Source of the DNA: Amphiscolops sp. MND2022
Taxonomy: Eukaryota
Direction: 5' to 3'
Assembly (NCBI GenBank): GCA_964187785.1
Contig: OZ076409.1
Span: 3,598,001 to 3,662,000, forward strand
DNA length: 64,000 bases
Shown here: positions 1 through 64,000 of the stretch, piece by piece
Position numbering within the stretch: position 1 is the first letter of the stretch
Layout: each line of letters opens with the position of its first letter
Program-made: the position numbers and the translations under genes
The notes under the pieces: model-generated
Databases searched by the model: none
Told to the model about the DNA's origin: nothing
What the model saw: only the letters and a program-made list of their open reading frames with translations

Positions 1-57
1 GTGCAAACTGGAGGCCCCAATTACAGTTACTTGCATCTTCGATCTGTAAATAAGCAT
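1..57 (-). CDS. 5' start of SGNH-like accessory gene, truncated by the window edge
   Basis: Translates MLIYRSKMQVTVIGASSLH, the same as the N-terminus of ORF 20417-21010. Confidence 0.7.
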   Translation of the reverse strand, partial: MLIYRSKMQVTVIGASSLH

Positions 58-614
58 GATGTTTATGGTGAATTTTGTGAAACGGAAAATGAAAGTTATC
101 AATTGCCAACAAAGCACAGTTAAAAAATGTGTCAAAACCCTAAGTAATAACCCTAATTCTAAAATGATTTTGAAAACATTGTAATGAAGTAAAGGGGAAG
201 GTTAGAGCGACATGTAACTTGTTACGCTAAAGTAATCAATTGAACAATTAATTCGAACTTGAACAAATCTGTAAGTAAAGAAGACAAAATTTATTCAAAA
301 ATTGGATAGCAGTTTCCAGCAGTAATTGTTTGGTTAGAAGTTTCATAGGCACGACAAGAATAACAATGCTAAAGCAGGGCTTTTGAGAAATTTCGACAAC
401 AAACATTAGTAACGGAATGCAGGAAAAACAAAAGTTTAATAAAATTGGGTTGAAAAATGACCACAGATTCGATTTCTGTTGAAAATAGCACCGCTGAGTT
501 CATTGACAAAGATATTGAGTGCATTGACAATCAATTATAATATGTACCATAGTTGCGGAGCATACTGTAACAACATAATAGAAAGTAAACTGAGGAATAC
601 CAAGTAGAATAATC

Positions 615-985
615 GGGTTGAGGAACAACCACAGATATAAACTTGATTGAGCAACAAGAGTACAGTTCATCCAAAGTTAACGTATGTGCAACACGGATTT
701 CGACTGGGTTGACGAACAACCACAAAAATAAGAGTTTATGGAATAGGGGTTGAGGAACAACCACAGATATAAACTTGTTGGAACAACAAGAGTACAGTTC
801 ATCCAAGGTTGACTTATGTGCAACACGCATTTTGACTGGGTTGACGAACAACCACAAAAATAATGGAGAAGAGTTTATGGGATAGGGGTTGAAGTACAAC
901 CAATGATATCTAAACTGTTCATTGCGACAAATTACAACATTAATTACCGTGTACTACAAAACTGAAGGGGTTGATGAACAACCAC
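615..985. repeat. Cluster of six GGGTTG-N5-CAACC hairpin motifs, partly within a ~132-bp tandem duplication
   Basis: Motifs start at 615, 706, 747, 838, 886 and 968. Segment 615-746 is repeated at 747-885. Confidence 0.9.
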
Positions 986-1142
986 ATTGTTCAAGTAAAC
1001 AACACGGCGAAACAGTTGAAGACATTGACTAACGACCTCTTTTGCAATGGGGTGTGTGAACATTCACTACAGAAAAATTATTTGAAGCATTGAAAGTTTG
1101 GTTTTGTTATCAGTGGGGCAAATGAAACCAAGGAACGCAGCT

Positions 1143-2103
1143 CTAAAGTAACTGTGAAATTAGAGATTCGCAGTGTAATGCAGGTTCAATTGCAGTAACA
1201 TTATACAAATCCATCAGCACGGAACATCCAGAAAGGTAATCAAGAGCAGTGGGATTGGAAGATTGGTTTTGTAGTCTCATTGCTACTTGCCAATGTCTCT
1301 CAAATTGAGCGTGAACATTAGAGTTGAACATGTTCAGAAGAACTGGAACCGACAGCAACTGACAAAGCAGCAAAGAGACAGTTTCCATCGCCAGGTGCAA
1401 CTGAAGTGATAGGCAGCGAGCGACCTAAAAAGAAACCATGCAAAGGTTTGGTGTCACACAAATACCCACTGAAACTGACACCAAACCTAGAACACTTGCG
1501 TTGTACCTGTGAAGAAGTAGGAGGAGTGACCACATCGTTATGGGAAGAACAATAAAGACTAAATTGGCCACATCCATCATTCAGAACCTCGGTACTTGAA
1601 GTAATTGGTAACGGATCAGTAACAGCAGGGACATTGTTGATTGGATTTGGTTTATCCGAAGAATCAATGTCAAGAGGAACATTCAATGTACTCTGAGATG
1701 TTTCAACGGAAACCATTAAGTTTTGATGTGTAGGCAGAGAGCACAAACAATCGTTTCGAGGAGCAAACTTTCCACATCGGAGGCATCGGTTTTGAAGCTT
1801 CGGGCGTTTTTGCTTGCGGGGACCTGGATTGCTTTCTAGGCCACTTCTTAGTAACAAAATAATCACCATGTGCCTGGTGAATACTCTGATCTTCATGATG
1901 GATTCAGTAGTCATCATTTGAGATCTACTATGTTCGACTACATTCTGCCCGGCTTTTGATTGTTGTTCCACAAACATTATTGTAGTAATAAGTGAACTTC
2001 TTAGCTTCTGAATCTTTGAATTGCCTGGATCGAAACAAAACCATCCGATGATAAGAAAAGTAGGCTCCAAAACTTTATTACCAATCCCATTTTCTGAAAG
2101 CAT
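1143..2103 (-). pseudogene. Internally deleted RepHel paralogue (2A-like peptide, start of OTU, extreme C-terminal tail)
   Basis: ORF 1318-2103 has LLRSGLESNPGP and APGDGNCLFAAL. Overlapping frame 1143-1400 ends HAQFERHWQ...DYLSGCSVLMDLY...CESLISQLL, matching the RepHel C-terminus HAQFEADWQ...DYLSECHVLMDLY...CDSLISQL. Confidence 0.8.
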
Positions 2104-3009
2104 ACAACAGTTAAGACCATTGATAACGCGGTGACAAAACGTGACATAAAGAATGTTTCCACGGAATAATTACAACAACCATATTCTCCCCAAGGAACCT
2201 AACATCATGGGAAGATTCAGTACGTGGAGTGTCAAATATGAAACACATTCAATCAACAAAATGTTTATTGGAAGAAGTTTCTATCGTTTACAAATTATGG
2301 TTGACAAACAACCACAATTCAATCCTGCACAGTTATCCCAAAATAATTACCAAAAAACAATAATGGGGTAAGGTAGCAATTAGATATCAACATTGTTCTG
2401 CTGTCAGAAATCAGGTCAGCATTAGATAACATTGTACAAACCAATAATAGCACCATTGAAAGTAAAACTTCAACTTATAATTTGACAGTGAATTAAATTA
2501 GTGACTTTTTTAATCTATAACTGTTACAAACAGTCGTGAACAGTGTAAGTTCGTAAAAACGGTTGCAGAACAAACCTTAGGCAGGGTAGTTGAATATACT
2601 GAACATTAGTTCAGTGTAAAATTAATCAAAGAGCGGATAAAATATAATTCAAAAAACCATTTCTCATTATTCTGTAAGCCAATAACAAACTAAGTAGAGC
2701 TCTGAAATCCACTTTTGCTGTAGGAGTAGGTTAAATAATGAAAACACTATGGGGAAAATCAAAATTTTGAAGCAGGTTATGATTTCACAGCTAACTTGGT
2801 ATAGATGTAGAGGTAAATGGAAAATTAAAAAAAACACGTTACAAAAAAGTATTTAATCATGTGTTAATATGAAATTTTTGTAACAATTCCCATTTACGAC
2901 CATAGAAAGAATTGAAATGATATAAAGCGTTGTCTTTCTAAGATTAGCACTTTGTATAATGCGAATATCAATTATACGAGTGTTGAAATCGGAACTCAGT
3001 GAAAGGAAA

Positions 3010-3481
3010 GAAAATGAACGAGGATCAAAGAATCGACAAATTGAATGGTTGCCAATTTCATATGAAATGGGTATGTCATTCAACTGCAGAATATCACGGT
3101 AATAACGCGTTACAAAGGCTTCAGTGTTATGTCTGCCGTGTCCACCGAAACTTCGTGAAGAATGAGATTCAAATCAAACACTGAGTCGGCTCGCGGCAAA
3201 TAGAAGACTACTACCACGTTCAAGGATACTAACCGTCTCAATTCCTTTTCCAGCAGTGTCGGATGCAGAGGTGGCACTGACTTACTGGCGTGTTGAGAAA
3301 GGCTAATAGATATTACATCGTGCCATAGGATAAACCGTTCTGTTCGCCGAAATCTCCGTAGGACAACGTGAATCCCTGGCTCGGCTATGACACTGGATCC
3401 CTACATTTTGGAATTAGAATTTGAATGAAGCATTGCATGGTGCAAGCTTGAGGCACCTATCACAACAACAATAGGCAACAT
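3010..3481 (-). pseudogene. SGNH-like accessory gene copy with in-frame stops
   Basis: Manual translation from ATG 3481 gives MLPIVVVIGASSLHHAM...KM*GSSVIAEPG...FILWHDVISISLSQH...LNVVVVFYLPRADSVF, collinear with ORF 20417-21010. The 3' limit is approximate. Confidence 0.75.
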
Positions 3482-3744
3482 GTTTAAACTGAAACGTGAT
3501 ACCAAACGTGACACATAAACAAACTGAACGTGTGATTGTTCTTTAATTATAATACCACAAATTGAATTGCATGTCATCCAAATGAAGGCAAAGGAAAAGA
3601 AACTATTGACATTAGGACATGGAATGATGAAAACAAGTTATGAAAGAATGTGTTAATTGATGAGCTATGTCAAAGCCAGCTGGGACATTAAACAAATCAA
3701 AAAGTTAAATAACAAAAGTTTATACAGTTATAGCTAAAAATGTA

Positions 3745-4272
3745 TGCGGGTGATTACGCAACAAAGCTCGTTCGTAGTGGACGAACGATACGGCAAAGTT
3801 TTTACACAAGATTATTCTTTCTCAGAGCATGTAGTGCAGCTAGGAAACCGGGTTGATGGACAACCACGACAAATAGGATTTGAGGAAGAATTCATTTCAG
3901 CGGGTTGACGAACAACCACAATGACATTAAAAGAAATCCAAAAGTTGTTTAACAAAGTTTTCTTTGGTTGCAGCTAGGAAGTTTATGCAAGTAATGACGA
4001 AACAAGGTCCGTTCGTAGTGGATGAACGATGCAGCATAAGTAGGAACAACAGATTATTCTTTGTCAGACCATGTAGTGCAGCTAGGAAACCGGGTTGGTG
4101 GACAACCACGGCAGAAAGGATGTGAGGAAGACGTCATATTCTGGGGTTGAGGAACAACCACAATGGCATATGTGACGCAATGTAAAATTCAATGTGTAGT
4201 AACTTGGTGTAAATAACGGTAGATATTTTGGATTGAAGTACAACCACGTCTAATGAGTTGACGAACAACTAC
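3745..4272. repeat. ~240-bp tandem duplication and hairpin-motif cluster just downstream of RepHel 1
   Basis: 3745-3925 resembles 3985-4165. Motifs start at 3850, 3902, 4092, 4144, 4230 and 4255. Confidence 0.8.
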
Positions 4273-4338
4273 ATAGCACAAAGAGAAAATTTCTGCCCCG
4301 GGACTGAAGCACAAACAAAAATTGCACAGGGGTACGTT

Positions 4339-7300
4339 TCAGAGCTGCGAAATTAAGGAGTCGCAGTTCAAACCTGCCTCCACTCCATTAACTTTATAAA
4401 GATCCATCAGAACATGACACTCGGAGAGATAGTCAACGGCAGAAACCACTGTTGATGTGAGATGTCGCGCTTGCATTGATCGTTGCCAGTCAGCTTCAAA
4501 CTGGGCGTGAGTCTTGAGTGATAAATCAGTGAACCCATAAACATAAGCAGCTAAAGCCCAGGGGCGTCTCTCAATTGGTCGAGTGAAGTGACCACCTGTG
4601 CCGGCGTTGTGTTGCGACAAACGTTTGCGCAGGTTCTTACAGGAGCCAATATAAAACAAATCGCGGTGGGGAACGCTGATAAGAAGATAACAGAAACCTA
4701 TGGAAGCTGTTGGGACATCGAAATGTTTCAGAGGGAAAGGATGGAATTGTTGGCATTTAGCAATACGGCCAGAACCATGTGAGTAAATGTCAAGGAGTGC
4801 TTCGATGTACCACAGGAGATGATTTTCTTTTTGGGAAAGTTCTTTTATTGCGTGTAAAGTTTCATTTCTATTGCCAACGAAAGTGACATTTGACAAGTCA
4901 GTAACTCGACTTAGAACTACATAAAGTTGTTCTTTAGCCCAAAGTGCAAATTTCTTACCACCGACAATTTGTGTGGCCAAAGAAGGAACTGTATCCCCCA
5001 TAATTTTGTGGACGGTAGAGGCAACGTACATTTTAACGGGTAACTGAATTCTGCGACAAACTAACCCACTGTTCACTCTGTGGACGACACCGACTTGTCT
5101 CCGAAGGACAACAGAACGCCAACGCTGTATGTCATGGTTTGTAAATGACAACGACCTGAAACCAACGGGTGCAATTCGGACAGTAATTGTCTGCGAGGAC
5201 TCGTCAAAAGCATCCACAACACAAAGCTGACCTTGGAATAGTTTAAAAGTAGGGAGATTACAAGTGAGTCGCAAAACACATGCCACATGAATAAATAACG
5301 AGCGCGGTTGCGGGCAGTTGTTGCTTAGAAACCGTGTCACAGCTTCATTTGCTCTCATCCAGTTCTGAGTACCGCTGTTTGACATTTCGTCGTAGCAATC
5401 AAAAACAGCACACTGAATAGTTGGGTCTCTTCGCACCAAATCAATTCTTTGCTCAATAGCTTCTTTCTCAGCAGTTCGAGTTGCGAAAACGCGAAGAACG
5501 TGCAGGGAAACGTCGGACCACTTGGGGAGGAAATTACAGTAAGTGTTAACAATTTGGACTATTTGGTTACATTTCTCAAGCGATATGGGATACTCAGACA
5601 AAAGATTCAGTAAAATTTTGCCGTACAAATTCTGCATTCGCACATATTCTTTCAAAAGATGAACTTCAAAAGTGGCCAGGACCGTGTTGCTCATGAGCAA
5701 AAGCATACCACCTGGTGGAGGTAATTGACGGAAGTCACCGGTGGAAATTACCAATTTGCCTCCGAATGGAATTGAAGACCCCGCAACTTGCTGCATGACG
5801 CAGTCCATTGCTGCCCAGATTTCAGCGGACACCATAGAAACTTCTTCTACAAATATGATGTCCAAACCTTTCAAAACGAAAAACTTAACTGGGTCTCTTG
5901 CCAAACGACTCAAAGCATGTGAAACCAAATGAGAAACAGAGGCATTATCGGATACTGGGAACGGGAATAAGGCATTTATATGCCGCCCACCTAAAATTGA
6001 AGACCGCTCTGCTGCCAAACTTGTTATTATGCAAGAAAACCCTTTTGTGATACCATAGACCACGCAATGAATCATGACATGACTTTTACCGGTACCAGGG
6101 GGTCCAAGTATAAATTGATGTTTTATGAAACATGTTGCAGATGTGCGATATAGCTCCATTGAGTTGCACAAAGTGTCCAATACGCTTTGTTGATGAACCA
6201 AAGAATCCAAATTTTGGTTTTGACCGGCGATTATTACAGGAACCCATGGAAAAGGCGTCTGGAGGGTGGCGTTAAGCAAATCCGAAGATGTTGGCAGTCC
6301 GTGGATACCTTGGTTTAGAACAGCTGTGACGATGCTTTTTTTCATTAACTGAAGTTCCTCGTCTACGTCTTTACATCGCTGGTCAACGACGCTCTCTTCG
6401 AGAACCCGGGGGACAGCGCACGTGTAGAACAACGAATTATGCTGAGTTGCTCCAGAAAGAGAACTGTGGGCAACACAAAGGAAACGATCCAACAATGACG
6501 ACGAACCGGGATAAAAAATTAGCTGTTCCAAAAGGAAACGACGTGTAATTTGCAAAACCTCCAAATTGTCACAACCGGATGTGCTTTGACACAAACCAGC
6601 AATGTGGAACGCGTTAATGATAGAGGAGTTACTGAATAAATCTAACTCTGTAGTGTAGGATCCCAACGTCAAAAGAATATGTATGACAAAGTTGGAGGAA
6701 TCTCGTGGAAGGACGTTGGAAAAAACTACTTGACGACAAGTAGCGAATTTTTTTGGAGAAATAAAGTTATTTCGATTTGGACTGCGCAAACATGCCAGAG
6801 CTTCCACACAGTTCAGAAGGAAGGAGTTGTCAGTGGAAGTGTAATTGTTGCAGAATGAAATGAATGAATCGAAGTAGAAAGAGTTCAAAACAACAATATA
6901 ACCAAGTCCGTCTATCCACAAAGAGTCGTCCGCTGCGGCCTTCAGACAGGTTTCCGTTGCCTGCTTTTCTGTCCGTTTGAAACGTAAAAACCATGTGAAA
7001 TATTGCTCAATATTTCTTACGAATCGTAATTCGGGGGGTCTAACACCAAAAATAGTAACTTTGTCAGGTGTGAGACAACTTTTTTGCGTGTCAATGATAA
7101 GAAACGTTTGGTTGTTGGTGAACTGCCGATGAGAAGGAAGAGACAAGTTGCGACGAATGGCGTTTTGTCTAGCATACAGAGGAGCTTGATTGTGGCGAGA
7201 TACCCGACGCTTCTCGAGAATGACACCAGAGCGTTTTTCTTTAGGAGCAGTGACTACGTGAACGAAGGAAATATTAGACACGACGTATGGGAAACGAAGA

Positions 7301-10300
7301 GACCACCACGCAGATTCTGTGAGGCTGATAACTCTGGCAGCGAAAGTGTTTCTTTTACGTTTGGGTGCGAACGCTGGACTACTCAATTGAACACCTGCTA
7401 TCTTTTGATTGGACATGGGGTCAATATCGAAGGTAAAATTATTTTGTTGACTTGTACTGCGAATGGAAACATGACTTCGTTCCTCTACTCCCGCAGCGTA
7501 TTTGGCAAGATACCGAGCACTCATATATGTATCACAAATTTGAAGATTTGTACTGGATTGCACTAAAGCAAAAATGCGGGCGTTGGTTGGAGAATAATGT
7601 GAGTTCCGATCCGTGGGATAATGATGCTTGCCACCACACAAGACAGGGTCCAAAACTGTTTTGCAACTATCGGGGTCAAAGTGAGCAAGTCCAAGTTTTT
7701 GAAGAAGTACCACAGTTTCTGGAGAAAGGTTCTTCTCAATTGGTTTGTAGGAGAAATCATTAGCCGGAGGGTACTTAGGAACTCTACAAACGGACTCTGA
7801 AAGCTTCGCAGTTTTTTTATGACAGCGGAATTTGGCTTTCTTACAACTGTGAGTTTGAAACTTGTGAAACAAATCGACCAAATGGTTGGTTTGTGTGGCA
7901 GACAGTTTATTGTTTCCAACAGATGCAATCAAAGATCCCAAAAAAGTTGATGGGGAACAACAAACACGAGAGCGGACATTGTTTGAGAAGACGTCTTCAC
8001 CTGTCCATATCAATGCATGAATATGTGGGAAAGCACTGGTCTGATCTTGGAACTCATATCGGAACCAGAGTTTTAAAACGTGACCGAGAGGTTTTTCGGG
8101 GGAAGTTTCGATGTACTTCATTACCAAGGCTGAGCTACGTTGCCAAGCTCGTAACATGGTTATCATTTCGGCCTGAATAGCAGACAACCTCGTTTCTTTT
8201 GACGAAGTAGCTGGAGGATATTTGGCATCAATAGCAGCGAAAATTTTACGTAAACCAGGATGAGTGGATTGACTGCATGTGTAGGTGAAAAAATATGTTG
8301 CGGGCTGTTCACGGAGAGCCGCACTCAACTCATTAACATGTTTTCGAGAGTCACTCTGATCGAAAGATATTGAACTGTCGCAAACTTTCTGAGACTGCTG
8401 ATAATCTTTGGCAGCTGCACCCCATCCTCTGTTCAAAATCACTCGGCTGTCGTGTTCTCTGAGTTGGAGGTTGAACAGGGTGTCGAATGCAAATTGAATG
8501 TAACGAGGATCGGAAGATGTTAAAAGCGAAGAATCCATCAAACGAGTTTTTAAATGATTTTCCAAAGTGGCGTATCCCATGTACTTGTTGCTTTGAGGGT
8601 TGTTAAATAGACTGGATGGTAAAGAGCCAGGATAACTTCCATCAGCGTTCTGTTTCCAAAAAATTGATGGAAACATCATTGCCTCAGGTTGGTATAATGG
8701 AACTGACATCGGGGATGATGTAGCGGTAACGTTTTCTAACATTCGCTTAAATCTGGCCGCCACATACAAAGGTGATCCGTGGCTGCGTTTCAAAAGGCCA
8801 CATTGACCATTTAACAAAACATGGAGCGGAAGTTTGAAGTGAACGTCCATGTGAACATGTTCAGAAGCTACATTGGGGGAGACGCCAATGCGGGTATGAG
8901 TAGGGATTGAGATAGAAGAAGCAGCTGATGATTCAACAGTGAACATAGCATTGGTAACAAGATTAGTGGAACTTGAGGTGGATGGAGCGTCATCGAAAGA
9001 TGATGAAAATTGAGAATCAGGGAGACAGCAAGAAGTGGAGTTGTTAGAAGCGTTATGAACAACGGAAGCATTGTCCTTTGCCTCCTGGGCACTGTCCTTT
9101 ACGGTACTGTGTGTAGGCTGCACAATGTTAACCTCAAGAGACTGGGATGTGTGTTGTTTGCATACAGACGCAGAGCATGTAGCGACAGGACAGCGAATGA
9201 AAGACGCTCGACCACAGCGACACCTGAAACCACTCTTCTGAAAGTCACGAGTTAAAGGAATGTGATGAACTTCACACAAAAATCGACCTTGACCGGCCAT
9301 GGACATCATGAAGTCTTTTTTCAAGTCTGTTGCGGAAACTTCACATATTCGGTAATAAACAGCCATTCGCCAATAACCGTTAGTCAAGTGGTCAACTGCT
9401 ATATCCGGAGACATAGTAACACGTTTCGGACAACCGGAAGTTTGATCGTAAAGCCAAAATTTGTCAAACGGCTCTCCATGTCGAACGAGTGCTCTATTGT
9501 TTTGACCAGGGGAACCAGAGAAAACGTTTCGCAGCTCGAAACGACTGTTATCAGCGACAACAGAAAGGGGCAAAGAATGTTTACTACGTAAGGAATTACT
9601 ACCATTGTAAGAAAAAATTACAATGTCGATGCCTGCAAGTGACCGTTTGAACCGAGAAGCAACATCAGGACGGTTAGTGACAACAGAAAATTCAATATGT
9701 GGAGAACAATCGGAGACGTAAAGACCGACATCGTTGTGAATTGAATCGGACAAATCATGCAAATGCTGTGGAAGATGAAACTGTGGATATGGACAATTTC
9801 TTAATTTCGGGAAAATTAAAGTATCAAGCATCCCCAAAATATGTAGAAGGGTTTCATCCGGCTTATCCACTGACGAAATAAGAGCACACAAATGCGGAGA
9901 AATCACAAAGAGCGATTGAATTAAAAACAATTTTAAATTTTTGAAAGACACTAATCTCGGAGGATTTGCTCCATGGTGGTTTGCAGGATGCGCAAAAGTA
10001 ATGTTTTTGAATTTCTCCAGAAATGCATCTTTTTTCAAAGTGGAAAAAATGCTCAACGTTTTCCTTGTATCCAATAATGAGACACATGTAGAAGATTCTA
10101 GCGAATTTTCTGTTTCTACGACGTCGCAACCTGGTTTCGCCAATATGGCTTCAGCAATTGATTGTTGTAACTCACCGGAGTCGACCAATTGGTGCAATAA
10201 ATACCGAATATCTTGTCGATGATACGCACATTGCGCTTCAGACTGCACTAACAAATCGGAAGTTATGTCCCATTTCCTTTTCGACGTCAATTGAATACTA

Positions 10301-12774
10301 CTGATACCAGAATAATTGCCTTGGGCTTTCATTAGCTGAAAGGTGTGACTAGAGTAATTGGCCTTCACATTTTGCAGCAAATTCAGGTTAGGCACTGCAA
10401 GGGCTAAACGATCAGGATGCGGGACACTTAGCCGATGCAATATGGGATGGCGTGGCGGATGTACGAATTGTAATGGTGACCCATTGTGATGATCACGGCA
10501 CGTACCAACAACTAATCCTCTCGTAGGATGTAAAAACACGAACCCTGAAACGATGAAAGCATCTAAAATTAGAAAAGGCTCTACCCAATCTTTGCGTCTA
10601 CCACGAAAATAGCGTAGGTGATCTGCTTTGAAAGAAACGAATTGCGGCAACACTTCATTCAGGAGATGTTGAAACGATATATGTCCTGTTTGTTCAACAA
10701 ATGTGAAACAACCAAATGGACAACGACAATTTGGATAGGGCTCGTTATCAAGCGCTTTTTCCAAGTCATCAGCGAGTCCAGATGACGTGTGTGATGAGAA
10801 TAAATGCTTTCTGTAAGTAATATCTGACAGTACTGGTTTAACAGATGAGAAACTTACAGCAGAGTGGAAAACAGAAACAGCGGACCAACTGTATCTAACC
10901 TCAGCAGGAATGTACGACAAAATAACTTTCACATCGTTCCCATCCAACGACTTGTTAGTGAGAATTGTTAACAAAACACAAGGCCAAGCGACACTCCATG
11001 TTGAACTCTTGGTTAAATATTCGTAGCAACATTGACACACGAAAGCATCCTCGCGCAATCGACTTCCAAACTTACGCCTGATTATATCTCCCACTTTAAC
11101 AAAATGCCATGTCAAGGGATAGAAGACTGTGGAAACACGAAAACATTTGCCGCAGGACCTCTGTGAAGAATCGTGTTGTTCCTTCCGAGAAGAAATATCT
11201 TCGTGAGCTGGCAAAGGATGTGGTGCAGGTGTTTTATGAGTTGGAACACAATGATCTCCGTTCATTCTATCATTGTGTGCTTCAGAATGTGGAACCGGCG
11301 TAACTTTAATTGTATGTTTCGCAGAACCAGATGAGAACATGTTGACATTACTGATGGTCTTGTTTTTGGTTATTCTTGAATCGACATCATTGGTTAAAAA
11401 TTGAAATGCTGATTGAGGAAAAGTTGTACAGCCATCCAAAACTGAAGACTTTGACCTTGGTTTCAAAATATTGGAATAAGTGGATGCAAGTTCGTTCGAC
11501 TTCGATGTTGTTGAATAATCGGAGTTAGTGCAGACATTGTTATGCCGATTTGAGTTAGGGGTGACAGATGTTGTTGAGTTAGCACAGAAACCTGCCACAG
11601 TTTCGAAATGATTCAAACTGGGTGTGAGGTACAAAAATATAGGCAACACAGCATGGTCATCACGGTCTCCATCGCAAGAATAACAAAGCCAAACTCGTGT
11701 TACAGAATGAAATACATACACATCGACGTGGAAAAGTTGTGCAAAACTGTATATCTCAACGCAGGTTCCATAAGTACCATCAGTATGCATTCTAGATATC
11801 CGCAGGTACTCAGAAGTCGTCGAACAATTACGGGTGACCACCCGGTCACCTTCGGCGATCCAAACATCCAAAAACTGGGAATTGATGTTCATTGTAGAAA
11901 TGAAGCCACAAAGCATGGTACGGAGATGATGATGCTGAGAAGGATTTGCGCCAATGGCAAGTAACAAAGCAGAAAATAAACAGTTGCCGTCACCGGGAAC
12001 AATGTGTGTAGTTGGCACAAACTGTCCGATGGGTGAACTACAGACAGGACTCGTGTCACATGGAGTACGTATAAACTGGAATCCGAACTGAAAACATCTT
12101 TGACGCAATTGTTGCACTGTAAACTGCTGAACTGTAATATGTTGACACGGCCGATAAAGAGCGGGAACATCGACAGTGGAATTGACAGAAGGAGCATGAG
12201 AAATGTAAGTTTCCGAAACAGCGACATCTGTTTGCAGCGAAACACTATCAACGGTATTGAACTGATCATTAGAACACGTTAATTCCGTTCCGAAATTATA
12301 ATTTTGGTTCTTGGGTAATGGTTCCTTGTCGGCTAGACGGTTATTCGTTGTCAAATAAGCGGTCGCAGAAGAAGATTGAATTAAATCACAGGTGTCTAGA
12401 AAGAAATCCGTATGGGAATTGTCGTCATCAGATAGTTTTACTTTTTTGGCTTCAGCGCATGTTGAAGCTTGACATTGACACACAACCGAGCCAGAGAATT
12501 TTCCGCAAGAACACCGTTCAATCCAGCGCCGTTTTTTAGGTGGACCTGGGTTACTCTCAATGCCACTTCTGAGAAGAAAGATAACAATTGTCTTTCTTGT
12601 TTGACAGTTGCTCTTGAAATATTCAACTCGGTTAGATGGTTGGCAAGTTGTAAGAAAATGGTTCTTCGATGAACCTTCCATCAAAGTGAAACGAGACCAC
12701 GTGTCTTTTTGCTGAAAGCATAATTCACATGACGCTAAGGTTGAGGAAGAACAGCAATGAAATAATGAAAGCAT
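4339..12774 (-). CDS. Helitron-like RepHel protein, 2811 aa: 2A-like, OTU, Cys-rich region, HUH Rep, PIF1-family helicase, GIY-YIG
   Basis: 2A-like LLRSGIESNPGP. OTU PGDGNCLFSAL...YGTCVEI...NHF. Rep FFTYTC, YEFQ..FPHIHALIW, YLAKY. Helicase GPPGTGKS, EEVSMV, GDFRQLPP, STVHKIMG, QLYVVLSRV. GIY-YIG FCYLL..FYIGSCKNLRKRLSQHN. Confidence 0.93.
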   Translation of the reverse strand: MLSLFHCCSSSTLASCELCFQQKDTWSRFTLMEGSSKNHFLTTCQPSNRVEYFKSNCQTRKTIVIFLLRSGIESNPGPPKKRRWIERCSCGKFSGSVVCQCQASTCAEAKKVKLSDDDNSHTDFFLDTCDLIQSSSATAYLTTNNRLADKEPLPKNQNYNFGTELTCSNDQFNTVDSVSLQTDVAVSETYISHAPSVNSTVDVPALYRPCQHITVQQFTVQQLRQRCFQFGFQFIRTPCDTSPVCSSPIGQFVPTTHIVPGDGNCLFSALLLAIGANPSQHHHLRTMLCGFISTMNINSQFLDVWIAEGDRVVTRNCSTTSEYLRISRMHTDGTYGTCVEIYSFAQLFHVDVYVFHSVTRVWLCYSCDGDRDDHAVLPIFLYLTPSLNHFETVAGFCANSTTSVTPNSNRHNNVCTNSDYSTTSKSNELASTYSNILKPRSKSSVLDGCTTFPQSAFQFLTNDVDSRITKNKTISNVNMFSSGSAKHTIKVTPVPHSEAHNDRMNGDHCVPTHKTPAPHPLPAHEDISSRKEQHDSSQRSCGKCFRVSTVFYPLTWHFVKVGDIIRRKFGSRLREDAFVCQCCYEYLTKSSTWSVAWPCVLLTILTNKSLDGNDVKVILSYIPAEVRYSWSAVSVFHSAVSFSSVKPVLSDITYRKHLFSSHTSSGLADDLEKALDNEPYPNCRCPFGCFTFVEQTGHISFQHLLNEVLPQFVSFKADHLRYFRGRRKDWVEPFLILDAFIVSGFVFLHPTRGLVVGTCRDHHNGSPLQFVHPPRHPILHRLSVPHPDRLALAVPNLNLLQNVKANYSSHTFQLMKAQGNYSGISSIQLTSKRKWDITSDLLVQSEAQCAYHRQDIRYLLHQLVDSGELQQSIAEAILAKPGCDVVETENSLESSTCVSLLDTRKTLSIFSTLKKDAFLEKFKNITFAHPANHHGANPPRLVSFKNLKLFLIQSLFVISPHLCALISSVDKPDETLLHILGMLDTLIFPKLRNCPYPQFHLPQHLHDLSDSIHNDVGLYVSDCSPHIEFSVVTNRPDVASRFKRSLAGIDIVIFSYNGSNSLRSKHSLPLSVVADNSRFELRNVFSGSPGQNNRALVRHGEPFDKFWLYDQTSGCPKRVTMSPDIAVDHLTNGYWRMAVYYRICEVSATDLKKDFMMSMAGQGRFLCEVHHIPLTRDFQKSGFRCRCGRASFIRCPVATCSASVCKQHTSQSLEVNIVQPTHSTVKDSAQEAKDNASVVHNASNNSTSCCLPDSQFSSSFDDAPSTSSSTNLVTNAMFTVESSAASSISIPTHTRIGVSPNVASEHVHMDVHFKLPLHVLLNGQCGLLKRSHGSPLYVAARFKRMLENVTATSSPMSVPLYQPEAMMFPSIFWKQNADGSYPGSLPSSLFNNPQSNKYMGYATLENHLKTRLMDSSLLTSSDPRYIQFAFDTLFNLQLREHDSRVILNRGWGAAAKDYQQSQKVCDSSISFDQSDSRKHVNELSAALREQPATYFFTYTCSQSTHPGLRKIFAAIDAKYPPATSSKETRLSAIQAEMITMLRAWQRSSALVMKYIETSPEKPLGHVLKLWFRYEFQDQTSAFPHIHALIWTGEDVFSNNVRSRVCCSPSTFLGSLIASVGNNKLSATQTNHLVDLFHKFQTHSCKKAKFRCHKKTAKLSESVCRVPKYPPANDFSYKPIEKNLSPETVVLLQKLGLAHFDPDSCKTVLDPVLCGGKHHYPTDRNSHYSPTNARIFALVQSSTNLQICDTYMSARYLAKYAAGVEERSHVSIRSTSQQNNFTFDIDPMSNQKIAGVQLSSPAFAPKRKRNTFAARVISLTESAWWSLRFPYVVSNISFVHVVTAPKEKRSGVILEKRRVSRHNQAPLYARQNAIRRNLSLPSHRQFTNNQTFLIIDTQKSCLTPDKVTIFGVRPPELRFVRNIEQYFTWFLRFKRTEKQATETCLKAAADDSLWIDGLGYIVVLNSFYFDSFISFCNNYTSTDNSFLLNCVEALACLRSPNRNNFISPKKFATCRQVVFSNVLPRDSSNFVIHILLTLGSYTTELDLFSNSSIINAFHIAGLCQSTSGCDNLEVLQITRRFLLEQLIFYPGSSSLLDRFLCVAHSSLSGATQHNSLFYTCAVPRVLEESVVDQRCKDVDEELQLMKKSIVTAVLNQGIHGLPTSSDLLNATLQTPFPWVPVIIAGQNQNLDSLVHQQSVLDTLCNSMELYRTSATCFIKHQFILGPPGTGKSHVMIHCVVYGITKGFSCIITSLAAERSSILGGRHINALFPFPVSDNASVSHLVSHALSRLARDPVKFFVLKGLDIIFVEEVSMVSAEIWAAMDCVMQQVAGSSIPFGGKLVISTGDFRQLPPPGGMLLLMSNTVLATFEVHLLKEYVRMQNLYGKILLNLLSEYPISLEKCNQIVQIVNTYCNFLPKWSDVSLHVLRVFATRTAEKEAIEQRIDLVRRDPTIQCAVFDCYDEMSNSGTQNWMRANEAVTRFLSNNCPQPRSLFIHVACVLRLTCNLPTFKLFQGQLCVVDAFDESSQTITVRIAPVGFRSLSFTNHDIQRWRSVVLRRQVGVVHRVNSGLVCRRIQLPVKMYVASTVHKIMGDTVPSLATQIVGGKKFALWAKEQLYVVLSRVTDLSNVTFVGNRNETLHAIKELSQKENHLLWYIEALLDIYSHGSGRIAKCQQFHPFPLKHFDVPTASIGFCYLLISVPHRDLFYIGSCKNLRKRLSQHNAGTGGHFTRPIERRPWALAAYVYGFTDLSLKTHAQFEADWQRSMQARHLTSTVVSAVDYLSECHVLMDLYKVNGVEAGLNCDSLISQL

Positions 12775-13963
12775 CTGTGAAAAATAACGTCATTATCTGA
12801 AAAAAAACGAACTTGTAATAACATAAGAGCACAGTAAAGAACAGCGAACCATAGTCGTAAGGTAAATTAAAATAACAACAAGGTGTTAATGGAAACATTT
12901 GTACGAGTGGATGTAAAAATTGTTTTAAACGGAGTGAAAGGAAAACACGTATTGCTTGATGCATGACTAATAAAAGTTTAAAAACCCATAGTTAATGTCA
13001 TGAACACGGAAAAACTTAAAACAAGGGTCATTGAAAGGGTTGATGAACAACCACTGCAAATGAGACAACGGTGTAGCATAACGTAAATCAAATCGAAGGC
13101 ACTGAACGTACGCGTTAGATGAAAATGAACATTACAGTCAAACACCTCCCTCGAAGCACTGGTTCCTATCGAAGTAGAAAATTGAAATTGTCTTACGTAA
13201 GTATTTGTTTCAACACATAAAACTTGTGAAATAGTTACAAAACAGGGTATAATAAACAAATGGTGGCGGTCTATATCGAACATTACCACATTTTGACACC
13301 GGTGAAACCCCAAATAACGTAATTTTTCATTTCCTGATATAGAAATATTTCAATGTAGCTGAAAAACAGATTTGGGAAAAATTCGCAATTTTTAGAATTT
13401 TGGTAGAACTTTTGTAGAACTTTTTATTTTTTATTTTTTATCCTGAACACGCGATGTTGAAAACACATCGACTGTACTGCTACCGCTCAAGTAAACATCA
13501 TCTCATCCAAAGATCGGAAGTTATGACGCGATGACCGGAGAATTCACATTTTTCCACTGATTAATCTACTTCTATCTCTCAGCCTAGTATTACCAGCCTA
13601 ATGATTTTTGGCATGCGAACAACTGACATCATTTATGCCTCGCATACAAAGTATCAGCCAATTGTATCCACATGCTGCAGATTTCGCAGCGAAAAAGTAC
13701 CGAAACAGGGTGAAAAAACCGATCATTTGCTCATAACTTCCCGCCAAGTAATAGGATCGTGTTTGGTCAGCAGAACATCAGTCATACATCGGCAAGATAA
13801 GTGCACATGCAAAGTTTCATCAAAATCCTACGGTTCAATTCGAAAATCGCTGTTTTTTACCGACTGACCGAGAGGTATATAGTTCGACATGCGAAAGTTG
13901 AGCTCGGCATCGGGACCCTCCCCGGCCTCGCACTAAATAATGTGGGGAGGTTCCCCTGACCAC

Positions 13964-14998
13964 CCAGTGGAGGCAAAGGTACAATCACGAGAAAGGCCGT
14001 AATGACATTCTAGAGGTAAGCAATGAGGCAAAAGTCACAGGATAACAACCATCAATTGTTTGCTTTGTACAAAAGTTGCTCAAAAGTGTTCTTTCATCAG
14101 CAATAATTCATCCTATACCGCACGCACGAACCACCACAGGTGATGTTCAGGCCATGGTTGTTTGTTATCACCGTTCTTCCTCCGAACTGCTTCGCGGTCC
14201 TCCGGAGAACGGTGATGTTGTTATTTACAAGGCAACAAAAATATACTGACAAATTCAGTTCCTACAAGTGAAAGAACAGTTCAGTTATGTCTGATTTACT
14301 TTTTCTGACCTCTGAAACCTCTTTAATTGTCACCCTAAGCGCAGAGTCACTTCTTTTTTGCGTTCAAAATGTGAAAAAGCATCGAAAAATGAGAAAATCT
14401 TTTTTTTTTGAAAAATTCGCATTTTTTAGAATTTTGGTAGAACTTTTGTAGAACTTTTATATTTTTTATTTTTTATCCTGGCCAGGTGATGTTGAAAACA
14501 CATCGACTGCACTGCTACCGCTCAAGTAAACACCATCTCATCCAAAGATCGGAAGTTATGACGCGATGACCGGAAAATTCACATTTTTCCGCTTCTTTTT
14601 CCACTCTTATCTCTCAGCCTAGTATCACCAGCCTAATCATTTTTGGCATGCAAACACCTAACATCATTTATGCCTCGCATGCAAAGTATCAACCAATTGT
14701 ATCCACATGCTGCAGATATCGCAGCGAAAAAATACCGAAAATGGGTGAAAAACCCGATCATTTGCTCATAACTTCCCGCCAAGTAATAGGATCATGTTTG
14801 ACCAGCAGAACATCAGTCATACATCGGCAAAATATTAACACATGCAAAGTTTCATGAAGTTCTAACGGTTCAATTCCGAAATCGCCGTTTTTTGACAGGT
14901 GATCTAGTGGTATATAGTTTGACACGCAATACTTGAGCTCGGCGACGGGACCCTCCCCGGCCTCGCACTAAAATATGTGGGGAAATACCCCTGACCAC
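13964..14998 (-). mobile_element. Non-autonomous unit A (1035 bp, type 1)
   Basis: Bounded by GACCAC|CCAG junctions; carries the shared conserved block; stem-loop at 14167-14216. Confidence 0.85.
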
Positions 14999-16045
14999 CC
15001 AGTGGAGGCAAAGCTACCAATTACCAGGGGGCCGAACGGTACTGCCTGTTCTCAATTCATGTATAACTTGTTCCACTTTGGGGTCACTGATGTGAATTTT
15101 TGCCGATGCACATCGCAACGACGTACATAATCATGTCGAACAAAACTAAACAGTGACTGCCTTCGGTCGTAACAAGTATCTACAGCCTTTCTTCCGGGTC
15201 ACCGTTGTTCCTGCGTGCTGCTGTGCATCCCTCGGAACACCGGTGACAAATAAAATTACGTTTTAAAATCGTGCTACTTATGCATTTGCCTCAACCCTGA
15301 GTATTTTTCAAATACTTACTGAAACTGGTATATCAAGCTGGTGAAAGCGGTCAATATTAAAAATAAACCCATTTTGGCGCCGTTGACACGATAAATAATG
15401 TGATTTTTGAATTCCTGGTATAAAAATACAATGGAATCCGAAAAAATTTTTTTTTTGAAAAAATTCGCAATTTTTAGAATTTTTGTAGAACTTTTGTAGA
15501 ACTTTTTTATTTTTTATTTTTTATCCTGACCACGCGATGTTGAAAACACATCGACTGTACTGCTACCGCTAAAGAAAACATCATCTGTATAAAAGTTCGG
15601 AAGTTATGACGCGATGACCGGAGAATTCACAATTTTCCACTACTTTTTCTACTTCTATCTCCCAGCCTAGTGTCACCAGCCTAATGATTTTTGGCATGCA
15701 AACACCTGACAACATTTATGCCTCGCATGCAAAGTATCAGCCAATTGTATCCACATGCTGCAGATATCGCAGCGAAAAAGTACCGAAACAGGGTGAAAAA
15801 ACCGATCATTTGCTCATAACTTCCCGCCAAGTAATAGGGTCATGTTTGACCAGCAGAACATCATTTGTACATCGGCAAGATAAGTACACATGCAAAGTTT
15901 AAAGAAGTTTTATCGGTTCAATTCGAAAATCGCCGTTTTTTGACTGGTGTGCTAGATGATATAGTTCGACACGCGAAAATTAAGCTCGGCATCGGGACCC
16001 TCCCCGGCCTCGCCCTAAATAATGTGGGGAACTACCCCGGACCAC
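14999..16045 (-). mobile_element. Non-autonomous unit B (1047 bp, type 2)
   Basis: Same junctions. First 29 bp (ccagtggaggcaaagctaccaattaccag) are identical to those of element 2. Stem-loop at 15198-15247. Confidence 0.85.
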
Positions 16046-17215
16046 CCAGTGGAGGCAAAGCTACCAATTACCAGTGAGGCGTGAGAAGTTTCATTGTTAC
16101 GTCGTTGTTTTTCTTATGCGAAAGTGAAAACATAACGTATTAGACAATCAGGACTTTGTATGTCGTTATTATGAACATGGTTACAATTTTGAGGAAAAGC
16201 AGGTGTCACCCGTAACAATTCAATTCATTATAGGAAGCTTCAAAACTGAACAATTCAAGGTATTTGAATTTCATTCGTAAATGTTAAAACGTTTAGGGTT
16301 ACAACTAATGCAGTACGGAAAAGAGTTATGAGATCATTGATACAAAACAACGGAATAGTCAGCAAAGGACAAAACAACTGCGACATGTATAAAATGTAGA
16401 CCTCTCGAAATTCGGAGGTAAACTTTAGGTTGATATGACTGCTATATGTAATGCTATACACAGAGATCAGAAGAGTAAAAAGAGTGTACATTTTGTTAAC
16501 AGTTGTCGTTATTGGTGGTGGCCAGAAAAGGCCACGGGGATTACAGTTTCTAAACCAAATTGGTATAACAACACTACGCATAACACCAAATTTGAAATGA
16601 GCTGAACGAAAGTATCATGATTAAAACAATGTATAGGGATTATGAAGAGAACATGCTAAGTAAGTAATTGACTCATTATTGGGTAGGGTAAGTTGTAAAA
16701 TAATGTTAAAATTGAAACAGGTGTGAATAGTGGTAACTATGAAGAGTTTCTCATCGAATTGAACTTGTAGACACGTTAAAAAAGTCTATACACATAAACA
16801 AATAAAGCAAAACTGTTATTTCTAGATATTGCCAAAAGACATCGACGTGAATAACCTATGTCAAAATTTGCCGAATTGTATACCCGTATGTGTTTAAATA
16901 TGTAAAAATTAGGTAAAAAACATCTGTATTTAAAACAACGACCTGGGTTGACGAACAACCACAAGGTGGATGATGAAAATACCAAAATGTGTGAATTTTA
17001 AAACAACGACCTGGGTTGATGAACAACCACAAGTTGGATGTTGAAAATACCGAAATGTGTGAAAATAGAAAGCAAGGATTGGCGATGAACCGCATCATTG
17101 ACAGGCAATGTGGTACAAGGACAAGGGCAACAAACAGTGACTGTTGATTTATAGAAGGCAAAACATCAACAGTTCGGGAAAAGCGTTGATGTTAAACTTT
17201 GGGATCATTTGGGGA

Positions 17216-18229
17216 TCAATCGTGACCAGCTGGTCGGAGAGGAGGCGGAGGATTGTCATCGTGATTAATTTGGCCAACATCGTACTTCCGGTCGTCAGGA
17301 ATCATTACGGTTGCCCTAATTCTGCATATTTGGACACGACTAATAGTTTGAGCAATGTTTTCTTCAGATAGTCCGCTTTTATAGTAACCGGTCACAAGCC
17401 AACCACCATTGTCGTTGACATACTGCTGAATGTTACGTACACATTGCCTCAAACGATGAACAACGATATCTGTAGCCGGAAGAGCCAGTGTTCCAGTGGT
17501 ACAAAAGATTTTGTTTAACTGCAAACTCTGAAGGACTTCTCCAGATAGAGGATCTTCTTCCACATTGTCAATAGCTGTGGAAAAAATTCGGCAACTTATG
17601 GCCCAAGCGGATACAGCACTCTTTTGAATGCATGCGCAATTGCTACTTTTCACAATTCGTCTATCGCAGAAGACGCCACTGCAAGTAGGAGAAGCGATAT
17701 TTGTTTGAATGAATGACAATTGAGTGTTGTTCAGCTGGAACTTCGTGAGCGCAGTTGTTAACGGGTTTATAACAATAGGAGACGGACGAAGGTTGATACC
17801 ATTGTGGGCAGCAAGCTCTAAAGGTCTTCTAACCTCGAAAATTGGGTTACTGCGGTCGTTTCCTAGGCACAACCCACTGAAAATGGGCTCGTGTACATGC
17901 ACTAGAGCACCTACAGTCAAAAGAGGGTGTCTGAATATACTTGATGATTCTTGGGCGGTAGTAGTTATTACAGCAAAACATGCTGCCGATTGAAGTTCCC
18001 CAATTATAACCAATCTATCGTAGGACGAATCCATAGAAGTTTTTTTAACTCTCCCTACATTAGGACGAAAGGTCTGCAATGGCCTATCGTGACGCTTTGC
18101 AGTTAGAATTATACCCGACACATATGTGTCTTCACTTTCCCGGAGGAAGTTAGGATGGATGACATCAGTAACATTAACTTCGCGCAAGTTTGCCATGAAT
18201 CCTGAAATGAACGTAAACATCAACCACAA
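17216..18229 (-). CDS. Accessory protein of unknown function, possibly OB-fold ssDNA-binding with a Cys cluster (probable ATG at 18196)
   Basis: Uninterrupted 337-codon ORF inside the element. Beta-strand-like pattern (VSGIIL, RLVIIGE, LTVGALVHVHEP) and C-x4-C-x9-CxC. The OB-fold call is inference only. Confidence 0.65.
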   Translation of the reverse strand: MWLMFTFISGFMANLREVNVTDVIHPNFLRESEDTYVSGIILTAKRHDRPLQTFRPNVGRVKKTSMDSSYDRLVIIGELQSAACFAVITTTAQESSSIFRHPLLTVGALVHVHEPIFSGLCLGNDRSNPIFEVRRPLELAAHNGINLRPSPIVINPLTTALTKFQLNNTQLSFIQTNIASPTCSGVFCDRRIVKSSNCACIQKSAVSAWAISCRIFSTAIDNVEEDPLSGEVLQSLQLNKIFCTTGTLALPATDIVVHRLRQCVRNIQQYVNDNGGWLVTGYYKSGLSEENIAQTISRVQICRIRATVMIPDDRKYDVGQINHDDNPPPPLRPAGHD

Positions 18230-20416
18230 AATTAATTAAACGTCAACCGATGATGTAAAATATACAGCAGTGGTCAGTGGGGTAACAGTATATGAAACGC
18301 CACAAAGAGATCACATTTTACAAAACGTGCTGAAAGGATATCTTTTCACGTCGCTTAGGAAAACAACAGGTTAGCCATTAAAAATTATCGTAACGGATTT
18401 TAGAAAGTTTAAGGAGTCTTTAAATTTCAATTCAGGTGCCTTTCAAGTATGAAGACGATGCGCAAATTTTAATCATATAGGCCCGGGTAAAAAAAAGAAA
18501 TACCGGAAAGGCAATGTTGAAGTGCTAAATTTGTAGATGACGTTTCAAACGACTGGACTTTATTACAGTAATCAAATGCGATAGTGCATTGAAATGCAGA
18601 ACTAAAAAGCATTGATTGAATCCGTTTAAAACCTTGAACAAAAACTCATGAACTATCAGCAGTTTATCAGATGAAAATCAGTGACACTTGCAAAATTGGC
18701 AAACGGAAGTGTCAACTCTTTTTGGTTGTCAAAACTAATTGGACAATAGCGTAATAAGGATATTCAATGTATGTGTTTACAGTAACGCCGTAACAAGATC
18801 CATTAAACAACCTTTATCCGGTGGGTGAATGACTCTCAATGACGAAGTTTCTTTTATGCAAAATACAATGAAACAAAACAAGTTAATTGTTTTAACTGAA
18901 ATAAAACAAAATGTATCACAAGGGCGTAACATTATAACGCCCAATAATATGCACTTTAAAAGTCTGAATTACATTAGAACATTCGTGAACAAGTAATGAA
19001 ACCATCCACCAAACTCAATTGCATTTCTTCTACGAGGGAATTGCCCATGTAACAGATGAATATATAGTGCGGAACCAAAAACGCCAACGCAGCTAAGGGA
19101 ACCTTCAACAAATGGTAACAAGGTGCATATCAAAAAACTTGCTTGATTTGCACGCAAGCGTGCAAATCAAGCCGATCCTGTTGGTGATTTATGTATGAAG
19201 AGAAAGACAGTTTTGATTTCAAAAATGCCATTTTTTGGAGGTTGGAAAAGACGCAACAATAAAATGCTGTGAATTTCTGAATTCATAGTCAACATAGGTT
19301 GAAGGTATGTGGTTCCAAAGGAGAAGCGGAAGGAGGCATATTTTGGTTGCCGTAAAGTACTGAATTGTCAGACGTGAAATTGTTTGTAACTCAAAAAAAG
19401 TAAAAACAAAAAACTGCTCTCAATGTAAGTGTTCAAAAGGGTTGAAGAACAACCACTGGATAATGCTGATATAAGGCTGATACATGAGTGCAACATGTTC
19501 GTCAGTGAAAGACGTGTAACAATGATCAAAATCACAAACACAACATTTGTACAAAATTCTTTTACAAATCCGGAGTTGAAGCCAGTCCTAGATAATATAG
19601 TACAACGCGAATAATAACACTGAACGAAATTGTTGAAATCATTTGAAAATCATTGGAATGAGAATACATTGTAATTAGTTGTTTGAAACAGTCGTGAACT
19701 GTCTAAAATTAAAGAGACAACCAGATGAAGAATGATGACAAGGGTTGAAGAGTTCAGTGTTCAGATAATCAATGAGCAAATAAGGCAAATTTGTTACGAC
19801 TAGTTCAACTCAATCTTCAATCCCAAAATATTGCAAATTGAGCTACGAAATGCACTTGTGCTGTTGGTCACAAGACGCTGAAAAGTAACAAAAACAAAAC
19901 ATTCTGCGGAAAACCAATGTTTTCAAGCTAATTATGATTTCACGCCACACTTGCAGATGTAAATGGGGAAAACTGCAAAACGAAAGACTAGTAAATGAAA
20001 CTGTGTATTAATATCAGGTTTGAAACATGACCCATGTACGATTTGTGTACGGCTTGGAAGGAATTAAAAACGTCCGGTTTAAAGGTATTGAAAATAAGTT
20101 TCAAAAGTTGATACGGAAAGGTAAGTTGATGTTAGTAAAAAAATTCATTGGAAAAAAAATCGACACAAAATGAAGACCACATTTGAAAGAAACAATGAAA
20201 AGAAAATGTCATTTTAAAATGTATGACAACGTAACGAAACATTCTACGTTAAGAATCGTTATTTTCAATTAAACATCTGAAAAACTTGAAACGCTTGCCG
20301 TACCAACAAACAAATTATAAACTGCAAGCTGGCCAACAAATCGGTAATTCAGAGAAAAAAGTTCAAATTGCAATGATAACAAAATCATGAGCAGAATAAA
20401 TCTGTATTTCCGATAA

Positions 20417-21010
20417 CTAACGACCTTGATTACGACGTCGCTGCGCAGAGCGGTTCCTGTTAATTCTTTTGTACAGCATCAATTGATGCAAGTTATTTGC
20501 ACCAAACACACGTTGAATGAAATGATGTTCGACTTCAAGATTGACATGAAAATAGTTCATTGCTAGCAAATCACGATAGTGTCTTGACAGTAATGTTCGT
20601 AATTTGATAAAGACGATATTTTCATTGAAGGGCTCCAAATGATCGTCCATATTGAACACCGCATCAGGCCTTGGAATGTAGCAAAAGGCAACAACATTCA
20701 ATCTTCCCAGCTGCTCTAGTTCAGCCCGAAACTGCACTGGGCTTAGGGGCTGCGTTGATTGTGTCGGATGATGCGAAATACTGTTGGATATAACATCGTG
20801 CCACAGTATATACTGTTCTGTTCTCCAATTTCTTTTCCTAATTACTTCATGCACATTTTTCAGACAATTCGAATTGACAAGGGACATTCCTGGTTCTGTG
20901 ACAATCTGATTTTCGAAAGGCCACAATTGGAAAGCGGGGTTATTGATGGCGTGGTGCAAACTGGAGGCCCCAATTACAGTTACTTGCATCTTCGATCTGT
21001 AAATGAGCAA
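20417..21010 (-). CDS. SGNH/GDSL hydrolase-like accessory protein (probable ATG at 20989)
   Basis: VTVIGASS resembles block I GDS, EPG block II, WHDVISNS block III, NYFH block V DxxH. Basic C-terminal tail. Homologous copies at 1-57, 3010-3481 and 21156-21326. Confidence 0.65.
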   Translation of the reverse strand: MLIYRSKMQVTVIGASSLHHAINNPAFQLWPFENQIVTEPGMSLVNSNCLKNVHEVIRKRNWRTEQYILWHDVISNSISHHPTQSTQPLSPVQFRAELEQLGRLNVVAFCYIPRPDAVFNMDDHLEPFNENIVFIKLRTLLSRHYRDLLAMNYFHVNLEVEHHFIQRVFGANNLHQLMLYKRINRNRSAQRRRNQGR

Positions 21011-21155
21011 TGATGATTATGGTGAATTTTGTGAAAGGGAAAACTAAACTTATCAATTGCCGACAAAGCACACTTGAAAAATTTGTCAAAACTGTAAATA
21101 ATAACCCCAATTTTAAAATTACTTTGAAAACGATATAACGAACTAAAGGGGAAGG

Positions 21156-21326
21156 TTAGTTTAACTTTTTCCGAACAACATGGTACACATTTTTGTATGA
21201 ATGTAAATTGTTTTGGGAGATCCCTGGCTCCGGTATGACACTGGTTCCATACAAAGTGCAATTAGAATTTGAACGTAGCATCGCATAGTGCAAGCTTGAT
21301 GCACCGATCACCACCACAGGCAACAT
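21156..21326 (-). pseudogene. Truncated second SGNH-like copy (56 aa)
   Basis: MLPVVVIGASSLHYAMLRSNSNCTLYGTSVIPEPGISQNNLHSYKNVYHVVRKKLN*, homologous to the N-terminus of 20417-21010. Confidence 0.7.
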
Positions 21327-21930
21327 GTTTGAAGTGAAAAGCGATCTGAAACGTTACACATCCACGGGAAGTGATTATATCACTGTTGCATATAATAAGA
21401 AAACGAAATGTAATGCATGTTATTCAACTTAACGCAATGTAAAAAAATCATTGTAATTAACTCACGGATTGGTGACAAAAAAAAATTGAACGTAAGTGTT
21501 TAATTTTAAGCTTTTGTAACGCCAAATAAGAAATTAGCATTAAGGGACAACTAAAAAAGCAACATTTTGTAAAATTATGTTTAGGAAGTTTCTTCACGTA
21601 ATGACGCTACGAAGTTTGTTTGCAGTGGAATCTTCATAAAGCAAAACAGGTTCACAAGATGCATCCACAGAGCACGTGATTCGGTAAAGAAACCGGGTTG
21701 ACGGACAACCACGATAGCAAGTATGGATCTCGGAAATTTTTTTGGGTTGACGAACAACCACAAGGTCAGCTGAGAAGATGATGAGTCGGAAGTTATTAGC
21801 TGTGACTAAGAGTATAACAATTGGGTTGAAGTACAACCACGTTTAATGAGTTGAAGTACAACTACATAGCCAAGGTAAAAAGGACCGCTGGGGTATTGAA
21901 TCACGAGCACGATTTCCACTAGCGTAAGAT

Positions 21931-24900
21931 TCACAGCTGCGGAATTAAAGAGTCACAGTTGAGACCTGACTCCACTCCATTAATTTTGTATAAATCCATT
22001 AAAACGTGACACTCAGAAAGGTAGTCAACGGCAGAAACTTCTGTTGATGCCAAATGACGCGCTTCCATTGACCGTTGCCAGTCAGCTTCAAACTGGGCGT
22101 GAGTCCGCCTAGATACATCAGAAAAGCCGTGAACAAAGGCAGCCAAAGCCCATGGGCGTCTCTCAATTGGTCGTGTAAAATGACTACCCGTCCCGGCGTT
22201 GTGTTGCGACAAACGTTTGCGGAGATTCATACAAGAGCCAATATAAAACAAGTTGCGGTGAGGAACGCTAACCAAAAGATAACAGAAACCAATGGAAGCA
22301 GATGGAACATCAAAATGTTTCAGGGGGAAGGGATGGAATTGTTGGCACTGGGCGATGCGACCAGAACCATGTGAGTACATCTGCAGGAGGGATTCGATGT
22401 ACCACAGAAGATGATTTTCTTTCCGGCAGAGCTCTTTTATTGCATTCAAAGTTTCGGTTCTGTTTCCAACGAAAGTGATGTGTGATAAATCAGTAACTCG
22501 ACTTACAACAACATAAAGTTGTTCTTTGGCCCACAGTAAAAATTTCTTTGCACCGACAATTTGCGTTGCCAAAGACGGAACAGTATCGCCCATTATTTTA
22601 TGATAGGTGGAAGCAACGTACATTTTAACAGGTAACTGAATTCTGCGACAAACCATTCCGCTGTTCAGTCTGTGGATGACACCAACTTGTTTCCTAAGGA
22701 GTACAGAACGCCAACGTTGTATGTTCATGTTTGAAAAGGATAACGACCTAACACCAACGGGTGCTATTCTGACAGTAATTGTGTGCGAGGACTCGTCGAA
22801 AGCCTGAACAACACAAAGCTGGCCTTGAAAGAGTTTCAAACTAGGAAGGTTACAAGTGAGTCGCAAAACACAAGACACATGAAGAAACAAAGATCGCGGT
22901 TCTGGGCAGTTGTGGTTTAGAAACCGTGCTACAGTTTCAGTAGCTTTCATCCAGTTCTGGGAACCACTGTTCGACATTTCGTCGTGACATTCAAAAACAG
23001 CAAACTGAATACTTGGGTCTCGTCGAACAAACTCTATCCGTTGCTCAATAGCTTCTTTCTCAGCGCTTCGAGTTGCAAACACGCGAAGGTCGTGCAAAGA
23101 AACGTCGGACCATTTAGGGACGAAATTACAGTAAGTGTTTACAATTTGAACGACTTGATCACATTTCTCGGGCGATATGGGATACTCCGATAAAAGATTC
23201 AATAAAAGTTTACCGTACAAATTCTGCATACGAACATACTCTTTTAAAAGATAAATTTCAAAAGTGGCCAGTACTGTGTTGCTCATGAGCAATAGCATAC
23301 CGCAGGGTGGAGGTAACTGACGGAAGTCCCCAGTGGATATAACCAATTTACCTCCGAATGGAACAGATGTGTCAGAAACTTGCTGCATGACGCAGTCCAT
23401 AGCAGACCAAAGTTCGGCAGAGACCATAGACACTTCTTCTACGAAAATAATGTCCAAAGCCTTCAAAACGAAAAACTTAACTGGGTCTCTCGCCAATCGA
23501 TTCAATGCATGTGACACCAAATGAGAAACACTGTTGATATCAGAAACAGGGAATGGAAATAGGGCGTTTATATGCCGTCCACCTAAAATGGCAGAACGCT
23601 CAGCTGCCAAACTGGTTATAATGCAAGAAAACCCTTTTGTCATAGCAGACACCACGCAATGAATCATGACATGACTTTTACCTGTTCCAGGTGGACCAAG
23701 TATAACCTGATGTTTTATGAAAGAAGTTGTAGAATTTCGGTATTGCTCCATTGAATCGCATATGGCGTCCAGAATGCTTTGTTGATGAACCAAAGACTCC
23801 GAATTTTGGTTTTGACCCGGGATTATTACAGGAGGCCATGAAAAGGGCGATTGCAAGGTGGCATTGAGTAAATCGGATGCTGAAGGAAGTCCGTGGATAC
23901 CTTGATTTACAACAGCTGTAACAATCCTTTCTTTAATTGAACGAAGCTCCTCGACCACGTCTTCGGATCGCTGTTCCACGACGCTCTCTTCGAGAACCCG
24001 GGGGACAGCACAGGTATACTGCAACAAATTATGCTGAGTGGCCCCAGAAAGATAATTGTGGGCAACACAAAGAAAACGATCCAACAATGACGACGAACCA
24101 GGATAAAAAATTAGCTGTTCCAAAAGAAAGCGACGTGTGATTTGCGAAACCTCTGAATTGTCACAACCTGATCTGCTTTGACACAGACCAGCAGTGTGGA
24201 ACGCTTGAATAATGGAGCTGTTAGCGAACAAATCTAACTCGGTGGTGTAAGATCCCAATGTCAGAAGAATATGGATGATAAAATTGGAGGAATCTCGTGG
24301 CAGGACGTTAGAAAAGACTACTTGACGACAAGTAGCGAACTTGTTTTCACAGAGAAAGTTATTTTGATGTTGACTTCGCAAGCAGGCTAAAGCTTCTAAA
24401 CAGTTGAGATTGAAGGAATTGTCCTTGGTGATGTAATTGGTGCAAAATGAGACAAAGGAATCGACGTAGTATGAATTTAGAAGAACAATGTAACCAAGAC
24501 CGTCTGTCCACAAAGATTCTTCCACTGTTGCCTTGATACAGGATTCAGGTGCCTGCTGTTTTTTTGGTTTGAAACGTAAAAACCACGTGAAGTATTGCTC
24601 AACAGATCTGACAAAACGTAATTCCGGGGGTCTAACACCAAAAATTGTCACTTTGTCAGGTGTCAAAGTGCTTTTTTGCGTGTCAATAATGAGAAATATT
24701 TGGTTGTTGGTAAATTGCCGATGAGAAGGAAGAGACAAATTGCGACGAATAGCGTTTTGTCTAGCATACAACCCAGCTTGGTTGTGGCGGGATAACCTAC
24801 GCTTCTCGAGAATGACACCGGAACGTTTCTCTTTAGGTGCAGTGACCACGTGCACAAAGGATATATTGGAAACGACGTAAGGGAAGCGGAGAGACCACCA

Positions 24901-27900
24901 CGCGGATTCAGTTAAGCTGATAACTCTACCTGTGAAAGTGTTTCTTTTACGTTTGCGACTGAATGCAGGACTGCTCAATTCAACACCCGCAATCTTTTGA
25001 TTAGTCATGGGGTCAATATCGAACGAAAATGTATTTTGTTGAGTTGAACTGCGAATGGAAACATGACTTCGTTCCTCGACTCCGGCCGCGTATTTGGCAA
25101 GATACCGAGCACTCATGTATGTATCGCAAATTTGAAGATTTGTGCTGGAGCGAACTAAAGCAAAAATGCGAGCGTTCGTGGGAGAATAATGCGAGTTCTG
25201 ATCAGTTGGATAATGATGCTTGCCACCACACAAAACAGGATCCAATACAGTTTTGCAAATATCGGCGTCAAATTTTGCAAGTCCAAGTCTTTCAAGAAGT
25301 GACAGGGTTTCTGGGGAAAGGTGCTTGTCTATTGGTTTGTAGGAGAAATCATTAGCTGGAGGATACTTAGGAACTCTACAAACTGACTCTGCAAGCTTCG
25401 TGGTTTTTTTATGACAGCGGAATTTGGCTTTTTTACAACTGTGAGATTGAAACTTTTGAAATAAATCAACCAAATGGTTCGTTTCTGTGGAAGACAGTTT
25501 GTTGTTTCCAACGGACGCAATCAAGGATCCTAAGAAAGTTGATGGTGAACAACAAACACGGGACCGGACAACGTTTGAGTTAACGTCTTCACCTGTCCAT
25601 ATCAGAGCATGAATATGCGGGAACGCACTTGTCTGATCTTGGAACTCATAACGGAACCAAAGTTTTGAAATCCGACCCAAAGGTTCTTCGGGGGACGTTT
25701 CGATGTATTTCATAACCAAAGCAGAGCTACGTTGCCAAGCCCGTAACATGACTATCATTTCGGCCTGAATTGCAGACATTCTGTTTTCTTTTGCGGAACC
25801 CGACGGGGGATATTTTTTGTCCAGAGCAGCAAAAATTTTCCGTAAGCCTGGATGAGTGGATTGACTGCAGGTGTACGTAAAAAAATAGGTTGCAGGCTGC
25901 TCACGAAGAGCAGCACTCAATTCATTAACATTTTTTCGAGAGTCACTCTGATCAAAAGATATTGAAGTGTCGCAAACTTTCTGAGACTGCTGATAATCTT
26001 TGGCAGCTGCACCCCATCCTCTGTTCAAAATCACTCGGCTGTCATGTTCTCTGAGTTGGAGGTTGAACAGGGTGTCGAATGCAAATTGAATGTAACGAGG
26101 ATCAGAAGATGTTAAAAGCGAAGAATCCATCAAACGAGTTTTTAAATGATTTTCCAAAGTGGCGTATCCCAAGTACTTGTTGCTTTGAGGGTTGTTAAAT
26201 AGGCTGGATGGTAAAGAGCCAGGATAACTTCCATCAGCGTTCTGTTTCCAAAAAATTGATGGAAACATCATTGCCTCAGGTTGGTATAATGGAACAGACA
26301 TGGGGGACGATGTAGCGGTAACGTTTTCTAACATTCGCTTAAATCTGGCAGCCACGTACAAAGGAGATCCCTGACGGCGTTTCAAAAGGCCACATTGACC
26401 ATTCAACAATATATGGAGCGGGAGTTTAAAATCATCATTCACATGTACATTGTCAGAAGTGACATTGGGGGCGACGCCCACGCGGGTGTGTGTAGGTATT
26501 GAAATAGAGGAAGCAGCCGAAGACTCGACAGTGAACATAGCATTTGTAACAAGATTAGCAGAACTTGAAGTGCTTGGGGCCTCTTCGAAAGATGAAGAAA
26601 CGTGGGAGTCAGCGCGATTGATGGATGTGGAGTCGTTGGAACCGTTATGAAAAACGGAAGCAATATTCGTTTGTTCGTTGTCATTGTCTTTATACCGTGT
26701 AGGCTCCACAATGTTGACCTCACAACACTGGGATGTGTGTTGTTTGCAAACACAAGCGGAGCATGCGGCGTGAGGACAACGAATAAAAGACGTACGACCA
26801 CAGCGACACGTGAAACCACTTTTCTGCAGGTCACGAGTTAAAGGAATGTGATGAATGTCACACAAAAATCTACCTTGACCAGCCATGGACGTCATAAAAT
26901 GTTTTTTTATATCGGCAGCTGACGTCTCACATGTTCGGTAGTAAACAGCCAACCGCCAGTAACCGTTAATGTACTGATCAACAGCTACATCAGGAGACAA
27001 GGGAACACGCTTCGGACTCCCGGAACTTTGATCGTAAAGCCAAAATTTATGAAAGGGATCTCCATGTCGAACGAGTGCTCTGTTGTTTTGACTACGGGAA
27101 TCAGAGAAAACATTTCGCAACTCAAAATGACCACCGTCAACAGCGGTAAGAGAGAGAGGCAGAGTATGTTTACTGCGCAATGAATTCATACCATTGTATG
27201 AAAAAATTACAATATCGATGCCTTCAAGGGTTCCATTGAAGCGACAAGCAATATCAGGACGGTTAGTGACAACGTGAAATTCAATACATGGAGAAGATTT
27301 GGAGATGTAGAGACCAACGTCGTCGTGAATGGAACCGGAAGAAACGTGCAATTGCTCTGGAATATGAAACTGTGGATTTGAAGCATTAGTCCATTTCGGG
27401 AAAATAACAGTATCAAGCATCCCCAAAATTTGAAGGACGGTTTCATCAGGGTTACTCACTGACGAAATTATGTCACACAAAGTCGGCGAAATCACAAAGA
27501 GTGATTGAAGCAACAGCAATTTTGAATTTTTGAAACAGACTAACTTTGGAGGATTTGCTCCATGGTAGTTAGGAGGATGCGCAAAAGTAATGTTTCTGAA
27601 TTTTCCCAAGATTGTGTCATTGTAGGAAGTAGAAAAAGTGCTCAACATTTTTCTTGTATCCACCAAGGAGACTGAGGTGGAAGACTCCAGCAACATGTCA
27701 GACTTAACCAGGTCACAATGAGTTTTAACCAAAATGGCTTGAGCAATGGAATGTTGTAATTCGCCGGAAGCGACTAATTGGTGCAATAAATACTTAACAT
27801 CCTGTCGATGGTACGCACATTGCGCTTCAGATTTCACCAACAAATCGGAAGTGATGTCCCATCGTCTTTTCGAGCTCAATTGAATGCTACTAATACCAGA

Positions 27901-30393
27901 ATAATTGCCTTGAGCTTTCAGCAGCTGGAATGTGTGACTAGAGTAATTAGCCTTCACATTTTGTATCAAATTCAGATTAGGCACGGCTAGAGCCAAGCGG
28001 TCAGGATACGGGACACTTAGACGATGCAATGTGGGATGACGTGGTGGATGTACAAATTGTAATTGAGATCCATTGTGATGATCAGGGCAGGTACCAACAA
28101 CTAACCCGATCGTAGGATGCAGAAACACGAACCCGGAAACAATGAAAGTGTCTAGAATTAGAAAAGGCTCAACCCAATCTTTGCGCCTACCGCGAAGAAA
28201 GCGCGTGTAATCTGCTTTGAAAGATACGAATTGAGGCAACACTTCATTAAGGAGATGTTGGAAGCTTATATGACCAGTTTGTTCAACAAATGTGAAACAT
28301 CCAAATGGACAACGGCAGTTGGGATAGGGTTCGTCGTCAAGCGCTTTCTCCAAGTCATCAGCAACTCCAGATGACGTGAGTGAAGTAAATAAATGTTTTC
28401 TGTAGGTTACATCTGACAGTACTGGTTCAACATATGAAACGCGTATAGCAGAATGGAAAAGTGACACGGCGGACCAACTGTATCGAATCTCCGCAGGTAT
28501 GTACGAGAACACTAATTTCACATCGTTCGCATCCAAAGAAGTGTCCGTGAGAATTGTAAACAAAACACAGGGCCAAGCGACACGCCATGTAGAACAGTTG
28601 GTTATATATTCGTAGCAACATTGACACACGAAAGCGTCATCGCGCAATCGACTTCCAAACTTACGCCTGTGTACTTGTACCACTTTAACAAAGTGCCATT
28701 TGAGAGGATAGAATACTGTTGAAACACGGGAACACTTGCCGCACATCGTTTGTGGAATTGTATGTTGTTCCTTACGAGTAAAGAAGTTTTCATGAGCTGG
28801 CAAAGGATGTTCTGGAGGTGACTTATGAGTTTGAACACAATCATCTCCATTGCTTGTAACATTGTTTGCTTCAGAATGCGAAGTCGCTGAAACGGTAACT
28901 GCATGTGTTGCTTTACAACCAGTAGAACCATATGAAAGCGTCTTGACATTACTGATGGTTTTGTTTTTGGTAGTGGTTGAATCGTAAACATTGGTAAAAC
29001 TTTGAAATGCGGAGTTAGGAACAAATGTAGAACAATCCAAAGCCAAAGACAATGCAGGTGGTTCCAAACGATTAGAATAGGTAGAAAGAAGCTCGTTCGA
29101 CATCGTTCCGGGGTCATCAGAATTGAAGCAGATGTTGTTGAGCCGATTTGATGTTGCGGGGACACACGATATTGAGGTATCACAGAAACCTGCCACAGTT
29201 TCAAAATGATTCAAACTGGGTGAAAGGTACAAAAATATAGGCACTACAGCATGGCGATCACGGTCTCCAGCGTAAGAGTAACAAAGCCAAACTCGTGTTA
29301 CTGAATGAAATACGTAGACATCAACATGAAAAAGTTGTGCAAAACTGTATATCTCAACGCAGGTTCCATAAGTACCATCAGTGTGCATTTTAGATATCCG
29401 CAGGTACTCAGAAGTAGTAGAACAATTACGGGTGACAACTCGATCACCTTCGGTAACCCAAACATCCAAAAACTGGGAATTGATGTCCATTGTAGAAATG
29501 AAGCCACAAAGCATCGTACGAAGATGAAGATGGCAAGAAGGACTTGCGCCAAGGGCAATTAACAGAGCAGAAAATAAGCAATTTCCATCACCAGAAACAC
29601 TGTGAGTAATGGGTACAAAGTTACCGATGGGTGAATTAAAAACAGGAGACGTGTCACATGCAGAACGTATGAACTGGTATCCAAACTGAAAACATTTTTG
29701 ACGCAATTGTTGCACAGTAAAATGCTGAACTGTGCGATGTTGACACGGCTGATAAAGAGCTGGAACATTGATATTGGTTTCGACCGAAGGTGAAAGGGAA
29801 ATAGGACTGTCGGATATAACTGCAGGTGTTAGCACCGAATCACTTTCAACTGTTTTAAATTGGCCCTGTGCACATGGTAATTCTGTTTCAAAGTTACTGT
29901 CTCGCTTGACAGATGGTGGGGTCTTTGAGGAAAGATAATTCTTGGTTGACGACCCAGTTGGCGGAGATGAAGATTTAACAACATCACAAACGTCTGGAAG
30001 TACATGCTTATCGAAATGGTTGTCATCAGATAATTTCAGTTTTTTGGGTACAGCAGACAATGAGACTTTACATTGGCAAACAACAGAGCCAGCAAATTTT
30101 CCACATAAATTACACCGTTCAATCCTGCCGCGTTTTCTAGGAGGACCAGGGTTACTCTCAATGCCACTTTTAAGTAGAAACATGCGAATAATCTGTCTTG
30201 TTACACAGTTGCTGTTCGAATAAAAAATACAGTTTTTTGGTTGCCAAGATGTTACCAAATTGTTCTTCGGTAAACATTTCCGAAAAGTGAAATGACACGA
30301 CAATTGTTTCTCCTGAAAGCATACTTCACATGACGCGGAAGTTGAAGAGGGACAGCAAAGCAAGGGGATGATATCGGTGATAAGTAACATCAT
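21931..30393 (-). CDS. Helitron-like RepHel protein, 2820 aa; paralogue of 4339-12774
   Basis: Same motif series: LLKSGIESNPGP, SGDGNCLFSAL, FPHIHALIW, YLAKY, GPPGTGKS, GDFRQLPP, FYIGSCMNLRKRLSQHN. Confidence 0.93.
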   Translation of the reverse strand: MMLLITDIIPLLCCPSSTSASCEVCFQEKQLSCHFTFRKCLPKNNLVTSWQPKNCIFYSNSNCVTRQIIRMFLLKSGIESNPGPPRKRGRIERCNLCGKFAGSVVCQCKVSLSAVPKKLKLSDDNHFDKHVLPDVCDVVKSSSPPTGSSTKNYLSSKTPPSVKRDSNFETELPCAQGQFKTVESDSVLTPAVISDSPISLSPSVETNINVPALYQPCQHRTVQHFTVQQLRQKCFQFGYQFIRSACDTSPVFNSPIGNFVPITHSVSGDGNCLFSALLIALGASPSCHLHLRTMLCGFISTMDINSQFLDVWVTEGDRVVTRNCSTTSEYLRISKMHTDGTYGTCVEIYSFAQLFHVDVYVFHSVTRVWLCYSYAGDRDRHAVVPIFLYLSPSLNHFETVAGFCDTSISCVPATSNRLNNICFNSDDPGTMSNELLSTYSNRLEPPALSLALDCSTFVPNSAFQSFTNVYDSTTTKNKTISNVKTLSYGSTGCKATHAVTVSATSHSEANNVTSNGDDCVQTHKSPPEHPLPAHENFFTRKEQHTIPQTMCGKCSRVSTVFYPLKWHFVKVVQVHRRKFGSRLRDDAFVCQCCYEYITNCSTWRVAWPCVLFTILTDTSLDANDVKLVFSYIPAEIRYSWSAVSLFHSAIRVSYVEPVLSDVTYRKHLFTSLTSSGVADDLEKALDDEPYPNCRCPFGCFTFVEQTGHISFQHLLNEVLPQFVSFKADYTRFLRGRRKDWVEPFLILDTFIVSGFVFLHPTIGLVVGTCPDHHNGSQLQFVHPPRHPTLHRLSVPYPDRLALAVPNLNLIQNVKANYSSHTFQLLKAQGNYSGISSIQLSSKRRWDITSDLLVKSEAQCAYHRQDVKYLLHQLVASGELQHSIAQAILVKTHCDLVKSDMLLESSTSVSLVDTRKMLSTFSTSYNDTILGKFRNITFAHPPNYHGANPPKLVCFKNSKLLLLQSLFVISPTLCDIISSVSNPDETVLQILGMLDTVIFPKWTNASNPQFHIPEQLHVSSGSIHDDVGLYISKSSPCIEFHVVTNRPDIACRFNGTLEGIDIVIFSYNGMNSLRSKHTLPLSLTAVDGGHFELRNVFSDSRSQNNRALVRHGDPFHKFWLYDQSSGSPKRVPLSPDVAVDQYINGYWRLAVYYRTCETSAADIKKHFMTSMAGQGRFLCDIHHIPLTRDLQKSGFTCRCGRTSFIRCPHAACSACVCKQHTSQCCEVNIVEPTRYKDNDNEQTNIASVFHNGSNDSTSINRADSHVSSSFEEAPSTSSSANLVTNAMFTVESSAASSISIPTHTRVGVAPNVTSDNVHVNDDFKLPLHILLNGQCGLLKRRQGSPLYVAARFKRMLENVTATSSPMSVPLYQPEAMMFPSIFWKQNADGSYPGSLPSSLFNNPQSNKYLGYATLENHLKTRLMDSSLLTSSDPRYIQFAFDTLFNLQLREHDSRVILNRGWGAAAKDYQQSQKVCDTSISFDQSDSRKNVNELSAALREQPATYFFTYTCSQSTHPGLRKIFAALDKKYPPSGSAKENRMSAIQAEMIVMLRAWQRSSALVMKYIETSPEEPLGRISKLWFRYEFQDQTSAFPHIHALIWTGEDVNSNVVRSRVCCSPSTFLGSLIASVGNNKLSSTETNHLVDLFQKFQSHSCKKAKFRCHKKTTKLAESVCRVPKYPPANDFSYKPIDKHLSPETLSLLERLGLAKFDADICKTVLDPVLCGGKHHYPTDQNSHYSPTNARIFALVRSSTNLQICDTYMSARYLAKYAAGVEERSHVSIRSSTQQNTFSFDIDPMTNQKIAGVELSSPAFSRKRKRNTFTGRVISLTESAWWSLRFPYVVSNISFVHVVTAPKEKRSGVILEKRRLSRHNQAGLYARQNAIRRNLSLPSHRQFTNNQIFLIIDTQKSTLTPDKVTIFGVRPPELRFVRSVEQYFTWFLRFKPKKQQAPESCIKATVEESLWTDGLGYIVLLNSYYVDSFVSFCTNYITKDNSFNLNCLEALACLRSQHQNNFLCENKFATCRQVVFSNVLPRDSSNFIIHILLTLGSYTTELDLFANSSIIQAFHTAGLCQSRSGCDNSEVSQITRRFLLEQLIFYPGSSSLLDRFLCVAHNYLSGATQHNLLQYTCAVPRVLEESVVEQRSEDVVEELRSIKERIVTAVVNQGIHGLPSASDLLNATLQSPFSWPPVIIPGQNQNSESLVHQQSILDAICDSMEQYRNSTTSFIKHQVILGPPGTGKSHVMIHCVVSAMTKGFSCIITSLAAERSAILGGRHINALFPFPVSDINSVSHLVSHALNRLARDPVKFFVLKALDIIFVEEVSMVSAELWSAMDCVMQQVSDTSVPFGGKLVISTGDFRQLPPPCGMLLLMSNTVLATFEIYLLKEYVRMQNLYGKLLLNLLSEYPISPEKCDQVVQIVNTYCNFVPKWSDVSLHDLRVFATRSAEKEAIEQRIEFVRRDPSIQFAVFECHDEMSNSGSQNWMKATETVARFLNHNCPEPRSLFLHVSCVLRLTCNLPSLKLFQGQLCVVQAFDESSHTITVRIAPVGVRSLSFSNMNIQRWRSVLLRKQVGVIHRLNSGMVCRRIQLPVKMYVASTYHKIMGDTVPSLATQIVGAKKFLLWAKEQLYVVVSRVTDLSHITFVGNRTETLNAIKELCRKENHLLWYIESLLQMYSHGSGRIAQCQQFHPFPLKHFDVPSASIGFCYLLVSVPHRNLFYIGSCMNLRKRLSQHNAGTGSHFTRPIERRPWALAAFVHGFSDVSRRTHAQFEADWQRSMEARHLASTEVSAVDYLSECHVLMDLYKINGVESGLNCDSLIPQL

Positions 30394-31546
30394 TATCTGG
30401 AAAACAACAAAAGTGTAGAAACATAACAGCAGAGTAGAGAATTGGTAACCATAGTCTAAAAGTTTTTCAAAGTAGCGCGTTGTTAAATGAAACTATTGTA
30501 TAACCGGACAAAGCGGGTGTTTCAACCGGAGTGTAATGAAAAAAAGGTTGCTTCAATGACTACAGTAATTTCAAAACAAGCCTAATATAACTTTTCATTA
30601 ACACGGAAACACTTAGAACATCAGTCATCGTATGGGTTGATGAACAACCACTGAAAATGACAGGGACAAACGACATTAAATATACCATCAAAACATTAAA
30701 GGCACTGTAGGTACGCGTTCCATAAAATTAAGCATAACCGTCATACATTCATGGGAATACCGGTCACAGTCGACATATGTTGATAATGTTATACGTATGT
30801 ATTTGTCTTGAAATACTCAATGGAAAGGTATAATAAGCGGGCGGAGGCGGTCAACATCAACTATTAAACCATTTTGACGCCGCTTACATGAAAAGTAACG
30901 GTATTTTTGAAATCTAAATAAACGAATACTTTGAGAACAGGCAAAAAACTGTATTTGAAAAAATTCGAAATTTTTAGAATTTTTGTAGAACTTTTGTAGA
31001 ACTTTTTTGTTTTTTATTTTTTATCCTGACCACGCGATGTCGAAAACACCTCGAATGTTCTGCTACCACTTGAGGAAACACCGTCTGTACAAAAGTTGGG
31101 AAGTTATGACGCGATGACCGGAAAATTCAAAATTTTCGGTTACTTCTTTCACTTCTATCTCTCAGCCTAGTAACACGAGCCTAATGATTTTTGGCATGCA
31201 TACACCTGACATCATTTATGCCTCGCATGCAAAGTTTCAGCCAATTGTACCCACATGCTGCAGATATCGCAGCGAAAAAATAACGAAAAAGGGTGAAAAA
31301 CCCGATCATTTGCTCATAACTTCCCGCCAAGTAATAGGATCATGTTTGACCAGCAGAACATCAGTCATACATCGGCAAAATATTAACACATGCAAAGTTT
31401 CATGAAGTTCTAACGGTTCAATTCCGAAATCGCCGTTTTTTGACAGGTGATCTAGTGGTATATAGTTTGACACGCAATACTTGAGCTCGGCGACGGGACC
31501 CTCCCCGGCCTCGCACTAAAATATGTGGGGAAATACCCCTGACCAC

Positions 31547-32583
31547 CCAGTGGAGGCAAAGGTACAATCACGAGAAAGGCCGTAATAACATTGTAGAGGT
31601 AAGCAATGAGGCGAAACTCACACGATAACGACCATCAATTGTTATGCATTGTACAAAACTTGCTCAAAACGGCTTCCTTTCATCTGCAATCTTTCATCCT
31701 GTAACGCACGCGCGAACCACCACAGGTGATGTACAGGCCATGTTGTTTGTTATCACCGTTCTTCCTCCGAACTGCTTCGCGGTCCTCCGGAGAACGGTGA
31801 TCTTGTTATTTACAATTTAACAAAAATATACTGACACATTCAGTTCCAACATCTGAAGCAACAGTTGAGTTATGTCTCATTTACTTTTTGTGACCTCTGA
31901 AACCCCTTTAATTGTCACCGTAAGTGCAGAATCACTTCTTTTTTGCGTTCAAAAAGTGAAAAAGCATCGAAAATTGAGAAAATTTTTTTTTTCGAAAAAA
32001 TTCGCAATTTTTAGAATTTTGGTAGAACTTTTGTAGAACTTTTTATTTTTTTATTTTTTATCCTGAACACGCGATGCTGAAAACACATCGACTGTACTGC
32101 TACCGCTCAAGTAAACATCATCTCATATAAAGTTCGGAAGTTATGACGCGATGACCGGAGAATTCACAATTTTCCACTACTTTTTCCCCTTCTATCTCTC
32201 AGCCTAGTATCACCAGCCTAATGATTTTTGGCATGCGAACACCTGACATCATTTATGCCTCGCATACAAAGTATCAGCCAATTGTATCCACATGCTGCAG
32301 ATATCGCAGCGAAAAAGTACCGAAACAGGGTGAAAAAACCGATCATTTGCTCATAACTTCCCGCCAAGTAATAGGATCGTGTTTGGTCAGCAGAACATCA
32401 GTCATACATCGGCAAGATAAGTGCACATGCAAAGTTTCATCAAAATCCTACGGTTCAATTCGAAAATCGCTGTTTTTTACCGACTGACCGAGAGGTATAT
32501 AGTTCGACATGCGAAAGTTGAGCTCGGCATCGGGACCCTCCCCGGCCTCGCAATAAATAATGTGGGGAGGTTCCCCTGACCAC
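31547..32583 (-). mobile_element. Non-autonomous unit C (1037 bp, type 1)
   Basis: Left part resembles unit A; ends at GACCAC|CTAG; stem-loop at 31752-31801. Confidence 0.85.
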
Positions 32584-34725
32584 CTAGCGATGGAGCGATT
32601 TAGAGCACTGCTAGGTAGAGACCTAAACGAAACGGTTGAAAGTTTGTTACTGAAGTATGACACAAACAAATATCCCACGCGAAATCTTTTGTGTATGTTG
32701 TTCACAACTCAACAATAAAAATATCATCACACTGCCAAAATAGGCCAATGGTGACCTCCGTCACGTCACCAAAGAGGTATGTTGGGTTTTGCGTTCAAAA
32801 CAAGCACCGTTGTTCCCGCGAGATGCTGCGCAACTCACGGAACACCGGTGACAATGAATTTTGCTAGCCGATTTGCAACAACTTAATTAACACTTTCAGG
32901 CACTTTTTGGCATACCTTTTGCCCAAGGGATATTTTGCTCCTTACAGATAGTAAACCCCAACCCCCTAAGCAGTTTCAAGTTCGCTGCAGCTGCTTCGTG
33001 TGCTGCATCAAATGCAACTCAACGTGATGCAATGATTTATCATCCGATCAGTCATAATGCCAAAACTCAAAAAAATCAACTTTTTTCAAATGTCTCCTAC
33101 AGGTGAACGAATTACATTTTTGGAACCCCCATTGGATGCTGACAATTTTTGACCTTATGGTCCGAGACCGTGCGGACCGTTCCGGCTGCTCAAATCATCA
33201 AATTGATCAAAGTGATTCAGTCAAAAAAATTAATTTGGCACTTTTCGGCACTTTGGTTGCCCCCTGGGGGAAATTTTTTTGGACCGTTCGAAAGACCGTT
33301 GACCGTTGATGATTTTCATAAATGTGCACTTTGCCGCTACGGGCTTTCCTTCATGGTGAAAATGGCCTTTGATTCGGTCATTGATTAATCAAAGATGAAA
33401 AAAGATGAAAAAAAAAACCAAAAAACGCAAAAAAACCCTACAAAATGAATTTTCCTGGAAAAACGTCAGCAGAAAAAAGTTCTTAAATTTTTGTCATGAA
33501 GCCACATGCAAAGTTTCAGACAAATCCTACGGGTGAATTTCGAGATCGGTTAAAATACTTCGCAATCCTGAAGGTAGGAATTGATAGAATGTGCTCGGCT
33601 CTCGGGACCCTCCCCGGCCTCGCAATATTTTCTGATGGGCATCCCCCTTGACCACCTAGCGATGGAGCGATTTAGAGCACTGCTAGTAAAAGGCCTAAAC
33701 TTAACAGCGCAACCTTTGCTAATGGAGTATGAAAAAGAAATATTGAGGCTAGCAATTTTTTGTAAGTTATTCTGGGATTGAACGATAAATATCATCACCC
33801 TGACGAGTGAATGTCTATGGTGACTGCCGTCAACTTAACTCAAGGGATTTTGTGGTTTTTTGCTTTCTAAGCAAGCACCGTTGCTCCTGCGAGATGCTGC
33901 GCAACTCTCGGAACACCGGTGACAATAAATTTTGCTGATCGATTTGCAATAACCAAATCATCACTTTGAGGCATTTTTTGGCACAACTTATGCCCTAGGG
34001 CTATTTTGCTCTTTACAGAGGGTAAACCCTAGCCCCATAATCAGTTTCAAGTTTGCTGCAGCTGCTTCCTGTGCTGCATCATATCCAACTGAAAGTGATA
34101 CAAGTATTTCTCATCCAATCACTCATAATGACATATACCCCAAAAAATCAACTTTTTTCTGATGTCTCCTACAGGTGAACGAATTACATTTTTGGAACCC
34201 CCATTGGATGTTGACAATTTTTGACCTTATTGTCCGAGACCGTGCGGACCGTTCCGGCTGCTCAAATCATCAATTTGATCAAAGTGATTCAGTCAAAAAA
34301 ATAATTTTGGCACTTTTCGGCACTTTGGTTTCCCCCGGGGGGAAAATTTTTTGGACCGTTCGAAAGACCGTTGACCGTTGATGATTTTCATAAAAGTGCA
34401 CTTTGCCACTACGGGCTTTCCTTCATGGTGAAAATGGCCTTTGATTCGGTCATTGATTAATCAAAGATGAAAAAAGATGAAAAAAACCAAAAAAACGCAA
34501 AAAAACCCTACAAAATGAATTTTCCTGGAAAAACGTCAGCAGAAAAAAAATCTTAAATTTTTGAGATAAAGCCACATGCAAAGTTTCAGACAAATCCTAC
34601 GGGTGAATTTCGAGATCGGTTAAAATACTTCGCAATCCTGAAGGTAGGAATTGATAGAATGTGCTCGGCTCTCGGGACCCTCCCCGGCCTCGCAATATTT
34701 TCTGATGGGCATCCCCCTTGACCAC
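32584..34725 (-). mobile_element. Non-autonomous units D (32584-33655) and E (33656-34725), type 3
   Basis: Both begin ctagcgatggagcgatttagagcactgctag and end gggaccctccccggcctcgc...gaccac. Their interior is strongly diverged from the other types. Stem-loops at 32805-32850 and 33876-33921. Confidence 0.85.
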
Positions 34726-36797
34726 CCAGTGGAGGCAAGGAAACTAATTACCAGAGTGGGCGGGCGGCTTCTGTTGAATTAAATTTTAAAATACGCTACC
34801 AGTACTGTTCACTTTAGGTAACATCCATGGAAACGTTTTTCGTCTGTTCAACTGATGAAAAACTCTGTTTTTCATCAGTTTAACGAATGATTACATATCT
34901 CTCATTCCAACCACCCGGGTACTTCGTTATTTCTATCCGTTGTTCCTGCGAACTGCTTCGCATTTCTCAGGAACAACGGAGAAGTTGTTTCTTGAACTTT
35001 TTTCCGGGACAAAACAATGGCGGGACTTCTAACAAAAGAACAATTAGTTCTGTAAAGTGGCCACTCATCGACGAAGAGGTATGTGAAAATCCTTCAAGTA
35101 GTCATCGTAAGTGCAGCGTTACGTCATTTTCATGCTAAGAATGTGAAAAACCGTCGAAAAACGAAAAAATCTTTTTTTTGAAAAATTCGTCAATTTTAGA
35201 ATTTTTGTAGAACTTTTGAAGAACTTTTTCATTTTTTATTTTTTATCCTGACCACGTGATGATGAAAGTACCTCCAAAGTACTGCTACCGCTAAAGGAAA
35301 CACCATCAATACAAAAGTTCGGAAGTTATGACGGAATGACCGGATTTTTCACAATTTTCGGTTTATATTTCAGCTTCTATCTCCCAGCCTAGTATCACCA
35401 GCCTAATGGTTTTTGACATGCAAACATATTTCTTCATTTATGCCTCGCATGCAAAGTTTCAGCCAATTGTATCCACAGGCTGGTTGTACCGAGGCGTAAA
35501 CATGCCGAAAATAGGTGAAAAAACCGATCATTTGCTCATAACTTCCGACACAGTGTTGCAACCATGTTTTGCCAGGAGAAAAAAGTTCTTATAAGTTTGA
35601 GATCTACCGACACACAAAGTTTCATTCAAATCGTATGGCTCAATTCCAAAATCGCTGTTTTTCTGGACCCCTCACTCTAGATAGATATCTGACAGCATGG
35701 CTCGGACTCGGGGCCCCTCCCCCACCTCGCAAATATTCTGGTAGAGTATACTCGTGACCACCCAGTGGAGGCAAGGAAACTAATTACCAGAGTGGGCGGG
35801 CGGCTTCTGTCAAATTATATTTTAAAATACGCTACCAGTACTGTTCACTTTAAGTAACATCCATGGAAACGTTTTTCGTCTGTTCAACTGATGAAAAACT
35901 CTGTTTTTCATCAGTTTAATGAATGATTACATATGTCTCATTCCAACCACCCGGGTACTTCGTTATTTCTATCCGTTGTTCCTGCGAACTGCTTCGCATT
36001 TCTCAGGAACAACGGAGAAGTTGTTTCTTGAACTTTTTTCCGGGACAAAACAATGGCGGAACTTCTAACAAAAGAACAATTAGTTCTGTAAAGTGGCCAC
36101 TCATCGACGAAAAGGTATGTGAAAATCCTTCAAGTAGTCATCGTAAGTGCAGGGTTACGTCATTTTCATGCTCAGAACGTGAAAAAGCGTCGAAAACCGA
36201 AAAAATCTTTTTTTTTGAAAAATTCGTCAATTTTAGAATTTTTGTAGAACTTTTGAAGAACTTTTTTATTTTTTATTTTTCATCCTGACCACGTGATGAT
36301 GAAAGTACCTCCAAAGTACTGCTACCGCTAAAGGAAACACCATCAATACAAAAGTTCGGAAGTTATGACGGAATGACCGGACTTTTCACAATTTTCGGTT
36401 TATATTTCAGCTTCTATCTCCCAGCCTAGTATCACCAGCCTAATGGTTTTTGACATGCAAACATTTTCCTTCATTTATGCCTCGCATGCAAAGTTTCAGC
36501 CAATTGTATCCACAGGCTGGTTGTACCGAGGCGTAAACATGCCGATAATAGGTGAAAAAACCGATCATTTGCCCATAACTTCCGACACAGTGTTGCAACC
36601 ATGTTTTGCCAGGGGAAAAAAGTTCTTATAATTTTGAGATCTACCTACACACAAAATTTCATTCAAATCGTATGGCTCAATTCCAAAATCGCTGTTTTTC
36701 TGGACCCCTCACTCTAGATAGATATCTGACAGGAGGCTCGGACTCGGGGCCCCTCCCCCACCTCGCAAATATTCTGGTAGAGTATACTCGTGACCAC
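34726..36797 (-). mobile_element. Non-autonomous units F (34726-35761) and G (35762-36797), type 4
   Basis: Near-identical 1036-bp pair with the same junctions; stem-loops at 34936-34980 and 35972-36016. Confidence 0.85.
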
Positions 36798-37832
36798 CCA
36801 GTGGAGGCAAAGGTACAATCACGAGAAAGGCCGTAATGACATTGTAGAGGTAAGCAATGAGGCAAAAGTCACAGGATAACAACCATCAATTGTTTGCTTT
36901 GTACAAAAGTTGCTCAAAAGTGTTCTTTCATCAGCAATAATTCATCCTATACCGCACGCGCGAACCACCACAGGTGATGTACAGGCCATGGTTGTTTGTT
37001 ATCACCGTTCTTCCTCCGAACTGCTTCGCGGTCCTCCGGAGAACGGTGATGTTGTTATTTACAATTCAACAAAAATATACTGACAATTTCAGTTCCAACA
37101 ACTGAAAGAACAGTTCAGTTTTGTCTGATTTACTTTTTGTGACCTCTGAAACCCCTTTAGTTGTCACCGTAAGTGCAGAGTCACTTCTTTTTTGCGTTCA
37201 AAATGTGAAAAAGCATCGAAAAACGAGAAAATCTTTTTTTTTTTGAAAAATTCGCAATTTTTAGAATTTTTGTAGAACTTTTGTAGAACTTTTTTATTTT
37301 TTATTTTTTATCCTGGCCAGGTGATGTTGAAAACACATCGCCTGCACTGCTACCGCTCAAGTAAACACCATCTCATCCAAAGATCGGAAGTTATGACGCG
37401 ATGACCGGAAAATTCACAATTTTCCACTTCTTTTTCTACTTCTATCTCTCAGCCTAGTATCACCAGCCTAATGATTTTTGGCATGCACACACCTGACATC
37501 ATTTATGCCTCGCATGCAAAGTATCAGCCAATTGTATCCACATGCTGCAGATAGCGCAGCGAAAAAGTACCGAAAATGGGTGAAAAACCCGATCATTTGC
37601 TCATAACTTCCCGCCAAGTAATAGGATCATGTTTGACCAGCAGAACATCATTCTTACATCGGCAAGATAAGTACACATGCAAAGTTTAAAGAAGTTTTAT
37701 CGGTTCAATTCGAAAATCGCCGTTTTTTGACTGGTGTGCTAAAGGATATAGTACGACACGCGAAAATTAAGCTCGGCATCGGGACCCTCCCCGGCCTCGC
37801 ACTAAATAATGTGGGGAACTACCCCGGACCAC
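36798..37832 (-). mobile_element. Non-autonomous unit H (1035 bp, type 1)
   Basis: Left part nearly identical to unit A; right end resembles units B and I; stem-loop at 37001-37050. Confidence 0.85.
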
Positions 37833-38881
37833 CCAGTGGTGGCAAAGGTACCTTTTGCAAGCACTGGCCGTTATCCATTCTGTGAAAGTAGAGTTGCGGT
37901 AAAACGAAACCTACATTTGTACAACACTCATTTTAAAAACATGTTTTTACATACATTTTTTTTCACTATAACTGATTTCATATGTAACTGCAGTCACTTT
38001 TGCAGAAAAAGGGACTACAAGCGTTCGCTGCGGGTCACCTCTGTTCCTGCGTGCAGCTCCGCATCACTCGGAACACAGGTGACACTGTGTTTTTAGAGTC
38101 CAAATTGCGATACGTTTATATTTGTTTCCCAAAAACTGAAACCTGATTACTTCGTGATCCCGGGTAACAAACGAATGATATGATTAATACGATGCAAAAT
38201 AAAGCTGTTTTGAACACAGCGACGGTAAAAACAATGTCATTATTACATTCCTGAGAAAAAATTACGCTGGATTTGACAAAAATTTTTTTTTTGAAAAAAT
38301 TCTAAAATTTTAGAATTTTTGTAGAACTTTTGTAGAACTTTTTTATTTTTTATTTTTTATCCTGGCCACGTGATGTTGAAAACACATCGACTGCACTGCT
38401 ACCGCTCAATTAAACACCATCTCATACAAAGTTCGGAAGTTATGACGCGATGACCGGAGAATTCACAATTTTCCACTACTATTTCTACTTCTATCTCCCA
38501 GCCTAGTATCACCAGCCTAATGATTTTTGACATGCAAACACCTAACATCATTTATGCCTCGCATGCAAAGTATCAGCCAATTGTATCCACATGCTGCACA
38601 TATCGCAGCGAAAAAGTACCGAAATGGGGTGAAAAACCCGATCATTTGCTCATAACTTCCCGCCAAGTAATAGGATCATGTTTGACCAGCAGAACATCAG
38701 TCATACATCGGCAAGATAAGTACACATGCAAAGTTTAAAGAAGTTTTATCGGTTCAATTCGAAAATCGCCGTTTTTTGACTGGTATGCTAAAGGATATAG
38801 TACGACACGCGAAAATTAAGCTCGGCATCGGGACCCTCCCCGGCCTCGCACTAAATAATGTGGGGAACTACCCCGGACCAC
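37833..38881 (-). mobile_element. Non-autonomous unit I (1049 bp, type 5), last array member
   Basis: Begins with the hairpin ccagtggtggcaaaggtaccttttgcaagcactgg; stem-loop at 38034-38083; ends GACCAC|CCAGctataag. Confidence 0.85.
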
Positions 38882-39392
38882 CCAGCTATAAGAAATCAAA
38901 AAAATTGCCCATAAAGGACCATTTTATGGTGTACAAATTGACTGTCGAAAATTTCGTTCGAATCGTATGGACAGTTTTTGCGAAAATCAAAAAAAGTCCA
39001 AAATGGTTTTCTCTTGGCCGTTTTTGGGTTGATTTTGTCTATGTTTCTCACATCCCAGCCATACGAATTTGATGAAATTGCATACAAAGGACCATAATAT
39101 GGTGTAGAATGACTGTACTAAATTTCGTTGGAATCGTATGGTCAGATTTCGAGAAAAACGGAAAAAGTCGAGAAATGGCTGTTTTTTGGCCTTTTCGAGG
39201 TAAATTTGACTGTTTCTCACATTCTGGTCATACGATTTTAATGCTTTTGCGCATGCAGGGGCCCCTTTGGGTGGAGTAGGACTGTGAAAATTTTATGAAA
39301 ATCCTATGGACAGTTTTTAAGAATTCTGACATTTTTATTTCGGGAACGACACGAAGGTATAAGAAGTAGTCGAATGTTTTTTCCGACTCCAA
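38882..39392. repeat. Different interspersed repeat flanking the array, with internal subrepeats
   Basis: Three related blocks (ggaccat..tggtgta..gactgt..aatttcgtt.gaatcgtatgg) near 38915, 39090 and 39260; terminal inverted repeat agtcg...cgact at 39368-39388. Confidence 0.5.
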
Positions 39393-40599
39393 ATTACATG
39401 AGAAGGTAGTCATTAAAACAATACGCTTTCCTGAGAAAAGCAGCTCTTTTGCACTTTGAAGGGCAATTATTGCGGATTGGAACGATGTTCGGTCGCTAAC
39501 AGAAGTCAATAATTTTATAACGTGACGTTCCCGACTAACAGTAATAAAATATTTCAATTTTACGACGCGACTACGTCACGGCCTTGGCAGTAGACTAGAA
39601 ATCATTGCAACTGTGCGTCAACAATAAGTCACCTAGACCTGGCAGTCTGTCAAGTTTCCCAACAATTTCTCGTGAACACTCCGACACAACTTTATAAAAT
39701 CAGACGTCTTGGCCAGTTTTCAATCTAAATAAGCGCTATTTCACAAAATGAAAACCAACTGAAGCCAGTTTAAACTTATGTCACGATCACATCAACAACT
39801 AAAGTAAATGTTGAGGAACTGAATCCAGGCCCGTCTTAAGTCAATTTTAAGTAAGAATGTAGGGAGTTTGTGTTTTTTACGACCATCTCCCACTGTATAA
39901 GAAGGTCGTTATTTTGAAGAGGAATCTAGAGTATTTTAAAGGCTTAGGTGAGATATAATATTATAGTAAATTACAAACAAATAGGCACAGTTAATGTGCA
40001 GACTAACTCGATGTGATTATTGTTGATGCCCTCTACTTATGTCCAAGTGTTGTATGAAGTGCGAATAATTGCCTTTTGGAAGGGTTTAATACAAATGTTA
40101 TTTTACAAAATGTTGCCATTTATCATTTTTAGTACGATGCTACGCAATCATGTCGTTGTATTTTTCCATGTACTGTTTACGCTGTTTTGGAAGTTTTTCC
40201 TCATATTACTGTTGTTCCATTAGATAATTTTTGTTCATTTAAGTAATAGCTAGTATTATCACTTTTTCAATTGCTCCATGTACACATTAAACGAGGTTAA
40301 TGTTAACGAGTTGTTTTTTGTGAACATCATTGTAACCGTATGTTGGCTGACATTGTCATTACTTCAATCATTTTAGGGGTAAAATATCATCCTAAATAGT
40401 TTAAACAATTGAATGCTCCTTGTATCGTGATGGATATATTCTCTCTCAACATCATCAGACTGTTCAAAAGCAAGGAGACTAGACAAAATTTCCCAAGTTG
40501 AAACTCAAAATCATGTATTAATTGTCCTTGCCAGCGTTGTCTCCGCGTCAAACCAAAGCGGTAGAACAGGGAATTATTTTCGCCTTGAGAGACTGAAAT

Positions 40600-41210
40600 A
40601 GAAACACTTCCTGCCTAAGAGGAAATAATGTGATTAAGTGTGATGACGATTATCGGATTAAAAACTTCGTGTCCTAAAACTTGACGAAATCACGACCTAA
40701 TTCGAAACTCTAAATGAATTAGTCCCCCCCAAAGAAAAACAGGAAATGACTAACAGTTCGGGGAAAATGAAAGGACGCCGTCGTGATCAAATGATAATGT
40801 GAGGGTATAAATAGTTGAGATCTTGCTGTAAAATTCATTTCAACCTTTGTCTGCTTTTCTGAAAACTAAATCCAAATCTCTTGAGGTTCGATTCGAACAA
40901 CATAAACCTAATTTCTTTTCTTCAAAATATCTACTAAAAGTCAAAGGAGAAACGTCAAGTATCAAGAAAGCATCGAAAGTGTAAGTGAAGTTATAGTTTC
41001 TCCAGTTTCGTTTGAAGGCATAGATCCTAGTGAACCGGACGTCATGGAAGGGGCCCCTCCAAGTTCAAACAACCCAGGTTTGAAATTGGTGTTCTGGAGA
41101 GTTTGAGAAAGTCTTTGATTGAAAATATTGCCTCTGGAATTAAGGGTCTGCAGTTAGACTCCCAAAGAGAACTCCTGCATGTAAGATGCTAAAACCTGAA
41201 ATCAGAATGA
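40600..41210 (+). mobile_element. Degenerate LTR-like relic
   Basis: Collinear similarity to 43130-43760 (e.g. gtcgtgatcaaatgat followed by a TATA-like stretch). Limits approximate. Confidence 0.35.
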
Positions 41211-43119
41211 TATAGATAGTTCGTCTAAATGGTATATTTTTCGAAAACTGAAATTTGTTGTCCTAATTTGCCTACGCAAATTCAAATCTAAAATTGTTTT
41301 TGCACTTATCTATCTTTTTCAGAATGTCGAGATGTTCGTGGGTTCCGAATCTAGAGAGTTGAAAAAGAAAGAACTTCTTGGCAACAAACTACTTTTGTTC
41401 GCAGAAAACGGGAGTTTCTTCGAGACAAATGTGTAAGATCAAAAACATTGGTTTTCAATGTTTCATGAAAAACGCTCTGTAAGTTTGCTTCGAGCAACAA
41501 GCATTTTTTTACGTTCAAAAAAGCCAATCCGAAAAAATACACACCTGTTAAAACAAATATAGCGTACAATAATGTCGCAGCCCGCTCCCGGAGTGGGATG
41601 CTGCTTTAAAAGAGTCGGAATTCGGAGAGGACATGGATGCAGCCTACGCTTCCCAAGGTGGTATTTTGTCTTTTAATTCAAACTTTAAACTTAACTTTAA
41701 AATAAACTGTGACTAAGAATGCAAAATATACGTCTCCTATGCGCAAATTACCAACGAGAATGAAAACGGAAAGTAAATTGAACTAAAATGATTTTCACGC
41801 ATTTCCGGTAAGACGTTTCCAGTCACGCCAAAATAAGAAACAATCGCCACCTGAAAACTAGATTAAAACTTGCCTTAAAATAAGGAGACCACAAATTAAT
41901 CTGAATGAAAACATATCCAAAAGCATCTCCAAGGAAAACATCAATCAGATCTAAAATAGAAAATACATTGAGATGGCACGCCGCGGAGATTAGGCCTTTT
42001 CTAAGAAAGGCAGCCTAATTGCACTTTGAACAGCAATTAGTGCGATTTAGGACGACAATACTGCGCTACATAAACAAAGCGATGGTGAAAATAAGGATAC
42101 ATGTATATACCAAGTGACGTCATTGATTGGCATATGCATACCAGAAAATCATTCCAATTAACTGCCTATAATAATGGCCTAACTAGAAAATCATTTCAAT
42201 TTTCCGCCAATTTGACGTCACAGCGCTGCTAGCTAGTTAGACTTTCACTCCAAATTTACGTCCACGCTACGTCCTCTAAACTGGTGGACCAAATCTAATA
42301 TTAATACGTACGTCCACGTTACGTCAAAAAGCCATCAAAATAACCGTTTCAGACCAGCTAGAAATACGAAATGGGTGTTGTTTTTAATGGTACAAGATGA
42401 ATGGAATCGATCAGCTTATGTTTAGCTAAATTAGAATGAAAATGGAAAGGGTTTTAAGATACGTCTACTTGTCGTCAAATGAAACGTTTAACTAAATACA
42501 CTTGCTAAGGCTCAAAATTGAACAAAACTTTTCCACATTTTTTAAAAAGGGAAGTCACAGTTTATCCTGAAGATCACTCGATGTGTTTTATAACAATGAC
42601 TGAAAACTCTTGATACTACTTTTATACAAATTAACGTCGTTTTAACGTACTGAGAAAACCAAACGTTGCAATATTTTTGTATTGGAATTATATTTTTTCC
42701 AATGTTATATTTGTACTTCATTTATTACTCTCATATCTGATGTTGGCTTAATTATGCATTAAGGATTTAAACCAGTGCTATTTTAAAGTTGATGTTGCCT
42801 TTTAACGTTGCTGTTGAAGGAAATTTGATTAGACGTCATTAGTACGTCAAACCAGAATTGCGCTGAGTTGGATACAAAATTTATGTGTGTTAAACATTTT
42901 AGTTACGCACATTCATCAATTGATCCTTCCTATTCTCCCAGCATCTCTAAATATTCACAGCAAACGAGATTAGTCAATTTTTCTTGGAGTAAAAACTCAA
43001 AATCAGGTATTAGTTGTTCACGCCAGCGTCATCTCAACGTCAATTTTCCTACGAACCAAAGCAGTAAAACAAAGAAACATTTCGGGTTTGACATACTGAA
43101 GTAATATCTACTTCCTGCT

Positions 43120-43876
43120 TGGGAGGAAGCAAAAGGACGCCGGGATGAAATGATATACTCGTGATAATTGACTTATATCGAAAATTGTTGTCGTGTCTTA
43201 AAATTCAACGAATTGTCGACGCAAATTTGGGATCGGAATGATTTTTTCACTGAAAAACAAGAAATAACTAATTGTTCGAGGAAAATTAGGATTATAGTCG
43301 TGATCAAATGATGCTAGGAGTATATATATGATGGTTTTGAGTAACTACGGGTCTCAGTCTTTTCACAGTTGTGTAAATCAGTTGTACTAGAATCTGTTTA
43401 ACTCAATTTGCCTCACTCAACTTTGTTAAAAAATCGTCAGACGATAAAATTGAATTCTTCAATCCAAACTTTCTTCCTCAAAAATTTCAACTACTAGAAG
43501 CCAAAAGAGAAAGAACAATCAACAAGAGAGCACCGAAAGTTTTATTGAAGGTTTTGTTTCTTCTAAAACGGTAAATAATTCTTCTTGTCCCTTAGATCAG
43601 GACGTAAATGTTGCGGGACCTTCGAGACCAAAATCTCCTACGATTGAAAATAGCTTCTTGAAAAGCCTGAGAGCATCTTTGAAAAGAGAAGATACTCCCG
43701 AAATCAAGAATCTTCCCGTTGAATCACAGAAAAAATGTTGAAAAGGCTAAAACCGGAAAACGTAAGAGGAAACACTGAAGAGGAAGCGGAAAATGAAACT
43801 AGGAGCTTCTACACTCCTACGAAATCAGTTAGGATCAATTCTACCCAAAATAACGACCTGTGTAGTAGTCGTAACA
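43120..43876 (+). mobile_element. Probable solo LTR-like relic
   Basis: Related to 40600-41210; TATA-like tatatatatg at 43321; ends in ...gtcgtaaCA. No internal retrotransposon domains seen and the left limit is uncertain. Confidence 0.4.
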
Positions 43877-44412
43877 AATAACTGTACACACCGCCTTTGA
43901 TTCTTTCTGAGATTTTGGGCGATGTTACTTGAACGAAAGAAGTTAACGAATAAACAACGAGATTTCACATTCCAAGTTGAACGCAGGCGAAGCTTTCGCC
44001 ATAACGATACTTCGTACGCATCATCTCAAAAAGGCATTGCATCGTTGCTACGAGAGTTGAACAACCAATTTGAAGACTTGCAGCAGTGCGACCTCTCTGC
44101 AGCAAGATTTGGTAACGAAAGGCGGTTCGACAGAAAATTGGAAAAAAACAATTAGGACTTCAATAACGATTTAGCAAACGCAAAAATTTTGGAATCGGAA
44201 TGTTTCTTGTAAACTGTGTGGTCAGTAAAATTTAGTTCCGTCCAAATTTCATACATGGGAAAGTTTTCACGACACGGCGTTTGTTTTCACGACACGGCGT
44301 TTGTTTTCACACAAAACAGTTCACTCCTTTTTGTTAATTCTGACGTTAGACATGAACCTTTAAAACTTAGCTGCTTTACGGACACGAATCATTTACTGCA
44401 TCTCTATAAACA

Positions 44413-47400
44413 TTGACAATGCTGAACTTGAAGTTGGTTGCCTCAACAAAATATAAAAGCATGCGCACAAAGGACAAAACTATTGTCTTCGATTACCTTC
44501 TTTCTGAAATTATGAAGTTATCTGAAACCATCTCCAATGATTATGTTGAACCTTCAACCTTCATCACGAGCTCGGTCAGTGAATATATCATAATTAAAGA
44601 GGAGCTGACATTCAACGACAACGAGGTAACCCCTGAGGTAACCCATGAGGTTTTTGATTAATGTACCAATCAACAGAAAAAAGGTGAGTTTTCAAACTTC
44701 TAATAAAAGCCCGGAAAAAAGATCAACTCGTTTTGAAAAACGTTACCGGAGCTGTGAAAAAGATTTCACAACACCATGAAACCTTCTGCCTGGGATCAAG
44801 TTTCCTGAAATATCTATACGGGCACAATATAGCCCCGAAAACAACTGTTCACTCGTACCCAGGATCAAAAACAATTGAGAAGATAACGACAATTCGCAAC
44901 TATCCCAAGCAAAATATGAAGAAATAATACTACAAGACGAAACAAACTCCATATCATTTGGAAGGGTAAAACAGTAGATGAACTAATTGAAATCATTAAA
45001 GACAAGTTTGACTCCAAACAAAATCTGGCAATGCAAGTGGCACCTATACTGAATCAGCCGGAACAAATCCAACAAATTTAAGCGTACAACACCACGCTGA
45101 ACGAATTATACTGCGAAGACAACAAGGTCATGGTGATACCCATCTATGATGAACTCAAGGCACAACCAAACTTTGAAAACTACTACTGGGATGAAATTCA
45201 TTTTAACAAGTCATTTGGAAAACTTTTTTTCGTAAACTCAATTGAAAGAAAACTTATTCCTTACTTCACTTTCAAGAAAAATGAATGGCATACCTCAAGT
45301 ACAGCTTCATTTAGGACCATGAGGTATGTTGGAAATAATTCTCGTGGAAAATTTAGTAATACCCGAAGGAATAACTATTCATATCAAAAATTTTACAACC
45401 AGAGTTTTCATACCAGAGTACCCAAGAAATCTTTTTATGAGCAACAATACCATGCTCCTTTCTATAACCATCACCCGTATTGATGCAGTATTGATTTTTT
45501 TGTTCCGATGAAGCGCTATATTTTAAATGATGATCATATTTTCATTTTACAAATCACAATATCGATTGCAACTCCAACATTAAATTTCATGCCTCACGAA
45601 AATACAGATGGGTTGAAACATCAATGGTCTCACCATGTGAGCCAGCAGTTACCAAACACTAAACCTCATTACTGGGACCACCGAGTGCTACTAATCCGTG
45701 CTGGTGACATAGAACAAAATCCCGGTCCATGCCGAATATACAAGTTCATTTGCGAAACCATTCTCTAAAAATAACACAAAACTGAAATATGTTAATTTTA
45801 ACTGTCAAAGTTTGACTCTGAAACGAACCCAAATTGAAACACGCTTAAACGACCTATGTAGAAACACCGCGTACGGTTTCACTGAAACATAGCTCAAAGA
45901 TCACGACCATGTGAAATTTTGGGAAATGAAAACAGACAATTTTGAAACTTTTCCAGTGGACAGAAAAACAAAAAAAAGGTTGAGGAATTATGCTCCTAGT
46001 GCCAAAATCTCTACATCCGAAAGAACGAAATGACATCTAAATCAGAAGGTGTTTGAAAGTCTATGGGTTGAATGTAGCCTGAACAACAACTCATCAATGA
46101 GACGAAAACAACTTATCAATATCAGTTACAATCCACAAAATTCTCTTACTGATGCTTTTCTTGAAGAACTATCCACTAGTATCGACTATGCAGTTGTCGA
46201 GACTAAACCCATCACGTTGATGGGTGATTATAACATCAACTATCTCAACCCCACAGAGAAACAATACTTAGACACATTACAGTCCCATATGGTTTCCGAA
46301 TATTACACACATCAAGCCCGACAAGAATTCAAAATAGTTCAAAATCTTCAATTGACTACATTATCACTGACTTACAATCTAATGAAAACTTTGAAACCAT
46401 GGTTTGCGATACGCCGCTTAGACCTGGAAAAAACACGGACATTGATCATTTAGCTACCGTTTGTATAACTGATATTCGAATGAAATCAAAAAGCAAAGCG
46501 TTTATAAGAGATACTCGACAAATCAAACTACAACAAAGACACACTATGCGATGTAATAAGTCGTAGTAATTGGGAAAATTTTACAATCAAAGCTGCCTCG
46601 AAGGAATGTTTATTACTTTCACACAAATTCTGGAAGATGCTATAAAACATTGTGTTCCAGAAACGTTTTCATGATAAACGACAAAAGCAGCCTTACAATC
46701 CACGAAAACTTGGTCTGCCAAGGAACAAAGAAACTTCACCGAAAATTAGATAGAAGTATTCATCGAACTGATCAAACCTACTTATCACTTGAACGAGATT
46801 TCTTCTGAAAATCTCGAAGCAAACCGCCTTGAATATCAAATAGCAACTTTCAACAACCTGACTACTGAAAAGGACAAATGGAAATTTATAAATGAATCCA
46901 GGAAAGCAAGGCGAACAAAAACTGGAATAACAAGCGCAAAGAATTGTTTCGGCGACCATGTAACAGATCAAAACAAAATTGCAGACCTAATAAATTTTCG
47001 GTTCTGAAAATTAGGGGACTGTATGGGGACTGCTAGGCCTTACGATCCGCCAACAGTACCCGAAACAGAAATCACAAAAAAGTATTTTCGTTTCAACCCA
47101 TCAGTCTTTATGACTGTAAAAAACAGTTATTATGTCTCAATAAAAATAAACCTATAGGACCGTGTAGTATTCCTGCATGGGTTTTGAAAGACTGTAGAAA
47201 CGTCATTGCTGAGCCCCTTTGCTACGTAATCATTGCCTTCATCATAGAAGGAAAATTTCCGAATCATTTGAAACACGCTTTGGTAAGTCCTACTTACAAA
47301 AAGAGAGACAGAGAAGACCCATGCAATTATCGACCCATCTCATTAACCCCTGCCTTATCAAAAAATTTCGAAAAGGTTCTAAGAAAACAAATGAATGAAT

Positions 47401-48720
47401 ATCTGAAGGAAAATCAGTTATTAAGCGAAACACAATTTGGTTTCCGAGCACGTTTTTCAACAACCGATGCATTACTTTATGCTACTGAAACTATCAGGAA
47501 AATTCTAGACGATGGCGAAAATGTCGCAGCAGCTTTCTTGGATTCATCAAAAGCCTTCGATTCCATATCGCATGAAAACTTGTTAAATAAATTAAAGCAA
47601 TATAACTTCGACCCGATGCCAATTTCGATGATACGAAGTTTCCTTTCCGAAAGATACCAATAAGTAACCCTTCCCAGCTGTCGCTCAGATTGGATAAAAC
47701 TAGACCAAGGTGTTCCTCAAGGAACCGTATTCCTCGGTCCATTACTATTTAACATCTACGTTAATGATATGCAACATGAGGTTCAAAATGACTGCAATCT
47801 TTGGCAACACGCAGATGATACCATGGCGTTCAAATCAGATAGAAATATCCACAAAGCAATAGCTCCACGTGAACAAAATGTGAAGAAGTTATTATTCTTT
47901 TTTGAAAGTCACCAGTTGACCATCAATGCTGGCAAGAATGAATTTAAATTTTTTGGTAGAAAAGCAAAAAACGATTCGATGAATATGCTAAAACTCAAAG
48001 TTCATAACCAAGGTATTTCGGCAATTTCTAATGTAAAATATCTCGGTGTTTACCTAGATCAAAACCTAAAGTACCAAATCGAGATCAAATATATCCTCCA
48101 CAAGATGGCACTGGGAATAAAAAGTCTGTACTCTGTACGAGACATATTCCCCCCCCCCCCCAAAAAAGCCAGGAAATTGCTTTAAAACGCCCTAGTGGTG
48201 AGCCACTTGCACTACTCAGCTATCTTACTAAACGGAATTTCAGAAAATCGTATTACTACTCTGGAAAAACAGTTAAATTGGGGAATAAAAGCATGTTTTA
48301 ACCGTTTAAAATATTATCATTCCTCAGATCTCAAAATTCAGCATAATATCCTCCCAGTCTGATATCTCTTCCAAAGCAAAAATGCCAACTTCTACAGAAA
48401 ATGGAAAAACAAAAAATGTCTGGCTTTGAGAGGGAAAATGAAATTTCCTACCGGTGACATAAGATCTCACAAACGAACCAAGAAAGTCTACTTCAACAAC
48501 CAATGCAAAACTGACTCTCTTAAGAAAAGTTTTTTCAATAAAACAGTACCCATATGGAACGAGTTACCTGACAAGCTAAAAATTGGTAGTTGTACCTACA
48601 TAACAACCAAAAAAATATCAAACAAAACTTCCTAAACAAATATATAACGAAAAGACAATTTCGAATATGGAAAAAAGTGTTGGAGTGAATATCGCTTTCG
48701 ATAGATTAGCTGTACTGTAT
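44413..48720 (+). mobile_element. Decayed non-LTR retrotransposon (CR1/L2-like LINE)
   Basis: ORF1 fragments with SGNH-like motifs (CLGSS, SYPG, WDEIHFN), then 2A LLIRAGDIEQNPGP, APE fragments (ESLWVE, LMGDYNIN) and RT fragments (NYRPISL, QFGFR, FLDSSKAFDSISH, GVPQG, HADD, YLGVYLD). Many stops and frameshifts. Confidence 0.9.
45508..48635 (+). pseudogene. LINE ORF2 (2A - APE endonuclease - reverse transcriptase), fragmented
   Basis: Collinear ORF pieces at 45508-45768, 46049-46453, 46789-47007, 47184-47663, 47769-48185 and 48426-48635. Confidence 0.88.
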
Positions 48721-49440
48721 TTGCAAAACATAATAATACTTCTCTCCTACTTAAAAAATTGTTACAAGACTGTAAATACACTGCCTTCTGAAAACAAATA
48801 CAAGATTTGGTCGTTTAATAATGAAGGAAGTACAGTGTTTTTTTAGTATTTAAATCAAACGGGTTTCTTTTTTTTTACAAAATTCGCCAAGCACCAAATT
48901 TTGTATATAACTTTGAGGGTGTTACCCATAGAATTCAACTCACATAAAGCTAGCTTCGTGCGATATGCATTGATGGAGAATTCTAGATTTTTTCAGTTGA
49001 CCCAAAGGACCACATAATGACCCCAAAATAAGTAAATTTGCAAACTTTTCCTATTTTTTACGTTTTAAGGCAATTTTTCGATAGATATCGTGATATAGAA
49101 TGTTGAAAACGTTCAACAAGGCACGAACGCGTTGTCCATTAGTCTAATTATGAGATAATTGCCTATTTTCCCAAGAAAAATACCTCAAATTGACACCAAA
49201 AATGACAAAAACTCAAAATTTTCCATTTTTAAAAGTTTTTTTTGTGGTTTATGTCACAATTTTGACAGACTCCGTTGTTTGGAATGTTAAAATGTAAAAA
49301 CGTTCAACAAGGTAGCATCTCGTTGTCCAGTAGTCTTTAAAGATGAGATAAATTCAGTTTTTTGAACGAAAACGTCTCAAATTGACACCGAAACTGACAA
49401 AAATCCCAAAAATTTTTAGTTTTCAAAAATTTTTTGCAGT

Positions 49441-52400
49441 TTTTTTTCCAAATTTTTGACAAACTCCGGGAAATGGAATGTTGGATAGGGTCAGCAAGGA
49501 ATGAATTGGTTATCCAGAATGCTTAGTGGAGAGATCAATGCAGGTTTTCAAATAAAAAGTGTCTGGAATTGACATCGGAAAAGACAAAAAACTCAAAAAC
49601 CATTTTCACCATTTTTGTTCTTTTTTTGTCAAAATATCGATAGACTTCGTAGACTAGATTGTTAAAGCCCCTGAACAATGGGAAATTTGGTGTTTCCGTG
49701 AGCTTTCGTTGAGAGATAAGTTCACTTTCTAAAAGAAATGCTTCAAATTGATCCTGAAATTGTTGAAAAATTCGAAGATTTTGTCGTCTTTGATGCAATT
49801 TGATGATTTTCCGAGAATTTTCGTAACAAGTTCCAACACAATCAAAAACGACAGAACGAGCAGTGCATTACATTTTTTGAAAATATCGTTTGAGCGTTTT
49901 GCTTCAAAAACACCTCACAATGACTCCCAAAGAGTCGAAAAAACTCAACGTCTTCGACTTTATACAACCAATGTCTACTTTTCTGGAGTCCGGAAGATGG
50001 CAAAAGTTCAAATTTGTTTTTTCCAAATTTTTGACAAACTCCGGGAAATGGAAAGTTGGATAGGGTCAACAAGGAATGAATTGGTTATCCAGAATGCTTA
50101 GTGGAGAGATCAATGCAGGTTTTCAAATAAAAAATGTCTGCAATTGACATCGGAAAAGACAAAAAACTCAAAAACCATTTTCACCATTTTTGTTCTTTTT
50201 TTGTCAAAATATCGATAGACTTCGTAGACTAGATTGTTAAAGCCCCTGAACAATGGGAAATTTGGTGTTTCCGTGAGCTTTCGTTGAGAGATAAGTTCAC
50301 TTTCTAAAAGAAATGCTTCAAATTGATCCTGAAATTGTTGAAAAACTCGAAGATTTTGTCGTCTTTGATGCAATTTGATGATTTTCCGAGAATTTTCGTA
50401 ACAAGTTCCAACACAATCAAAAACGACAGAACGAGCAGTGCATTACATTTTTTGAAAAGATCGTTTGAGCGTTTTGCTTCAAAAACACCTCACAATGACT
50501 CCCAAAGAGTCGAAAAAACTCAACGTCTTCGACTTTATACAACCAATGTCTACTTTTCTGGAGTCCGGAAGATGGCAAAAGTTCAAATTTGTTTTTTCCA
50601 AATTTTTGACAAACTCCGGGAAATGGAAAGTTGGATAGGGTCAACAAGGAATGAATTGGTTATCCAGAATGCTTAGTGGAGAGATCAATGCAGGTTTTCA
50701 AATAAAAAATGTCTGGAATTGACATCGGAAAAGACAAAAAACTCAAAAACCATTTTCACCATTTTTGTTCTTTTTTTGTCAAAATATCGATAGACTTCGT
50801 AGACTAGATTGTTAAAGCCCCTGAACAATGGGAAATTTGGTGTTTCCGTGAGCTTTCGTTGAGAGATAAGTTCACTTTCTAAAAGAAATGCTTCAAATTG
50901 ATCCTGAAATTGTTGAAAAATTCGAAGATTTTGTCGTTTTTGATGCAATTTGATGATTTTCCGAGAATTTTCGTAACAAGTTCCAACACAATCAAAAACG
51001 ACAGAACGAGCAGTGCAATACATTTTTTGAAAAGATCGTTTGAGCGTTTTGCTTCAAAAACACCTCACAATGACTCCCAAAGAGTCGAAAAAACTCAACG
51101 TCTTCGACTTTATACAACCAATGTCTACTTTTCTGGAGTCCGGAAGATGGCAAAAGTTCAAATTTGTTTTTTCCAAATTTTTGACAAACTCCGGGAAATG
51201 GAAAGTTGGATAGGGTCAACAAGGAATGAATTGGTTATCCAGAATGCTTAGTGGAGAGATCAATGCAGGTTTTCAAATAAAAAATGTCTGGAATTGACAT
51301 CGGAAAAGACAAAAAACTCAAAAACCATTTTCACCATTTTTGTTCTTTTTTTGTCAAAATATCGATAGACTTCGTAGACTAGATTGTTAAAGCCCCTGAA
51401 CAATGGGAAATTTGGTGTTTCCGTGAGCTTTCGTTGAGAGATAAGTTCACTTTCTAAAAGAAATGCTTCAAATTGATCCTGAAATTGTTGAAAAATTCGA
51501 AGATTTTGTCGTTTTTGATGCAAGTTGATGATTTTCCGAGAATTTTCGTAACAAGTTCCAACACAATCAAAAACGACAGAACGAGCAGTGCATTACATTT
51601 TTTGAAAAGATCGTTTGAGCGTTTTGCTTCAAAAACACCTCACAATGACTCCCAAAGAGTCGAAAAAACTCAACGTCTTCGACTTTATACAACCAATGTC
51701 TACTTTTCTGGAGTCCGGAAGATGGCAAAAGTTCAAATTTGTTTTTTCCAAATTTTTGACAAACTCCGGGAAATGGAAAGTTGGATAGGGTCAACAAGGA
51801 ATGAATTGGTTATCCAGAATGCTTAGTGGAGAGATCAATGCAGGTTTTCAAATAAAAAATGTCTGGAATTGACATCGGAAAAGACAAAAAACTCAAAAAC
51901 CATTTTCACCATTTTTGTTCTTTTTTTGTCAAAATATCGATAGACTTCGTAGACTAGATTGTTAAAGCCCCTGAACAATGGGAAATTTGGTGTTTCCGTG
52001 AGCTTTCGTTGAGAGATAAGTTCACTTTCTAAAAGAAATGCTTCAAATTGATCCTGAAATTGTTGAAAAATTCGAAGATTTTGTCGTCTTTGATGCAATT
52101 TGATGATTTTCCGAGAATTTTCGTAACAAGTTCCAACACAATCAAAAACGACAGAACGAGCAGTGCATTACATTTTTTGAAAAGATCGTTTGAGCGTTTT
52201 GCTTCAAAAACACCTCACAATGACTCCCAAAGAGTCGAAAAAACTCAACGTCTTCGACTTTATACAACCAATGTCTACTTTTCTGGAGTCCGGAAGATGG
52301 CAAAAGTTCAAATTTGTTTTTTCCAAATTTTTGACAAACTCCGGGAAATGGAAAGTTGGATAGGGTCAACAAGGAATGAATTGGTTATCCAGAATGCTTA

Positions 52401-54609
52401 GTGGAGAGATCAATGCAGGTTTTCAAATAAAAAGTGTCTGGAATTGACATCGGAAAAGACAAAAAACTCAAAAACCATTTTCACCATTTTTGTTCTTTTT
52501 TTGTCAAAATATCGATAGACTTCGTAGACTAGATTGTTAAAGCCCCTGAACAATGGGAAATTTGGTGTTTCCGTGAGCTTTCGTTGAGAGATAAGTTCAC
52601 TTTCTAAAAGAAATGCTTCAAATTGATCCTGAAATTGTTGAAAAATTCGAAGATTTTGTCGTCTTTGATGCAATTTGATGATTTTCCGAGAATTTTCGTA
52701 ACAAGTTCAACACAATCAAAAACGACAGAACGAGCAGTGCATTACATTTTTTGAAAAGATCGTTTGAGCGTTTTGCTTCAAAAACACCTCACAATGACTC
52801 CCAAAGAGTCGAAAAAACTCAACGTCTTCGACTTTATACAACCAATGTCTACTTTTCTGGAGTCCGGAAGATGGCAAAAGTTCAAATTTGTTTTTTCCAA
52901 ATTTTTGACAAACTCCGGGAAATGGAAAGTTGGATAGGGTCAACAAGGAATGAATTGGTTATCCAGAATGCTTAGTGGAGAGATCAATGCAGGTTTTCAA
53001 ATAAAAAATGTCTGGAATTGACATCGGAAAAGACAAAAAACTCAAAAACCATTTTCACCATTTTTGTTCTTTTTTTGTCAAAATATCGATAGACTTCGTA
53101 GACTAGATTGTTAAAGCCCCTGAACAATGGGAAATTTGGTGTTTCCGTGAGCTTTCGTTGAGAGATAAGTTCACTTTCTAAAAGAAAGGCTTCAAATTGA
53201 TCCTGAAATTGTTGAAAAATTCGAAGATTTTGTCGTTTTTGATGCAATTTGATGATTTTCCGAGAATTTTCGTAACAAGTTCCAACACAATCAAAAACGA
53301 CAGAACGAGCAGTGCATTACATTTTTTGAAAAGATCGTTTGAGCGTTTTGCTTCAAAAACACCTCACAATGACTCCCAAAGAGTCGAAAAAACTCAACGT
53401 CTTCGACTTTATACAACCAATGTCTACTTTTCTGGAGTCCGGAAGATGGCAAAAGTTCAAATTTGTTTTTTCCAAATTTTTGACAAACTCCGGGAAATGG
53501 AAAGTTGGATAGGGTCAACAAGGAATGAATTGGTTATCCAGAATGCTTAGTGGAGAGATCAATGCAGGTTTTCAAATAAAAAATGTCTGGAATTGACATC
53601 GGAAAAGACAAAAAACTCAAAAACCATTTTCACCATTTTTGTTCTTTTTTGTCAAAATATCGATAGTCTTCGTAGACTAGATTGTTAAAGCCCCTGAACA
53701 ATGGGAAATTTGGTGTTTCCGTGAGCTTTCGTTGAGAGATAAGTTCACTTTCTAAAAGAAATGCTTCAAATTGATCCTGAAATTGTTGAAAAATTCGAAG
53801 ATTTTGTCGTCTTTGATGCAATTTGATGATTTTCCGAGAATTTTCGTAACAAGTTCCAACACAATCAAAAACGACAGAAAGAGCAGTGCATTACATTTTT
53901 TGAAAAGATCGTTTGAGCGTTTTGCTTCAAAAACACCTCACAATGACTCCCAAAGAGTCGAAAAAACTCAACGTCTTCGACTTTATACAACCAATGTCTA
54001 CTTTTCTGGAGTCCGGAAGATGGCAAAAGTTCAAATTTGTTTTTTCCAAATTTTTGACAAACTCCGGGAAATGGAAAGTTGGATAGGGTTAACAAGGAAT
54101 GAATTGGTTATCCAGAATGCTTAGTGGAGAGATCAATGCAGGTTTTCAAATAAAAAATGTCTGGAATTGACATCGGAAAAGACAAAAAACTCAAAAACCA
54201 TTTTCACCATTTTTGTTCTTTTTTTGTCAAAATATCGATAGACTTCGTAGACTAGATTGTTAAAGCCCCTGAACAATGGGAAATTTGGTGTTTCCGTGAG
54301 CTTTCGTTGAGAGATAAGTTCACTTTCTAAAAGAAATGCTTCAAATTGATCCTGAAATTGTTGAAAAATTCGAAGATTTTGTCGTTTTTGATGCAATTTG
54401 ATGATTTTCCGAGAATTTTCGTAACAAGTTCCAACACAATCAAAAACGACAGAACGAGCAGTGCTTTACATTTTTTGAAAAGATCGTTTGAGCGTTTTGC
54501 TTCAAAAACACCTCAGAACGACTCCCAAAGAGTCGAAAAAACTCAACGTCTTCGACTTTATACAACCAATGTCTACTTTTCTGGAGTCCGGAAGATGGCA
54601 AAAGTTCAA
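49441..54609. repeat. Tandem repeat, 575-bp unit, ~9 near-identical copies
   Basis: Marker gcttagtggagagatcaatgcagg occurs at 49521, 50096, 50671, 51246, 51821, 52396, 52970, 53545 and 54119. Confidence 0.97.
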
Positions 54610-56222
54610 CGAAGATCAAACTCCTAATTCTGTCGGTTTTTAGGAAAATATTTGCAGACTTCGGTTGGGAAATGGGTCAAAATTGGCCACAAAAATCAAA
54701 AATCTCAATTTCAGACATCTTCATTGAATTTTTATTTGAGATTGGAACATTTCGGTAAGATAAAAGCTTCAAAGAGCTACAGATAAGAAACGTGAGGCCA
54801 CAGCACGTTTTTTAGAGAAAAAATTACATATTTTTTGACAGAGAGTTTCCTCATAATGACTCAAACATGCAGAAACTGAGACTTTTTAAGATAAAAAGTT
54901 TTGAAGGCTCAGCAACGACTTATCCTGGTATCCAGTAGGCATTTTTGAAGATAAAGCATTTGTTTGTTGGAATTGGCCTCAAATCACCCAAAATACCAAA
55001 AACAACAAAATGGCACGTTTTTTAACATATTAACCCTTATTTTTGTTCAAAGCACGAAACTTTTTGTAGAATAGAACCACTTTTGATCTGGTTGAATAGG
55101 TTGAAAAACAAACAAACCGAGAACGGTCAAAGTCGGCGCTATATCCAAGGCTCAAGAGTGCAAAGTTTACAAAGTATGTTCATGACATTTTTACGAAAAC
55201 TCGATGTTTCACCCAAAGGAAGCCTTTCCTGCTGGAAAACCGTTTCAAAGTTAAGATATAGCATGCTGGGATGAATGAGAGCGCTTGTTTTCGAACCTCC
55301 GCCTCCGTTTCAGTAAAACGGAAAATAGTTCGGATATAACGTCGAAAATTCGGTTATAGCACTTTACTCCGGATATTACGTTCAAATTTCGGATAGTATT
55401 GGATAGAAATATTGGTGGATATATGTATTGAGAAAGCTTAACGTCAGATGAAATTCGACATATGTCTCAATAATTGACAACAGTCTCATAGTGCAGAAAA
55501 ATGTAAAAGCGGCGACCTTTTTGTCGTTTTTGATGCTATTTGATGAACTTCCGAATGTTTTCGTCACAAGTTCCAACACAATCAAAAACGAAAGAACGAG
55601 CAGTGCATTACATTTTTTGAAAAGAACGTTAAATCGTTTTGCTTCAACAACACTCCAGAATGACTCCCAATGAGTCGAAAAAACTCAACATCTTCGACTT
55701 TATACAACCTATGTCTACTTTTTTGGAGTCAGAATGATGGCAAAAGTTCAAAGAAGATTGAATTCATAGTTCTGTCGGCTTTTAGGAAAATATTTGCAGA
55801 CTTCGGTTGGAAAATGGCGCAAAGTTGGCCGCAAAAAGTCGAAAATCTCAGTTTCATTCATTTTCAGTCACTTTTTATTTGAGATTGGTGAGATAAAAGC
55901 TTCAAAGAGCTACAGATAAGAAACGTGAGGCCACAGCTCGTTTTTTAGAAAAAAAAATACATATTATTTGGCAGAGAATTTCCTCATAATGACTCAAGCA
56001 TGTAGAAACTGAGACTGTTCAAGATCAAAAGTTTTGAGGCTCAGCAACGACTTATCCTGGTATCCAGTAGGCATTTCTGAAGTTATTGCATTTATTTGTT
56101 GGAATTGGCCTCAAATCACCCAAAATACAAAAAAAACAACAGAAAGGCACGTTTTTTGACATATTATCCCCTATTTTTGTTCAAAGCACTAAATATTTCG
56201 TAGAATAGAACCACTTTTGATC
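54380..56222. repeat. Diverged direct duplication (54380-55088 vs 55515-56222) separated by a HINE-like fragment
   Basis: Shared text from ttttgtcgtttttgatgc through gataaaagcttcaaagagctacagataagaaacgtgaggccacagc to gaatagaaccacttttgatctg. Confidence 0.75.
55108..55510 (-). mobile_element. Truncated DINE-1/HINE-like element
   Basis: Starts acaaaccgagaacggtcaaagtcggcgctatatccaaggctcaa; closely similar to 57955-58357. Confidence 0.6.
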
Positions 56223-57954
56223 TGAACGTTGAAACATTAGGCTCATTTATGAAGAGACATCTGTAGATTCAGGTTACAAAAGTTGACAAAAGTGATCCCA
56301 TAGTTGTCGGAAATAATTCCAATTTTTAACACTTCTGGTGGAACTATTTGCAATATTATAACAAAATGGGACCAGTCAAGTTTCTTAAACTTGCAATTGA
56401 CCTAGTTTTAAGCTTATTCCAAGTTCTCATTGCTAAAAATTACCCCAAGAAATACGCCTGAGACACGGAAACAACTTTTCCACAAAAGGTATCACAAAAA
56501 ACTATTTTGAATTTTTCGGTAAAGCTCACGATGGCAAAACAAGTTTCAGCTCACAAACTACCTTTCTCATGCTGAAATCAGCTATGAAATCAAAGGGGTA
56601 CCCTTCGACCAAATGAAATCTTCGGAAAGACACACAGAGCCGAAAGAAAACTGCAATGAGGTATTTTCCACAACCAATAAGAAACATCAACAGTTCCATT
56701 TGATTAAAAGTAACAAAGAGGTCACCCTCAAAACTCAGGAAACCTATTTCCTTTACAGGAAACGTCAAAAACTACAAATTTCGAAAAATAGTTTTCGAAA
56801 ATTGTTTTCGAAAAAAAATGAAAAATTACTTTTACTCGATAAGTCGCATAGTGTTGAAAAAACGAAAACTGGACACCTATCGCAGAAATGAAATAAGTGT
56901 TTCCTTCAAAAATGGGCAAAGATGAATCAAAGCATTTTCTTCGAACTTTTTAGCGTTTTTATAGTGCATTGGTTATTCTTGGGCCTCAAATTCATGTAGT
57001 TGTAGAACAGTTCGGGGCGGAAAAAATCTCAATGCTCAGTGGGCGTTTCGTTTTAAACTCTGTGTATTTCCAGCCACGTATTCCAACACTTGGTGCTCAT
57101 TTTTCAAAGAACGCGTAAATTGGTCAAAATTTGCTATTTTTCTGCGGTTTTTTCTCCTATGAGGTATAGTAAATCACTTGTTTTTGTCTTTCAAATATGT
57201 ATTCCATTTCCAAAAACTTCCATTGCTTGTTTCGTGGGAGTTCTCTGTAGATTTTAAACCGTTAGAAATTCTCAAAAACTACAAAAGTTGCATGAAAATC
57301 AATTAGGAAATTTTTGGATTCGTTTTGGTGTCAGACAACTCAACTGGTGGGTACGTTTTTTGAAAAAAAAACCAAATGTTTCGACACAGATATATGCCAT
57401 CAACCTAACTCAATAACAGTAGAATTCTATGGAAGAAACTCTCTAATTTGGGTGTAAATTTGAAACAGGAAGCAGAGGGAAAAACGCGGCTGTTTGTAAT
57501 TTTGCTTTCCCTTTGGAAGTATGGCCGGGACAAAAACTACACAAACTGTTCCAGTCTATTCAATTTACAAATTACAATATTCTGTTGATAATTTGAAAGC
57601 GACTTAGGATATTCTAAACACTCTCAGATGAGTTTTGTTCATTCAAAAACCATTCAACTTTTCTTGCAACAAGGAAATCAGAGGATTTCGATGAATATTG
57701 ACAAAAATGTTCAAGGTATTTTTCGGTATTGAGATACCAGAAACTGATAGTAACCAAACGGTCGCCGTCCTAAGTAGTTCAACACTTGGAAAAATATTGA
57801 GTCCAGTCAAGCTCAAACATCATGTTCCACTAGTGCCACTTTTGAACTTTCAGACCCATACACTGTATGCTTTTCTGTCCAAAAAATTCCAGCGTTTTTC
57901 AGCAGTTGTTCTTCAAACTTTTCCACATAATTGTTTCTCAATAGGTTGAAATAC

Positions 57955-58686
57955 AAACAAGCCGAGAACGGTCAAAGTCGGCTCTATATCCAAGGCTCAA
58001 GAGTGCAAAGTTTACAAATTATGTTCATGACGTTTGTTTATTACGAAAAACTCGAAGTTTCACCCAAAGGAAGCCTTTCGTGCTGGGAAAACGTTTCAAA
58101 GTTCAGATATGGTGTGCTGGGATAAATGGGAGCGCTTGTTTTCGAACCTCCGCCTCCTCCTCAGTAAAACGGAATATAGTTCGGATATGTCGAAAATTCG
58201 GATATAGCACTTTCCTCCGGATATTACGCTCAAATTTCGGATAGTATTGGAAATAAAAATTATTGGTGGATACATGTATTGAGAAAGCCTAACGTCAGAT
58301 GAAAATCGACAATTGTCTCAATAATCGACAACAGTCTCATAGTGCAGAAAAATGTAAATGGGGGGCCCTATGGGATTTTTCAAAATCTTTTGAGTAAAAA
58401 ATATCAAAAAAAAGAACGGGGGACACTTTAGTACAATCAGAAAATTTTCAAAAAGCCTCAGAGTCGAAAAAATCCAAGTTAAAAACACCAAGATAGCCAA
58501 AGCGGGGATCCTTAGTTGTTTTCGAGGTTCTGAACGTCGGTTTTATAATTTTGGATGAGGTTCGGAGGTTTCCGGTATGTTTTGGTCAAGTTGAACAAAT
58601 GAAAAAGTGGACCTTACGCGTCTTAAAAAAACTATCCACTGTAAGAGACGGGCTCATTTTCTACGAGAATGAGCCTACTAAAAAAC
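57955..58686 (-). mobile_element. DINE-1/HINE-like non-autonomous Helentron-type element
   Basis: Left hairpin gccgagaacggt followed by agtcggctc; right end gagcctact followed by an A-run. Confidence 0.6.
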
Positions 58687-59864
58687 AGTCCGACAATGAA
58701 GTATGTAGAATACTTTCTTACAAACTCAATCAACCCAATGAGTACCGATTGATTTGATAACAATAGGTTGTTCAAACAAGTTTTAAAGTTTCAAATTTTC
58801 ATACGTTCTCAAACCAGGCCTTTCCGAAATATTTGAAAAAATTGCATCACCACTGCGTTATTGTCAAGGCTGTGAAAAGCTGTAAGAAACGGAGTTGTAC
58901 AAAATAATGAATTAGGACACGATATGTTTTAGTAAAAAGACACATTCACTAACAATCAAGCACTTATTAAAAAGCAGGAATGAACGGACAGGCCATAGCA
59001 GCTTGGAGCATAGCACAAAAAGTAGAAAAGAGAAGACTAACGACTTCAATCAAATATTCAAGGTTCTTTCATGCAGCAAATCAGGCAACCAATTTCACGA
59101 TGTTCAATCACAAAATCACATACATCATCAAAGCAACATGTGAAAAAAGATGTCCTATACTCGCCAAGAGGTTCTTAAACATAGAAAAAACGAATCATAT
59201 TTTCAAAAGAAAAATTAATCTATCATGTACTCGTTTAAAGAAATCTTTCGAAAGCCATTACTTGGGGGACGGACCATATCGGTGAAAAACCATCACCGCA
59301 GCGGTAATTCTCCAATGAAACTTTGAGGTTGATTCCCTAACTTCGCTCGTTCGAGTGATTCAGCTTCACTTTTTCGAAGAATTTCAGTTTTCCTATCTTT
59401 ACTATAATGCTTGGTTAAAAATGAAAATTTTACTTCACTTATTAATTCATGTTCTAACTTCTTTCTACCCTGTCTTAAACCCTGTTTAGTGACGGTAACC
59501 ATTTCTACCCAAATGCATTTCAACGGAACGAAGATATTAAAAACCGCAAATTTTGGTCCGAATCAACATTGATCGAGTCGATTGTACTTCATTTTATCAA
59601 ATAAAATATTCTTTAAAAAAACCCGAATCTTTCATTCAGTTAGGATCCTTTTTCTGAAGTTTTTGAATATCAAATGAATAACCAAGGTCAAATTAAACGC
59701 AGGTCCTCCCAAATTCGAACACATCTTTTTCTCTTTTTCATGGATTTCGTTTCAAATTTGAATCCCCTGAGGTACTGCATGCTTGTATAGGTGGTATACT
59801 CGTTTCACTGTTGCAATGATGTTCTATAAATATTGAATTGAGTAAGTTTTCACGACCACACTTC

Positions 59865-62800
59865 TCATGGCTCCCAGGTGATGTCGAGCAACTTGCAGCT
59901 CTCCTCCCACAACTTCTGGGCCACTTCCATGTCTTGTGAGGCTTTGGTGGATGCACACACCTTGGAGTCGGCGTAGTACAGACCCGTCTCTCCTCCCGCC
60001 TTCTTGCTCACTGGATCAGATATGAGACAGTTACCAATCAAGAATTCTTCGGATGTGAAGTTTGAAAATCATTTCTACGTTCTTATTGGCTTTTTTGACC
60101 AACGCCCACCCCCACAATCATTTTCCACCAACAAAACACACGAACATTTTTAGCACGATCAAAACGCAATGAAAGCGCTGCATCGCTGCTACGAGAATTA
60201 AATAAATAAGCTAAAGTCTTGGAGTAGCCCTGTCACGCACGCTGCTATTGAATTGGCTAACAAATCGGGTCGACAAACAGGTCTGGAAAAAAGATGACGT
60301 CAACGGCTTCTACTACATTTCACCCTACGCAGAAATTTTATTAATTAACAAGCCGGGAACGGCCCAAGTCGGCGCCATATCCAAGGCTCAAAAATAGCAA
60401 AAAGACTCCCAAGTGTCAAGTATTCTCTTTTACAGTACTCGAAAATCAAAAATTTTTCGAAAAAATTTTCGAAAAAATTACATACTCAAAAAAATGGACC
60501 GAGTGGCGCGCTGGGGCTCGCTAGCGCGAGCCTCTGACGCGCTAAAGTCTCACAATACCGAAAAACTAAAAGGTGGGACCCTTTGAGGTTTTTCAACATC
60601 CATTCTGTCGCAAAACATTAAAAAAATCCAGGGGGGACCCTTTGGGGAAAAAATTTTTTTGAAAAAAAAGTCTCGCAGTGCCGAAAAAATGAAAGGGGGA
60701 CCTTTTGGTCTCGCCCGGTATGGTATGTTACGCGGAAAAACCTTTTTGGTTCAGTTCGCTAGGCAAAATGATTCAATTTGGGACCATAAAATTTCGTAGA
60801 ACGTTTAAGAACTATTTTGGTCAGTTCGTGTGGATAGAAAAAAAAGAGTCACTATAATAGTCGCGTTTCACTTCATGAAGCGCCGACTAAAAAATCATAG
60901 GCGTCCGTACCTGCACAGTAGACGGTAGTGAGGGCACCCTGTCGCTCGTTTTTGGAGAACATGGGAGTGAGTCTGTAGATGAGAGAAGCTATTTTGCTGT
61001 ACCTGCAACAATCAAATACTACTACTACAAGGAGAACCACACATCTTTCAGTTATAATAATAATAATGATAATTTAATTCATAAGGTCATTCTTGTTACA
61101 AATACAATGTTATTAATAAACATTATCTCACGACCAAAAAGACCTCAAAGGGTACAAGATTCATTACTACAAAGATCCTATTTAGTGAGTGACGGGATTG
61201 TATTTAGTGGGGAGGACCCAACTACAATTCGACGACCCTACCATAGGGGTATCCGACCATTTCTGGGCTCAAAAAGTAGGCAGAGCGCAAACTCAAGGTA
61301 AGATAAAAAACGAACATGTCTAGATAGAATACGAAAAAACTCAACTATACTTATATTCGACTCAATGTATACATATACTAATAGGAACAAAATTTCAAAC
61401 AAGATGCTTTTTTTCTGAAACTGGTCGTTCCACTTGAAAAATTGAAAATGCTTTTGTTACAAAAAAACACTTTTTTCAATTTCAAGGAAAAATCGTCTGA
61501 GTTTGGATCATCCGAAAATTTTTACCTGCCAAGCTCGGTTCTGACGAAGCCCGGATGAACAGCGTATGTGTTCACCTTATCGCCGTACTTCTCCGCGAGG
61601 CTCTTGGTGAACAGGATATTCATCAACTTCGTGTGGGCGTAAGGTGCGAACCCTTTTCGGCCCCACGACTTCTCGCTTTGCAAATCTTCAAAATTGACAG
61701 ATCCACTTTTGTGCGCTGCTGAAGACAAGTTAATGATTCTGGGTCCGTTTTTGGAAGCCAGAACGTTGTCAATCAACAGATGGGTCAGCAAAAAATGACC
61801 CAAATGGTTGGTCTGGAACTGGGATTCGAACCCGTCACCTGTGACTTCTCTGTGGCCGCCCATCTTGCCGGCGTTGTTGATGAGGATGTCGATGACGGGG
61901 AACTCCTTCTTGACCTCCTCGGCGAAGGCTCGCACACTGGCGAGGTCGGAGAGGTCCAGTTTTCTGGCGAGTAAGCGGTCCTCTGGCAGCTTGTCTTCTC
62001 CCTCCTCGCTCCTCAGGGCAGCGATGACGTTGGCACTCTTCTCCAGGTCTCGGTTGCCCATCACCACCTTGGCGCCCCTCAGAGCCAGGTCACGTGCCGC
62101 CTCCTTGCCCACACCCGCACTGCCCCCTGTGATCACGATGACGTAACCGTCCAGCCTGTACTTCTCACGGTCCAGGTAATCGTTCTTGCCCTCGGACTGG
62201 GCGGCTTCTGGTTTCACTTCGGCTGCTGCATCTCCGTTTGTTTCTTCTAGTCAAGTCCAGTTTTATTGTTAGGATCAAAAAGTAGATCAAAGATTTCCAT
62301 CCAAAAATGCAGTAAAAAACGTGCAAGGAATTCAAATCGATTCAACGAATAACCTGAGAAGTCAATGATGCTTATGTTGAATCTTTATCATGGTTTTGAC
62401 ATGCTAATTTCATTGGCTAGTCGCTGAACCGCTTTCAAAATCGCTAGAAAGCTCTTTTCAAACTATTAAATGTTAGACTTCGAGTATGTTTTGAAATTAA
62501 ATGATAACTTTTAATTCATTTTTTGCGAGAAAAAAGTCCAATCTATTAGTTGCGCTAATTTGAATCGCTACTAAAATCGCTGAAAAATTCTGCGAGCCGC
62601 TAATTCGCTCAATAGCGGTGTGAAAACTGAGTTGATTTCAGAAGTTTTGGTTGAATCCCTAAAATTGGGTTTTATTGTGTTTCCAATGCCGTTTTTTATT
62701 TAAGGTAATTGAGATTCAAATATTTCTGCTAAAAGATACTAAATGTACATCAATTTTCTGAAAAACTGCCACAAACACAAAAACTGGTTAAAACAATTTT

Positions 62801-63303
62801 TTGAACTTTTTATAGTTTTCAAAGGTGTTTGAATCTTTTGCAATCAAAACAACAAAAATTCCGAAGTTTGACAAAGTTTAATCAAAATAGCACTTTTCCC
62901 AATATTGAGAAGCAGAAAAGGCTTTTCCCAAAAGCTTTCAGTCGACTATTGGACCCCCAACTGAAGATTCTGTTTTGATTGCAGAACGCGAAACTTTGTT
63001 CAAAAGTGTGAAATTCTTTTATTTTGCATATCCGCTTAAAGTTAGTTTGACATCAAATTGCACTTGATTTGACTGGACATTACTAGTTTCTTCTGTGGCC
63101 GGAGTTTCATCTTTCTTCACTTCTTCGGCAGCAGTTTCAGTTTCTTCCTTCTTAGTTTCAAGTTCCTCCTCCTTCTTTCCATCTTCGGCAGGAGCCCCCC
63201 CACCGTTCTCTTCTGCATGGGTGTCATTCTTCTCCTCAGTTTGGACTTCGTACTTTTCCTCGTGTTGCACTTCGTTGGTGGTCTCTTGAGCCTCTTGAGT
63301 CAT
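59865..63303 (-). CDS. Short-chain dehydrogenase/reductase, retinol dehydrogenase 11/12/13-like; exons 63303-63084, 62246-61526, 61002-60911, 60010-59865
   Basis: Motifs TGGSAGVG, NNAG, NHLGHFLL, YAHTK, VHPGFVRTEL, then QGALTTVYCA and GLYYADS..AQKLWEES. GT-AG boundaries are phase-compatible (1, 2, 1). Linkage of the acidic first exon is less certain. Confidence 0.9.
60347..60894 (-). mobile_element. DINE-1/HINE-like element in SDR intron 3
   Basis: Subterminal inverted repeats agtcggcgc / gcgccgact; small hairpin gccg-ggaa-cggc at one end; partial inner inverted repeat tagtcgcg..cgacta at the other; A-run ends. Confidence 0.8.
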
Positions 63304-63413
63304 TTCTACAACTGAAATTTAGAAAATACAAACAATTAGGTCGAAACGTGACACGGAAAATGAGTCAGACACGGGTGAAAATTGGTTATGAACTGCGAGA
63401 CAAAATTGAAAAA

Positions 63414-63902
63414 AAAACAAGACGAGAACGTCTAAAGTCGGCGCCATATCTAAGGCTCAAAAAGCGTAAAACACTTTTTTTGGAAAAAAATTGAAATTTT
63501 TGAAAAAAAATTTCTTTCAAAAGAAGTCGCATAGTGCCGAAAAATGTAAAAGGGGGGACCCTTCTGGATTTATTAACAAACATTCCGTTGCAAAATATCA
63601 AAAAACTCAAAGGGGGGACCCTTTGGGGACATTAAAAAATTTTCGAAAAAAAGTCGCACAGTGCCGAAAAAAATCCAAAAGGGGGACCCTTTGGGCACGT
63701 CCGGTTTTGTATGTTTCCTTGAAAAAGTAAAAAATGAAAGGGGGACCCTTTGGAGTAAAGTTTGTCTTGGGCGGACTTGGCCTCAGGTGCTCTGCTCAGG
63801 ATTGTAAAAAGTGGACCGATCAGTGTGAGGATTGTAGTCTGAAGAAAAAAAAAGGTCACTGCTATAGTCGGGCATTTTTTCAAGGAAAACGCGCCGACTA
63901 AA
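63414..63902 (-). mobile_element. DINE-1/HINE-like element
   Basis: Hairpin gacg-agaa-cgtc and agtcggcgc at left; gcgccgacta at 63891-63900; internal ggggggaccc subrepeats. Confidence 0.8.
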
Positions 63903-64000
63903 AACAAGCCGGGAACGGCATAAGTCGGCGCCATATCTAAAAATCAAAAATAGCAAAAGGACTTCAAGGTGTCAAGTATTCTCTTCTTTAGTACCCGAAA
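63903..64000 (-). mobile_element. DINE-1/HINE-like element, directly adjacent to the previous copy, cut by the window end
   Basis: acaagccgggaacggcataagtcggcgccatatc matches the start of 60347-60894. Confidence 0.75.

Follow-up and report, generated by a model that had tools for sequence, protein, structure and literature searches.

Helitron-like elements of Amphiscolops sp. that probably build arrays by inserting at the CTRG ends of resident copies

The genome of Amphiscolops sp. MND2022 contains arrays of mobile elements joined head to tail at one conserved junction. Judging from their sequences, we consider it likely that these are divergent rolling-circle (Helitron-like) elements with CTRG^G as their target (the caret marks the breakpoint), which form arrays by targeting the ends of elements already resident. 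The evidence comes from a stretch of 64,000 nucleotides, here called the window (contig OZ076409.1, positions 3,598,001 to 3,662,000), and from searches of the whole genome and of metagenome contigs.

Organization of the array

The initial annotation had placed 11 boundaries in the window. A search for GACCACCYAG on the plus strand returned 11 matches, all exactly there (13963, 14998, 16045, 31546, 32583, 33655, 34725, 35761, 36797, 37832 and 38881); shuffled sequences gave a mean of 0.13, and none of 100 shuffles reached 11. The 11 units of the window array, 2 autonomous and 9 non-autonomous (about 1 kb), all lie on the minus strand and, as had been claimed, directly abut with no host DNA between them:

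1..13963, minus strand, autonomous element 1 (18,814 bp whole, of which 4,850 bp lie beyond the window's left edge)
13964..14998, minus strand, non-autonomous unit of type A (1,035 bp)
14999..16045, minus strand, non-autonomous unit of type B (1,047 bp)
16046..31546, minus strand, autonomous element 2, complete (15,501 bp)
31547..32583, minus strand, non-autonomous unit of type A (1,037 bp)
32584..33655, minus strand, non-autonomous unit of type C with 3' end CTAG (1,072 bp)
33656..34725, minus strand, non-autonomous unit of type C with 3' end CTAG (1,070 bp)
34726..35761, minus strand, non-autonomous unit of type D (1,036 bp)
35762..36797, minus strand, non-autonomous unit of type D (1,036 bp)
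36798..37832, minus strand, non-autonomous unit of type A (1,035 bp)
37833..38881, minus strand, non-autonomous unit of type E (1,049 bp), the youngest family and the array's 5' edge

Most of the 1-kb units have a 5' module of about 600 bp in common. When units were typed by their 3' module, just 2 of the window's 10 neighbouring pairs matched in type (C next to C, 87.7% identity; D next to D, 95.9%), in line with the earlier view that neighbours mostly belong to different subfamilies. Whether a junction reads CCAG or CTAG was said to follow the type of the right-hand unit, and CTAG indeed occurs only at 32583 and 33655, where that unit begins CTAGCGATGGAGCG; the variable base therefore belongs with the element whose minus-strand 3' end it forms. 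The rule that every junction reads CTRG held for all 11 in the window and broke down at the next one, just left of it, which reads CTGT. Element 1 has its own 3' end mutated to CTGT.

The array is larger than first noted. Traced from position 38881 to 79,173 bp beyond the window's left edge, it covers at least 118 kb and 43 units of 1.04-1.07, 1.28, 2.0, 2.8, 4.76, 15.5 and 18.8 kb, tiled with no host DNA between them. We sought its left (3') end by reading 80 kb left of the window, where host DNA was not reached. A search for the far 3' end with the pattern CTAGGATKYGAGMRA gave 198 scattered matches in the genome, none of them between 1.05 and 5.8 Mb of contig C1; most are probably host-repeat variants with CTAG. 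One junction has a deletion of about 31 bp, and a multi-unit block recurs within the window (13362-14999 and 30944-32584, about 88% identity). Several clusters lie less than 4 Mb from contig ends, at 102.7-103.9 of 103.9 Mb on contig C2, 2.8-3.9 Mb on C3 and 3.5-3.6 Mb on C1. Rfam and tRNA scans of the window revealed no RNA genes and thus give no indication of a tandem repeat of the ribozyme or retrozyme type.

Long arrays of repeats are easily mis-assembled. We regard it as very improbable that the array is an artefact of this kind, since its units are diverged (80-97%) and irregularly ordered, which collapse or expansion errors do not yield, and since the same junction occurs 175 times over many contigs and also in an unrelated metagenome contig.

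Autonomous elements and their protein

Each autonomous element carries one long open reading frame and a shorter frame. The features, all on the minus strand, are as follows:

4339..12789, minus strand, long ORF P0002 of element 1 (2,816 aa: OTU, Rep, PIF1 helicase, GIY-YIG)
1318..2169, minus strand, P0004 frame of element 1 (283 aa)
21931..30492, minus strand, long ORF P0001 of element 2 (2,853 aa, open)
30142..30165, minus strand, motif GIESNPGP of P0001 (residues 110-117), which we take to be 2A-like
29302..29592, minus strand, OTU-like cysteine protease region of P0001 (GDGNCLF; weak Pfam match, E 0.05)
25075..25950, minus strand, Rep domain of P0001 (Helitron_like_N; HUH H1626, H1628; tyrosine pair Y1797/Y1801)
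22462..23787, minus strand, PIF1-type helicase of P0001 (Walker A GPPGTGKS; PF05970, E 4.3e-12)
22042..22290, minus strand, GIY-YIG nuclease domain of P0001 (closest solved structure SLX1, E 1.6e-9)
17216..18235, minus strand, P0003 frame in the 3' region of element 2 (339 aa)

In element 2, a 5' module of some 600 bp is followed by the long ORF and this by a 3' region of 5.9 kb. The description of these elements as Helitron-like is borne out by the long ORFs, which contain an HUH motif, a YxxxY tyrosine pair and a PIF1-type helicase. The Rep domain, with the motifs PHIHALIW and YLAKY, scored 29.0 bits against Helitron_like_N, for which the cut-off is 28.9. The helicase matches PIF1 structures and also Helraiser, the likeness to the latter being through the helicase only (E 1.3e-5), and the OTU match is clearer in relatives (P0015, Pfam E 5.7e-6). 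AP endonuclease and DUF6570 gave no Pfam match at E up to 5; a GIY-YIG domain is present instead. All 14 aligned proteins, the most distant at 29% identity, keep the residues of HUH, YxxxY, Walker A and GIY-YIG unchanged. Between the two ORF copies of the window, Ka/Ks was 0.22 for the whole frame and 0.11-0.13 for the Rep, helicase and GIY-YIG parts, ratios which indicate that the ORF of about 2,800 aa is under purifying selection. As for the shorter frames, P0004 is a fragment that resembles, at 29% identity (E 8e-19), the N-terminus (2A-like, zinc finger, OTU) of a distant relative and sits in a stretch of about 3.4 kb absent from element 2, and P0003 gave no Pfam family and no usable Atlas match.

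Host repeat and empty target sites

At its right edge the array meets a host repeat, in which the following features lie:

38882..38885, minus strand, host tetranucleotide CTGG (CCAG on the plus strand), directly upstream of the array's first 5' end
38882..39243, minus strand, host repeat flank with two sub-repeats of about 172 bp
39052..39058, minus strand, empty target copy, ATC^CCAG on the plus strand and CTGG^GAT on the element strand

This flank repeat has more than 3,600 candidate copies in the genome, and its sub-repeats at 38902-39074 and 39075-39243 are 77% identical. The right flank had been claimed to supply CTGG, and we found it not only as CCAG at the array edge but also in uninterrupted copies of the repeat. 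The initial annotation had asked for the empty site to be recovered from such copies, where it reads CTGG^GAT or CTGA^GAT: CTGG is present in 12 and CTGA in 4 of 16 distinct uninterrupted copies, and GAT comes next in all of them. The empty site in the window belongs to the neighbouring sub-repeat, 173 bp from the array edge. Because uninterrupted host copies carry CTGG^GAT, the CTGG belongs to the host.

The data hold one 5' edge (in the window), one clear 3' edge (locus L077 on contig C11) and one unclear 3' edge (L076, with the flank GAGGGTATATA). At the clear 3' edge, ...GCGGTAGCTGCTAG is followed by GATGTGAGAAACATAGCC; in other words, ...CTAG gives way to GATGTGAG, and the host repeat resumes right after the tetranucleotide, at the same base as elsewhere. 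Target duplication is absent when the empty CTGG^GAT is set beside the occupied CTGG^GTGG... and ...CTAG^GATG, a comparison of 5' and 3' edges from different loci. The insertion site, CTGG^G, is neither A and T nor T and T. These sites indicate that integration is between CTRG and the following G, without target duplication, and the IS91-like, self-targeting reading offered earlier is supported, with host CTGG at the initiating end and CTRG as the 3' end. At its far 3' edge the window array would be expected to pass into GATTCGAGCGAG, with which the interrupted host sub-repeat copy carries on. L077 could share its founding event with the window array.

Element ends and junctions across the genome

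The four bases upstream of the 5' ends were tabulated genome-wide, as had been suggested. CTRG preceded 175 of the 176 copies of GTGGTCMGGGGN6CCCAC, the exception being CTGT. Starting from the other side, the 3' end TTTGCCWCCACTGG was followed by GTG[GC] in 159 copies. A search for solitary 3' ends, in which TTTGCCWCCACTGG is followed by a base other than G, gave 18 matches, and all six of those inspected were an unrelated repeat or chance matches that bear no likeness to the array; when G and then a base other than T was asked for, there were two matches, both outside the clusters. We also collected 118 junctions (CTGG 72, CTAG 45, CTGT 1), 117 of which join element to element; this set was chosen for upstream CTRG, so its counts are no independent statistic.

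The 5' end had been given as GTGGTC, which is right for one group, while other families in the array start with GTGGGCGGGG, GTGCGGGGG or GTGGGGGGGATA. Among 44 distinct 30-mers, the 5' ends were GTGG or GTGC rather than the canonical TC. Most contain a G/C hairpin of 4-5 bp at about nt 7-21, a weak one (median z -1.2; 17 of 44 below -1.5). This comparison suggests that the general 5' end is GTGG plus hairpin, not GTGGTC. At the other end, a 3' hairpin is clear in many families (for example CCGCACTCTGGAGTGCGG then TAGCGGCTAG) and degenerate in some, such as type A; in the 1-kb families, and only there, the 3' CCWCCAC can pair with the 5' GTGG.

We place the break between CTRG and GTGG because the R base co-varies with the upstream unit and because GTGG is missing at a 3' edge, and, with G on both sides, the exact cut could lie one base to either side. 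It would be scarcely credible that this boundary is misplaced, with the TC of GTGGTC as the true start and CTRGGTGG as a 3' end or filler. TC at positions 5-6 of GTGGTC would suit a canonical 5' end under the HLE1 rule, as stated in the accessible part of PMC11417382, but the array families beginning GTGGGCGGGG, GTGCGGGGG and GTGGGGGGGATA have no TC there, ...GCTAG at L077 passes directly into host GATGTGAG with GTGG absent, and the empty host sites CTGG^GAT mark the CTGG as host sequence. The related candidate, in which CTGGGTGG is element sequence and the true start is the downstream TC, was rejected, since several families have no TC after GTGG and since host GATGTGAG follows ...GCTAG at the 3' edge with no GTGG.

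Independent insertion and duplication

Unit E points to independent insertions. Its 19 copies differ little (pairwise identity 96.9-100%, median 97.8%); spread over 5 contigs, they follow 11 different upstream sequences, which include host DNA and at least four unrelated families. The downstream flanks of E were of little use in pairwise identities because all downstream neighbours share the 5' module. At locus L007, two abutting F units are followed by F, E and F, with E exactly within the junction of two F units, and the F copies on either side of it are 99.0% identical. The claim that resident 3' ends are landing sites is upheld by these E copies, 97-100% identical behind 11 upstream sequences and found once inside an F-to-F junction.

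Known tandem Helitron arrays are usually explained by rolling-circle concatemers, as described in the portions of PMC5148889, PMC11934779 and PMC12001565 that were accessible. Applied to the present arrays, concatemers or satellite-like expansion of a few insertions, shuffled by unequal crossing-over and gene conversion, would produce the order of units with no end targeting. Such a history is unlikely here. Local duplicates fit it (D next to D at 95.9%, C next to C at 87.7%, a 3.1-kb repeat on C38, the pair F1/F2 at 99.0%), and the 5' module of about 600 bp in most 1-kb units would permit recombination. Concatemers predict runs of identical units, however, and just 2 of the 10 adjacent window pairs are of one type. 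Crossing-over in shared homology cannot put an intact E behind unrelated 3' ends, yet E is 97-100% identical over its full length, first bases included, despite 11 unrelated upstream sequences on 5 contigs. Units of 1, 2, 4.8 and 15-19 kb with only their termini in common still meet at the same junction. Duplication evidently is at work as well: in the 3.1-kb higher-order repeat of C38 the E copies are 99.9% and their upstream flanks 99.3% identical, and the D pair (95.9%) and F1/F2 (99.0%) point the same way.

Abutment might also arise by local hopping, for instance within a permissive chromatin domain, combined with read-through of multi-unit blocks, the ends themselves not being targets. 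End bypass is documented for Helitrons and IS91 in the accessible parts of PMC4778049 and PMC13181058, an A-type unit precedes E in 8 of 19 cases, and the block at 13362-14999 recurs at 30944-32584 with about 88% identity. We hold this course of events to be distinctly unlikely. Had elements hopped locally with no preference for ends, stretches of host DNA should separate them, and 118 kb contains none. In most A-to-E pairs E is about 97.5% identical while the A-type units upstream are mostly just 90-93% identical to each other, so A and E did not move together. Site choice is likewise suggested by the host CTGG and by the fact that the two array edges fall at the same position in a single repeat family.

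Proposed mechanism

Under the reading that we prefer, insertion at resident ends, an element would span from 5'-GTGG with its short G/C hairpin to the 3' hairpin and CTRG. A single protein of about 2,800 aa, with OTU protease, HUH/two-tyrosine Rep, PIF1 helicase and SLX1-like GIY-YIG nuclease, would act as transposase, and its Rep would nick single-stranded DNA at CTRG^G. One short site would then recur in four places: the donor 5' end (CTRG^GTGG), the 3' end of the element itself, the circle junction and the target. Every integrated element would therefore bring a new site, with CTRG^G at its 3' end and another left at its 5' end. Elements arriving later, whether autonomous or not, would hit those ends exactly and give a mixed head-to-tail array without host DNA, and local duplication and read-through would supply further copies. 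In a 1-Gb genome, CTRG with a G after it occurs much too often to account for a set of junctions in which 117 of 118 join element to element; the tetranucleotide by itself does not explain confinement to arrays. Since nearly all copies are in arrays, Rep probably recognises more than these four bases. We infer extra specificity beyond CTRG^G: it is probable that Rep reads the resident hairpin or end as well, or takes as target the nick that it makes itself at a resident origin.

Comparison with known rolling-circle elements

Like canonical Helitrons (Helitron1/HLE1, e.g. Helraiser), the elements encode a RepHel protein with HUH, two tyrosines and a PIF1-like helicase, cause no target duplication, have non-autonomous copies with only the termini in common and carry a 3' hairpin some 10-20 nt before a CTRR-type end (here CTAG or CTGG). 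They differ from HLE1 in starting with GTGG and a hairpin rather than TC, in inserting after CTRG and before G rather than between A and T, in the fused GIY-YIG and in the confinement of copies almost entirely to mixed head-to-tail arrays. They resemble Helitron2/Helentron (HLE2) in having a 3' hairpin and a putative, weak one near the 5' end, an OTU-like protease region ahead of Rep, a nuclease domain joined to the helicase on its C-terminal side and animal hosts. Here, however, the nuclease is GIY-YIG (SLX1-like) rather than AP endonuclease, the insertion site does not lie between two Ts, DUF6570 gave no match (E up to 5) and asymmetric terminal inverted repeats are not clearly present.

The likeness to the IS91 family (IS91, IS801, IS1294) is one of working, not of membership: rolling-circle HUH transposition, no target duplication and use of a target tetranucleotide. 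The accessible text of PMC13181058 describes for IS91 a target tetranucleotide beside the initiating end, a related one at the terminating end and read-through past the terminator; large mixed arrays at its own ends are not reported in that text. IS91 is bacterial, has no fused helicase or nuclease and uses CTTG/GTTC, whereas the site here is CTRG and the protein, unlike an IS91-type TnpA, is a 2,800-aa RepHel with PIF1 and GIY-YIG. Tandem Helitron arrays of plant centromeres, bat, Drosophila, Fusarium/Metarhizium and Hydractinia subtelomeres are also head to tail, and some are subtelomeric. They are described as consisting of a single element, or an internal minisatellite, repeated many times and are ascribed to concatemer formation, whereas the present arrays combine many families of different lengths with one conserved junction and empty-site evidence for the target.

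Helitron targets are usually given as A and T or T and T; here the target is a defined tetranucleotide, shown by empty sites. Tandem Helitron arrays are usually described as by-products of rolling-circle copying; here a family probably lands at the ends of its relatives. How such arrays arise, and how eukaryotic Helitrons are linked to the IS91 of bacteria, thereby become testable questions, and a transposon confined to its own arrays is a natural model of low-damage genome colonisation. The OTU-Rep-PIF1-GIY-YIG protein is a conserved, mostly unnamed architecture found in several data sets. Tentatively, these elements might form a third major eukaryotic rolling-circle lineage, separate from both Helitron1 and Helitron2/Helentron, with Rep, PIF1 and SLX1-like GIY-YIG, in which the CTRG^G nick at a resident origin would be the landing site of the next element. 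If so, the arrays would be self-made safe harbours, a eukaryotic counterpart of IS91 target use, and would offer a general explanation of Helitron tandem arrays other than concatemers. The literature searched, outside Repbase and subscription journals, contained no CTRG target, no GTGG 5' ends and no conserved Rep-helicase-GIY-YIG clade; the sole mention of GIY-YIG in it was capture in one Sphagnum HLE2 family, in the accessible part of PMC11417382.

Relatives in metagenomes

One of the 13 metagenome loci, contig L081, extends to a terminus. Junction-like matches in L088-L090 lie inside an ORF and were rejected as chance. L081 is a relative with 34% protein identity and a junction of the same type, in which ...AGCCTCCAGCGCTAG is followed by GTGGTCCGGGAC...GGGGAGGGACC. 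Around the junction it is 77-86% identical to this genome, over 63-113 bp only.

Array units and junctions in the window

The initial annotation described positions 1-38885 as an array of Helitron-like elements joined with no host DNA between them, and this observation is confirmed. GACCACCYAG matched the plus strand 11 times, exactly at the boundaries it had claimed (after 13963, 14998, 16045, 31546, 32583, 33655, 34725, 35761, 36797, 37832 and 38881), against a mean of 0.13 in shuffled sequences (0/100 reached 11). Cutting at these positions produced 11 units with zero sequence between them. On the minus strand, units start with GTGGTC[A/C]GGGG and finish with CTGG or CTAG. CTAG was restricted to junctions whose right-hand unit (plus strand) is of the type beginning CTAGCGATGGAGCG; the variable base is therefore part of that unit's 3' end, and the choice tracks unit type as proposed. 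Self-comparison separated two long units from the others:

16046-31546, minus strand: long unit, complete (element 2)
1-13963, minus strand: long unit, truncated by the window (element 1)

The long units are 82% identical over 8.9 kb, and the remaining nine measure 1,035-1,072 bp. Judged by their 3' halves, only 2/10 neighbouring pairs are of the same type, in line with the claim that neighbours mostly belong to different subfamilies. The short units contain no long frames, have only their termini in common with the long units, and are non-autonomous derivatives. Rfam and tRNA searches of the window gave no match. Each 5' module carries about three copies of an 11-bp unit, TTTGTAGAACT (13389-13424, 14422-14458, 15471-15506 and seven more), and 132-bp and 68-bp tandem repeats lie inside the 3' regions of the two autonomous elements (615-863 and 16929-17063), sharing the word GGGTTGA[CG]GAACAACCACA.

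Extent of the array and termini of the families

In the assembly (1.07 Gb; the window is C1:3598001-3662000), the array continued unbroken through 80 kb further left. Element 1 has a full length of 18,814 bp, and its 3' end, CTGT, is the sole exception to CTRG. To its left lie further 1-kb units and then some 30 units that form a second group (2.0, 4.76, 2.8 and 1.28 kb), whose junctions read ...GCGGTAGCRGCTAG / GTGGGCGGGG, or GTGCGGGGG, GTGGGGGGGATA or GTGGTCGTTAGC. The single 5' block of a 4.76-kb unit, and its lack of a long frame, mark it as one element rather than several. In total, 43 units tile the 118 kb between a point 79,173 bp beyond the window's left edge and position 38881, with no host DNA; this is the extent read, and the far end lies beyond it. 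Judging from these sequences, the general termini are a 5'-GTG[G/C] with, in most cases, a short and weak G/C hairpin, and a 3' hairpin with CTRG. The GTGGTC 5' end of the initial annotation applies to one group only. A deletion of ~31 bp affects one junction, 8,022 bp beyond the window's left edge (near position 1978 of locus L061). It removed the final ~21 nt of one 5' end together with the initial ~10 nt of the adjacent 3' end, and so fused two 1-kb units into one 2,112-bp stretch.

Target site and array edges

The flank right of 38881 is a host repeat with >3,600 candidate genome copies, built of ~172-bp sub-repeats (38882-39481). Sixteen distinct uninterrupted copies run ...TTCTTATAACTGG / GATTCGAGCGAG or ...TTCGTATGGCTGG / GATGTGAGAAAC, with CTGG in 12/16, CTGA in 4/16 and GAT next in 16/16. 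The CTGG that the right flank had been noted to supply thus comes from the host, and the array starts right after it. An empty target copy is also present nearby:

39052-39058: empty target copy in the neighbouring ~172-bp sub-repeat, 173 bp from the array edge

A further 198 matches across the genome carry CTAG, not CTGG, at the target position; most are probably variants of the host repeat. Further right, the host DNA contains a tandem repeat of 575-bp period (49442-54609, ~9 copies, 98-99% identity).

A pattern search for second-group 3' ends not followed by GT returned five places, of which two were examined. At L077, on contig C11, the sequence reads ...GCGGTAGCTGCTAG / GATGTGAGAAACATAGCC, and the host repeat resumes at the base right after the tetranucleotide. 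The other, L076 (C5:22666608-22666907, minus strand), reads ...GCTAG / GAGGGTATATA, with GAGGGTATATATAGC (compare GTGGGGGGGATATATC) after its 3' end ...GCGGTAGCTGCTAG, and its flank is either unknown host DNA or the decayed 5' end of another family. The edges seen comprise a single 5' edge and a single clear 3' edge, at different loci. At the sequence level, the empty sites, the L077 edge and the host origin of CTGG show integration between CTRG and G, with a host tetranucleotide at the 5' edge and no target duplication; the element ends are likewise shown by sequence. As the break has a G to its left and to its right, its position is uncertain by one base in each direction. An element start at the TC of GTGGTC is excluded by the edge and empty-site results.

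Genome-wide junction rule

GTGGTCMGGGGN6CCCAC has 176 genome copies. Tabulating the four bases upstream revealed CTRG in 175/176, the lone exception being the CTGT of element 1; with the host-derived CTGG, this supports the idea that the 5' end is joined to a CTRG target, much as in IS91. The 3' end TTTGCCWCCACTGG was followed by GTG[GC] 159 times, by non-G 18 times (6/6 examined were unrelated sequence) and by G and non-T twice, the latter two classes all outside clusters. The matches listed fall into few clusters, each with all its copies on one strand.

Clusters among the matches listed (first 100 of the 176)
C1: 3.5-3.6, 37.9-38.1 and 72.7-75.8 Mb
C2: 102.7-103.9 Mb
C3: 2.8-3.9 Mb
C7, C8 and C38

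Several are only a few Mb away from the end of a contig (C2 102.7-103.9 of 103.9 Mb; C3 2.8-3.9; C1 3.5-3.6 Mb), recalling the cnidarian subtelomeric Helitron-derived arrays described in PMC11934779.

Placement of a young family at the ends of resident elements

Unit E (37833-38881, at the array's 5' edge) represents the youngest family, with 19 copies in the fetched loci, on five contigs (median pairwise identity 97.8%, range 96.9-100). Upstream of E we found 11 different sequences, always CTRG-ending: the host repeat, five further families with CTAG ends, and types A (8 copies), C, E, F and G. Downstream was always another 5' end. In A/E pairs, the A copies are mostly 90-93% identical and the E copies ~97.5%, so that E must have come later and separately. 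At L007 (contig C3), an F/F junction is followed 1 kb on by F/E/F, in which the F copies flanking E are 99.0% identical. Read from these junctions, E has been placed repeatedly and precisely at resident ends, and the proposal that resident 3' ends serve as landing sites holds. Block duplication also takes place: on C38 a three-unit block is duplicated (E 99.9%, upstream flank 99.3% identical).

A proposed self-targeting mechanism

The self-targeting, IS91-like reading is supported, with refinements. The HUH Rep would nick single-stranded DNA at CTRG^G (^, nick), and this one short site would be used at origin, terminator, circle junction and target, so that every resident element would supply ready targets at both ends. 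The rolling-circle models of IS91 and Helraiser offer precedent for a shared site (PMC13181058, PMC4778049). Element-to-element junctions make up 117/118, a set chosen by upstream CTRG and hence no independent statistic. Any genome contains many CTRG sites with a G next to them, yet nearly all these junctions join elements, which suggests that Rep recognises more than the tetranucleotide. Candidates are the terminal hairpins, or Rep's own nick at a resident origin, reused as target. That two array edges share one position in the host repeat agrees with this, unless both derive from one event.

The transposase protein

Each long unit has one open frame, of 2,853 (element 2) or 2,816 codons (element 1). 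Pfam revealed a PIF1 helicase (E 4e-12), a GIY-YIG nuclease (2e-9) and, just above its cut-off, Helitron_like_N (29.0 versus 28.9 bits); the match to an OTU protease was weak. The HUH motif is PHIHALIW and the two-tyrosine motif YLAKY. Near the N-terminus lies GIESNPGP, which we take to be a 2A-like ('NPGP') motif; it directly precedes a CxxC motif and the OTU region and is kept in three diverged copies.

30142-30165, minus strand: GIESNPGP/GLESNPGP motif of element 2, ~110 residues into the long frames, also in the frame of element 1 and in the 283-aa frame below
1318-2169, minus strand: 283-aa frame, an N-terminal fragment (2A-like, zinc finger, OTU start) of a distant relative, 29% identity, in element 1's extra stretch

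This stretch, ~3.4 kb absent from element 2, lies within 205-4228; the fragment represents a capture or, alternatively, a nested remnant.

Among solved structures, the GIY-YIG domain came closest to SLX1 (1.6e-9); PIF1 helicases were also among the nearest, and the Helraiser match was confined to its helicase. A word-based search found the same architecture in 29 proteins of 1,569-4,993 aa, nearly all unnamed, the sole named match being an uncharacterised Styela clava protein (26% identity). When 14 of these were aligned, the most distant at 29% identity, the HUH histidines, the two tyrosines, Walker A and the GIY-YIG residues proved invariant. Ka/Ks between the two window copies was 0.22 overall, falling to 0.11-0.13 in Rep, helicase and GIY-YIG, indicating that the whole fusion, nuclease included, is under selection. 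From its likeness to SLX1, our guess is that the nuclease may perform second-strand or structure-specific cutting.

Relation to known Helitrons and relatives in another organism

As described in PMC11417382 and PMC3627910, canonical Helitrons run TC...CTRR and insert between A and T, while Helitron2/Helentron elements have asymmetric terminal repeats, insert between T and T and may carry an AP endonuclease. The array family resembles the former in its 3' hairpin and CTRR-type end and the latter in its OTU region and perhaps in its weak 5' hairpin, but differs from both in 5' end and target rule, and its nuclease is GIY-YIG rather than AP endonuclease. DUF6570, a marker reported in PMC11417382 to separate the two known Helitron groups, had no Pfam match in the long frames. 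Tandem Helitron arrays are already known and have been ascribed to concatemers. The literature searched, which lay outside Repbase and subscription journals, contained neither mixed arrays whose units meet at a defined target tetranucleotide nor a description of a Rep-helicase-GIY-YIG protein clade. We class the array elements as a variant of Helitron-like elements undescribed in that literature, with a substantial chance that the family is a separate lineage.

Relatives are encoded on 13 metagenome contigs, of which only one (L081) extends as far as a terminus. It encodes a protein of 34% identity and closes with ...AGCCTCCAGCGCTAG / GTGGTCCGGGACATTTTCC...GGGGAGGGACC. Matches of its last 579 bp to the Amphiscolops genome were only 77-86% identical and covered 63-113 bp across the junction; this is therefore different DNA, in which termini and abutment are conserved.

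Follow-up and report, generated by a model that had tools for sequence, protein, structure and literature searches.

Two groups of Helitron-like elements are usually distinguished. Those of the Helentron/HLE2 group combine an HUH Rep and a PIF1 helicase with a second nuclease, an AP endonuclease, fused after the helicase and often with an OTU protease upstream; PMC11417382 (in part) gives DUF6570 as the HLE2 marker, and some HLE2 elements, among them the sampled P0264 and P0310, carry a USP/UCH domain. APE is the only extra nuclease described in the excerpts of PMC8788227 and PMC6431247. A third clade, 'HLE Paramecium', has transposase ORFs of 9-10 kb with a dN/dS of 0.15, lies outside HLE1 and HLE2, and has satellites beside the ORF (PMC13085455, 2026, in part); 'GIY' is absent from the excerpts of its text and supplement.

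The initial annotation of the locus described here called its C-terminal GIY-YIG nuclease atypical, while leaving room for prior reports. A single mention was found, that of HelenSM92, a Sphagnum magellanicum HLE2 family with one GIY-YIG capture, short TIRs and TT insertion (PMC11417382, in part), which is possibly of similar size and was compared here by its description only. No description of a clade with this fusion was found among the top-ranked matches in open-access papers and bioRxiv, and the deep Helitron-like branch with a fused SLX1-type nuclease that we report is apparently unnamed so far.

Two intact transposase genes

The window, i.e., the whole 64,000-nucleotide stretch of DNA analysed, contains two intact paralogous transposase ORFs, and all genes between positions 1 and 31000 are on the minus strand (Table 1). 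The open frame of copy 1 (2816 aa) spans 4339-12789, its first ATG lying at 12774, and that of copy 2 (2853 aa) spans 21931-30492. Copy 1 encodes, in order, a 2A-like motif, OTU, a Zn-rich region, a pseudo-USP, Rep, PIF1 helicase and GIY-YIG. An HUH Rep with two His and two Tyr sits 5' of a PIF1-family helicase with intact motifs, all in one ORF, which is the arrangement that marks a Helitron-like element. The layout first proposed for this ORF, a Rep-helicase with OTU and a C-terminal GIY-YIG nuclease, was borne out: in Pfam scans of copy 1, Helitron_like_N (aa 1464-1594, 29.3 bits, cut-off 28.9), PIF1 (aa 2223-2358, 40.8 bits, cut-off 25.9) and GIY-YIG all passed their cut-offs, and OTU (aa 265-362, E 0.008, 17.1 bits) fell below its cut-off of 23.3 with the GDGNC...NHF pattern kept.

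Table 1. Positions of features in the 64-kb window
Feature	Position	Strand	Remarks
Transposase ORF, copy 1	4339..12774	-	intact single frame, 2811 aa from ATG
2A/StopGo-like motif LLRSGIESNPGP	12541..12576	-	aa 72-83; sequence pattern only
OTU-like cysteine protease	11605..12015	-	aa 259-395, D/C...H pattern; dN/dS 0.19
Clade-specific Cys/His-rich folded region	10000..11163	-	aa 543-930; invariant Cys/His; confident AF2 model
USP-family deubiquitinase fold, predicted pseudo-protease	9343..9993	-	aa about 933-1149; AF2 model and fold search
HUH-Y2 Rep domain	7480..8337	-	motif I TYFFTYTC, H1589/H1591, Y1760/Y1764; dN/dS 0.128
PIF1-family SF1B helicase	4855..6141	-	Walker A GPPGTGKS, Walker B EE, motif V THxxMG, motif VI SR; dN/dS 0.127
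SLX1-type GIY-YIG nuclease, copy 1	4471..4698	-	aa 2698-2773; Y2701, Y2713, G2715, R2723, H2727, E2765
Transposase ORF, copy 2 (intact paralog)	21931..30393	-	79.4% aa identity to copy 1, dS about 0.5
GIY-YIG, copy 2	22069-22290	-	Pfam PF01541, 38.4 bits
Internally deleted, more distant transposase relative	1149..2169	-	N-terminus to OTU start 30% identity; last 58 codons 53%, another frame
Five copies of 18-bp quasi-palindrome	3850..4272	-	GGTTG-N5-CAACC core; 3' of copy 1
Further 18-bp palindrome clusters	615-985, 16945-17030, 21695-21865		
Single 18-bp palindromes 5' of ORFs	13037, 19439, 30634		variant near 2300-2315
SGNH/GDSL-hydrolase-like small neighbour gene (lead)	20417..20989	-	intact; broken copies 3027-3469, 21165-21323; another starts at position 36
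326-aa ORF	17216..18196	-	flanked by 18-bp palindromes
~1040-bp tandem repeat array	13147..16080	.	adjoins 5' side of copy 1
Longer tandem repeat array	about 30740-38885		adjoins copy 2 at same phase as copy 1 junction

APE (PF03372) gave no Pfam match in either copy at E<=1, and none in 10 clade relatives at E<=0.05. DUF6570 was found by Pfam in 0 of 12 clade proteins (both copies, at E<=1, and 10 relatives) and is absent from the precomputed domain lists; in profile comparison it matched the clade with a probability of 0.5 or less, a value that leaves room for deep, hidden homology. Comparison of copies 1 and 2, at dS 0.5-0.6, gave a dN/dS of 0.128 for GIY-YIG, 0.128 for Rep and 0.127 for the helicase, and all three domains, the GIY-YIG included, are maintained under purifying selection.

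Near the N-terminus, the 2A-like motif conforms to the (D/G/C/N)(V/I)ExNPGP core and is similar to the LLLLSG-like class of upstream sequences (for this expanded core and class, see the excerpts of PMC12846837), and it may release a short leader. An NPG-type motif occurs in 6 of 189 clade proteins, all close to copy 1. The OTU domain, detected in 19 of the 189 with a profile made from our own OTU, keeps its catalytic pattern and is probably active. An AlphaFold model of aa 540-1220 was built from 31 sequences (pLDDT 85.5), and in a fold search with it USP-type folds took ranks 1-36, with model residues 394-610 superimposing on USP12 (Z 13.2, rmsd 3.4 over 192 residues); Foldseek agreement with the USP fold was weak, and the fold was missed by Pfam. 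Since none of the catalytic Cys/His of USP (C19) is conserved in 43 members aligned and inspected by eye, the fold would be that of a pseudo-protease. We propose that OTU and this dead USP fold are accessory, ubiquitin-related parts.

The C-terminal nuclease

Both copies continue in frame past helicase motif VI into the pattern FCYLL-x8-(F)YIG...RLSQHN...FT...RPW...FEADW, which the initial annotation had noticed as far as RPW, with the catalytic Y, Y, G, R, H and E all in place in each. Pfam PF01541 matched aa 2698-2773 of copy 1 at E 1.8e-9 (38.2 bits, cut-off 22.6). Of the two resemblances named at the outset, to SLX1 and to UPF0213, the former held and the latter proved far weaker: the best PDB matches of the last 153 aa were SLX1 structures (4xlg, E 1.4e-11; 7cq2, 9e-9; 7wme, 3.5e-8), compared with 3e-4 for UPF0213 and 0.92 for UvrC, and SLX1 ranked first among GIY-YIG structures (E 2e-13 to 8e-10), with UPF0213 at 0.0025. 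R2723 and E2765 align with R36 and E79 of Cg-Slx1, which are active-site residues (PMC4407285, in part), and neighbouring Q residues also align. The likeness to SLX1 extends to the nuclease domain only, which the element, in contrast to SLX1, fuses to a helicase; neither a RING domain nor an SLX4 partner was seen here. With these residues in place the nuclease of copy 1 is very likely active, although a likeness of this kind would leave its substrate unfixed.

When a Rep-helicase query without the nuclease was used in searches, it matched 328 clusters (50% identity level) at E<1e-30, of which the best 150 were examined. Of these proteins, 118 extend as far as helicase motif VI or beyond it; 10 stop no more than 89 aa later and are probably incomplete, and 108 have a tail of at least 110 aa. 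A GIY profile, itself built from clade members, matches 106 of these 108, and in an independent test on 10 relatives taken from all over the clade, Pfam detected GIY-YIG in every one, in 9 of them above the cut-off. A helicase-nuclease query retrieved 25 proteins ranging from 100% down to 24% identity, 18 of which have a precomputed GIY-YIG, and canonical Helitrons appeared in this search only at E 3e-9 or worse. On this evidence the fusion is a trait of the whole clade and no isolated capture, the nuclease being fixed at the C-terminal end of over 100 divergent proteins. One relative has an OTU 3' of the nuclease and another has a Ulp1 protease there. The only named host among clade members is Styela clava, with four proteins, the remainder coming from ENA, JGI and Logan assemblies.

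All six catalytic residues are kept in 106 of 146 tails and at least one is missing in 40, some of which may be misalignments; these incomplete active sites suggest that cutting is dispensable in some lineages.

Placement among Helitron-like elements

To place the clade, Rep and helicase sequences were compared with 3 HLE1 and, in the careful trees, 9-11 HLE2 references (9-19 HLE2-type overall), a thin set skewed to arthropod HLE2, in which the labels were taken from the Helraiser score, from Pfam markers or from the position in a tree. Against Helraiser, the HLE1 references P0030 and P0363 reach 1093 and 676 bits, and P0028 groups with both. P0361 and P0362 were also tried as HLE1, but the tree grouped both with HLE2-like rows; P0361 received a new label and P0362 was left out. 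The Rep+helicase tree (36 rows, 618 columns) left out rows from which a full Rep could not be extracted, namely four dinoflagellate-type HLE2 rows, P0366, P0367 and P0371; P0367, which at first carried the label cellular, was treated as HLE2 in the helicase tree with viral and plasmid PIF1.

In the Rep+helicase tree the GIY clade forms one branch (100/99), as do HLE2 (96/90) and HLE1 (100/100). The clade is not nested in HLE1, whose branch of 3 references is free of clade proteins, nor in HLE2, whose branch likewise contains none, although HLE2 sampling is limited and HLE2 was split in a quick tree of Rep only. Clade proteins average 17-18% identity to HLE1 and HLE2 over Rep and 20% over the helicase, which puts them further from either group than HLE1 is from HLE2 (21% and 25.5%). 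When viral and plasmid PIF1 were added to a helicase tree, the clade (100/99) joined HLE1 at 91/88, with the HLE2 branch at 92/94, and the alternative groupings of the clade with HLE2 (p-AU 0.10) and of HLE1 with HLE2 (p-AU 0.13) were not rejected. The clade Rep profile matches HLE2 with a probability of 98.9 and HLE1 with 97.7, and these matches, together with the separate branch, make the element Helitron-like and a member of neither sampled group. The distinct lineage suggested in the initial annotation is thus upheld, and we have little doubt that this is a Helitron-like clade of its own, outside the sampled HLE1 and HLE2. The same annotation had described GIY-YIG as standing in place of APE; the absence of APE was confirmed, but because the clade lies outside the sampled Helentrons and DUF6570 was missing from the proteins scanned, it is not a Helentron in which APE was replaced.

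Individual features separate the clade from the described groups as well. In addition to carrying GIY-YIG rather than APE, it differs from HLE2 in the absence of RGS from motif II and of Q from motif V, in a core identity of 18-20% and in a USP fold that appears catalytically dead and lies mid-protein; TIR and T|T termini were not found near the copies. With HLE1 (Helraiser, PDB 7lcc), it shares the HUH-Y2 Rep, TxTC in motif I, YxxKY in motif III and the PIF1 helicase, and in the PDB the clade profile matches Helraiser best, though narrowly (E 9e-26), while the two are sisters in the helicase tree with modest support; clade proteins are about 2300-2900 aa long versus about 1500 aa in HLE1, from which they differ by the extra nuclease, pseudo-USP and Zn-rich region and by an identity of 17-20%. 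The 940 aa before Rep gave no significant profile match to the N-termini of HLE1 or HLE2. HLE Paramecium resembles the clade in its very long ORFs, purifying selection, position outside HLE1 and HLE2 and satellites adjoining the ORF. It differs in that five ORF ends stop about 80-90 codons past motif VI with no GIY-YIG, a comparison made by eye, and in that motif V keeps Q and motif II, in the one copy read, keeps RGS (excerpts of PMC13085455).

The unusual helicase motifs noted at the start, EE at Walker B and HKIMG at motif V, are both present. EE is not peculiar to this copy, since of 156 relatives 82 have D and 74 have E at the first Walker B position, and Paramecium Hel01 also has EE by eye; at the Q position of motif V the same relatives have M in 104 and Q in 14, and loss of this Q is typical of the clade. 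The matches in viral, phage and plasmid sequences were all PIF1-like helicases standing alone, 22-35% identical (50% over one short segment), with no Rep-helicase fusion in the matched segments, and HLE1 references sought in viral contigs were not found there. The only match among prokaryote genomes (L045), a 2.5-kb contig in a Candidatus Poribacteria MAG at 53% identity, was rejected as a bacterial element; the genome has no PF05970 match, and we take the contig for host DNA that ended up in the bin.

Hundreds of divergent members in one more branch would alter the two-group classification (with Paramecium as a third), and Helitron_like_N scores at or below the cut-off suggest that such elements are missed in annotation. 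A wider reading, which we regard as evenly balanced between right and wrong, is that this is a major rolling-circle group of eukaryotes that dates back to the HLE1/HLE2 split, stands apart from the Paramecium clade, is widespread and is missed by current Helitron models, that it has had an SLX1-type resolvase since its origin and needs it for integration, and that its genes lie in cassettes bounded by the 18-bp palindrome, where they are swapped.

Proposed role of the nuclease and surroundings of the genes

The explanation we favour, with somewhat better than even confidence, is that the locus holds an autonomous rolling-circle transposon of a deep, apparently unnamed Helitron-like branch, whose hallmark is the fused C-terminal SLX1-type GIY-YIG, and that this nuclease processes branched DNA. 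If the element follows the rolling-circle mechanism of Helraiser (PMC4778049, in part), Rep would nick one end and keep it on a tyrosine, the helicase would strip the strand 5' to 3', and a second nick would free a circle that Rep would join to the target. Slx1 cuts Holliday junctions, flaps and splayed arms and leaves plain or nicked duplex uncut (PMC4407285, in part), and by analogy the tail nuclease would cut branched DNA, removing flaps or resolving junctions at the target join or the donor fork. An element whose tail nuclease resolves such branches would bring its own resolvase. Branch or flap processing during integration as the job of the nuclease has, in our estimate, an even or slightly better chance of being correct. 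The proposal bears on how a rolling-circle transposon finishes integration and on the role of the extra nuclease of Helentrons, since a second, unrelated nuclease fused at the place of APE would point to a common need. Because the SLX1-type nuclease is small and separable, a single point mutation and ordinary branched-DNA assays would be enough to put the integration question to the test.

HLE1 elements transpose without a GIY-YIG domain, which counts against a need for the nuclease, and Penelope elements use their own GIY-YIG as a target-site nickase. In the same element, the domain might instead nick the target to give a 3'-OH at a preferred sequence or structure, e.g., the 1040-bp repeat. 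In keeping with such a role, both intact copies join a repeat array at one and the same phase, within a hairpin conserved by the repeat units, and the block 16081-30745 lies within one repeat unit, replacing about 190 bp; yet duplication of a single old event may account for both junctions, the hairpin arms beside the elements are decayed, and the closest structures are structure-specific SLX1 proteins, so that we consider target-site nicking unlikely. The domain might also be an old capture kept mainly for DNA binding or structure, with cutting optional. Most of the 40 tails that lack part of the active site still match the profile, and flanking N, P and W are as well conserved as the catalytic residues, but retention of all six residues in 106 of 146 tails from proteins only about 30% identical, and in both window copies at a dN/dS of 0.13, makes a purely binding role distinctly improbable.

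The remaining alternatives concern what the element is, rather than what its nuclease does. The layout would already be in print if this were the HLE2 type reported as HelenSM92. The Rep profile does match HLE2 somewhat better than HLE1, and the union of the GIY clade with HLE2 was not rejected, but DUF6570 was absent from all 12 clade proteins scanned, the clade is not nested in the sampled HLE2, no TIRs were found, and no moss-named protein is among the matches, most of which are nameless. We therefore doubt this identity, and even if HelenSM92 were a member, no clade has been described in print. It is also conceivable that the host has domesticated both ORFs as genes within a segmental duplication and that they no longer move, given that both are intact at a dS of about 0.5, that their flanks are common over about 11 kb and that no termini were found. 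This is very unlikely, because deleted and broken derivatives adjoin the ORFs, a full-length relative of copy 2, 91% identical, lies on another contig, and related families have dozens of copies. Two clusters have 58 and 165 members, many of them partial (among 40 members read of each), and full-length clade copies are 98.8-99.7% identical, three of them on contigs of equal size. We regard it as highly probable that the element is mobile.

HLE1-type ends (5' TC and 3' hairpin-CTRR, with A|T insertion) were not identified near either ORF, no terminal inverted repeats of at least 13 nt are common to both copies, and neither termini nor a target site or an empty site came to light within the window, in which Rfam and tRNA scans also returned nothing. 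The repeat units end in CCAG/CTAG on the opposite strand, possibly without any link to the element. Hammerhead cores in the arrays were considered and rejected, as a single repeat type gave no more than 2 loose matches to the pattern.

The 18-bp palindrome, a pattern chosen after seeing the sequence, occurs 20 times in 1-31000 and 0 times in 31001-64000 (simulated mean 0.04), with one copy 5' of each large ORF and clusters 3'. A 500-bp stretch common to both blocks is followed by a palindrome, beyond which lies the 326-aa ORF in one block and the deleted transposase relative in the other; the 326-aa ORF, without a match in Pfam, NCBIfam, PHROGs or Atlas, is probable cargo. A small gene follows each transposase, intact after copy 2 and broken after copy 1. 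Its SGNH/GDSL-hydrolase-like label, to be taken as a lead only, comes from an ESM Atlas match (rank 9, score 0.90, PF00657 on 41% of members) with no Pfam match, and SGNH genes were earlier linked to fish Helitrons (PMC4021074, in part). In one relative (L039), two 18-bp palindromes are found at the same position, and a homolog of the small gene (34% identity, E 1e-22) likewise lies 3' of the transposase.

Possible exchange between the two transposase copies and at the palindrome

When the two intact Helitron-like transposase ORFs of the window were compared, dS between them was 0.13 in the segment of copy 1 that spans aa 1321-1484 (window positions about 8340-8830), compared with about 0.5 elsewhere. 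This local drop suggests that the copies have recently undergone gene conversion or recombined with each other. A stretch of ∼500 bp is also common to window positions 2300-2820 and 19420-19965, with the 18-bp palindrome (core GGTTG-N5-CAACC) at its end. Beyond the palindrome the genes differ between the two blocks, as if cassettes had been swapped at this point. An acceptor-like ...CAG precedes three of the four palindrome copies located upstream of genes.

Repeat arrays and other features of the window

The 1040-bp tandem repeat abutting both transposase copies comprises at least five diverged unit types, which have in common a conserved part of ∼600 bp and a hairpin of ∼48 nt with changes in both arms (DNA fold z of -1.8 to -7.2 in five units). 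A structured element and a non-autonomous transposon are both possible readings of this repeat, for which a scan of the window against Rfam gave no match. The 575 bp array is either a satellite of recent origin or the product of an expansion in the assembly, and the short-chain dehydrogenase sequence is probably a host gene. No matches to the 326-aa ORF were obtained in any of the libraries tried.

Repeats and additional coding features in the window
Feature	Position	Strand	Remarks
1040-bp repeat arrays	13147-16080; 30740-38885		example sites 14168-14218, 34935-34985
Cys-containing ORF, 326 aa	17216-18196	minus	
Reverse transcriptase remnant	47037-48185	plus	RVT_1 match; stop-interrupted
Tandem array, about nine 575 bp units	49442-54609		unit identity 98-99%
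Short-chain dehydrogenase ORF or exon	61522-62250	minus	

Relatives of the transposases

A member, with 53% identity, of the clade characterised by Rep, PIF1 helicase and a C-terminal SLX1-type GIY-YIG nuclease was found on a short contig (L045:1-2512) in a Candidatus Poribacteria MAG, and this contig is probably eukaryotic host DNA binned with the bacterium. Ubiquitin-type proteases occur repeatedly, in varying positions: C-terminal to GIY-YIG lie an OTU domain in the clade relative P0023 and Ulp1 in the relative P0152, and the HLE2-like protein P0359 carries a Josephin domain at its C-terminus.

Follow-up and report, generated by a model that had tools for sequence, protein, structure and literature searches.

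What keeps a ~50-nt stem-loop in place in a series of ~1-kb non-coding units whose tails cannot be aligned with each other? The units lie in the window analyzed here, a 64,000-nucleotide stretch of contig OZ076409.1 of Amphiscolops sp. MND2022, in two arrays that adjoin two long coding elements.

4339..12774, minus strand: RepHel ORF 1, 2811 aa from the first Met, with HUH Rep, PIF1 helicase and C-terminal GIY-YIG
13372..13967, minus strand: head of long element 1, with 0 and 2 differences per 100 columns from unit A2's head over its last ~200 nt
13968..16049, minus strand: array 1, two short units (1035 and 1047 bp) between the long elements
17216..18196, minus strand: accessory ORF, 326 aa, an OB-fold protein like RPA, LEF-3, CST and TEBP, with 823 relatives
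20417..21016, minus strand: accessory ORF, no Pfam match
21931..30393, minus strand: RepHel ORF 2, 2820 aa from the first Met, its GIY-YIG closest to SLX1 in the PDB (E 2.5e-11)
30954..31550, minus strand: head of long element 2, with no difference from unit A1's head over its last ~200 nt
31551..38885, minus strand: array 2, seven short units of 1035-1072 bp each
38872..38899, minus strand: outermost junction, CTRG-GTGG-TC, flanked by a ~173-bp repeat

Both RepHel ORFs are open, match Helitron_like_N and PIF1 in Pfam and contain HUH, two-tyrosine and Walker A motifs. An HUH Rep and a PIF1 helicase within one ORF, and termini common to autonomous elements and non-autonomous units (the 3' 25 nt of element 2 are those of unit B1), are both marks of the Helitron-like superfamily, and the short units, of ~1.04 kb, are non-coding members of such a system. 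RepHel matches Helraiser weakly and in the helicase only (E 4e-6). The GIY-YIG domain aligns with SLX1 at the Y-x-G and arginine motifs, and the UPF0213 protein is a poorer match (E 1e-4 versus 2.5e-11). The long elements are colinear with each other (82%), and one of the two carries an intact gene for the RPA-like OB-fold protein, for which Pfam and PDB sequence searches returned nothing, the ESM Atlas gave no usable match and single-sequence fold prediction (pLDDT 33) gave no usable model. The ORF at 20417..21016 is presumably SGNH-hydrolase-like, judging by a motif alone. No primase gene was found here.

All 11 junctions, 10 of them unit-to-unit, read CTRG-GTGG-TC on the minus strand. The ends of Helitron1 are 5'-TC and CTRR-3'; here GTGG separates CTRG from TC, and the exact break lies somewhere within this invariant stretch. 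The single outer flank, the only one in the window bearing on insertion between A and T as in Helitron1, resembles the element's own 3' end, and the next copy of the ~173-bp flank repeat also carries CCCAG at the junction spot. We found no conserved hairpin at the canonical Helitron 3' position among the 10 junction-proximal 49-mers examined, nine of which fold at just -0.6 to -4.1 kcal/mol; a short hairpin placed as in Helitron1, 10-12 nt from the 3' end, was not seen. Pairing across the junction reaches 8-9 bp in 3 of 11 folds (13967, 15002, 31550) and 5 bp at 16049, and is absent in C-type tails.

By tail type, the units of array 2 run A C C D D A B on the plus strand, each with a ~600-bp head, ~200 bp, the hairpin and a ~200-bp tail. 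The original prediction had placed a stem-loop of ~50 nt in every short unit, and it folded at all nine sites. The copies, with a second hairpin confined to D tails, are as follows.

14167..14217, minus strand: hairpin of tail type A (A1), loop GAA at 14191-14193
15198..15247, minus strand: hairpin of type B1, loop ACA, the sole copy departing from the GNA rule
31752..31802, minus strand: hairpin of type A (A2), loop GAA
32804..32850, minus strand: hairpin of type C (C1), loop GCA
33875..33921, minus strand: hairpin of type C (C2), loop GCA
34936..34982, minus strand: hairpin of type D (D1), loop GAA
35972..36018, minus strand: hairpin of type D (D2), loop GAA
37001..37051, minus strand: hairpin of type A (A3), loop GAA
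38034..38083, minus strand: hairpin of type B2, loop GGA
34850..34880 (also 35886-35916), minus strand: second hairpin in D tails, 14 bp, C-AGA-G cap

The hairpin had been predicted ~200-220 bp inside the unit's 3' end; measured from the junction it lies at 195-215 nt, in tails that cannot be aligned. It keeps a similarly constant distance from the head (191-227 nt). Folding z-scores ranged from -1.3 to -8.8 (100 dinucleotide shuffles, RNA and DNA parameters, both strands), the site at 33876 having the lowest support, and eight of the nine hairpins are the eight most stable non-overlapping 56-nt windows of both arrays, the ninth ranking 17th on the plus strand. Pairwise identity between tail types was 61-86% in the hairpin versus 43-65% in the flanks (shuffled, ~46%). 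Outside the hairpin no 6-mer was common to at least four of the five tail types, in a comparison running from 20 nt past the junction to 25 nt short of the head. Both comparisons agree with the earlier claim of a single clearly conserved island in the variable part.

The hairpin is under purifying selection, with 4 substitutions in 153 positions compared with 148 in 1223 in the flanks (p = 5.5e-5, three independent pairs). That the outer stem changes in sequence yet keeps pairing was borne out by compensatory changes at 6 of 23 stem pairs, although the nine copies amount to only 6 distinct variants from 5 tail types, all within one 64-kb window. The stem covaries and the loop is kept; primary sequence and fixed mismatch positions are retained as well. 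Two registers are possible. The smaller inner hairpin originally described, of 6 bp with a 4-nt loop, is one of them (its inner cells show standard pairing in 31 of 36 cases in one alignment-based count and 85% in another), but its inner helix has an RNA pairing probability of at most 0.06; the evidence is better for a continuous stem closed by a 3-nt loop.

In the continuous stem the minus strand, which is the transposase-sense strand, presents a GC-GNA-GC cap, the pattern of very stable DNA mini-hairpins, in 8 of 9 copies and 5 of 6 distinct variants, where N is A, C or G. GNA is reported to be alone among 64 triloops in forming a DNA mini-hairpin (PMC13037366). Every one of the 11 stable folds in the window capped by C-(G/A)NA-G lies on the minus strand, nine of them being these hairpins, and the DNA ensemble energy favors that strand in 5 of 6 variants. 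The apical pair, under DNA parameters, forms with a probability of 0.04 in A1 and 0.22 in B2. RNA folds of the hairpin are equally stable (ensemble -19 to -31 kcal/mol). Comparing G-U with A-C pairs, which had been proposed as a strand check, favored the plus strand in the register first described (8 versus 5 cells) and the minus strand in the long-stem register (6 versus 2), so the check alone does not settle the strand. Selection and covariation support a functional single-stranded DNA or RNA element, and the evidence leans to single-stranded DNA on the minus strand.

Neither long element contains an intact hairpin by covariance model (CM) search. A decayed arm had been noted in element 2 and was confirmed there; element 1 has one likewise, and element 2 also contains an unrelated fold.

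13143..13166, minus strand: decayed single arm in long element 1, by alignment and as the top non-hairpin match (PWM 14.9)
30744..30767, minus strand: decayed single arm in long element 2 (PWM 14.4; CM 9.9 bits, E 1.2)
19141..19172, no strand assigned: perfect hairpin of 14 bp in a non-coding part of long element 2, which has no more stable fold

Both long elements resemble B-type units as far as the hairpin apex and no further. The remnant lies ~370-390 nt upstream of the first ATG, and a search at the far end of element 2 did not turn up the missing arm. Because the long elements are colinear, the break in both counts as one event. The 3' end of element 2 has no such hairpin yet terminates at a precise junction; the hairpin at 19141..19172 is a possible substitute signal in that element. 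Since both long elements have open ORFs and lack an intact copy, the proposal that the hairpin is a RepHel loading site or second-strand origin is weakened as far as a universal element is meant.

The suggestion of a small non-coding RNA was followed up against known families and motifs. Rfam 15 gave no match in the window at the gathering threshold and, at E ≤ 10 between 30500 and 39000, just eight weak unrelated ones; no TATA, A/B box, T-run, Sm or poly(A) motif, as defined by consensus patterns, was shared at a fixed place on either strand, a Sm-like tract following the hairpin in C-type units only. By eye against such patterns, HDV-like and hammerhead ribozymes, SECIS, Y and vault RNAs and a PSE-driven snRNA gene were dropped, as was an SL or Sm RNA, given the limitation of the tract to C-type. 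An IS608-style guide sequence was rejected (just 4 nt match the junction, and these are absent in type D). We disfavor a host non-coding RNA array invaded by a Helitron on two grounds: recombination between heads and tails takes place at a Helitron-like junction, and the far end of element 2 lacks the other arm.

We consider the hairpin somewhat more probably than otherwise a cis-acting signal in single-stranded DNA, counting terminator, priming and nuclease-site functions together. The likeliest single function, proposed tentatively, is that of a displaced termination or resolution hairpin ~200 nt before the 3' CTRG. The short units would be non-autonomous rolling-circle (Helitron-like) elements mobilized by the RepHel of the long elements, which would nick at the junction and peel off the minus strand. 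The element's OB protein would coat the peeled strand, and the 50-nt imperfect GNA-capped stem would refold and stay exposed. Acting like the Helitron 3' terminator, it would pause or arm the transposase, which would then cut at the next CTRG ~200 nt on, releasing a unit-length circle without array read-through. A signal 800 nt from the start may be unaffordable for a long element, so only half would survive there. In Helraiser the hairpin is described as a terminator whose stem can be swapped and whose loop cannot (PMC4778049). Counted for a terminator are the minus-strand bias of cap (8/9), capped folds (11/11) and ensemble energy (5/6); the covarying stem with a kept loop, as reported for Helraiser; the empty canonical place, with a spacing of 195-215 nt in unalignable tails; CTRG and TC on the minus strand at 11/11 junctions; and the encoded RPA-like protein. 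Counted against it are the ~200-nt spacing, ~20 times the 11 nt reported for Helraiser (PMC4778049); the precise 3' end of element 2 without a hairpin; the about equally constant head spacing; the ACA loop in B1 and weak apical pair in A1 and B2; the 8 G-T cells on the plus strand in the register first described; and the restriction to 6 variants in one window. CTRGG is absent between hairpin and junction in all nine tails, within chance at the element 2 rate (8 in 14.9 kb), which is also held against it. The termini can, moreover, be read as those of a plus-strand Helitron2 with a reversed ORF, as described in PMC3627910; greater diversity is ascribed to LTSs than to RTSs (PMC11417382), and on that reading the plus strand would be the one moved.

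The same strand and loop evidence would suit a second-strand origin, SSB-free on an excised 1-kb single-stranded circle and recruiting host primase to yield a double-stranded donor circle. Helraiser is reported to require double-stranded donors and to form double-stranded circles (PMC5876387), mini-hairpins that bind SSB poorly are described at phage G4 and RSF1010 priming sites (PMC13037366), a secondary stem-loop also occurs in deltasatellites (PMC8615175), and RPA and CST are among the fold matches of the OB protein. We nevertheless think such an origin unlikely: it leaves the fixed spacing unexplained, the long elements lack the hairpin (though element 2 has another perfect one), and the precedents are prokaryotic, primase recognition of the G4 mini-hairpin being described as not demonstrated (PMC13037366). 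Slightly less doubtful is an RNA element, in which the head would drive transcription and the hairpin would be a small RNA or a 3'-end or processing signal, lost in long elements so that transcription reaches RepHel. This would explain the loss and the position of the remnant upstream of the first ATG, and agrees with the stable RNA folds and with the plus-strand G-U pairs of the first register; against it stand the lack of an Rfam match or shared promoter or terminator motif, the poorly paired inner helix and a GNA triloop rule that was established for DNA (PMC13037366).

Two further readings strike us as improbable. One makes the hairpin the recognition or cut site of the SLX1-like GIY-YIG domain, with its aligned motifs, and the long elements homing-like "filled" sites in which cargo entry destroyed it; similarity does end at the apex, and bacterial Ssn GIY-YIG nucleases are reported to bind specific single-stranded DNA hairpins and cut beside them (PMC11893778). 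However, element 2 showed no missing arm at its far end, the break counts as a single event, a site that is merely cut should vanish from short units rather than persist, and the domain is closer to SLX1 than to the small UPF0213 protein. The other holds that an old, functionless palindrome has been kept symmetric through arm-to-arm repair. Template switching can mimic compensatory change, independent variants are few, and related sequences can beat the covariation shuffle control, by the tool's own caveat. Symmetry alone does not account for the retained primary sequence, loop and mismatch positions, nor for the substitution deficit or the fixed position within unalignable tails.

Among described systems, Helitron1/Helraiser shares the RepHel partner, a hairpin upstream of a CTRG end, a conserved loop on a variable stem and head-to-tail junctions (PMC4778049, PMC5876387); its hairpin is given as 19 bp and 11 nt from the end, whereas that found here spans 50 nt with fixed mismatches, lies ~200 nt from the end and is absent from the long elements, and GTGG stands between CTRG and TC. 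Some junctions carry a short inverted repeat, asymmetric and spanning the joined ends, that resembles the termini described for Helitron2/Helentron and their non-autonomous HINE/DINE-1 and FoHeli elements (PMC3627910, PMC4067079, PMC5148889, PMC11417382). An extra nuclease, an RPA-like gene and multiple termini are further likenesses to Helitron2/Helentron, whose features include a terminal hairpin; those of the Fusarium Helitron2 elements FoHeli1/2 are reported to be C-GAA-G capped too (PMC5148889). The nuclease here is nevertheless an SLX1-like GIY-YIG and not a C-terminal AP endonuclease, the TT insertion site of Helitron2 was seen at none of the 11 junctions (10 of them unit-to-unit), the hairpin is internal where those described are terminal, and types are mixed in arrays of near-equal unit length. 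The mini-hairpins of the phage G4 origin, RSF1010 ssiA and the N4 promoter likewise have a GC-GNA-GC-capped stem and an SSB in the system, but are described as working with prokaryotic enzymes (PMC13037366), and function here is putative. Begomovirus deltasatellites are small, uniform non-coding passengers of a rolling-circle helper, described as having short direct repeats and an A-rich tract besides a secondary stem-loop (PMC8615175). Here the junctions showed no TAATATTAC origin, no capsid gene turned up and the arrays are integrated; the likeness is by analogy only. Paramecium Helitrons and the Mosaic satellite are reported to combine one LTS with several RTSs and equal-length distinct units in mixed order, but Mosaic units are ~44 nt, the RTS stem-loops terminal and the elements within telomeric repeats (PMC13085455); that paper mentions neither GIY nor SLX1 (PMC13085455). 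Ssn proteins (Ssn/SRM) are described as small single-domain GIY-YIG nucleases, unlike the domain fused here to a 2800-aa RepHel, which is closer to SLX1. It is conceivable, if rather doubtful, that the short units are size-matched (~1.04 kb) single-stranded satellite circles of an undescribed Helitron branch that stack in mixed cassette-like arrays by insertion at their own CTRG junction, the GNA-capped hairpin being a dedicated signal, either a second-strand origin or a site for the SLX1-like domain.

Beyond the window, a degenerate hairpin pattern had no match in viral contigs, where none of 21 RepHel candidates was confirmed. Metagenomes yielded 14 loci (27-39% identity); none of the 6 examined for 1-kb arrays had one, and the hairpin CM search at all 14 gave nothing better than E 0.28. 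The single locus from the genome collection is 2.5 kb of coding sequence only. In a literature search thin on subscription journals and Repbase reports, no paper came to light that describes a conserved internal hairpin in non-autonomous Helitrons or an SLX1-fused RepHel. Being under selection and 50 nt long, intact in every short unit yet disrupted in the two long ones, the hairpin offers a compact and directly testable way into how Helitron single-stranded circles turn double-stranded, how copying within tandem arrays halts at unit length and what role the extra nuclease fused to RepHel plays.

The original prediction placed a stem-loop of ~50 nt in nine short units, the ~1.04-kb non-coding members of a Helitron-like system whose two long elements (E1 and E2) encode RepHel, and all nine sequences (A1–A3, B1, B2, C1, C2, D1 and D2) do fold, with z scores of -1.3 to -8.8. 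It had also called the hairpin a conserved island in the variable part, and an anchored comparison of the five types bears this out, with an identity of 0.66 in the two hairpin bins versus 0.22–0.40 in the other 17. Across three independent close pairs, substitutions fall on 4 of 153 hairpin sites versus 148 of 1223 flanking sites (p = 5.5e-5), a deficit that is weak in the single pairs A1/A2 (p 0.05) and D1/D2 (p 0.18). Covariation was recovered for a continuous stem with a 3-nt loop (the long-stem register): six distinct variants gave both-side changes in 6/23 pairs (3/500 shuffles), one of these pairs, the terminal one, lying in a softly aligned position, and a value of 0.238 versus 0.101 ± 0.032, with slid controls ≤0.101. 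A covariance model built from the six variants scores the nine copies at 66–76 bits, six of them matching by construction, and in the window it found nothing else above 11.5 bits except the reverse strands of these copies.

The proposed inner hairpin (6 bp, 4-nt loop) is the less well supported of two possible registers. Its core reaches a pairing probability of 0.5–0.8 as plus-strand DNA in three of six variants, and its helix has one both-side change on that strand; on the minus strand, which carries the RepHel ORFs, there is none and the helix is 69% paired, and as RNA the core pair stays at ≤0.06. The long-stem register shows both-side changes at two inner pairs, sets the invariant G columns opposite the invariant C columns as partners and gives an apical pair probability of 0.97–0.98 as RNA (4/6 variants); as minus-strand DNA the value is 0.86–0.97 in four of six variants, but 0.04 in A1 and 0.22 in B2. 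Its mismatch cells on the minus strand are purine–purine in 15 cases versus pyrimidine–pyrimidine in 6. The minus-strand cap reads GC-GNA-GC in 8/9 copies with a variable middle base, a pattern spotted after the fact (chance roughly 1 in 100). GC-GNA-GC is a rule for DNA mini-hairpins in the accessible text of PMC13037366, and the terminal hairpins of FoHeli1/2, non-autonomous Fusarium Helitron2 elements, have the same cap (PMC5148889, excerpt). The moved strand is uncertain because the termini can also be read as those of a reversed-ORF Helitron2 (PMC3627910, excerpt).

All nine short units lie upstream of a RepHel and run on the minus strand as junction, ~600-bp head, ~200 bp, hairpin and ~200-bp tail. 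Their length is constant at 1035–1072 bp (13968–16049, 31551–38885) even across unalignable types (A versus C, ~50% identity), and the ~200+50+200+600 segments might reflect a ruler set by nucleosomes or by packaging. CTRG-GTGG-TC is found at 11/11 junctions, and its R varies with the type of tail ending there, so the break falls within the invariant junction stretch. Five tail types occur in mixed order along the arrays, and the last ~200 nt of the heads (seven aligned) come in three variants, two of them common to long and short members. Head ends are swapped between element/unit pairs, E1 matching A2 and A1 matching E2 (13372–13967, 14408–15002, 30954–31550, 31992–32587), which points to a recent exchange. 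Paramecium offers a precedent for the combination of one left terminus (LTS) and several right termini (RTSs; PMC13085455, excerpt), whereas LTSs are generally stated to vary more than RTSs in the available part of PMC11417382. A ~173-bp repeat with short motifs common to the heads encloses the array (38881–39323) and forms its outer flank; CCCAG stands at the corresponding spot in the next repeat copy too, and this one flank suggests that the array may have inserted beside a mimic of its own element's 3' end. Our literature search found no description of the internal hairpin of short units or of such mixed arrays. Elsewhere in the window, a tandem array (49442–54609) holds nine copies of a 575-bp unit at ~99% identity, and the following were annotated:
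47037–48185: reverse transcriptase remnant, interrupted by a stop
61522–62250: short-chain dehydrogenase ORF

The window has a GC content of 39% and is eukaryotic in appearance. Its two open minus-strand ORFs (2811 and 2820 aa, counted from the first Met) both contain Helitron_like_N, PIF1 and GIY-YIG domains, the nuclease being nearest to SLX1 (E 2.5e-11), and 27/30 hits are strong relatives, almost all without a name. HELIANO figures S8 (a GIY-YIG-bearing HLE2) and S18 (HLE2-reverse termini) may be relevant to the family placement. One HLE2 carrying GIY-YIG, in Sphagnum, appears in the accessible HELIANO text. A 326-aa ORF of E2 (17216–18196) belongs to a large family without a Pfam entry (823 relatives, four invariant cysteines), members of which adjoin distant RepHel relatives at two loci outside the window (L003 and L004). 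Its predicted fold (126-row alignment, pLDDT 91) matches OB folds of RPA, baculovirus LEF-3, CST and TEBP (best match Z 9.9, rmsd 2.8, 94 aligned). From these domains and the modelled OB fold, the system would combine an HUH nickase, a helicase, a structure-specific nuclease and, in the 326-aa protein, a likely SSB. Downstream of E1 (1318–2169 and 3027–3469) lie a truncated N-terminal part of RepHel and another, broken copy of the small accessory ORF. A 53% RepHel relative (L015:3–2510), on a contig in a bacterial MAG titled Candidatus Poribacteria, is probably eukaryotic DNA in that bin.

The decayed arm predicted in E2 is present, but E1 has one too; in both elements only the minus-strand 5' arm survives, at the homologous place, and their similarity to B-type units ends at the hairpin apex. 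The covariance-model search found no intact hairpin elsewhere in the long-element parts within the window, the 3' end of E1 lying outside it; E2 has one unrelated perfect hairpin (19141–19172). Not every member therefore needs the hairpin: either short units have a use for it, or long ones are harmed by it near their start. A different small hairpin motif, GGTTG-N5-CAAC(C/T)AC, occurs in 18 copies on one strand (616–4145, 13038, 16946–21824, 30635), only in non-coding parts flanking long-element genes and never in short units.

The 3' hairpin of Helraiser, a Helitron1, is a terminator whose loss increases read-through, and its stem can be exchanged but its loop cannot (PMC4778049, excerpt). 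Here 9/10 junction-proximal stretches have no hairpin at that position; the one that the short units keep lies 195–215 nt upstream of the junction, its stem covarying and its loop fixed. Judged from one window, it is probably an ssDNA signal, and we tentatively propose a displaced termination or resolution signal, which would explain the strand, the spacing and the loss in long elements but leaves the long distance and the hairpin-less end of E2 unexplained. That loss would also be accounted for by an RNA role, a doubtful reading for which neither a motif nor the Rfam check gave support. The loop and the putative SSB would suit a second-strand origin, and Helraiser needs double-stranded donors (PMC5876387, accessible text), but the loss in long elements is left unexplained and we consider this origin unlikely. 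Bacteria offer a precedent for a nuclease site (PMC11893778, excerpt) and one breakpoint speaks for it, yet it seems improbable; we give similarly little credence to a neutral sequence with no function, and hardly any to some other explanation. Within this window, the hairpin is a real, selected structure, carried by non-autonomous elements of a Helitron-like branch that has been little described.

Follow-up and report, generated by a model that had tools for sequence, protein, structure and literature searches.

Nine near-equal non-autonomous units in a mixed array of a divergent Helitron-like element

Why should nine non-autonomous units, whose left parts barely resemble one another, all measure 1035–1072 bp? 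The question is raised by one locus in the window analyzed here (the whole 64-kb stretch of Amphiscolops sp. DNA), to which all size statistics below refer. An earlier note on this DNA had proposed either a length constraint on the mobilized intermediate or an old satellite-element lineage dependent on the RepHel protein. We consider it likely (probability around 0.6) that the nine units descend from one ancient ~1.05-kb hitchhiker, copied by RepHel and inserted at existing junctions, whose size reflects ancestry together with mild spacing selection.

Small units and autonomous copies in a mixed array

The locus contains 11 GACCAC-C[C/T]AG junctions in the 64-kb window, with CYAG ends at 13967, 15002, 16049, 31550, 32587, 33659, 34729, 35765, 36801, 37836, and 38885, and forms a mixed head-to-tail array of nine small non-coding units and two Helitron-like autonomous copies. 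Autonomous copy 1 (1–13963, minus strand) matches copy 2 at 82% identity along 11 kb and terminates with the common right block and the junction; its left end lies beyond the window, as does that of the array. Measured from junction to junction, it is followed in order by small units a1 (1035 bp, 13964–14998; hairpin 14169–14214) and b (1047 bp, 14999–16045; hairpin 15200–15245), the complete autonomous copy 2 (15,501 bp, 16046–31546, minus strand), and units a2 (1037 bp, 31547–32583; hairpin 31754–31799), c1 (1072 bp, 32584–33655; hairpin 32805–32850; CTAG start), c2 (1070 bp, 33656–34725; hairpin 33876–33921; CTAG start), d1 (1036 bp, 34726–35761; hairpin 34935–34981), d2 (1036 bp, 35762–36797; hairpin 35971–36017), a3 (1035 bp, 36798–37832; hairpin 37003–37048), and e, the last in the array (1049 bp, 37833–38881; hairpin 38036–38081). 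On re-measuring, the nine lengths were identical to those first reported, for which the outer boundaries (13964 and 38881) had been cut just before CYAG. The lengths fall in three clusters (1035–37, 1047–49, and 1070–72 bp). At the right end of the array, a CCAG contributed by the flank (38882–38885; CTGG on the ORF strand) is likely the target tetranucleotide; CYAG occupies 0.4% of positions in the flank.

Each element has the ORF-strand form 5'-GTGGTC...CTRG-3', with a (G)GTGGTC start, and CTGG or CTAG stands at 10/10 unit ends inside the window. The last ~70 bp are common to all small units and both autonomous copies, and the first 11–26 bp to a, b, d, e, and copy 2. Switches between types localize to 8–20 bp at the junction, where the C/T base tracks the right-hand unit (CTAG before c in 2/2 cases and before others in 0/9; P 0.018). 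This places the exchange point within ~8 identical bases, a stretch too short for homologous recombination.

Both autonomous copies retain an intact RepHel ORF on the minus strand (OTU-Rep-Pif1-GIY-YIG), with a weak OTU match, a Helitron Rep (HUH), a PIF1 helicase, and a C-terminal GIY-YIG in copy 1 (2811 aa, 4339–12774) and an 80% identical product in copy 2 (2820 aa, 21931–30393); Helitron_like_N and PIF1 were detected in both. The H-x-H and Y-xxx-Y columns (H1593, H1595, Y1764, and Y1768) are invariant in 32 aligned relatives. The two genes differ at 342/1010 four-fold sites and 258/2807 second positions and, judged from codon sequence, are under purifying selection. ORF3 (197 aa, 20417–21010, minus strand) matches no Pfam family, and decayed copies of it lie nearby in both elements. 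The conserved partner gene ORF2 (326 aa, 17216–18196, minus strand) returned nothing in sequence searches of Pfam, PDB sequences, and the Atlas. The best matches of its structure model (pLDDT 70.8) are OB folds over residues 1–154 (Z 9.6; RPA/CST/LEF-3), and from this model ORF2 is predicted to fold like RPA/CST OB domains in that region, as a putative ssDNA-binding protein rather than a capsid. A capsid identity appears unlikely, no capsid having been found among the good structural matches (residues 1–154 well covered).

Relatives of RepHel, 20–53% identical, are encoded at 55 loci, 54 from metagenomes and 1 from a genome collection; those on long ENA contigs are 45–62% identical. ORF2 has 219 homologues, and one of these adjoins the RepHel gene in 14/55 related loci. 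The named RepHel relatives are Perkinsus olseni hypothetical proteins, Helraiser (7LCC) aligns with RepHel in the helicase only (E 1e-5), and no related locus was found in viral contigs. At the DNA level, none of the 55 loci resembled the small units; the 27 that reach 6 kb or more gave no terminal overlap, and the genome behind related locus L055 gave no match to unit b. For 13968–16049, no sequencing run was listed, an outcome without weight as evidence.

Unit types and the shared hairpin

Five left-part types occur among the nine units, in agreement with the earlier note: a (three copies), b, c (two), d (two), and e. The accompanying observation that the left parts barely align stood for most of their length, since the left ~400 bp show 45–63% identity between types per 100-bp bin, approximately noise level, apart from one b–c bin over the hairpin (68%). 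It did not stand for the hairpin itself, conserved in 9/9 units, nor for the residual homology between a and d and between b and e behind the hairpin (z 4.7, against 0/200 genomic background pairs). Between types, the first spacer has a mean z of 1.0 (best pair 2.4). The right ~580-bp block is mostly 80–100% identical per bin among a, b, and e and 61–88% in d, while type c aligns with other types in the last ~200 bp only, its middle (~590 bp, tested as 583 bp) giving homology z values of −0.4 to 1.2. Because most spacers are without demonstrable homology, part of this DNA may be unrelated yet equally long. On alignment, the nine units reduce to five lineages at most, and a homologous 580-bp block is common to four of these. 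Unit b matches the autonomous left end over its first ~30 bp and is homologous to the right end over its last ~805 bp, and the terminal 250–300 bp occur in shuffled combinations across types a, b, and e and the autonomous copies, with mosaic right ends X (copy 1 and a2), Y (a1 and copy 2), and Z (a3, b, and e).

Across these types, 9/9 units follow a common plan in the same order and spacing: GACCAC|CYAG, a ~200-bp spacer, a 46-nt hairpin 197–217 nt from this end, and 784–809 bp to the next junction at the conserved end. Hairpin pairing holds in 110/126 cells (87%), compared to 31–48% in slid controls, and two-sided changes occur in 4/18 pairs, a covariation score that 0/500 shuffles reached in a test run on seven of the nine units and inflated by their kinship. 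DNA folding z-scores range from −1.4 to −7.6 (11 strand folds). A model of the hairpin matches 9/9 small units, seven of which are its training set; against both autonomous copies, where the hairpin is broken, it gave no match stronger than E 0.03, and in related RepHel loci none below E 0.15. Near the variable end of the complete autonomous copy, the best hairpin reaches −8.3 to −8.6 kcal/mol, versus −15 to −20 kcal/mol in the small units. For the mini-hairpin motif of the autonomous copies, 13 long related loci offered no repeated equivalent. A known structured RNA (retrozyme, hammerhead, or others) was rejected, as an Rfam search of 13000–39500 yielded no match beyond two chance-level hits (E 0.68). 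A reading of the hairpin loop as the true unit boundary, which would make the arms inverted repeats of HLE2 type, was also discarded: the sequences to either side remain together in a (3/3), c (2/2), and d (2/2), the arms covary, and types re-assort at CYAG only.

Chance, ancestry, or constraint

The size argument had assumed independent deletion derivatives as the alternative, and this premise fails. The hairpin and most left-part DNA are missing from the complete autonomous copy, and five independent log-uniform sizes (300–5000 bp) would fall within the observed ratio with P about 1e-7 (c versus the rest alone, P 0.025): the units are not independent deletion derivatives. In simulations that started from a single ancestor and applied the indel rate measured in the window itself (0.10 per substitution, 96 events), ordinary small indels produced a total range ≤37 bp with P 0.21–0.38, so that equal size alone is no proof of a size gauge. 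Within types, indels of at least 4 bp number 0/17, versus 25/96 in control repeats (p 0.012); indels of 4–9 bp are present when a/b are compared with d. Indels >30 bp are absent where 5–7 were expected (P 0.05–0.075, with a large-indel control of two events), and the joint spacing of segments has P 0.013–0.078, with each single segment test at P 0.15–0.64. Taken together, the spacing statistics and the missing indels of at least 4 bp suggest a mild constraint. The earlier note had regarded one ancestor with an ordinary indel rate as the outcome that would undo its proposals; a single ancestor is indeed likely, but the larger indels look depleted.

A strict gauge appears unlikely. Under it, only intermediates of ~1.05 kb would be mobile, as circles coated by protein or counted out by chromatin, and DNA of unrelated origin would have been fitted to that length. 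It would explain why the middle of c is as long as that of the others yet without homology, why most first spacers cannot be aligned but keep to 197–217 bp, and why large indels are absent from all units. However, the total range fits drift from one ancestor, the same ends are borne by the 15.5-kb element and a longer one, and the ORF2 model favors an RPA/CST/LEF-3 OB-fold over capsids (residues 1–154 well tested). Nor do indels compensate, since type c exceeds the other types in length both before and after the hairpin. The proposed size constraint on nanovirus-like ~1-kb circles is not supported, and the nanovirus analogy is unsupported by any capsid-like fold.

The converse view, which ranks behind the gauge and is likewise improbable, is that of an ordinary non-autonomous Helitron family whose ancestral size was kept by chance, only the ends and hairpin being of consequence. 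The total range, the single segment tests, and the occurrence of just three length clusters agree with it, whereas the joint spacing, the depletion of indels of at least 4 bp, and the absence of large ones do not, and rice Mothra subtypes with shared termini are reported to range from 1252 to 2741 bp (PMC4683698). Least probable is a host-maintained satellite array (e.g., centromeric or subtelomeric) enlarged by unequal crossing-over, in which chromatin would dictate unit length and the transposons would be passengers: the mosaic right blocks, the same-type neighbors c–c and d–d, the repeat-rich setting (575-bp satellite at 49.4–54.6 kb), and the Helitron-linked arrays described at centromeres and subtelomeres (PMC13404089, PMC11934779) would suit it, but type switches map to the junction, the hairpin is maintained by covariation, and a ~10-bp A-tract period, found in a, d, and e, is not the top period in b or c (a crude test without significance).

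An old satellite lineage under selection and dependent on RepHel, the second proposal of the earlier note, is in turn supported by the ends shared with the autonomous copies, the hairpin covarying across saturated spacers, and the residual homology between types. The best reading is likely such a helper-dependent lineage, inserted at existing junctions in IS91 style. RepHel would nick at CTRG|GTGGTC, with the conserved ~70-bp end as a putative origin; one strand would be peeled off with help from the OB-fold protein, a circle would be closed at the next CTRG, and the 5' end would be transferred to the 3'-OH behind a CTRG. Since resident junctions would be nicked by the same enzyme, they would be favored targets and mixed head-to-tail arrays would build up, and the flank would likewise offer CTGG as a target. 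The shared block may be kept homogeneous by recombination or by the integration of circles there, while spacers drift to saturation. In HELIANO, the left (origin) ends are described as usually the more variable (PMC11417382), and if the variable left end were the origin here too, the proposed direction would be reversed. The Helraiser transposon is reported to form circles, to require its left end, and to use a hairpin as terminator (PMC4778049, PMC5876387). The hairpin of the small units may similarly be a signal on the displaced strand. Its most likely role, though held at slightly below even odds, is as a pause or termination-licensing signal that 15-kb elements must lack there; a second-strand priming signal is possible but less probable, and some other role somewhat less so. 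Under the terminator reading, the lack of a strong hairpin at the complete copy's own variable end needs explaining.

A more ambitious version remains tentative, and we think it rather doubtful: a satellite-replicon system in which an undescribed GIY-YIG-fused RepHel clade with its own RPA/CST-like protein serves fixed-geometry ~1.05-kb satellites, as opposed to deletion derivatives, with a private hairpin at a set distance from both origin (~800 nt) and terminus (~200 nt), size-defined single-strand circles, and site-specific integration at each other's junctions into an integron-style array. Should the favored reading of a helper-dependent lineage hold, this would be a natural case of a Helitron-like element in a eukaryote that selects its targets in the manner of IS91 and assembles mixed arrays where its own copies join, a behavior useful for targeted insertion; its non-autonomous partners would be evolving independently, as a long-lived lineage equipped with a cis signal that the helper lacks. 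If size uniformity reflects ancestry alone, what remains is a well-preserved array from a divergent and apparently undescribed Helitron clade. With two intact transposase genes under purifying selection and nine naturally occurring mini-donors, the origin, the terminator, the target, and any dependence on size can be tested directly.

Place among known systems

Traits of Helitron-like elements (HLE) are present in the form of an HUH Rep followed by a Pif1 helicase in both ORFs and of non-autonomous copies that share autonomous termini. Among those of canonical Helitrons (HLE1), the 3' CTRR is present (CTGG/CTAG at 10/10 ends); the 5' TC with A/T insertion is absent, the ORF-strand start being (G)GTGGTC and the flank CTGG, and no 16–20-nt hairpin ~11 nt before CTRR was common to the consensus or single folds. 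Where HLE2 elements carry asymmetric terminal inverted repeats of 12–16 nt, the junctions here show a 6-pair helix between a subterminal CCTCGC and the first bases of the next unit (10/10 junctions, without two-sided changes), and duplexes formed between the two ends are stronger than those of shuffled sequences, at the 5% level or better, in 4/10 cases. The T/T insertion of HLE2 is absent, junction and flank both reading CAC|CYAG. The HLE2/Helentron markers DUF6570 and AP endonuclease were detected in none of 16/16 proteins at E ≤ 0.1, a result that presupposes DUF6570 in the Pfam set used and in which divergence could hide DUF6570; a C-terminal GIY-YIG is present in 15/16.

Head-to-tail junctions and arrays are known for short non-autonomous Helitrons (PMC5876387, PMC5148889; Xiong et al. 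2016 as a secondary citation), as are RPA-like partner genes in Helitrons (PMC4683698). Like the non-autonomous Helitrons or HINEs in tandem arrays (DINE-1, HelibatN, Mothra, plant centromeric), the small units are short, non-coding, and share ends with an autonomous RepHel element. Unlike in those arrays, five types and autonomous copies are mixed here, sizes span 37 bp instead of kilobases, and only the small units carry the main hairpin, which sits internally, 200 nt from an end; in Helraiser the hairpin lies 11 nt from the end. HLE2-reverse elements (FoHeli3/4/5) and proto-Helentron, read in ORF orientation, share with this element a small 5' stem-loop upstream of a short inverted repeat and a 3' CTAG/CTGG, as far as described in PMC11417382, but here the inverted repeat is imperfect and 6–7 bp long (12–16 nt in HLE2), there is no TT target, and the proteins match GIY-YIG (15/16) rather than DUF6570 (0/16).

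The third-clade Helitrons of Paramecium, compared by description, have similarly long ORFs (9–10 kb, versus 8.4 kb here), a target resembling the element's own end (CCAA), an absolute orientation bias, and clustered autonomous and non-autonomous copies; they instead enter telomeric repeats, with satellite-rich non-autonomous copies of 6.5–9.9 kb, and the main text of that account leaves GIY-YIG and RPA unmentioned (PMC13085455). For the IS91 family, a tetranucleotide target that lies next to the origin and is similar to the site of terminal cleavage is reported, along with single-strand circles and no target duplication (10.1101/2025.01.24.634351), a likeness in the way of working only. Unlike IS91, the element described here is eukaryotic and encodes a 2,800-aa RepHel with helicase and GIY-YIG. 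Nanovirus segments are about 1 kb long, with heterogeneous bodies, two conserved cis elements, and dependence on one Rep. Unlike these segments, the small units are non-coding and integrated, and their helper is 15 times longer and without a detected capsid-like protein.

Array layout and unit anatomy

A pattern search located eleven GACCAC-C[C/T]AG junctions between 13,964 and 38,885, delimiting one long unit of 15,501 bp and nine short, non-autonomous units of 1035, 1047, 1037, 1072, 1070, 1036, 1036, 1035 and 1049 bp, exactly the lengths listed in the earlier note. The left parts sort the short units into five types, a (three copies), b, c (two copies), d (two copies) and e, and every unit of the array has the same orientation, in the order autonomous copy 1 (1..13963), a, b, autonomous copy 2 (16046..31546), a, c, c, d, d, a, e, flank. 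Another repeat, whose internal period is 173 bp and which has a small hairpin that looks terminal (HINE-type-like by eye), adjoins the array at 38886-39400. Farther on lie a decayed LINE-like reading frame (about 45600-48750, plus strand; by eye), with a 2A-like motif and endonuclease- and reverse-transcriptase-like stretches, and a 575-bp satellite of nine near-identical copies (99%; 49442-54609). On these features the host is a eukaryote rich in repeats and likely an animal.

All nine short units share one plan: after the junction and a spacer comes a 46-47-nt hairpin, which begins 197-217 bp into the unit, and another 784-809 bp lead to the next junction, the final ~70 bp being conserved in all of them and in both autonomous copies. 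In all five units that were scanned, no local structure was more stable than the hairpin (-15 to -20 kcal/mol). Across the seven of nine units used, pairing held in 87% of cells, two-sided changes occurred in 4 of 18 pairs, and the covariation score was reached by none of 500 shuffles, a test inflated by relatedness. A covariance model recovered the hairpin in 9/9 short units, two of them outside its training set, and in neither autonomous copy; no Rfam family matched it. Homology of type b to both autonomous copies starts at the hairpin's right arm and runs onward, the copies lacking the left arm, and at the left copy 2 shares only the first ~30 bp with b. For these reasons, the short units are not simple internal deletions of the present helper. 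Separately, the right block shared by a, b, d, e and the autonomous copies forms a degenerate long inverted repeat (e.g., 14547-14799; 11-13-bp perfect arms about 225 bp apart), and the unrelated middle of type c is also palindromic, centred near offset 665. A second CNAG repeats the terminal tetranucleotide at a nearly fixed distance, 21-25 bp inside each unit's left end (CCAG in b, d and copy 2, CTAG in c, CGAG in a, CAAG in e).

CTAG precedes type c in 2/2 cases and other units in 0/9, regardless of the preceding unit (P 0.018). The variable C/T base belongs to the right-hand unit, which places the exchange point inside TGACCACC, where the a-c junction has no more than about 8 identical bases; joining is site-specific and not homologous recombination. 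CCAG likewise opens the flank at the right end of the array (CYAG occupies 0.4% of flank positions). Read on the ORF (minus) strand, every element runs GTGGTC...CTRG and is preceded by a CTRG. The last 250-300 bp are mosaic: three haplotypes re-assort between the autonomous copies and types a, b and e, and for the pairs copy 1-a1 and copy 2-a2 the re-assortment is reciprocal. This pattern points to recombination, or to integration of circles, inside the shared block.

Helper genes and their relatives

The RepHel transposase ORFs are intact on the minus strand (2811 aa in copy 1, 2820 aa in copy 2), each encoding, besides a weak OTU match, a Helitron Rep domain, a PIF1 helicase and, at the C-terminus, a GIY-YIG nuclease; among solved structures, SLX1 proteins are nearest to this nuclease. 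Identity between the two proteins is 80%, and since their genes differ at 342/1010 four-fold sites versus 258/2807 second positions, both are under purifying selection. Searches recovered 36 long relatives and 21 shorter ones, with 27-99% identity across the Rep region, the named ones being Perkinsus olseni hypothetical proteins; GIY-YIG was present in 15 of 16 scanned proteins, and DUF6570 and AP endonuclease in 0/16. A 53%-identical relative (L055:3-2510) comes from a 2.5-kb contig binned with a bacterial MAG, where it is likely host DNA. The extra 3.1 kb of copy 1 holds a 261-aa ORF (1318-2103, minus strand), a diverged duplicate of the RepHel N-terminus; this ORF and both RepHel proteins, near their N-termini, carry a motif ending ESNPGP, which we take to be 2A-like without the usual aspartate.

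ORF2 of copy 2 (17216-18196, 326 aa) gave a structure model (pLDDT 70.8) matching OB-fold ssDNA-binding proteins, namely CST, RPA, Teb1 and baculovirus LEF-3 (in Foldseek E 6.5e-5, though TM-scores were low; in VIA Z 9.6 across about 106 residues). The protein is thus predicted to be RPA-like rather than a capsid, its C-terminal half being barely covered, and the model lends no support to the nanovirus analogy drawn earlier. Helitrons are known to carry RPA-like genes, according to the accessible text of PMC4683698. An ORF2 homologue stands beside the RepHel gene in 14/55 related loci, many of the remainder being too short to show one, and 219 homologues occur in the 50% library; RepHel-GIY-YIG and its OB-fold partner form a widespread two-gene module. 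Loci with both (L009, L013, L014, L024, L026, L027, L030, L034, L037, L039, L044, L045, L046 and L052) are environmental metagenome contigs of 31-57% GC, with the partner downstream of the transposase in either orientation. ORF3 (20417-21010, 197 aa) has no Pfam family, and each RepHel gene has decayed paralogous copies of it a short way downstream (21165-21323, 3027-3469). The mini-palindrome GTTG-N5-CAAC, most often GGGTTGACGAACAACCAC, is found at 13 sites in copy 1 and at 9 in copy 2 (617-4257, 13039, 16947-21850, 28907, 30636), never in short units and once in the remaining 25 kb of the window; nearly always non-coding and clustered downstream of ORFs, it is possibly an RNA 3'-end signal or protein-binding site.

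Equal size, ancestry and a possible mechanism

Five independent sizes would agree this closely with P of about 1e-7, which excludes independence; the premise of independent deletion derivatives falls with it, as it does with the missing left arm in the autonomous copies. A block of 576-584 bp is homologous across types a, b, d and e, and behind the hairpin some similarity remains between a and d and between b and e (z 4.7; 0/200 background pairs). For the remaining spacer pairs and for c's 583-bp middle, similarity does not rise above background, which in simulation corresponds to at least 0.9 substitutions per site if they are homologous. With an indel process taken from 14 pairs of other window repeats (96 indels, 0.10 per substitution, large ones under-counted), one-ancestor simulations gave a total range ≤37 bp with P 0.38, 0.28 and 0.21 at divergence 0.9, 1.2 and 1.6, so the range alone does not require a gauge. 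There are three weaker indications of some constraint: the joint test of three segment lengths (P 0.013-0.078), indels ≥4 bp (0/17 within types, the three a copies counted as five events, versus 25/96 in controls; Fisher p 0.012), and indels >30 bp (none, 5-7 expected; P 0.05-0.075 with a thin control of two events between the autonomous copies). Ordinary indel turnover from one ancestor, posed in the earlier note against a length constraint, is compatible with the total range, but indels ≥4 bp look depleted.

We favor, with a probability of about 0.6, an old helper-dependent lineage spread by a RepHel rolling-circle mechanism; this half of the earlier interpretation is supported, and its length constraint on ~1-kb circles is not, the range fitting one ancestor. 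RepHel would nick at CTRG|GTGGTC, and one strand would be displaced, coated by the OB-fold protein and closed into a ~1.05-kb circle at the next CTRG. Transfer to another CTRG, preferably a resident junction nicked by the same RepHel, would yield mixed head-to-tail arrays. On the displaced strand, the private hairpin would most likely mark a pause or license termination, a signal barred from that place in long elements; its main alternative role is second-strand priming. Selection on the two ends, hairpin and spacing would keep the ancestral size while spacers saturate. A weak point is that the helper itself lacks a strong hairpin close to its variable end; another, for the terminator reading, is that the Helraiser terminator lies 11 nt from the end (PMC4778049, accessible text). 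According to the available part of the HELIANO paper (PMC11417382), origin ends are usually the variable ones, which would reverse the proposed direction.

A strict size gauge is unlikely: type c exceeds the others in length both to the left and to the right of the hairpin, d differs from a and b by indels of 4-9 bp, a 15-kb element has the same ends, and the observed range is compatible with one-ancestor drift. About as unlikely is the absence of any constraint on length, which that drift would permit but the segment lengths and missing larger indels oppose. That the array is a host satellite is very improbable.

Comparison with known systems

By protein, the large element is a Helitron-like element. 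The HLE1 hallmarks 5'-TC, A|T and a hairpin close to the end are absent, as are the HLE2 hallmarks T|T and DUF6570; at its ends it comes closest to HLE2-reverse/proto-Helentron elements as described in the accessible text of PMC11417382, although it has only a 6-7-bp imperfect inverted repeat. The same paper also mentions a single moss HLE2 family that has captured a GIY-YIG. Published work already describes Helitrons in tandem arrays, Helitron circles and self-insertions, in the accessible parts of PMC5876387, PMC5148889, PMC13404089 and PMC11934779. A full-text search (most subscription papers, Repbase and supplements outside its scope) returned no account of mixed equal-sized-type arrays with a private internal hairpin, or of this GIY-YIG RepHel clade with an OB-fold partner. 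By analogy, the short units may work like a non-autonomous Helitron with IS91-type targeting. In IS91, the target tetranucleotide adjoins the origin and is similar to the site of terminal cleavage (10.1101/2025.01.24.634351, available part), much as array elements sit behind CTRG and end in CTRG. Paramecium Helitrons, in the accessible text of PMC13085455, end in CCAA and insert in CCCCAA repeats, likewise a target resembling the element's own end.
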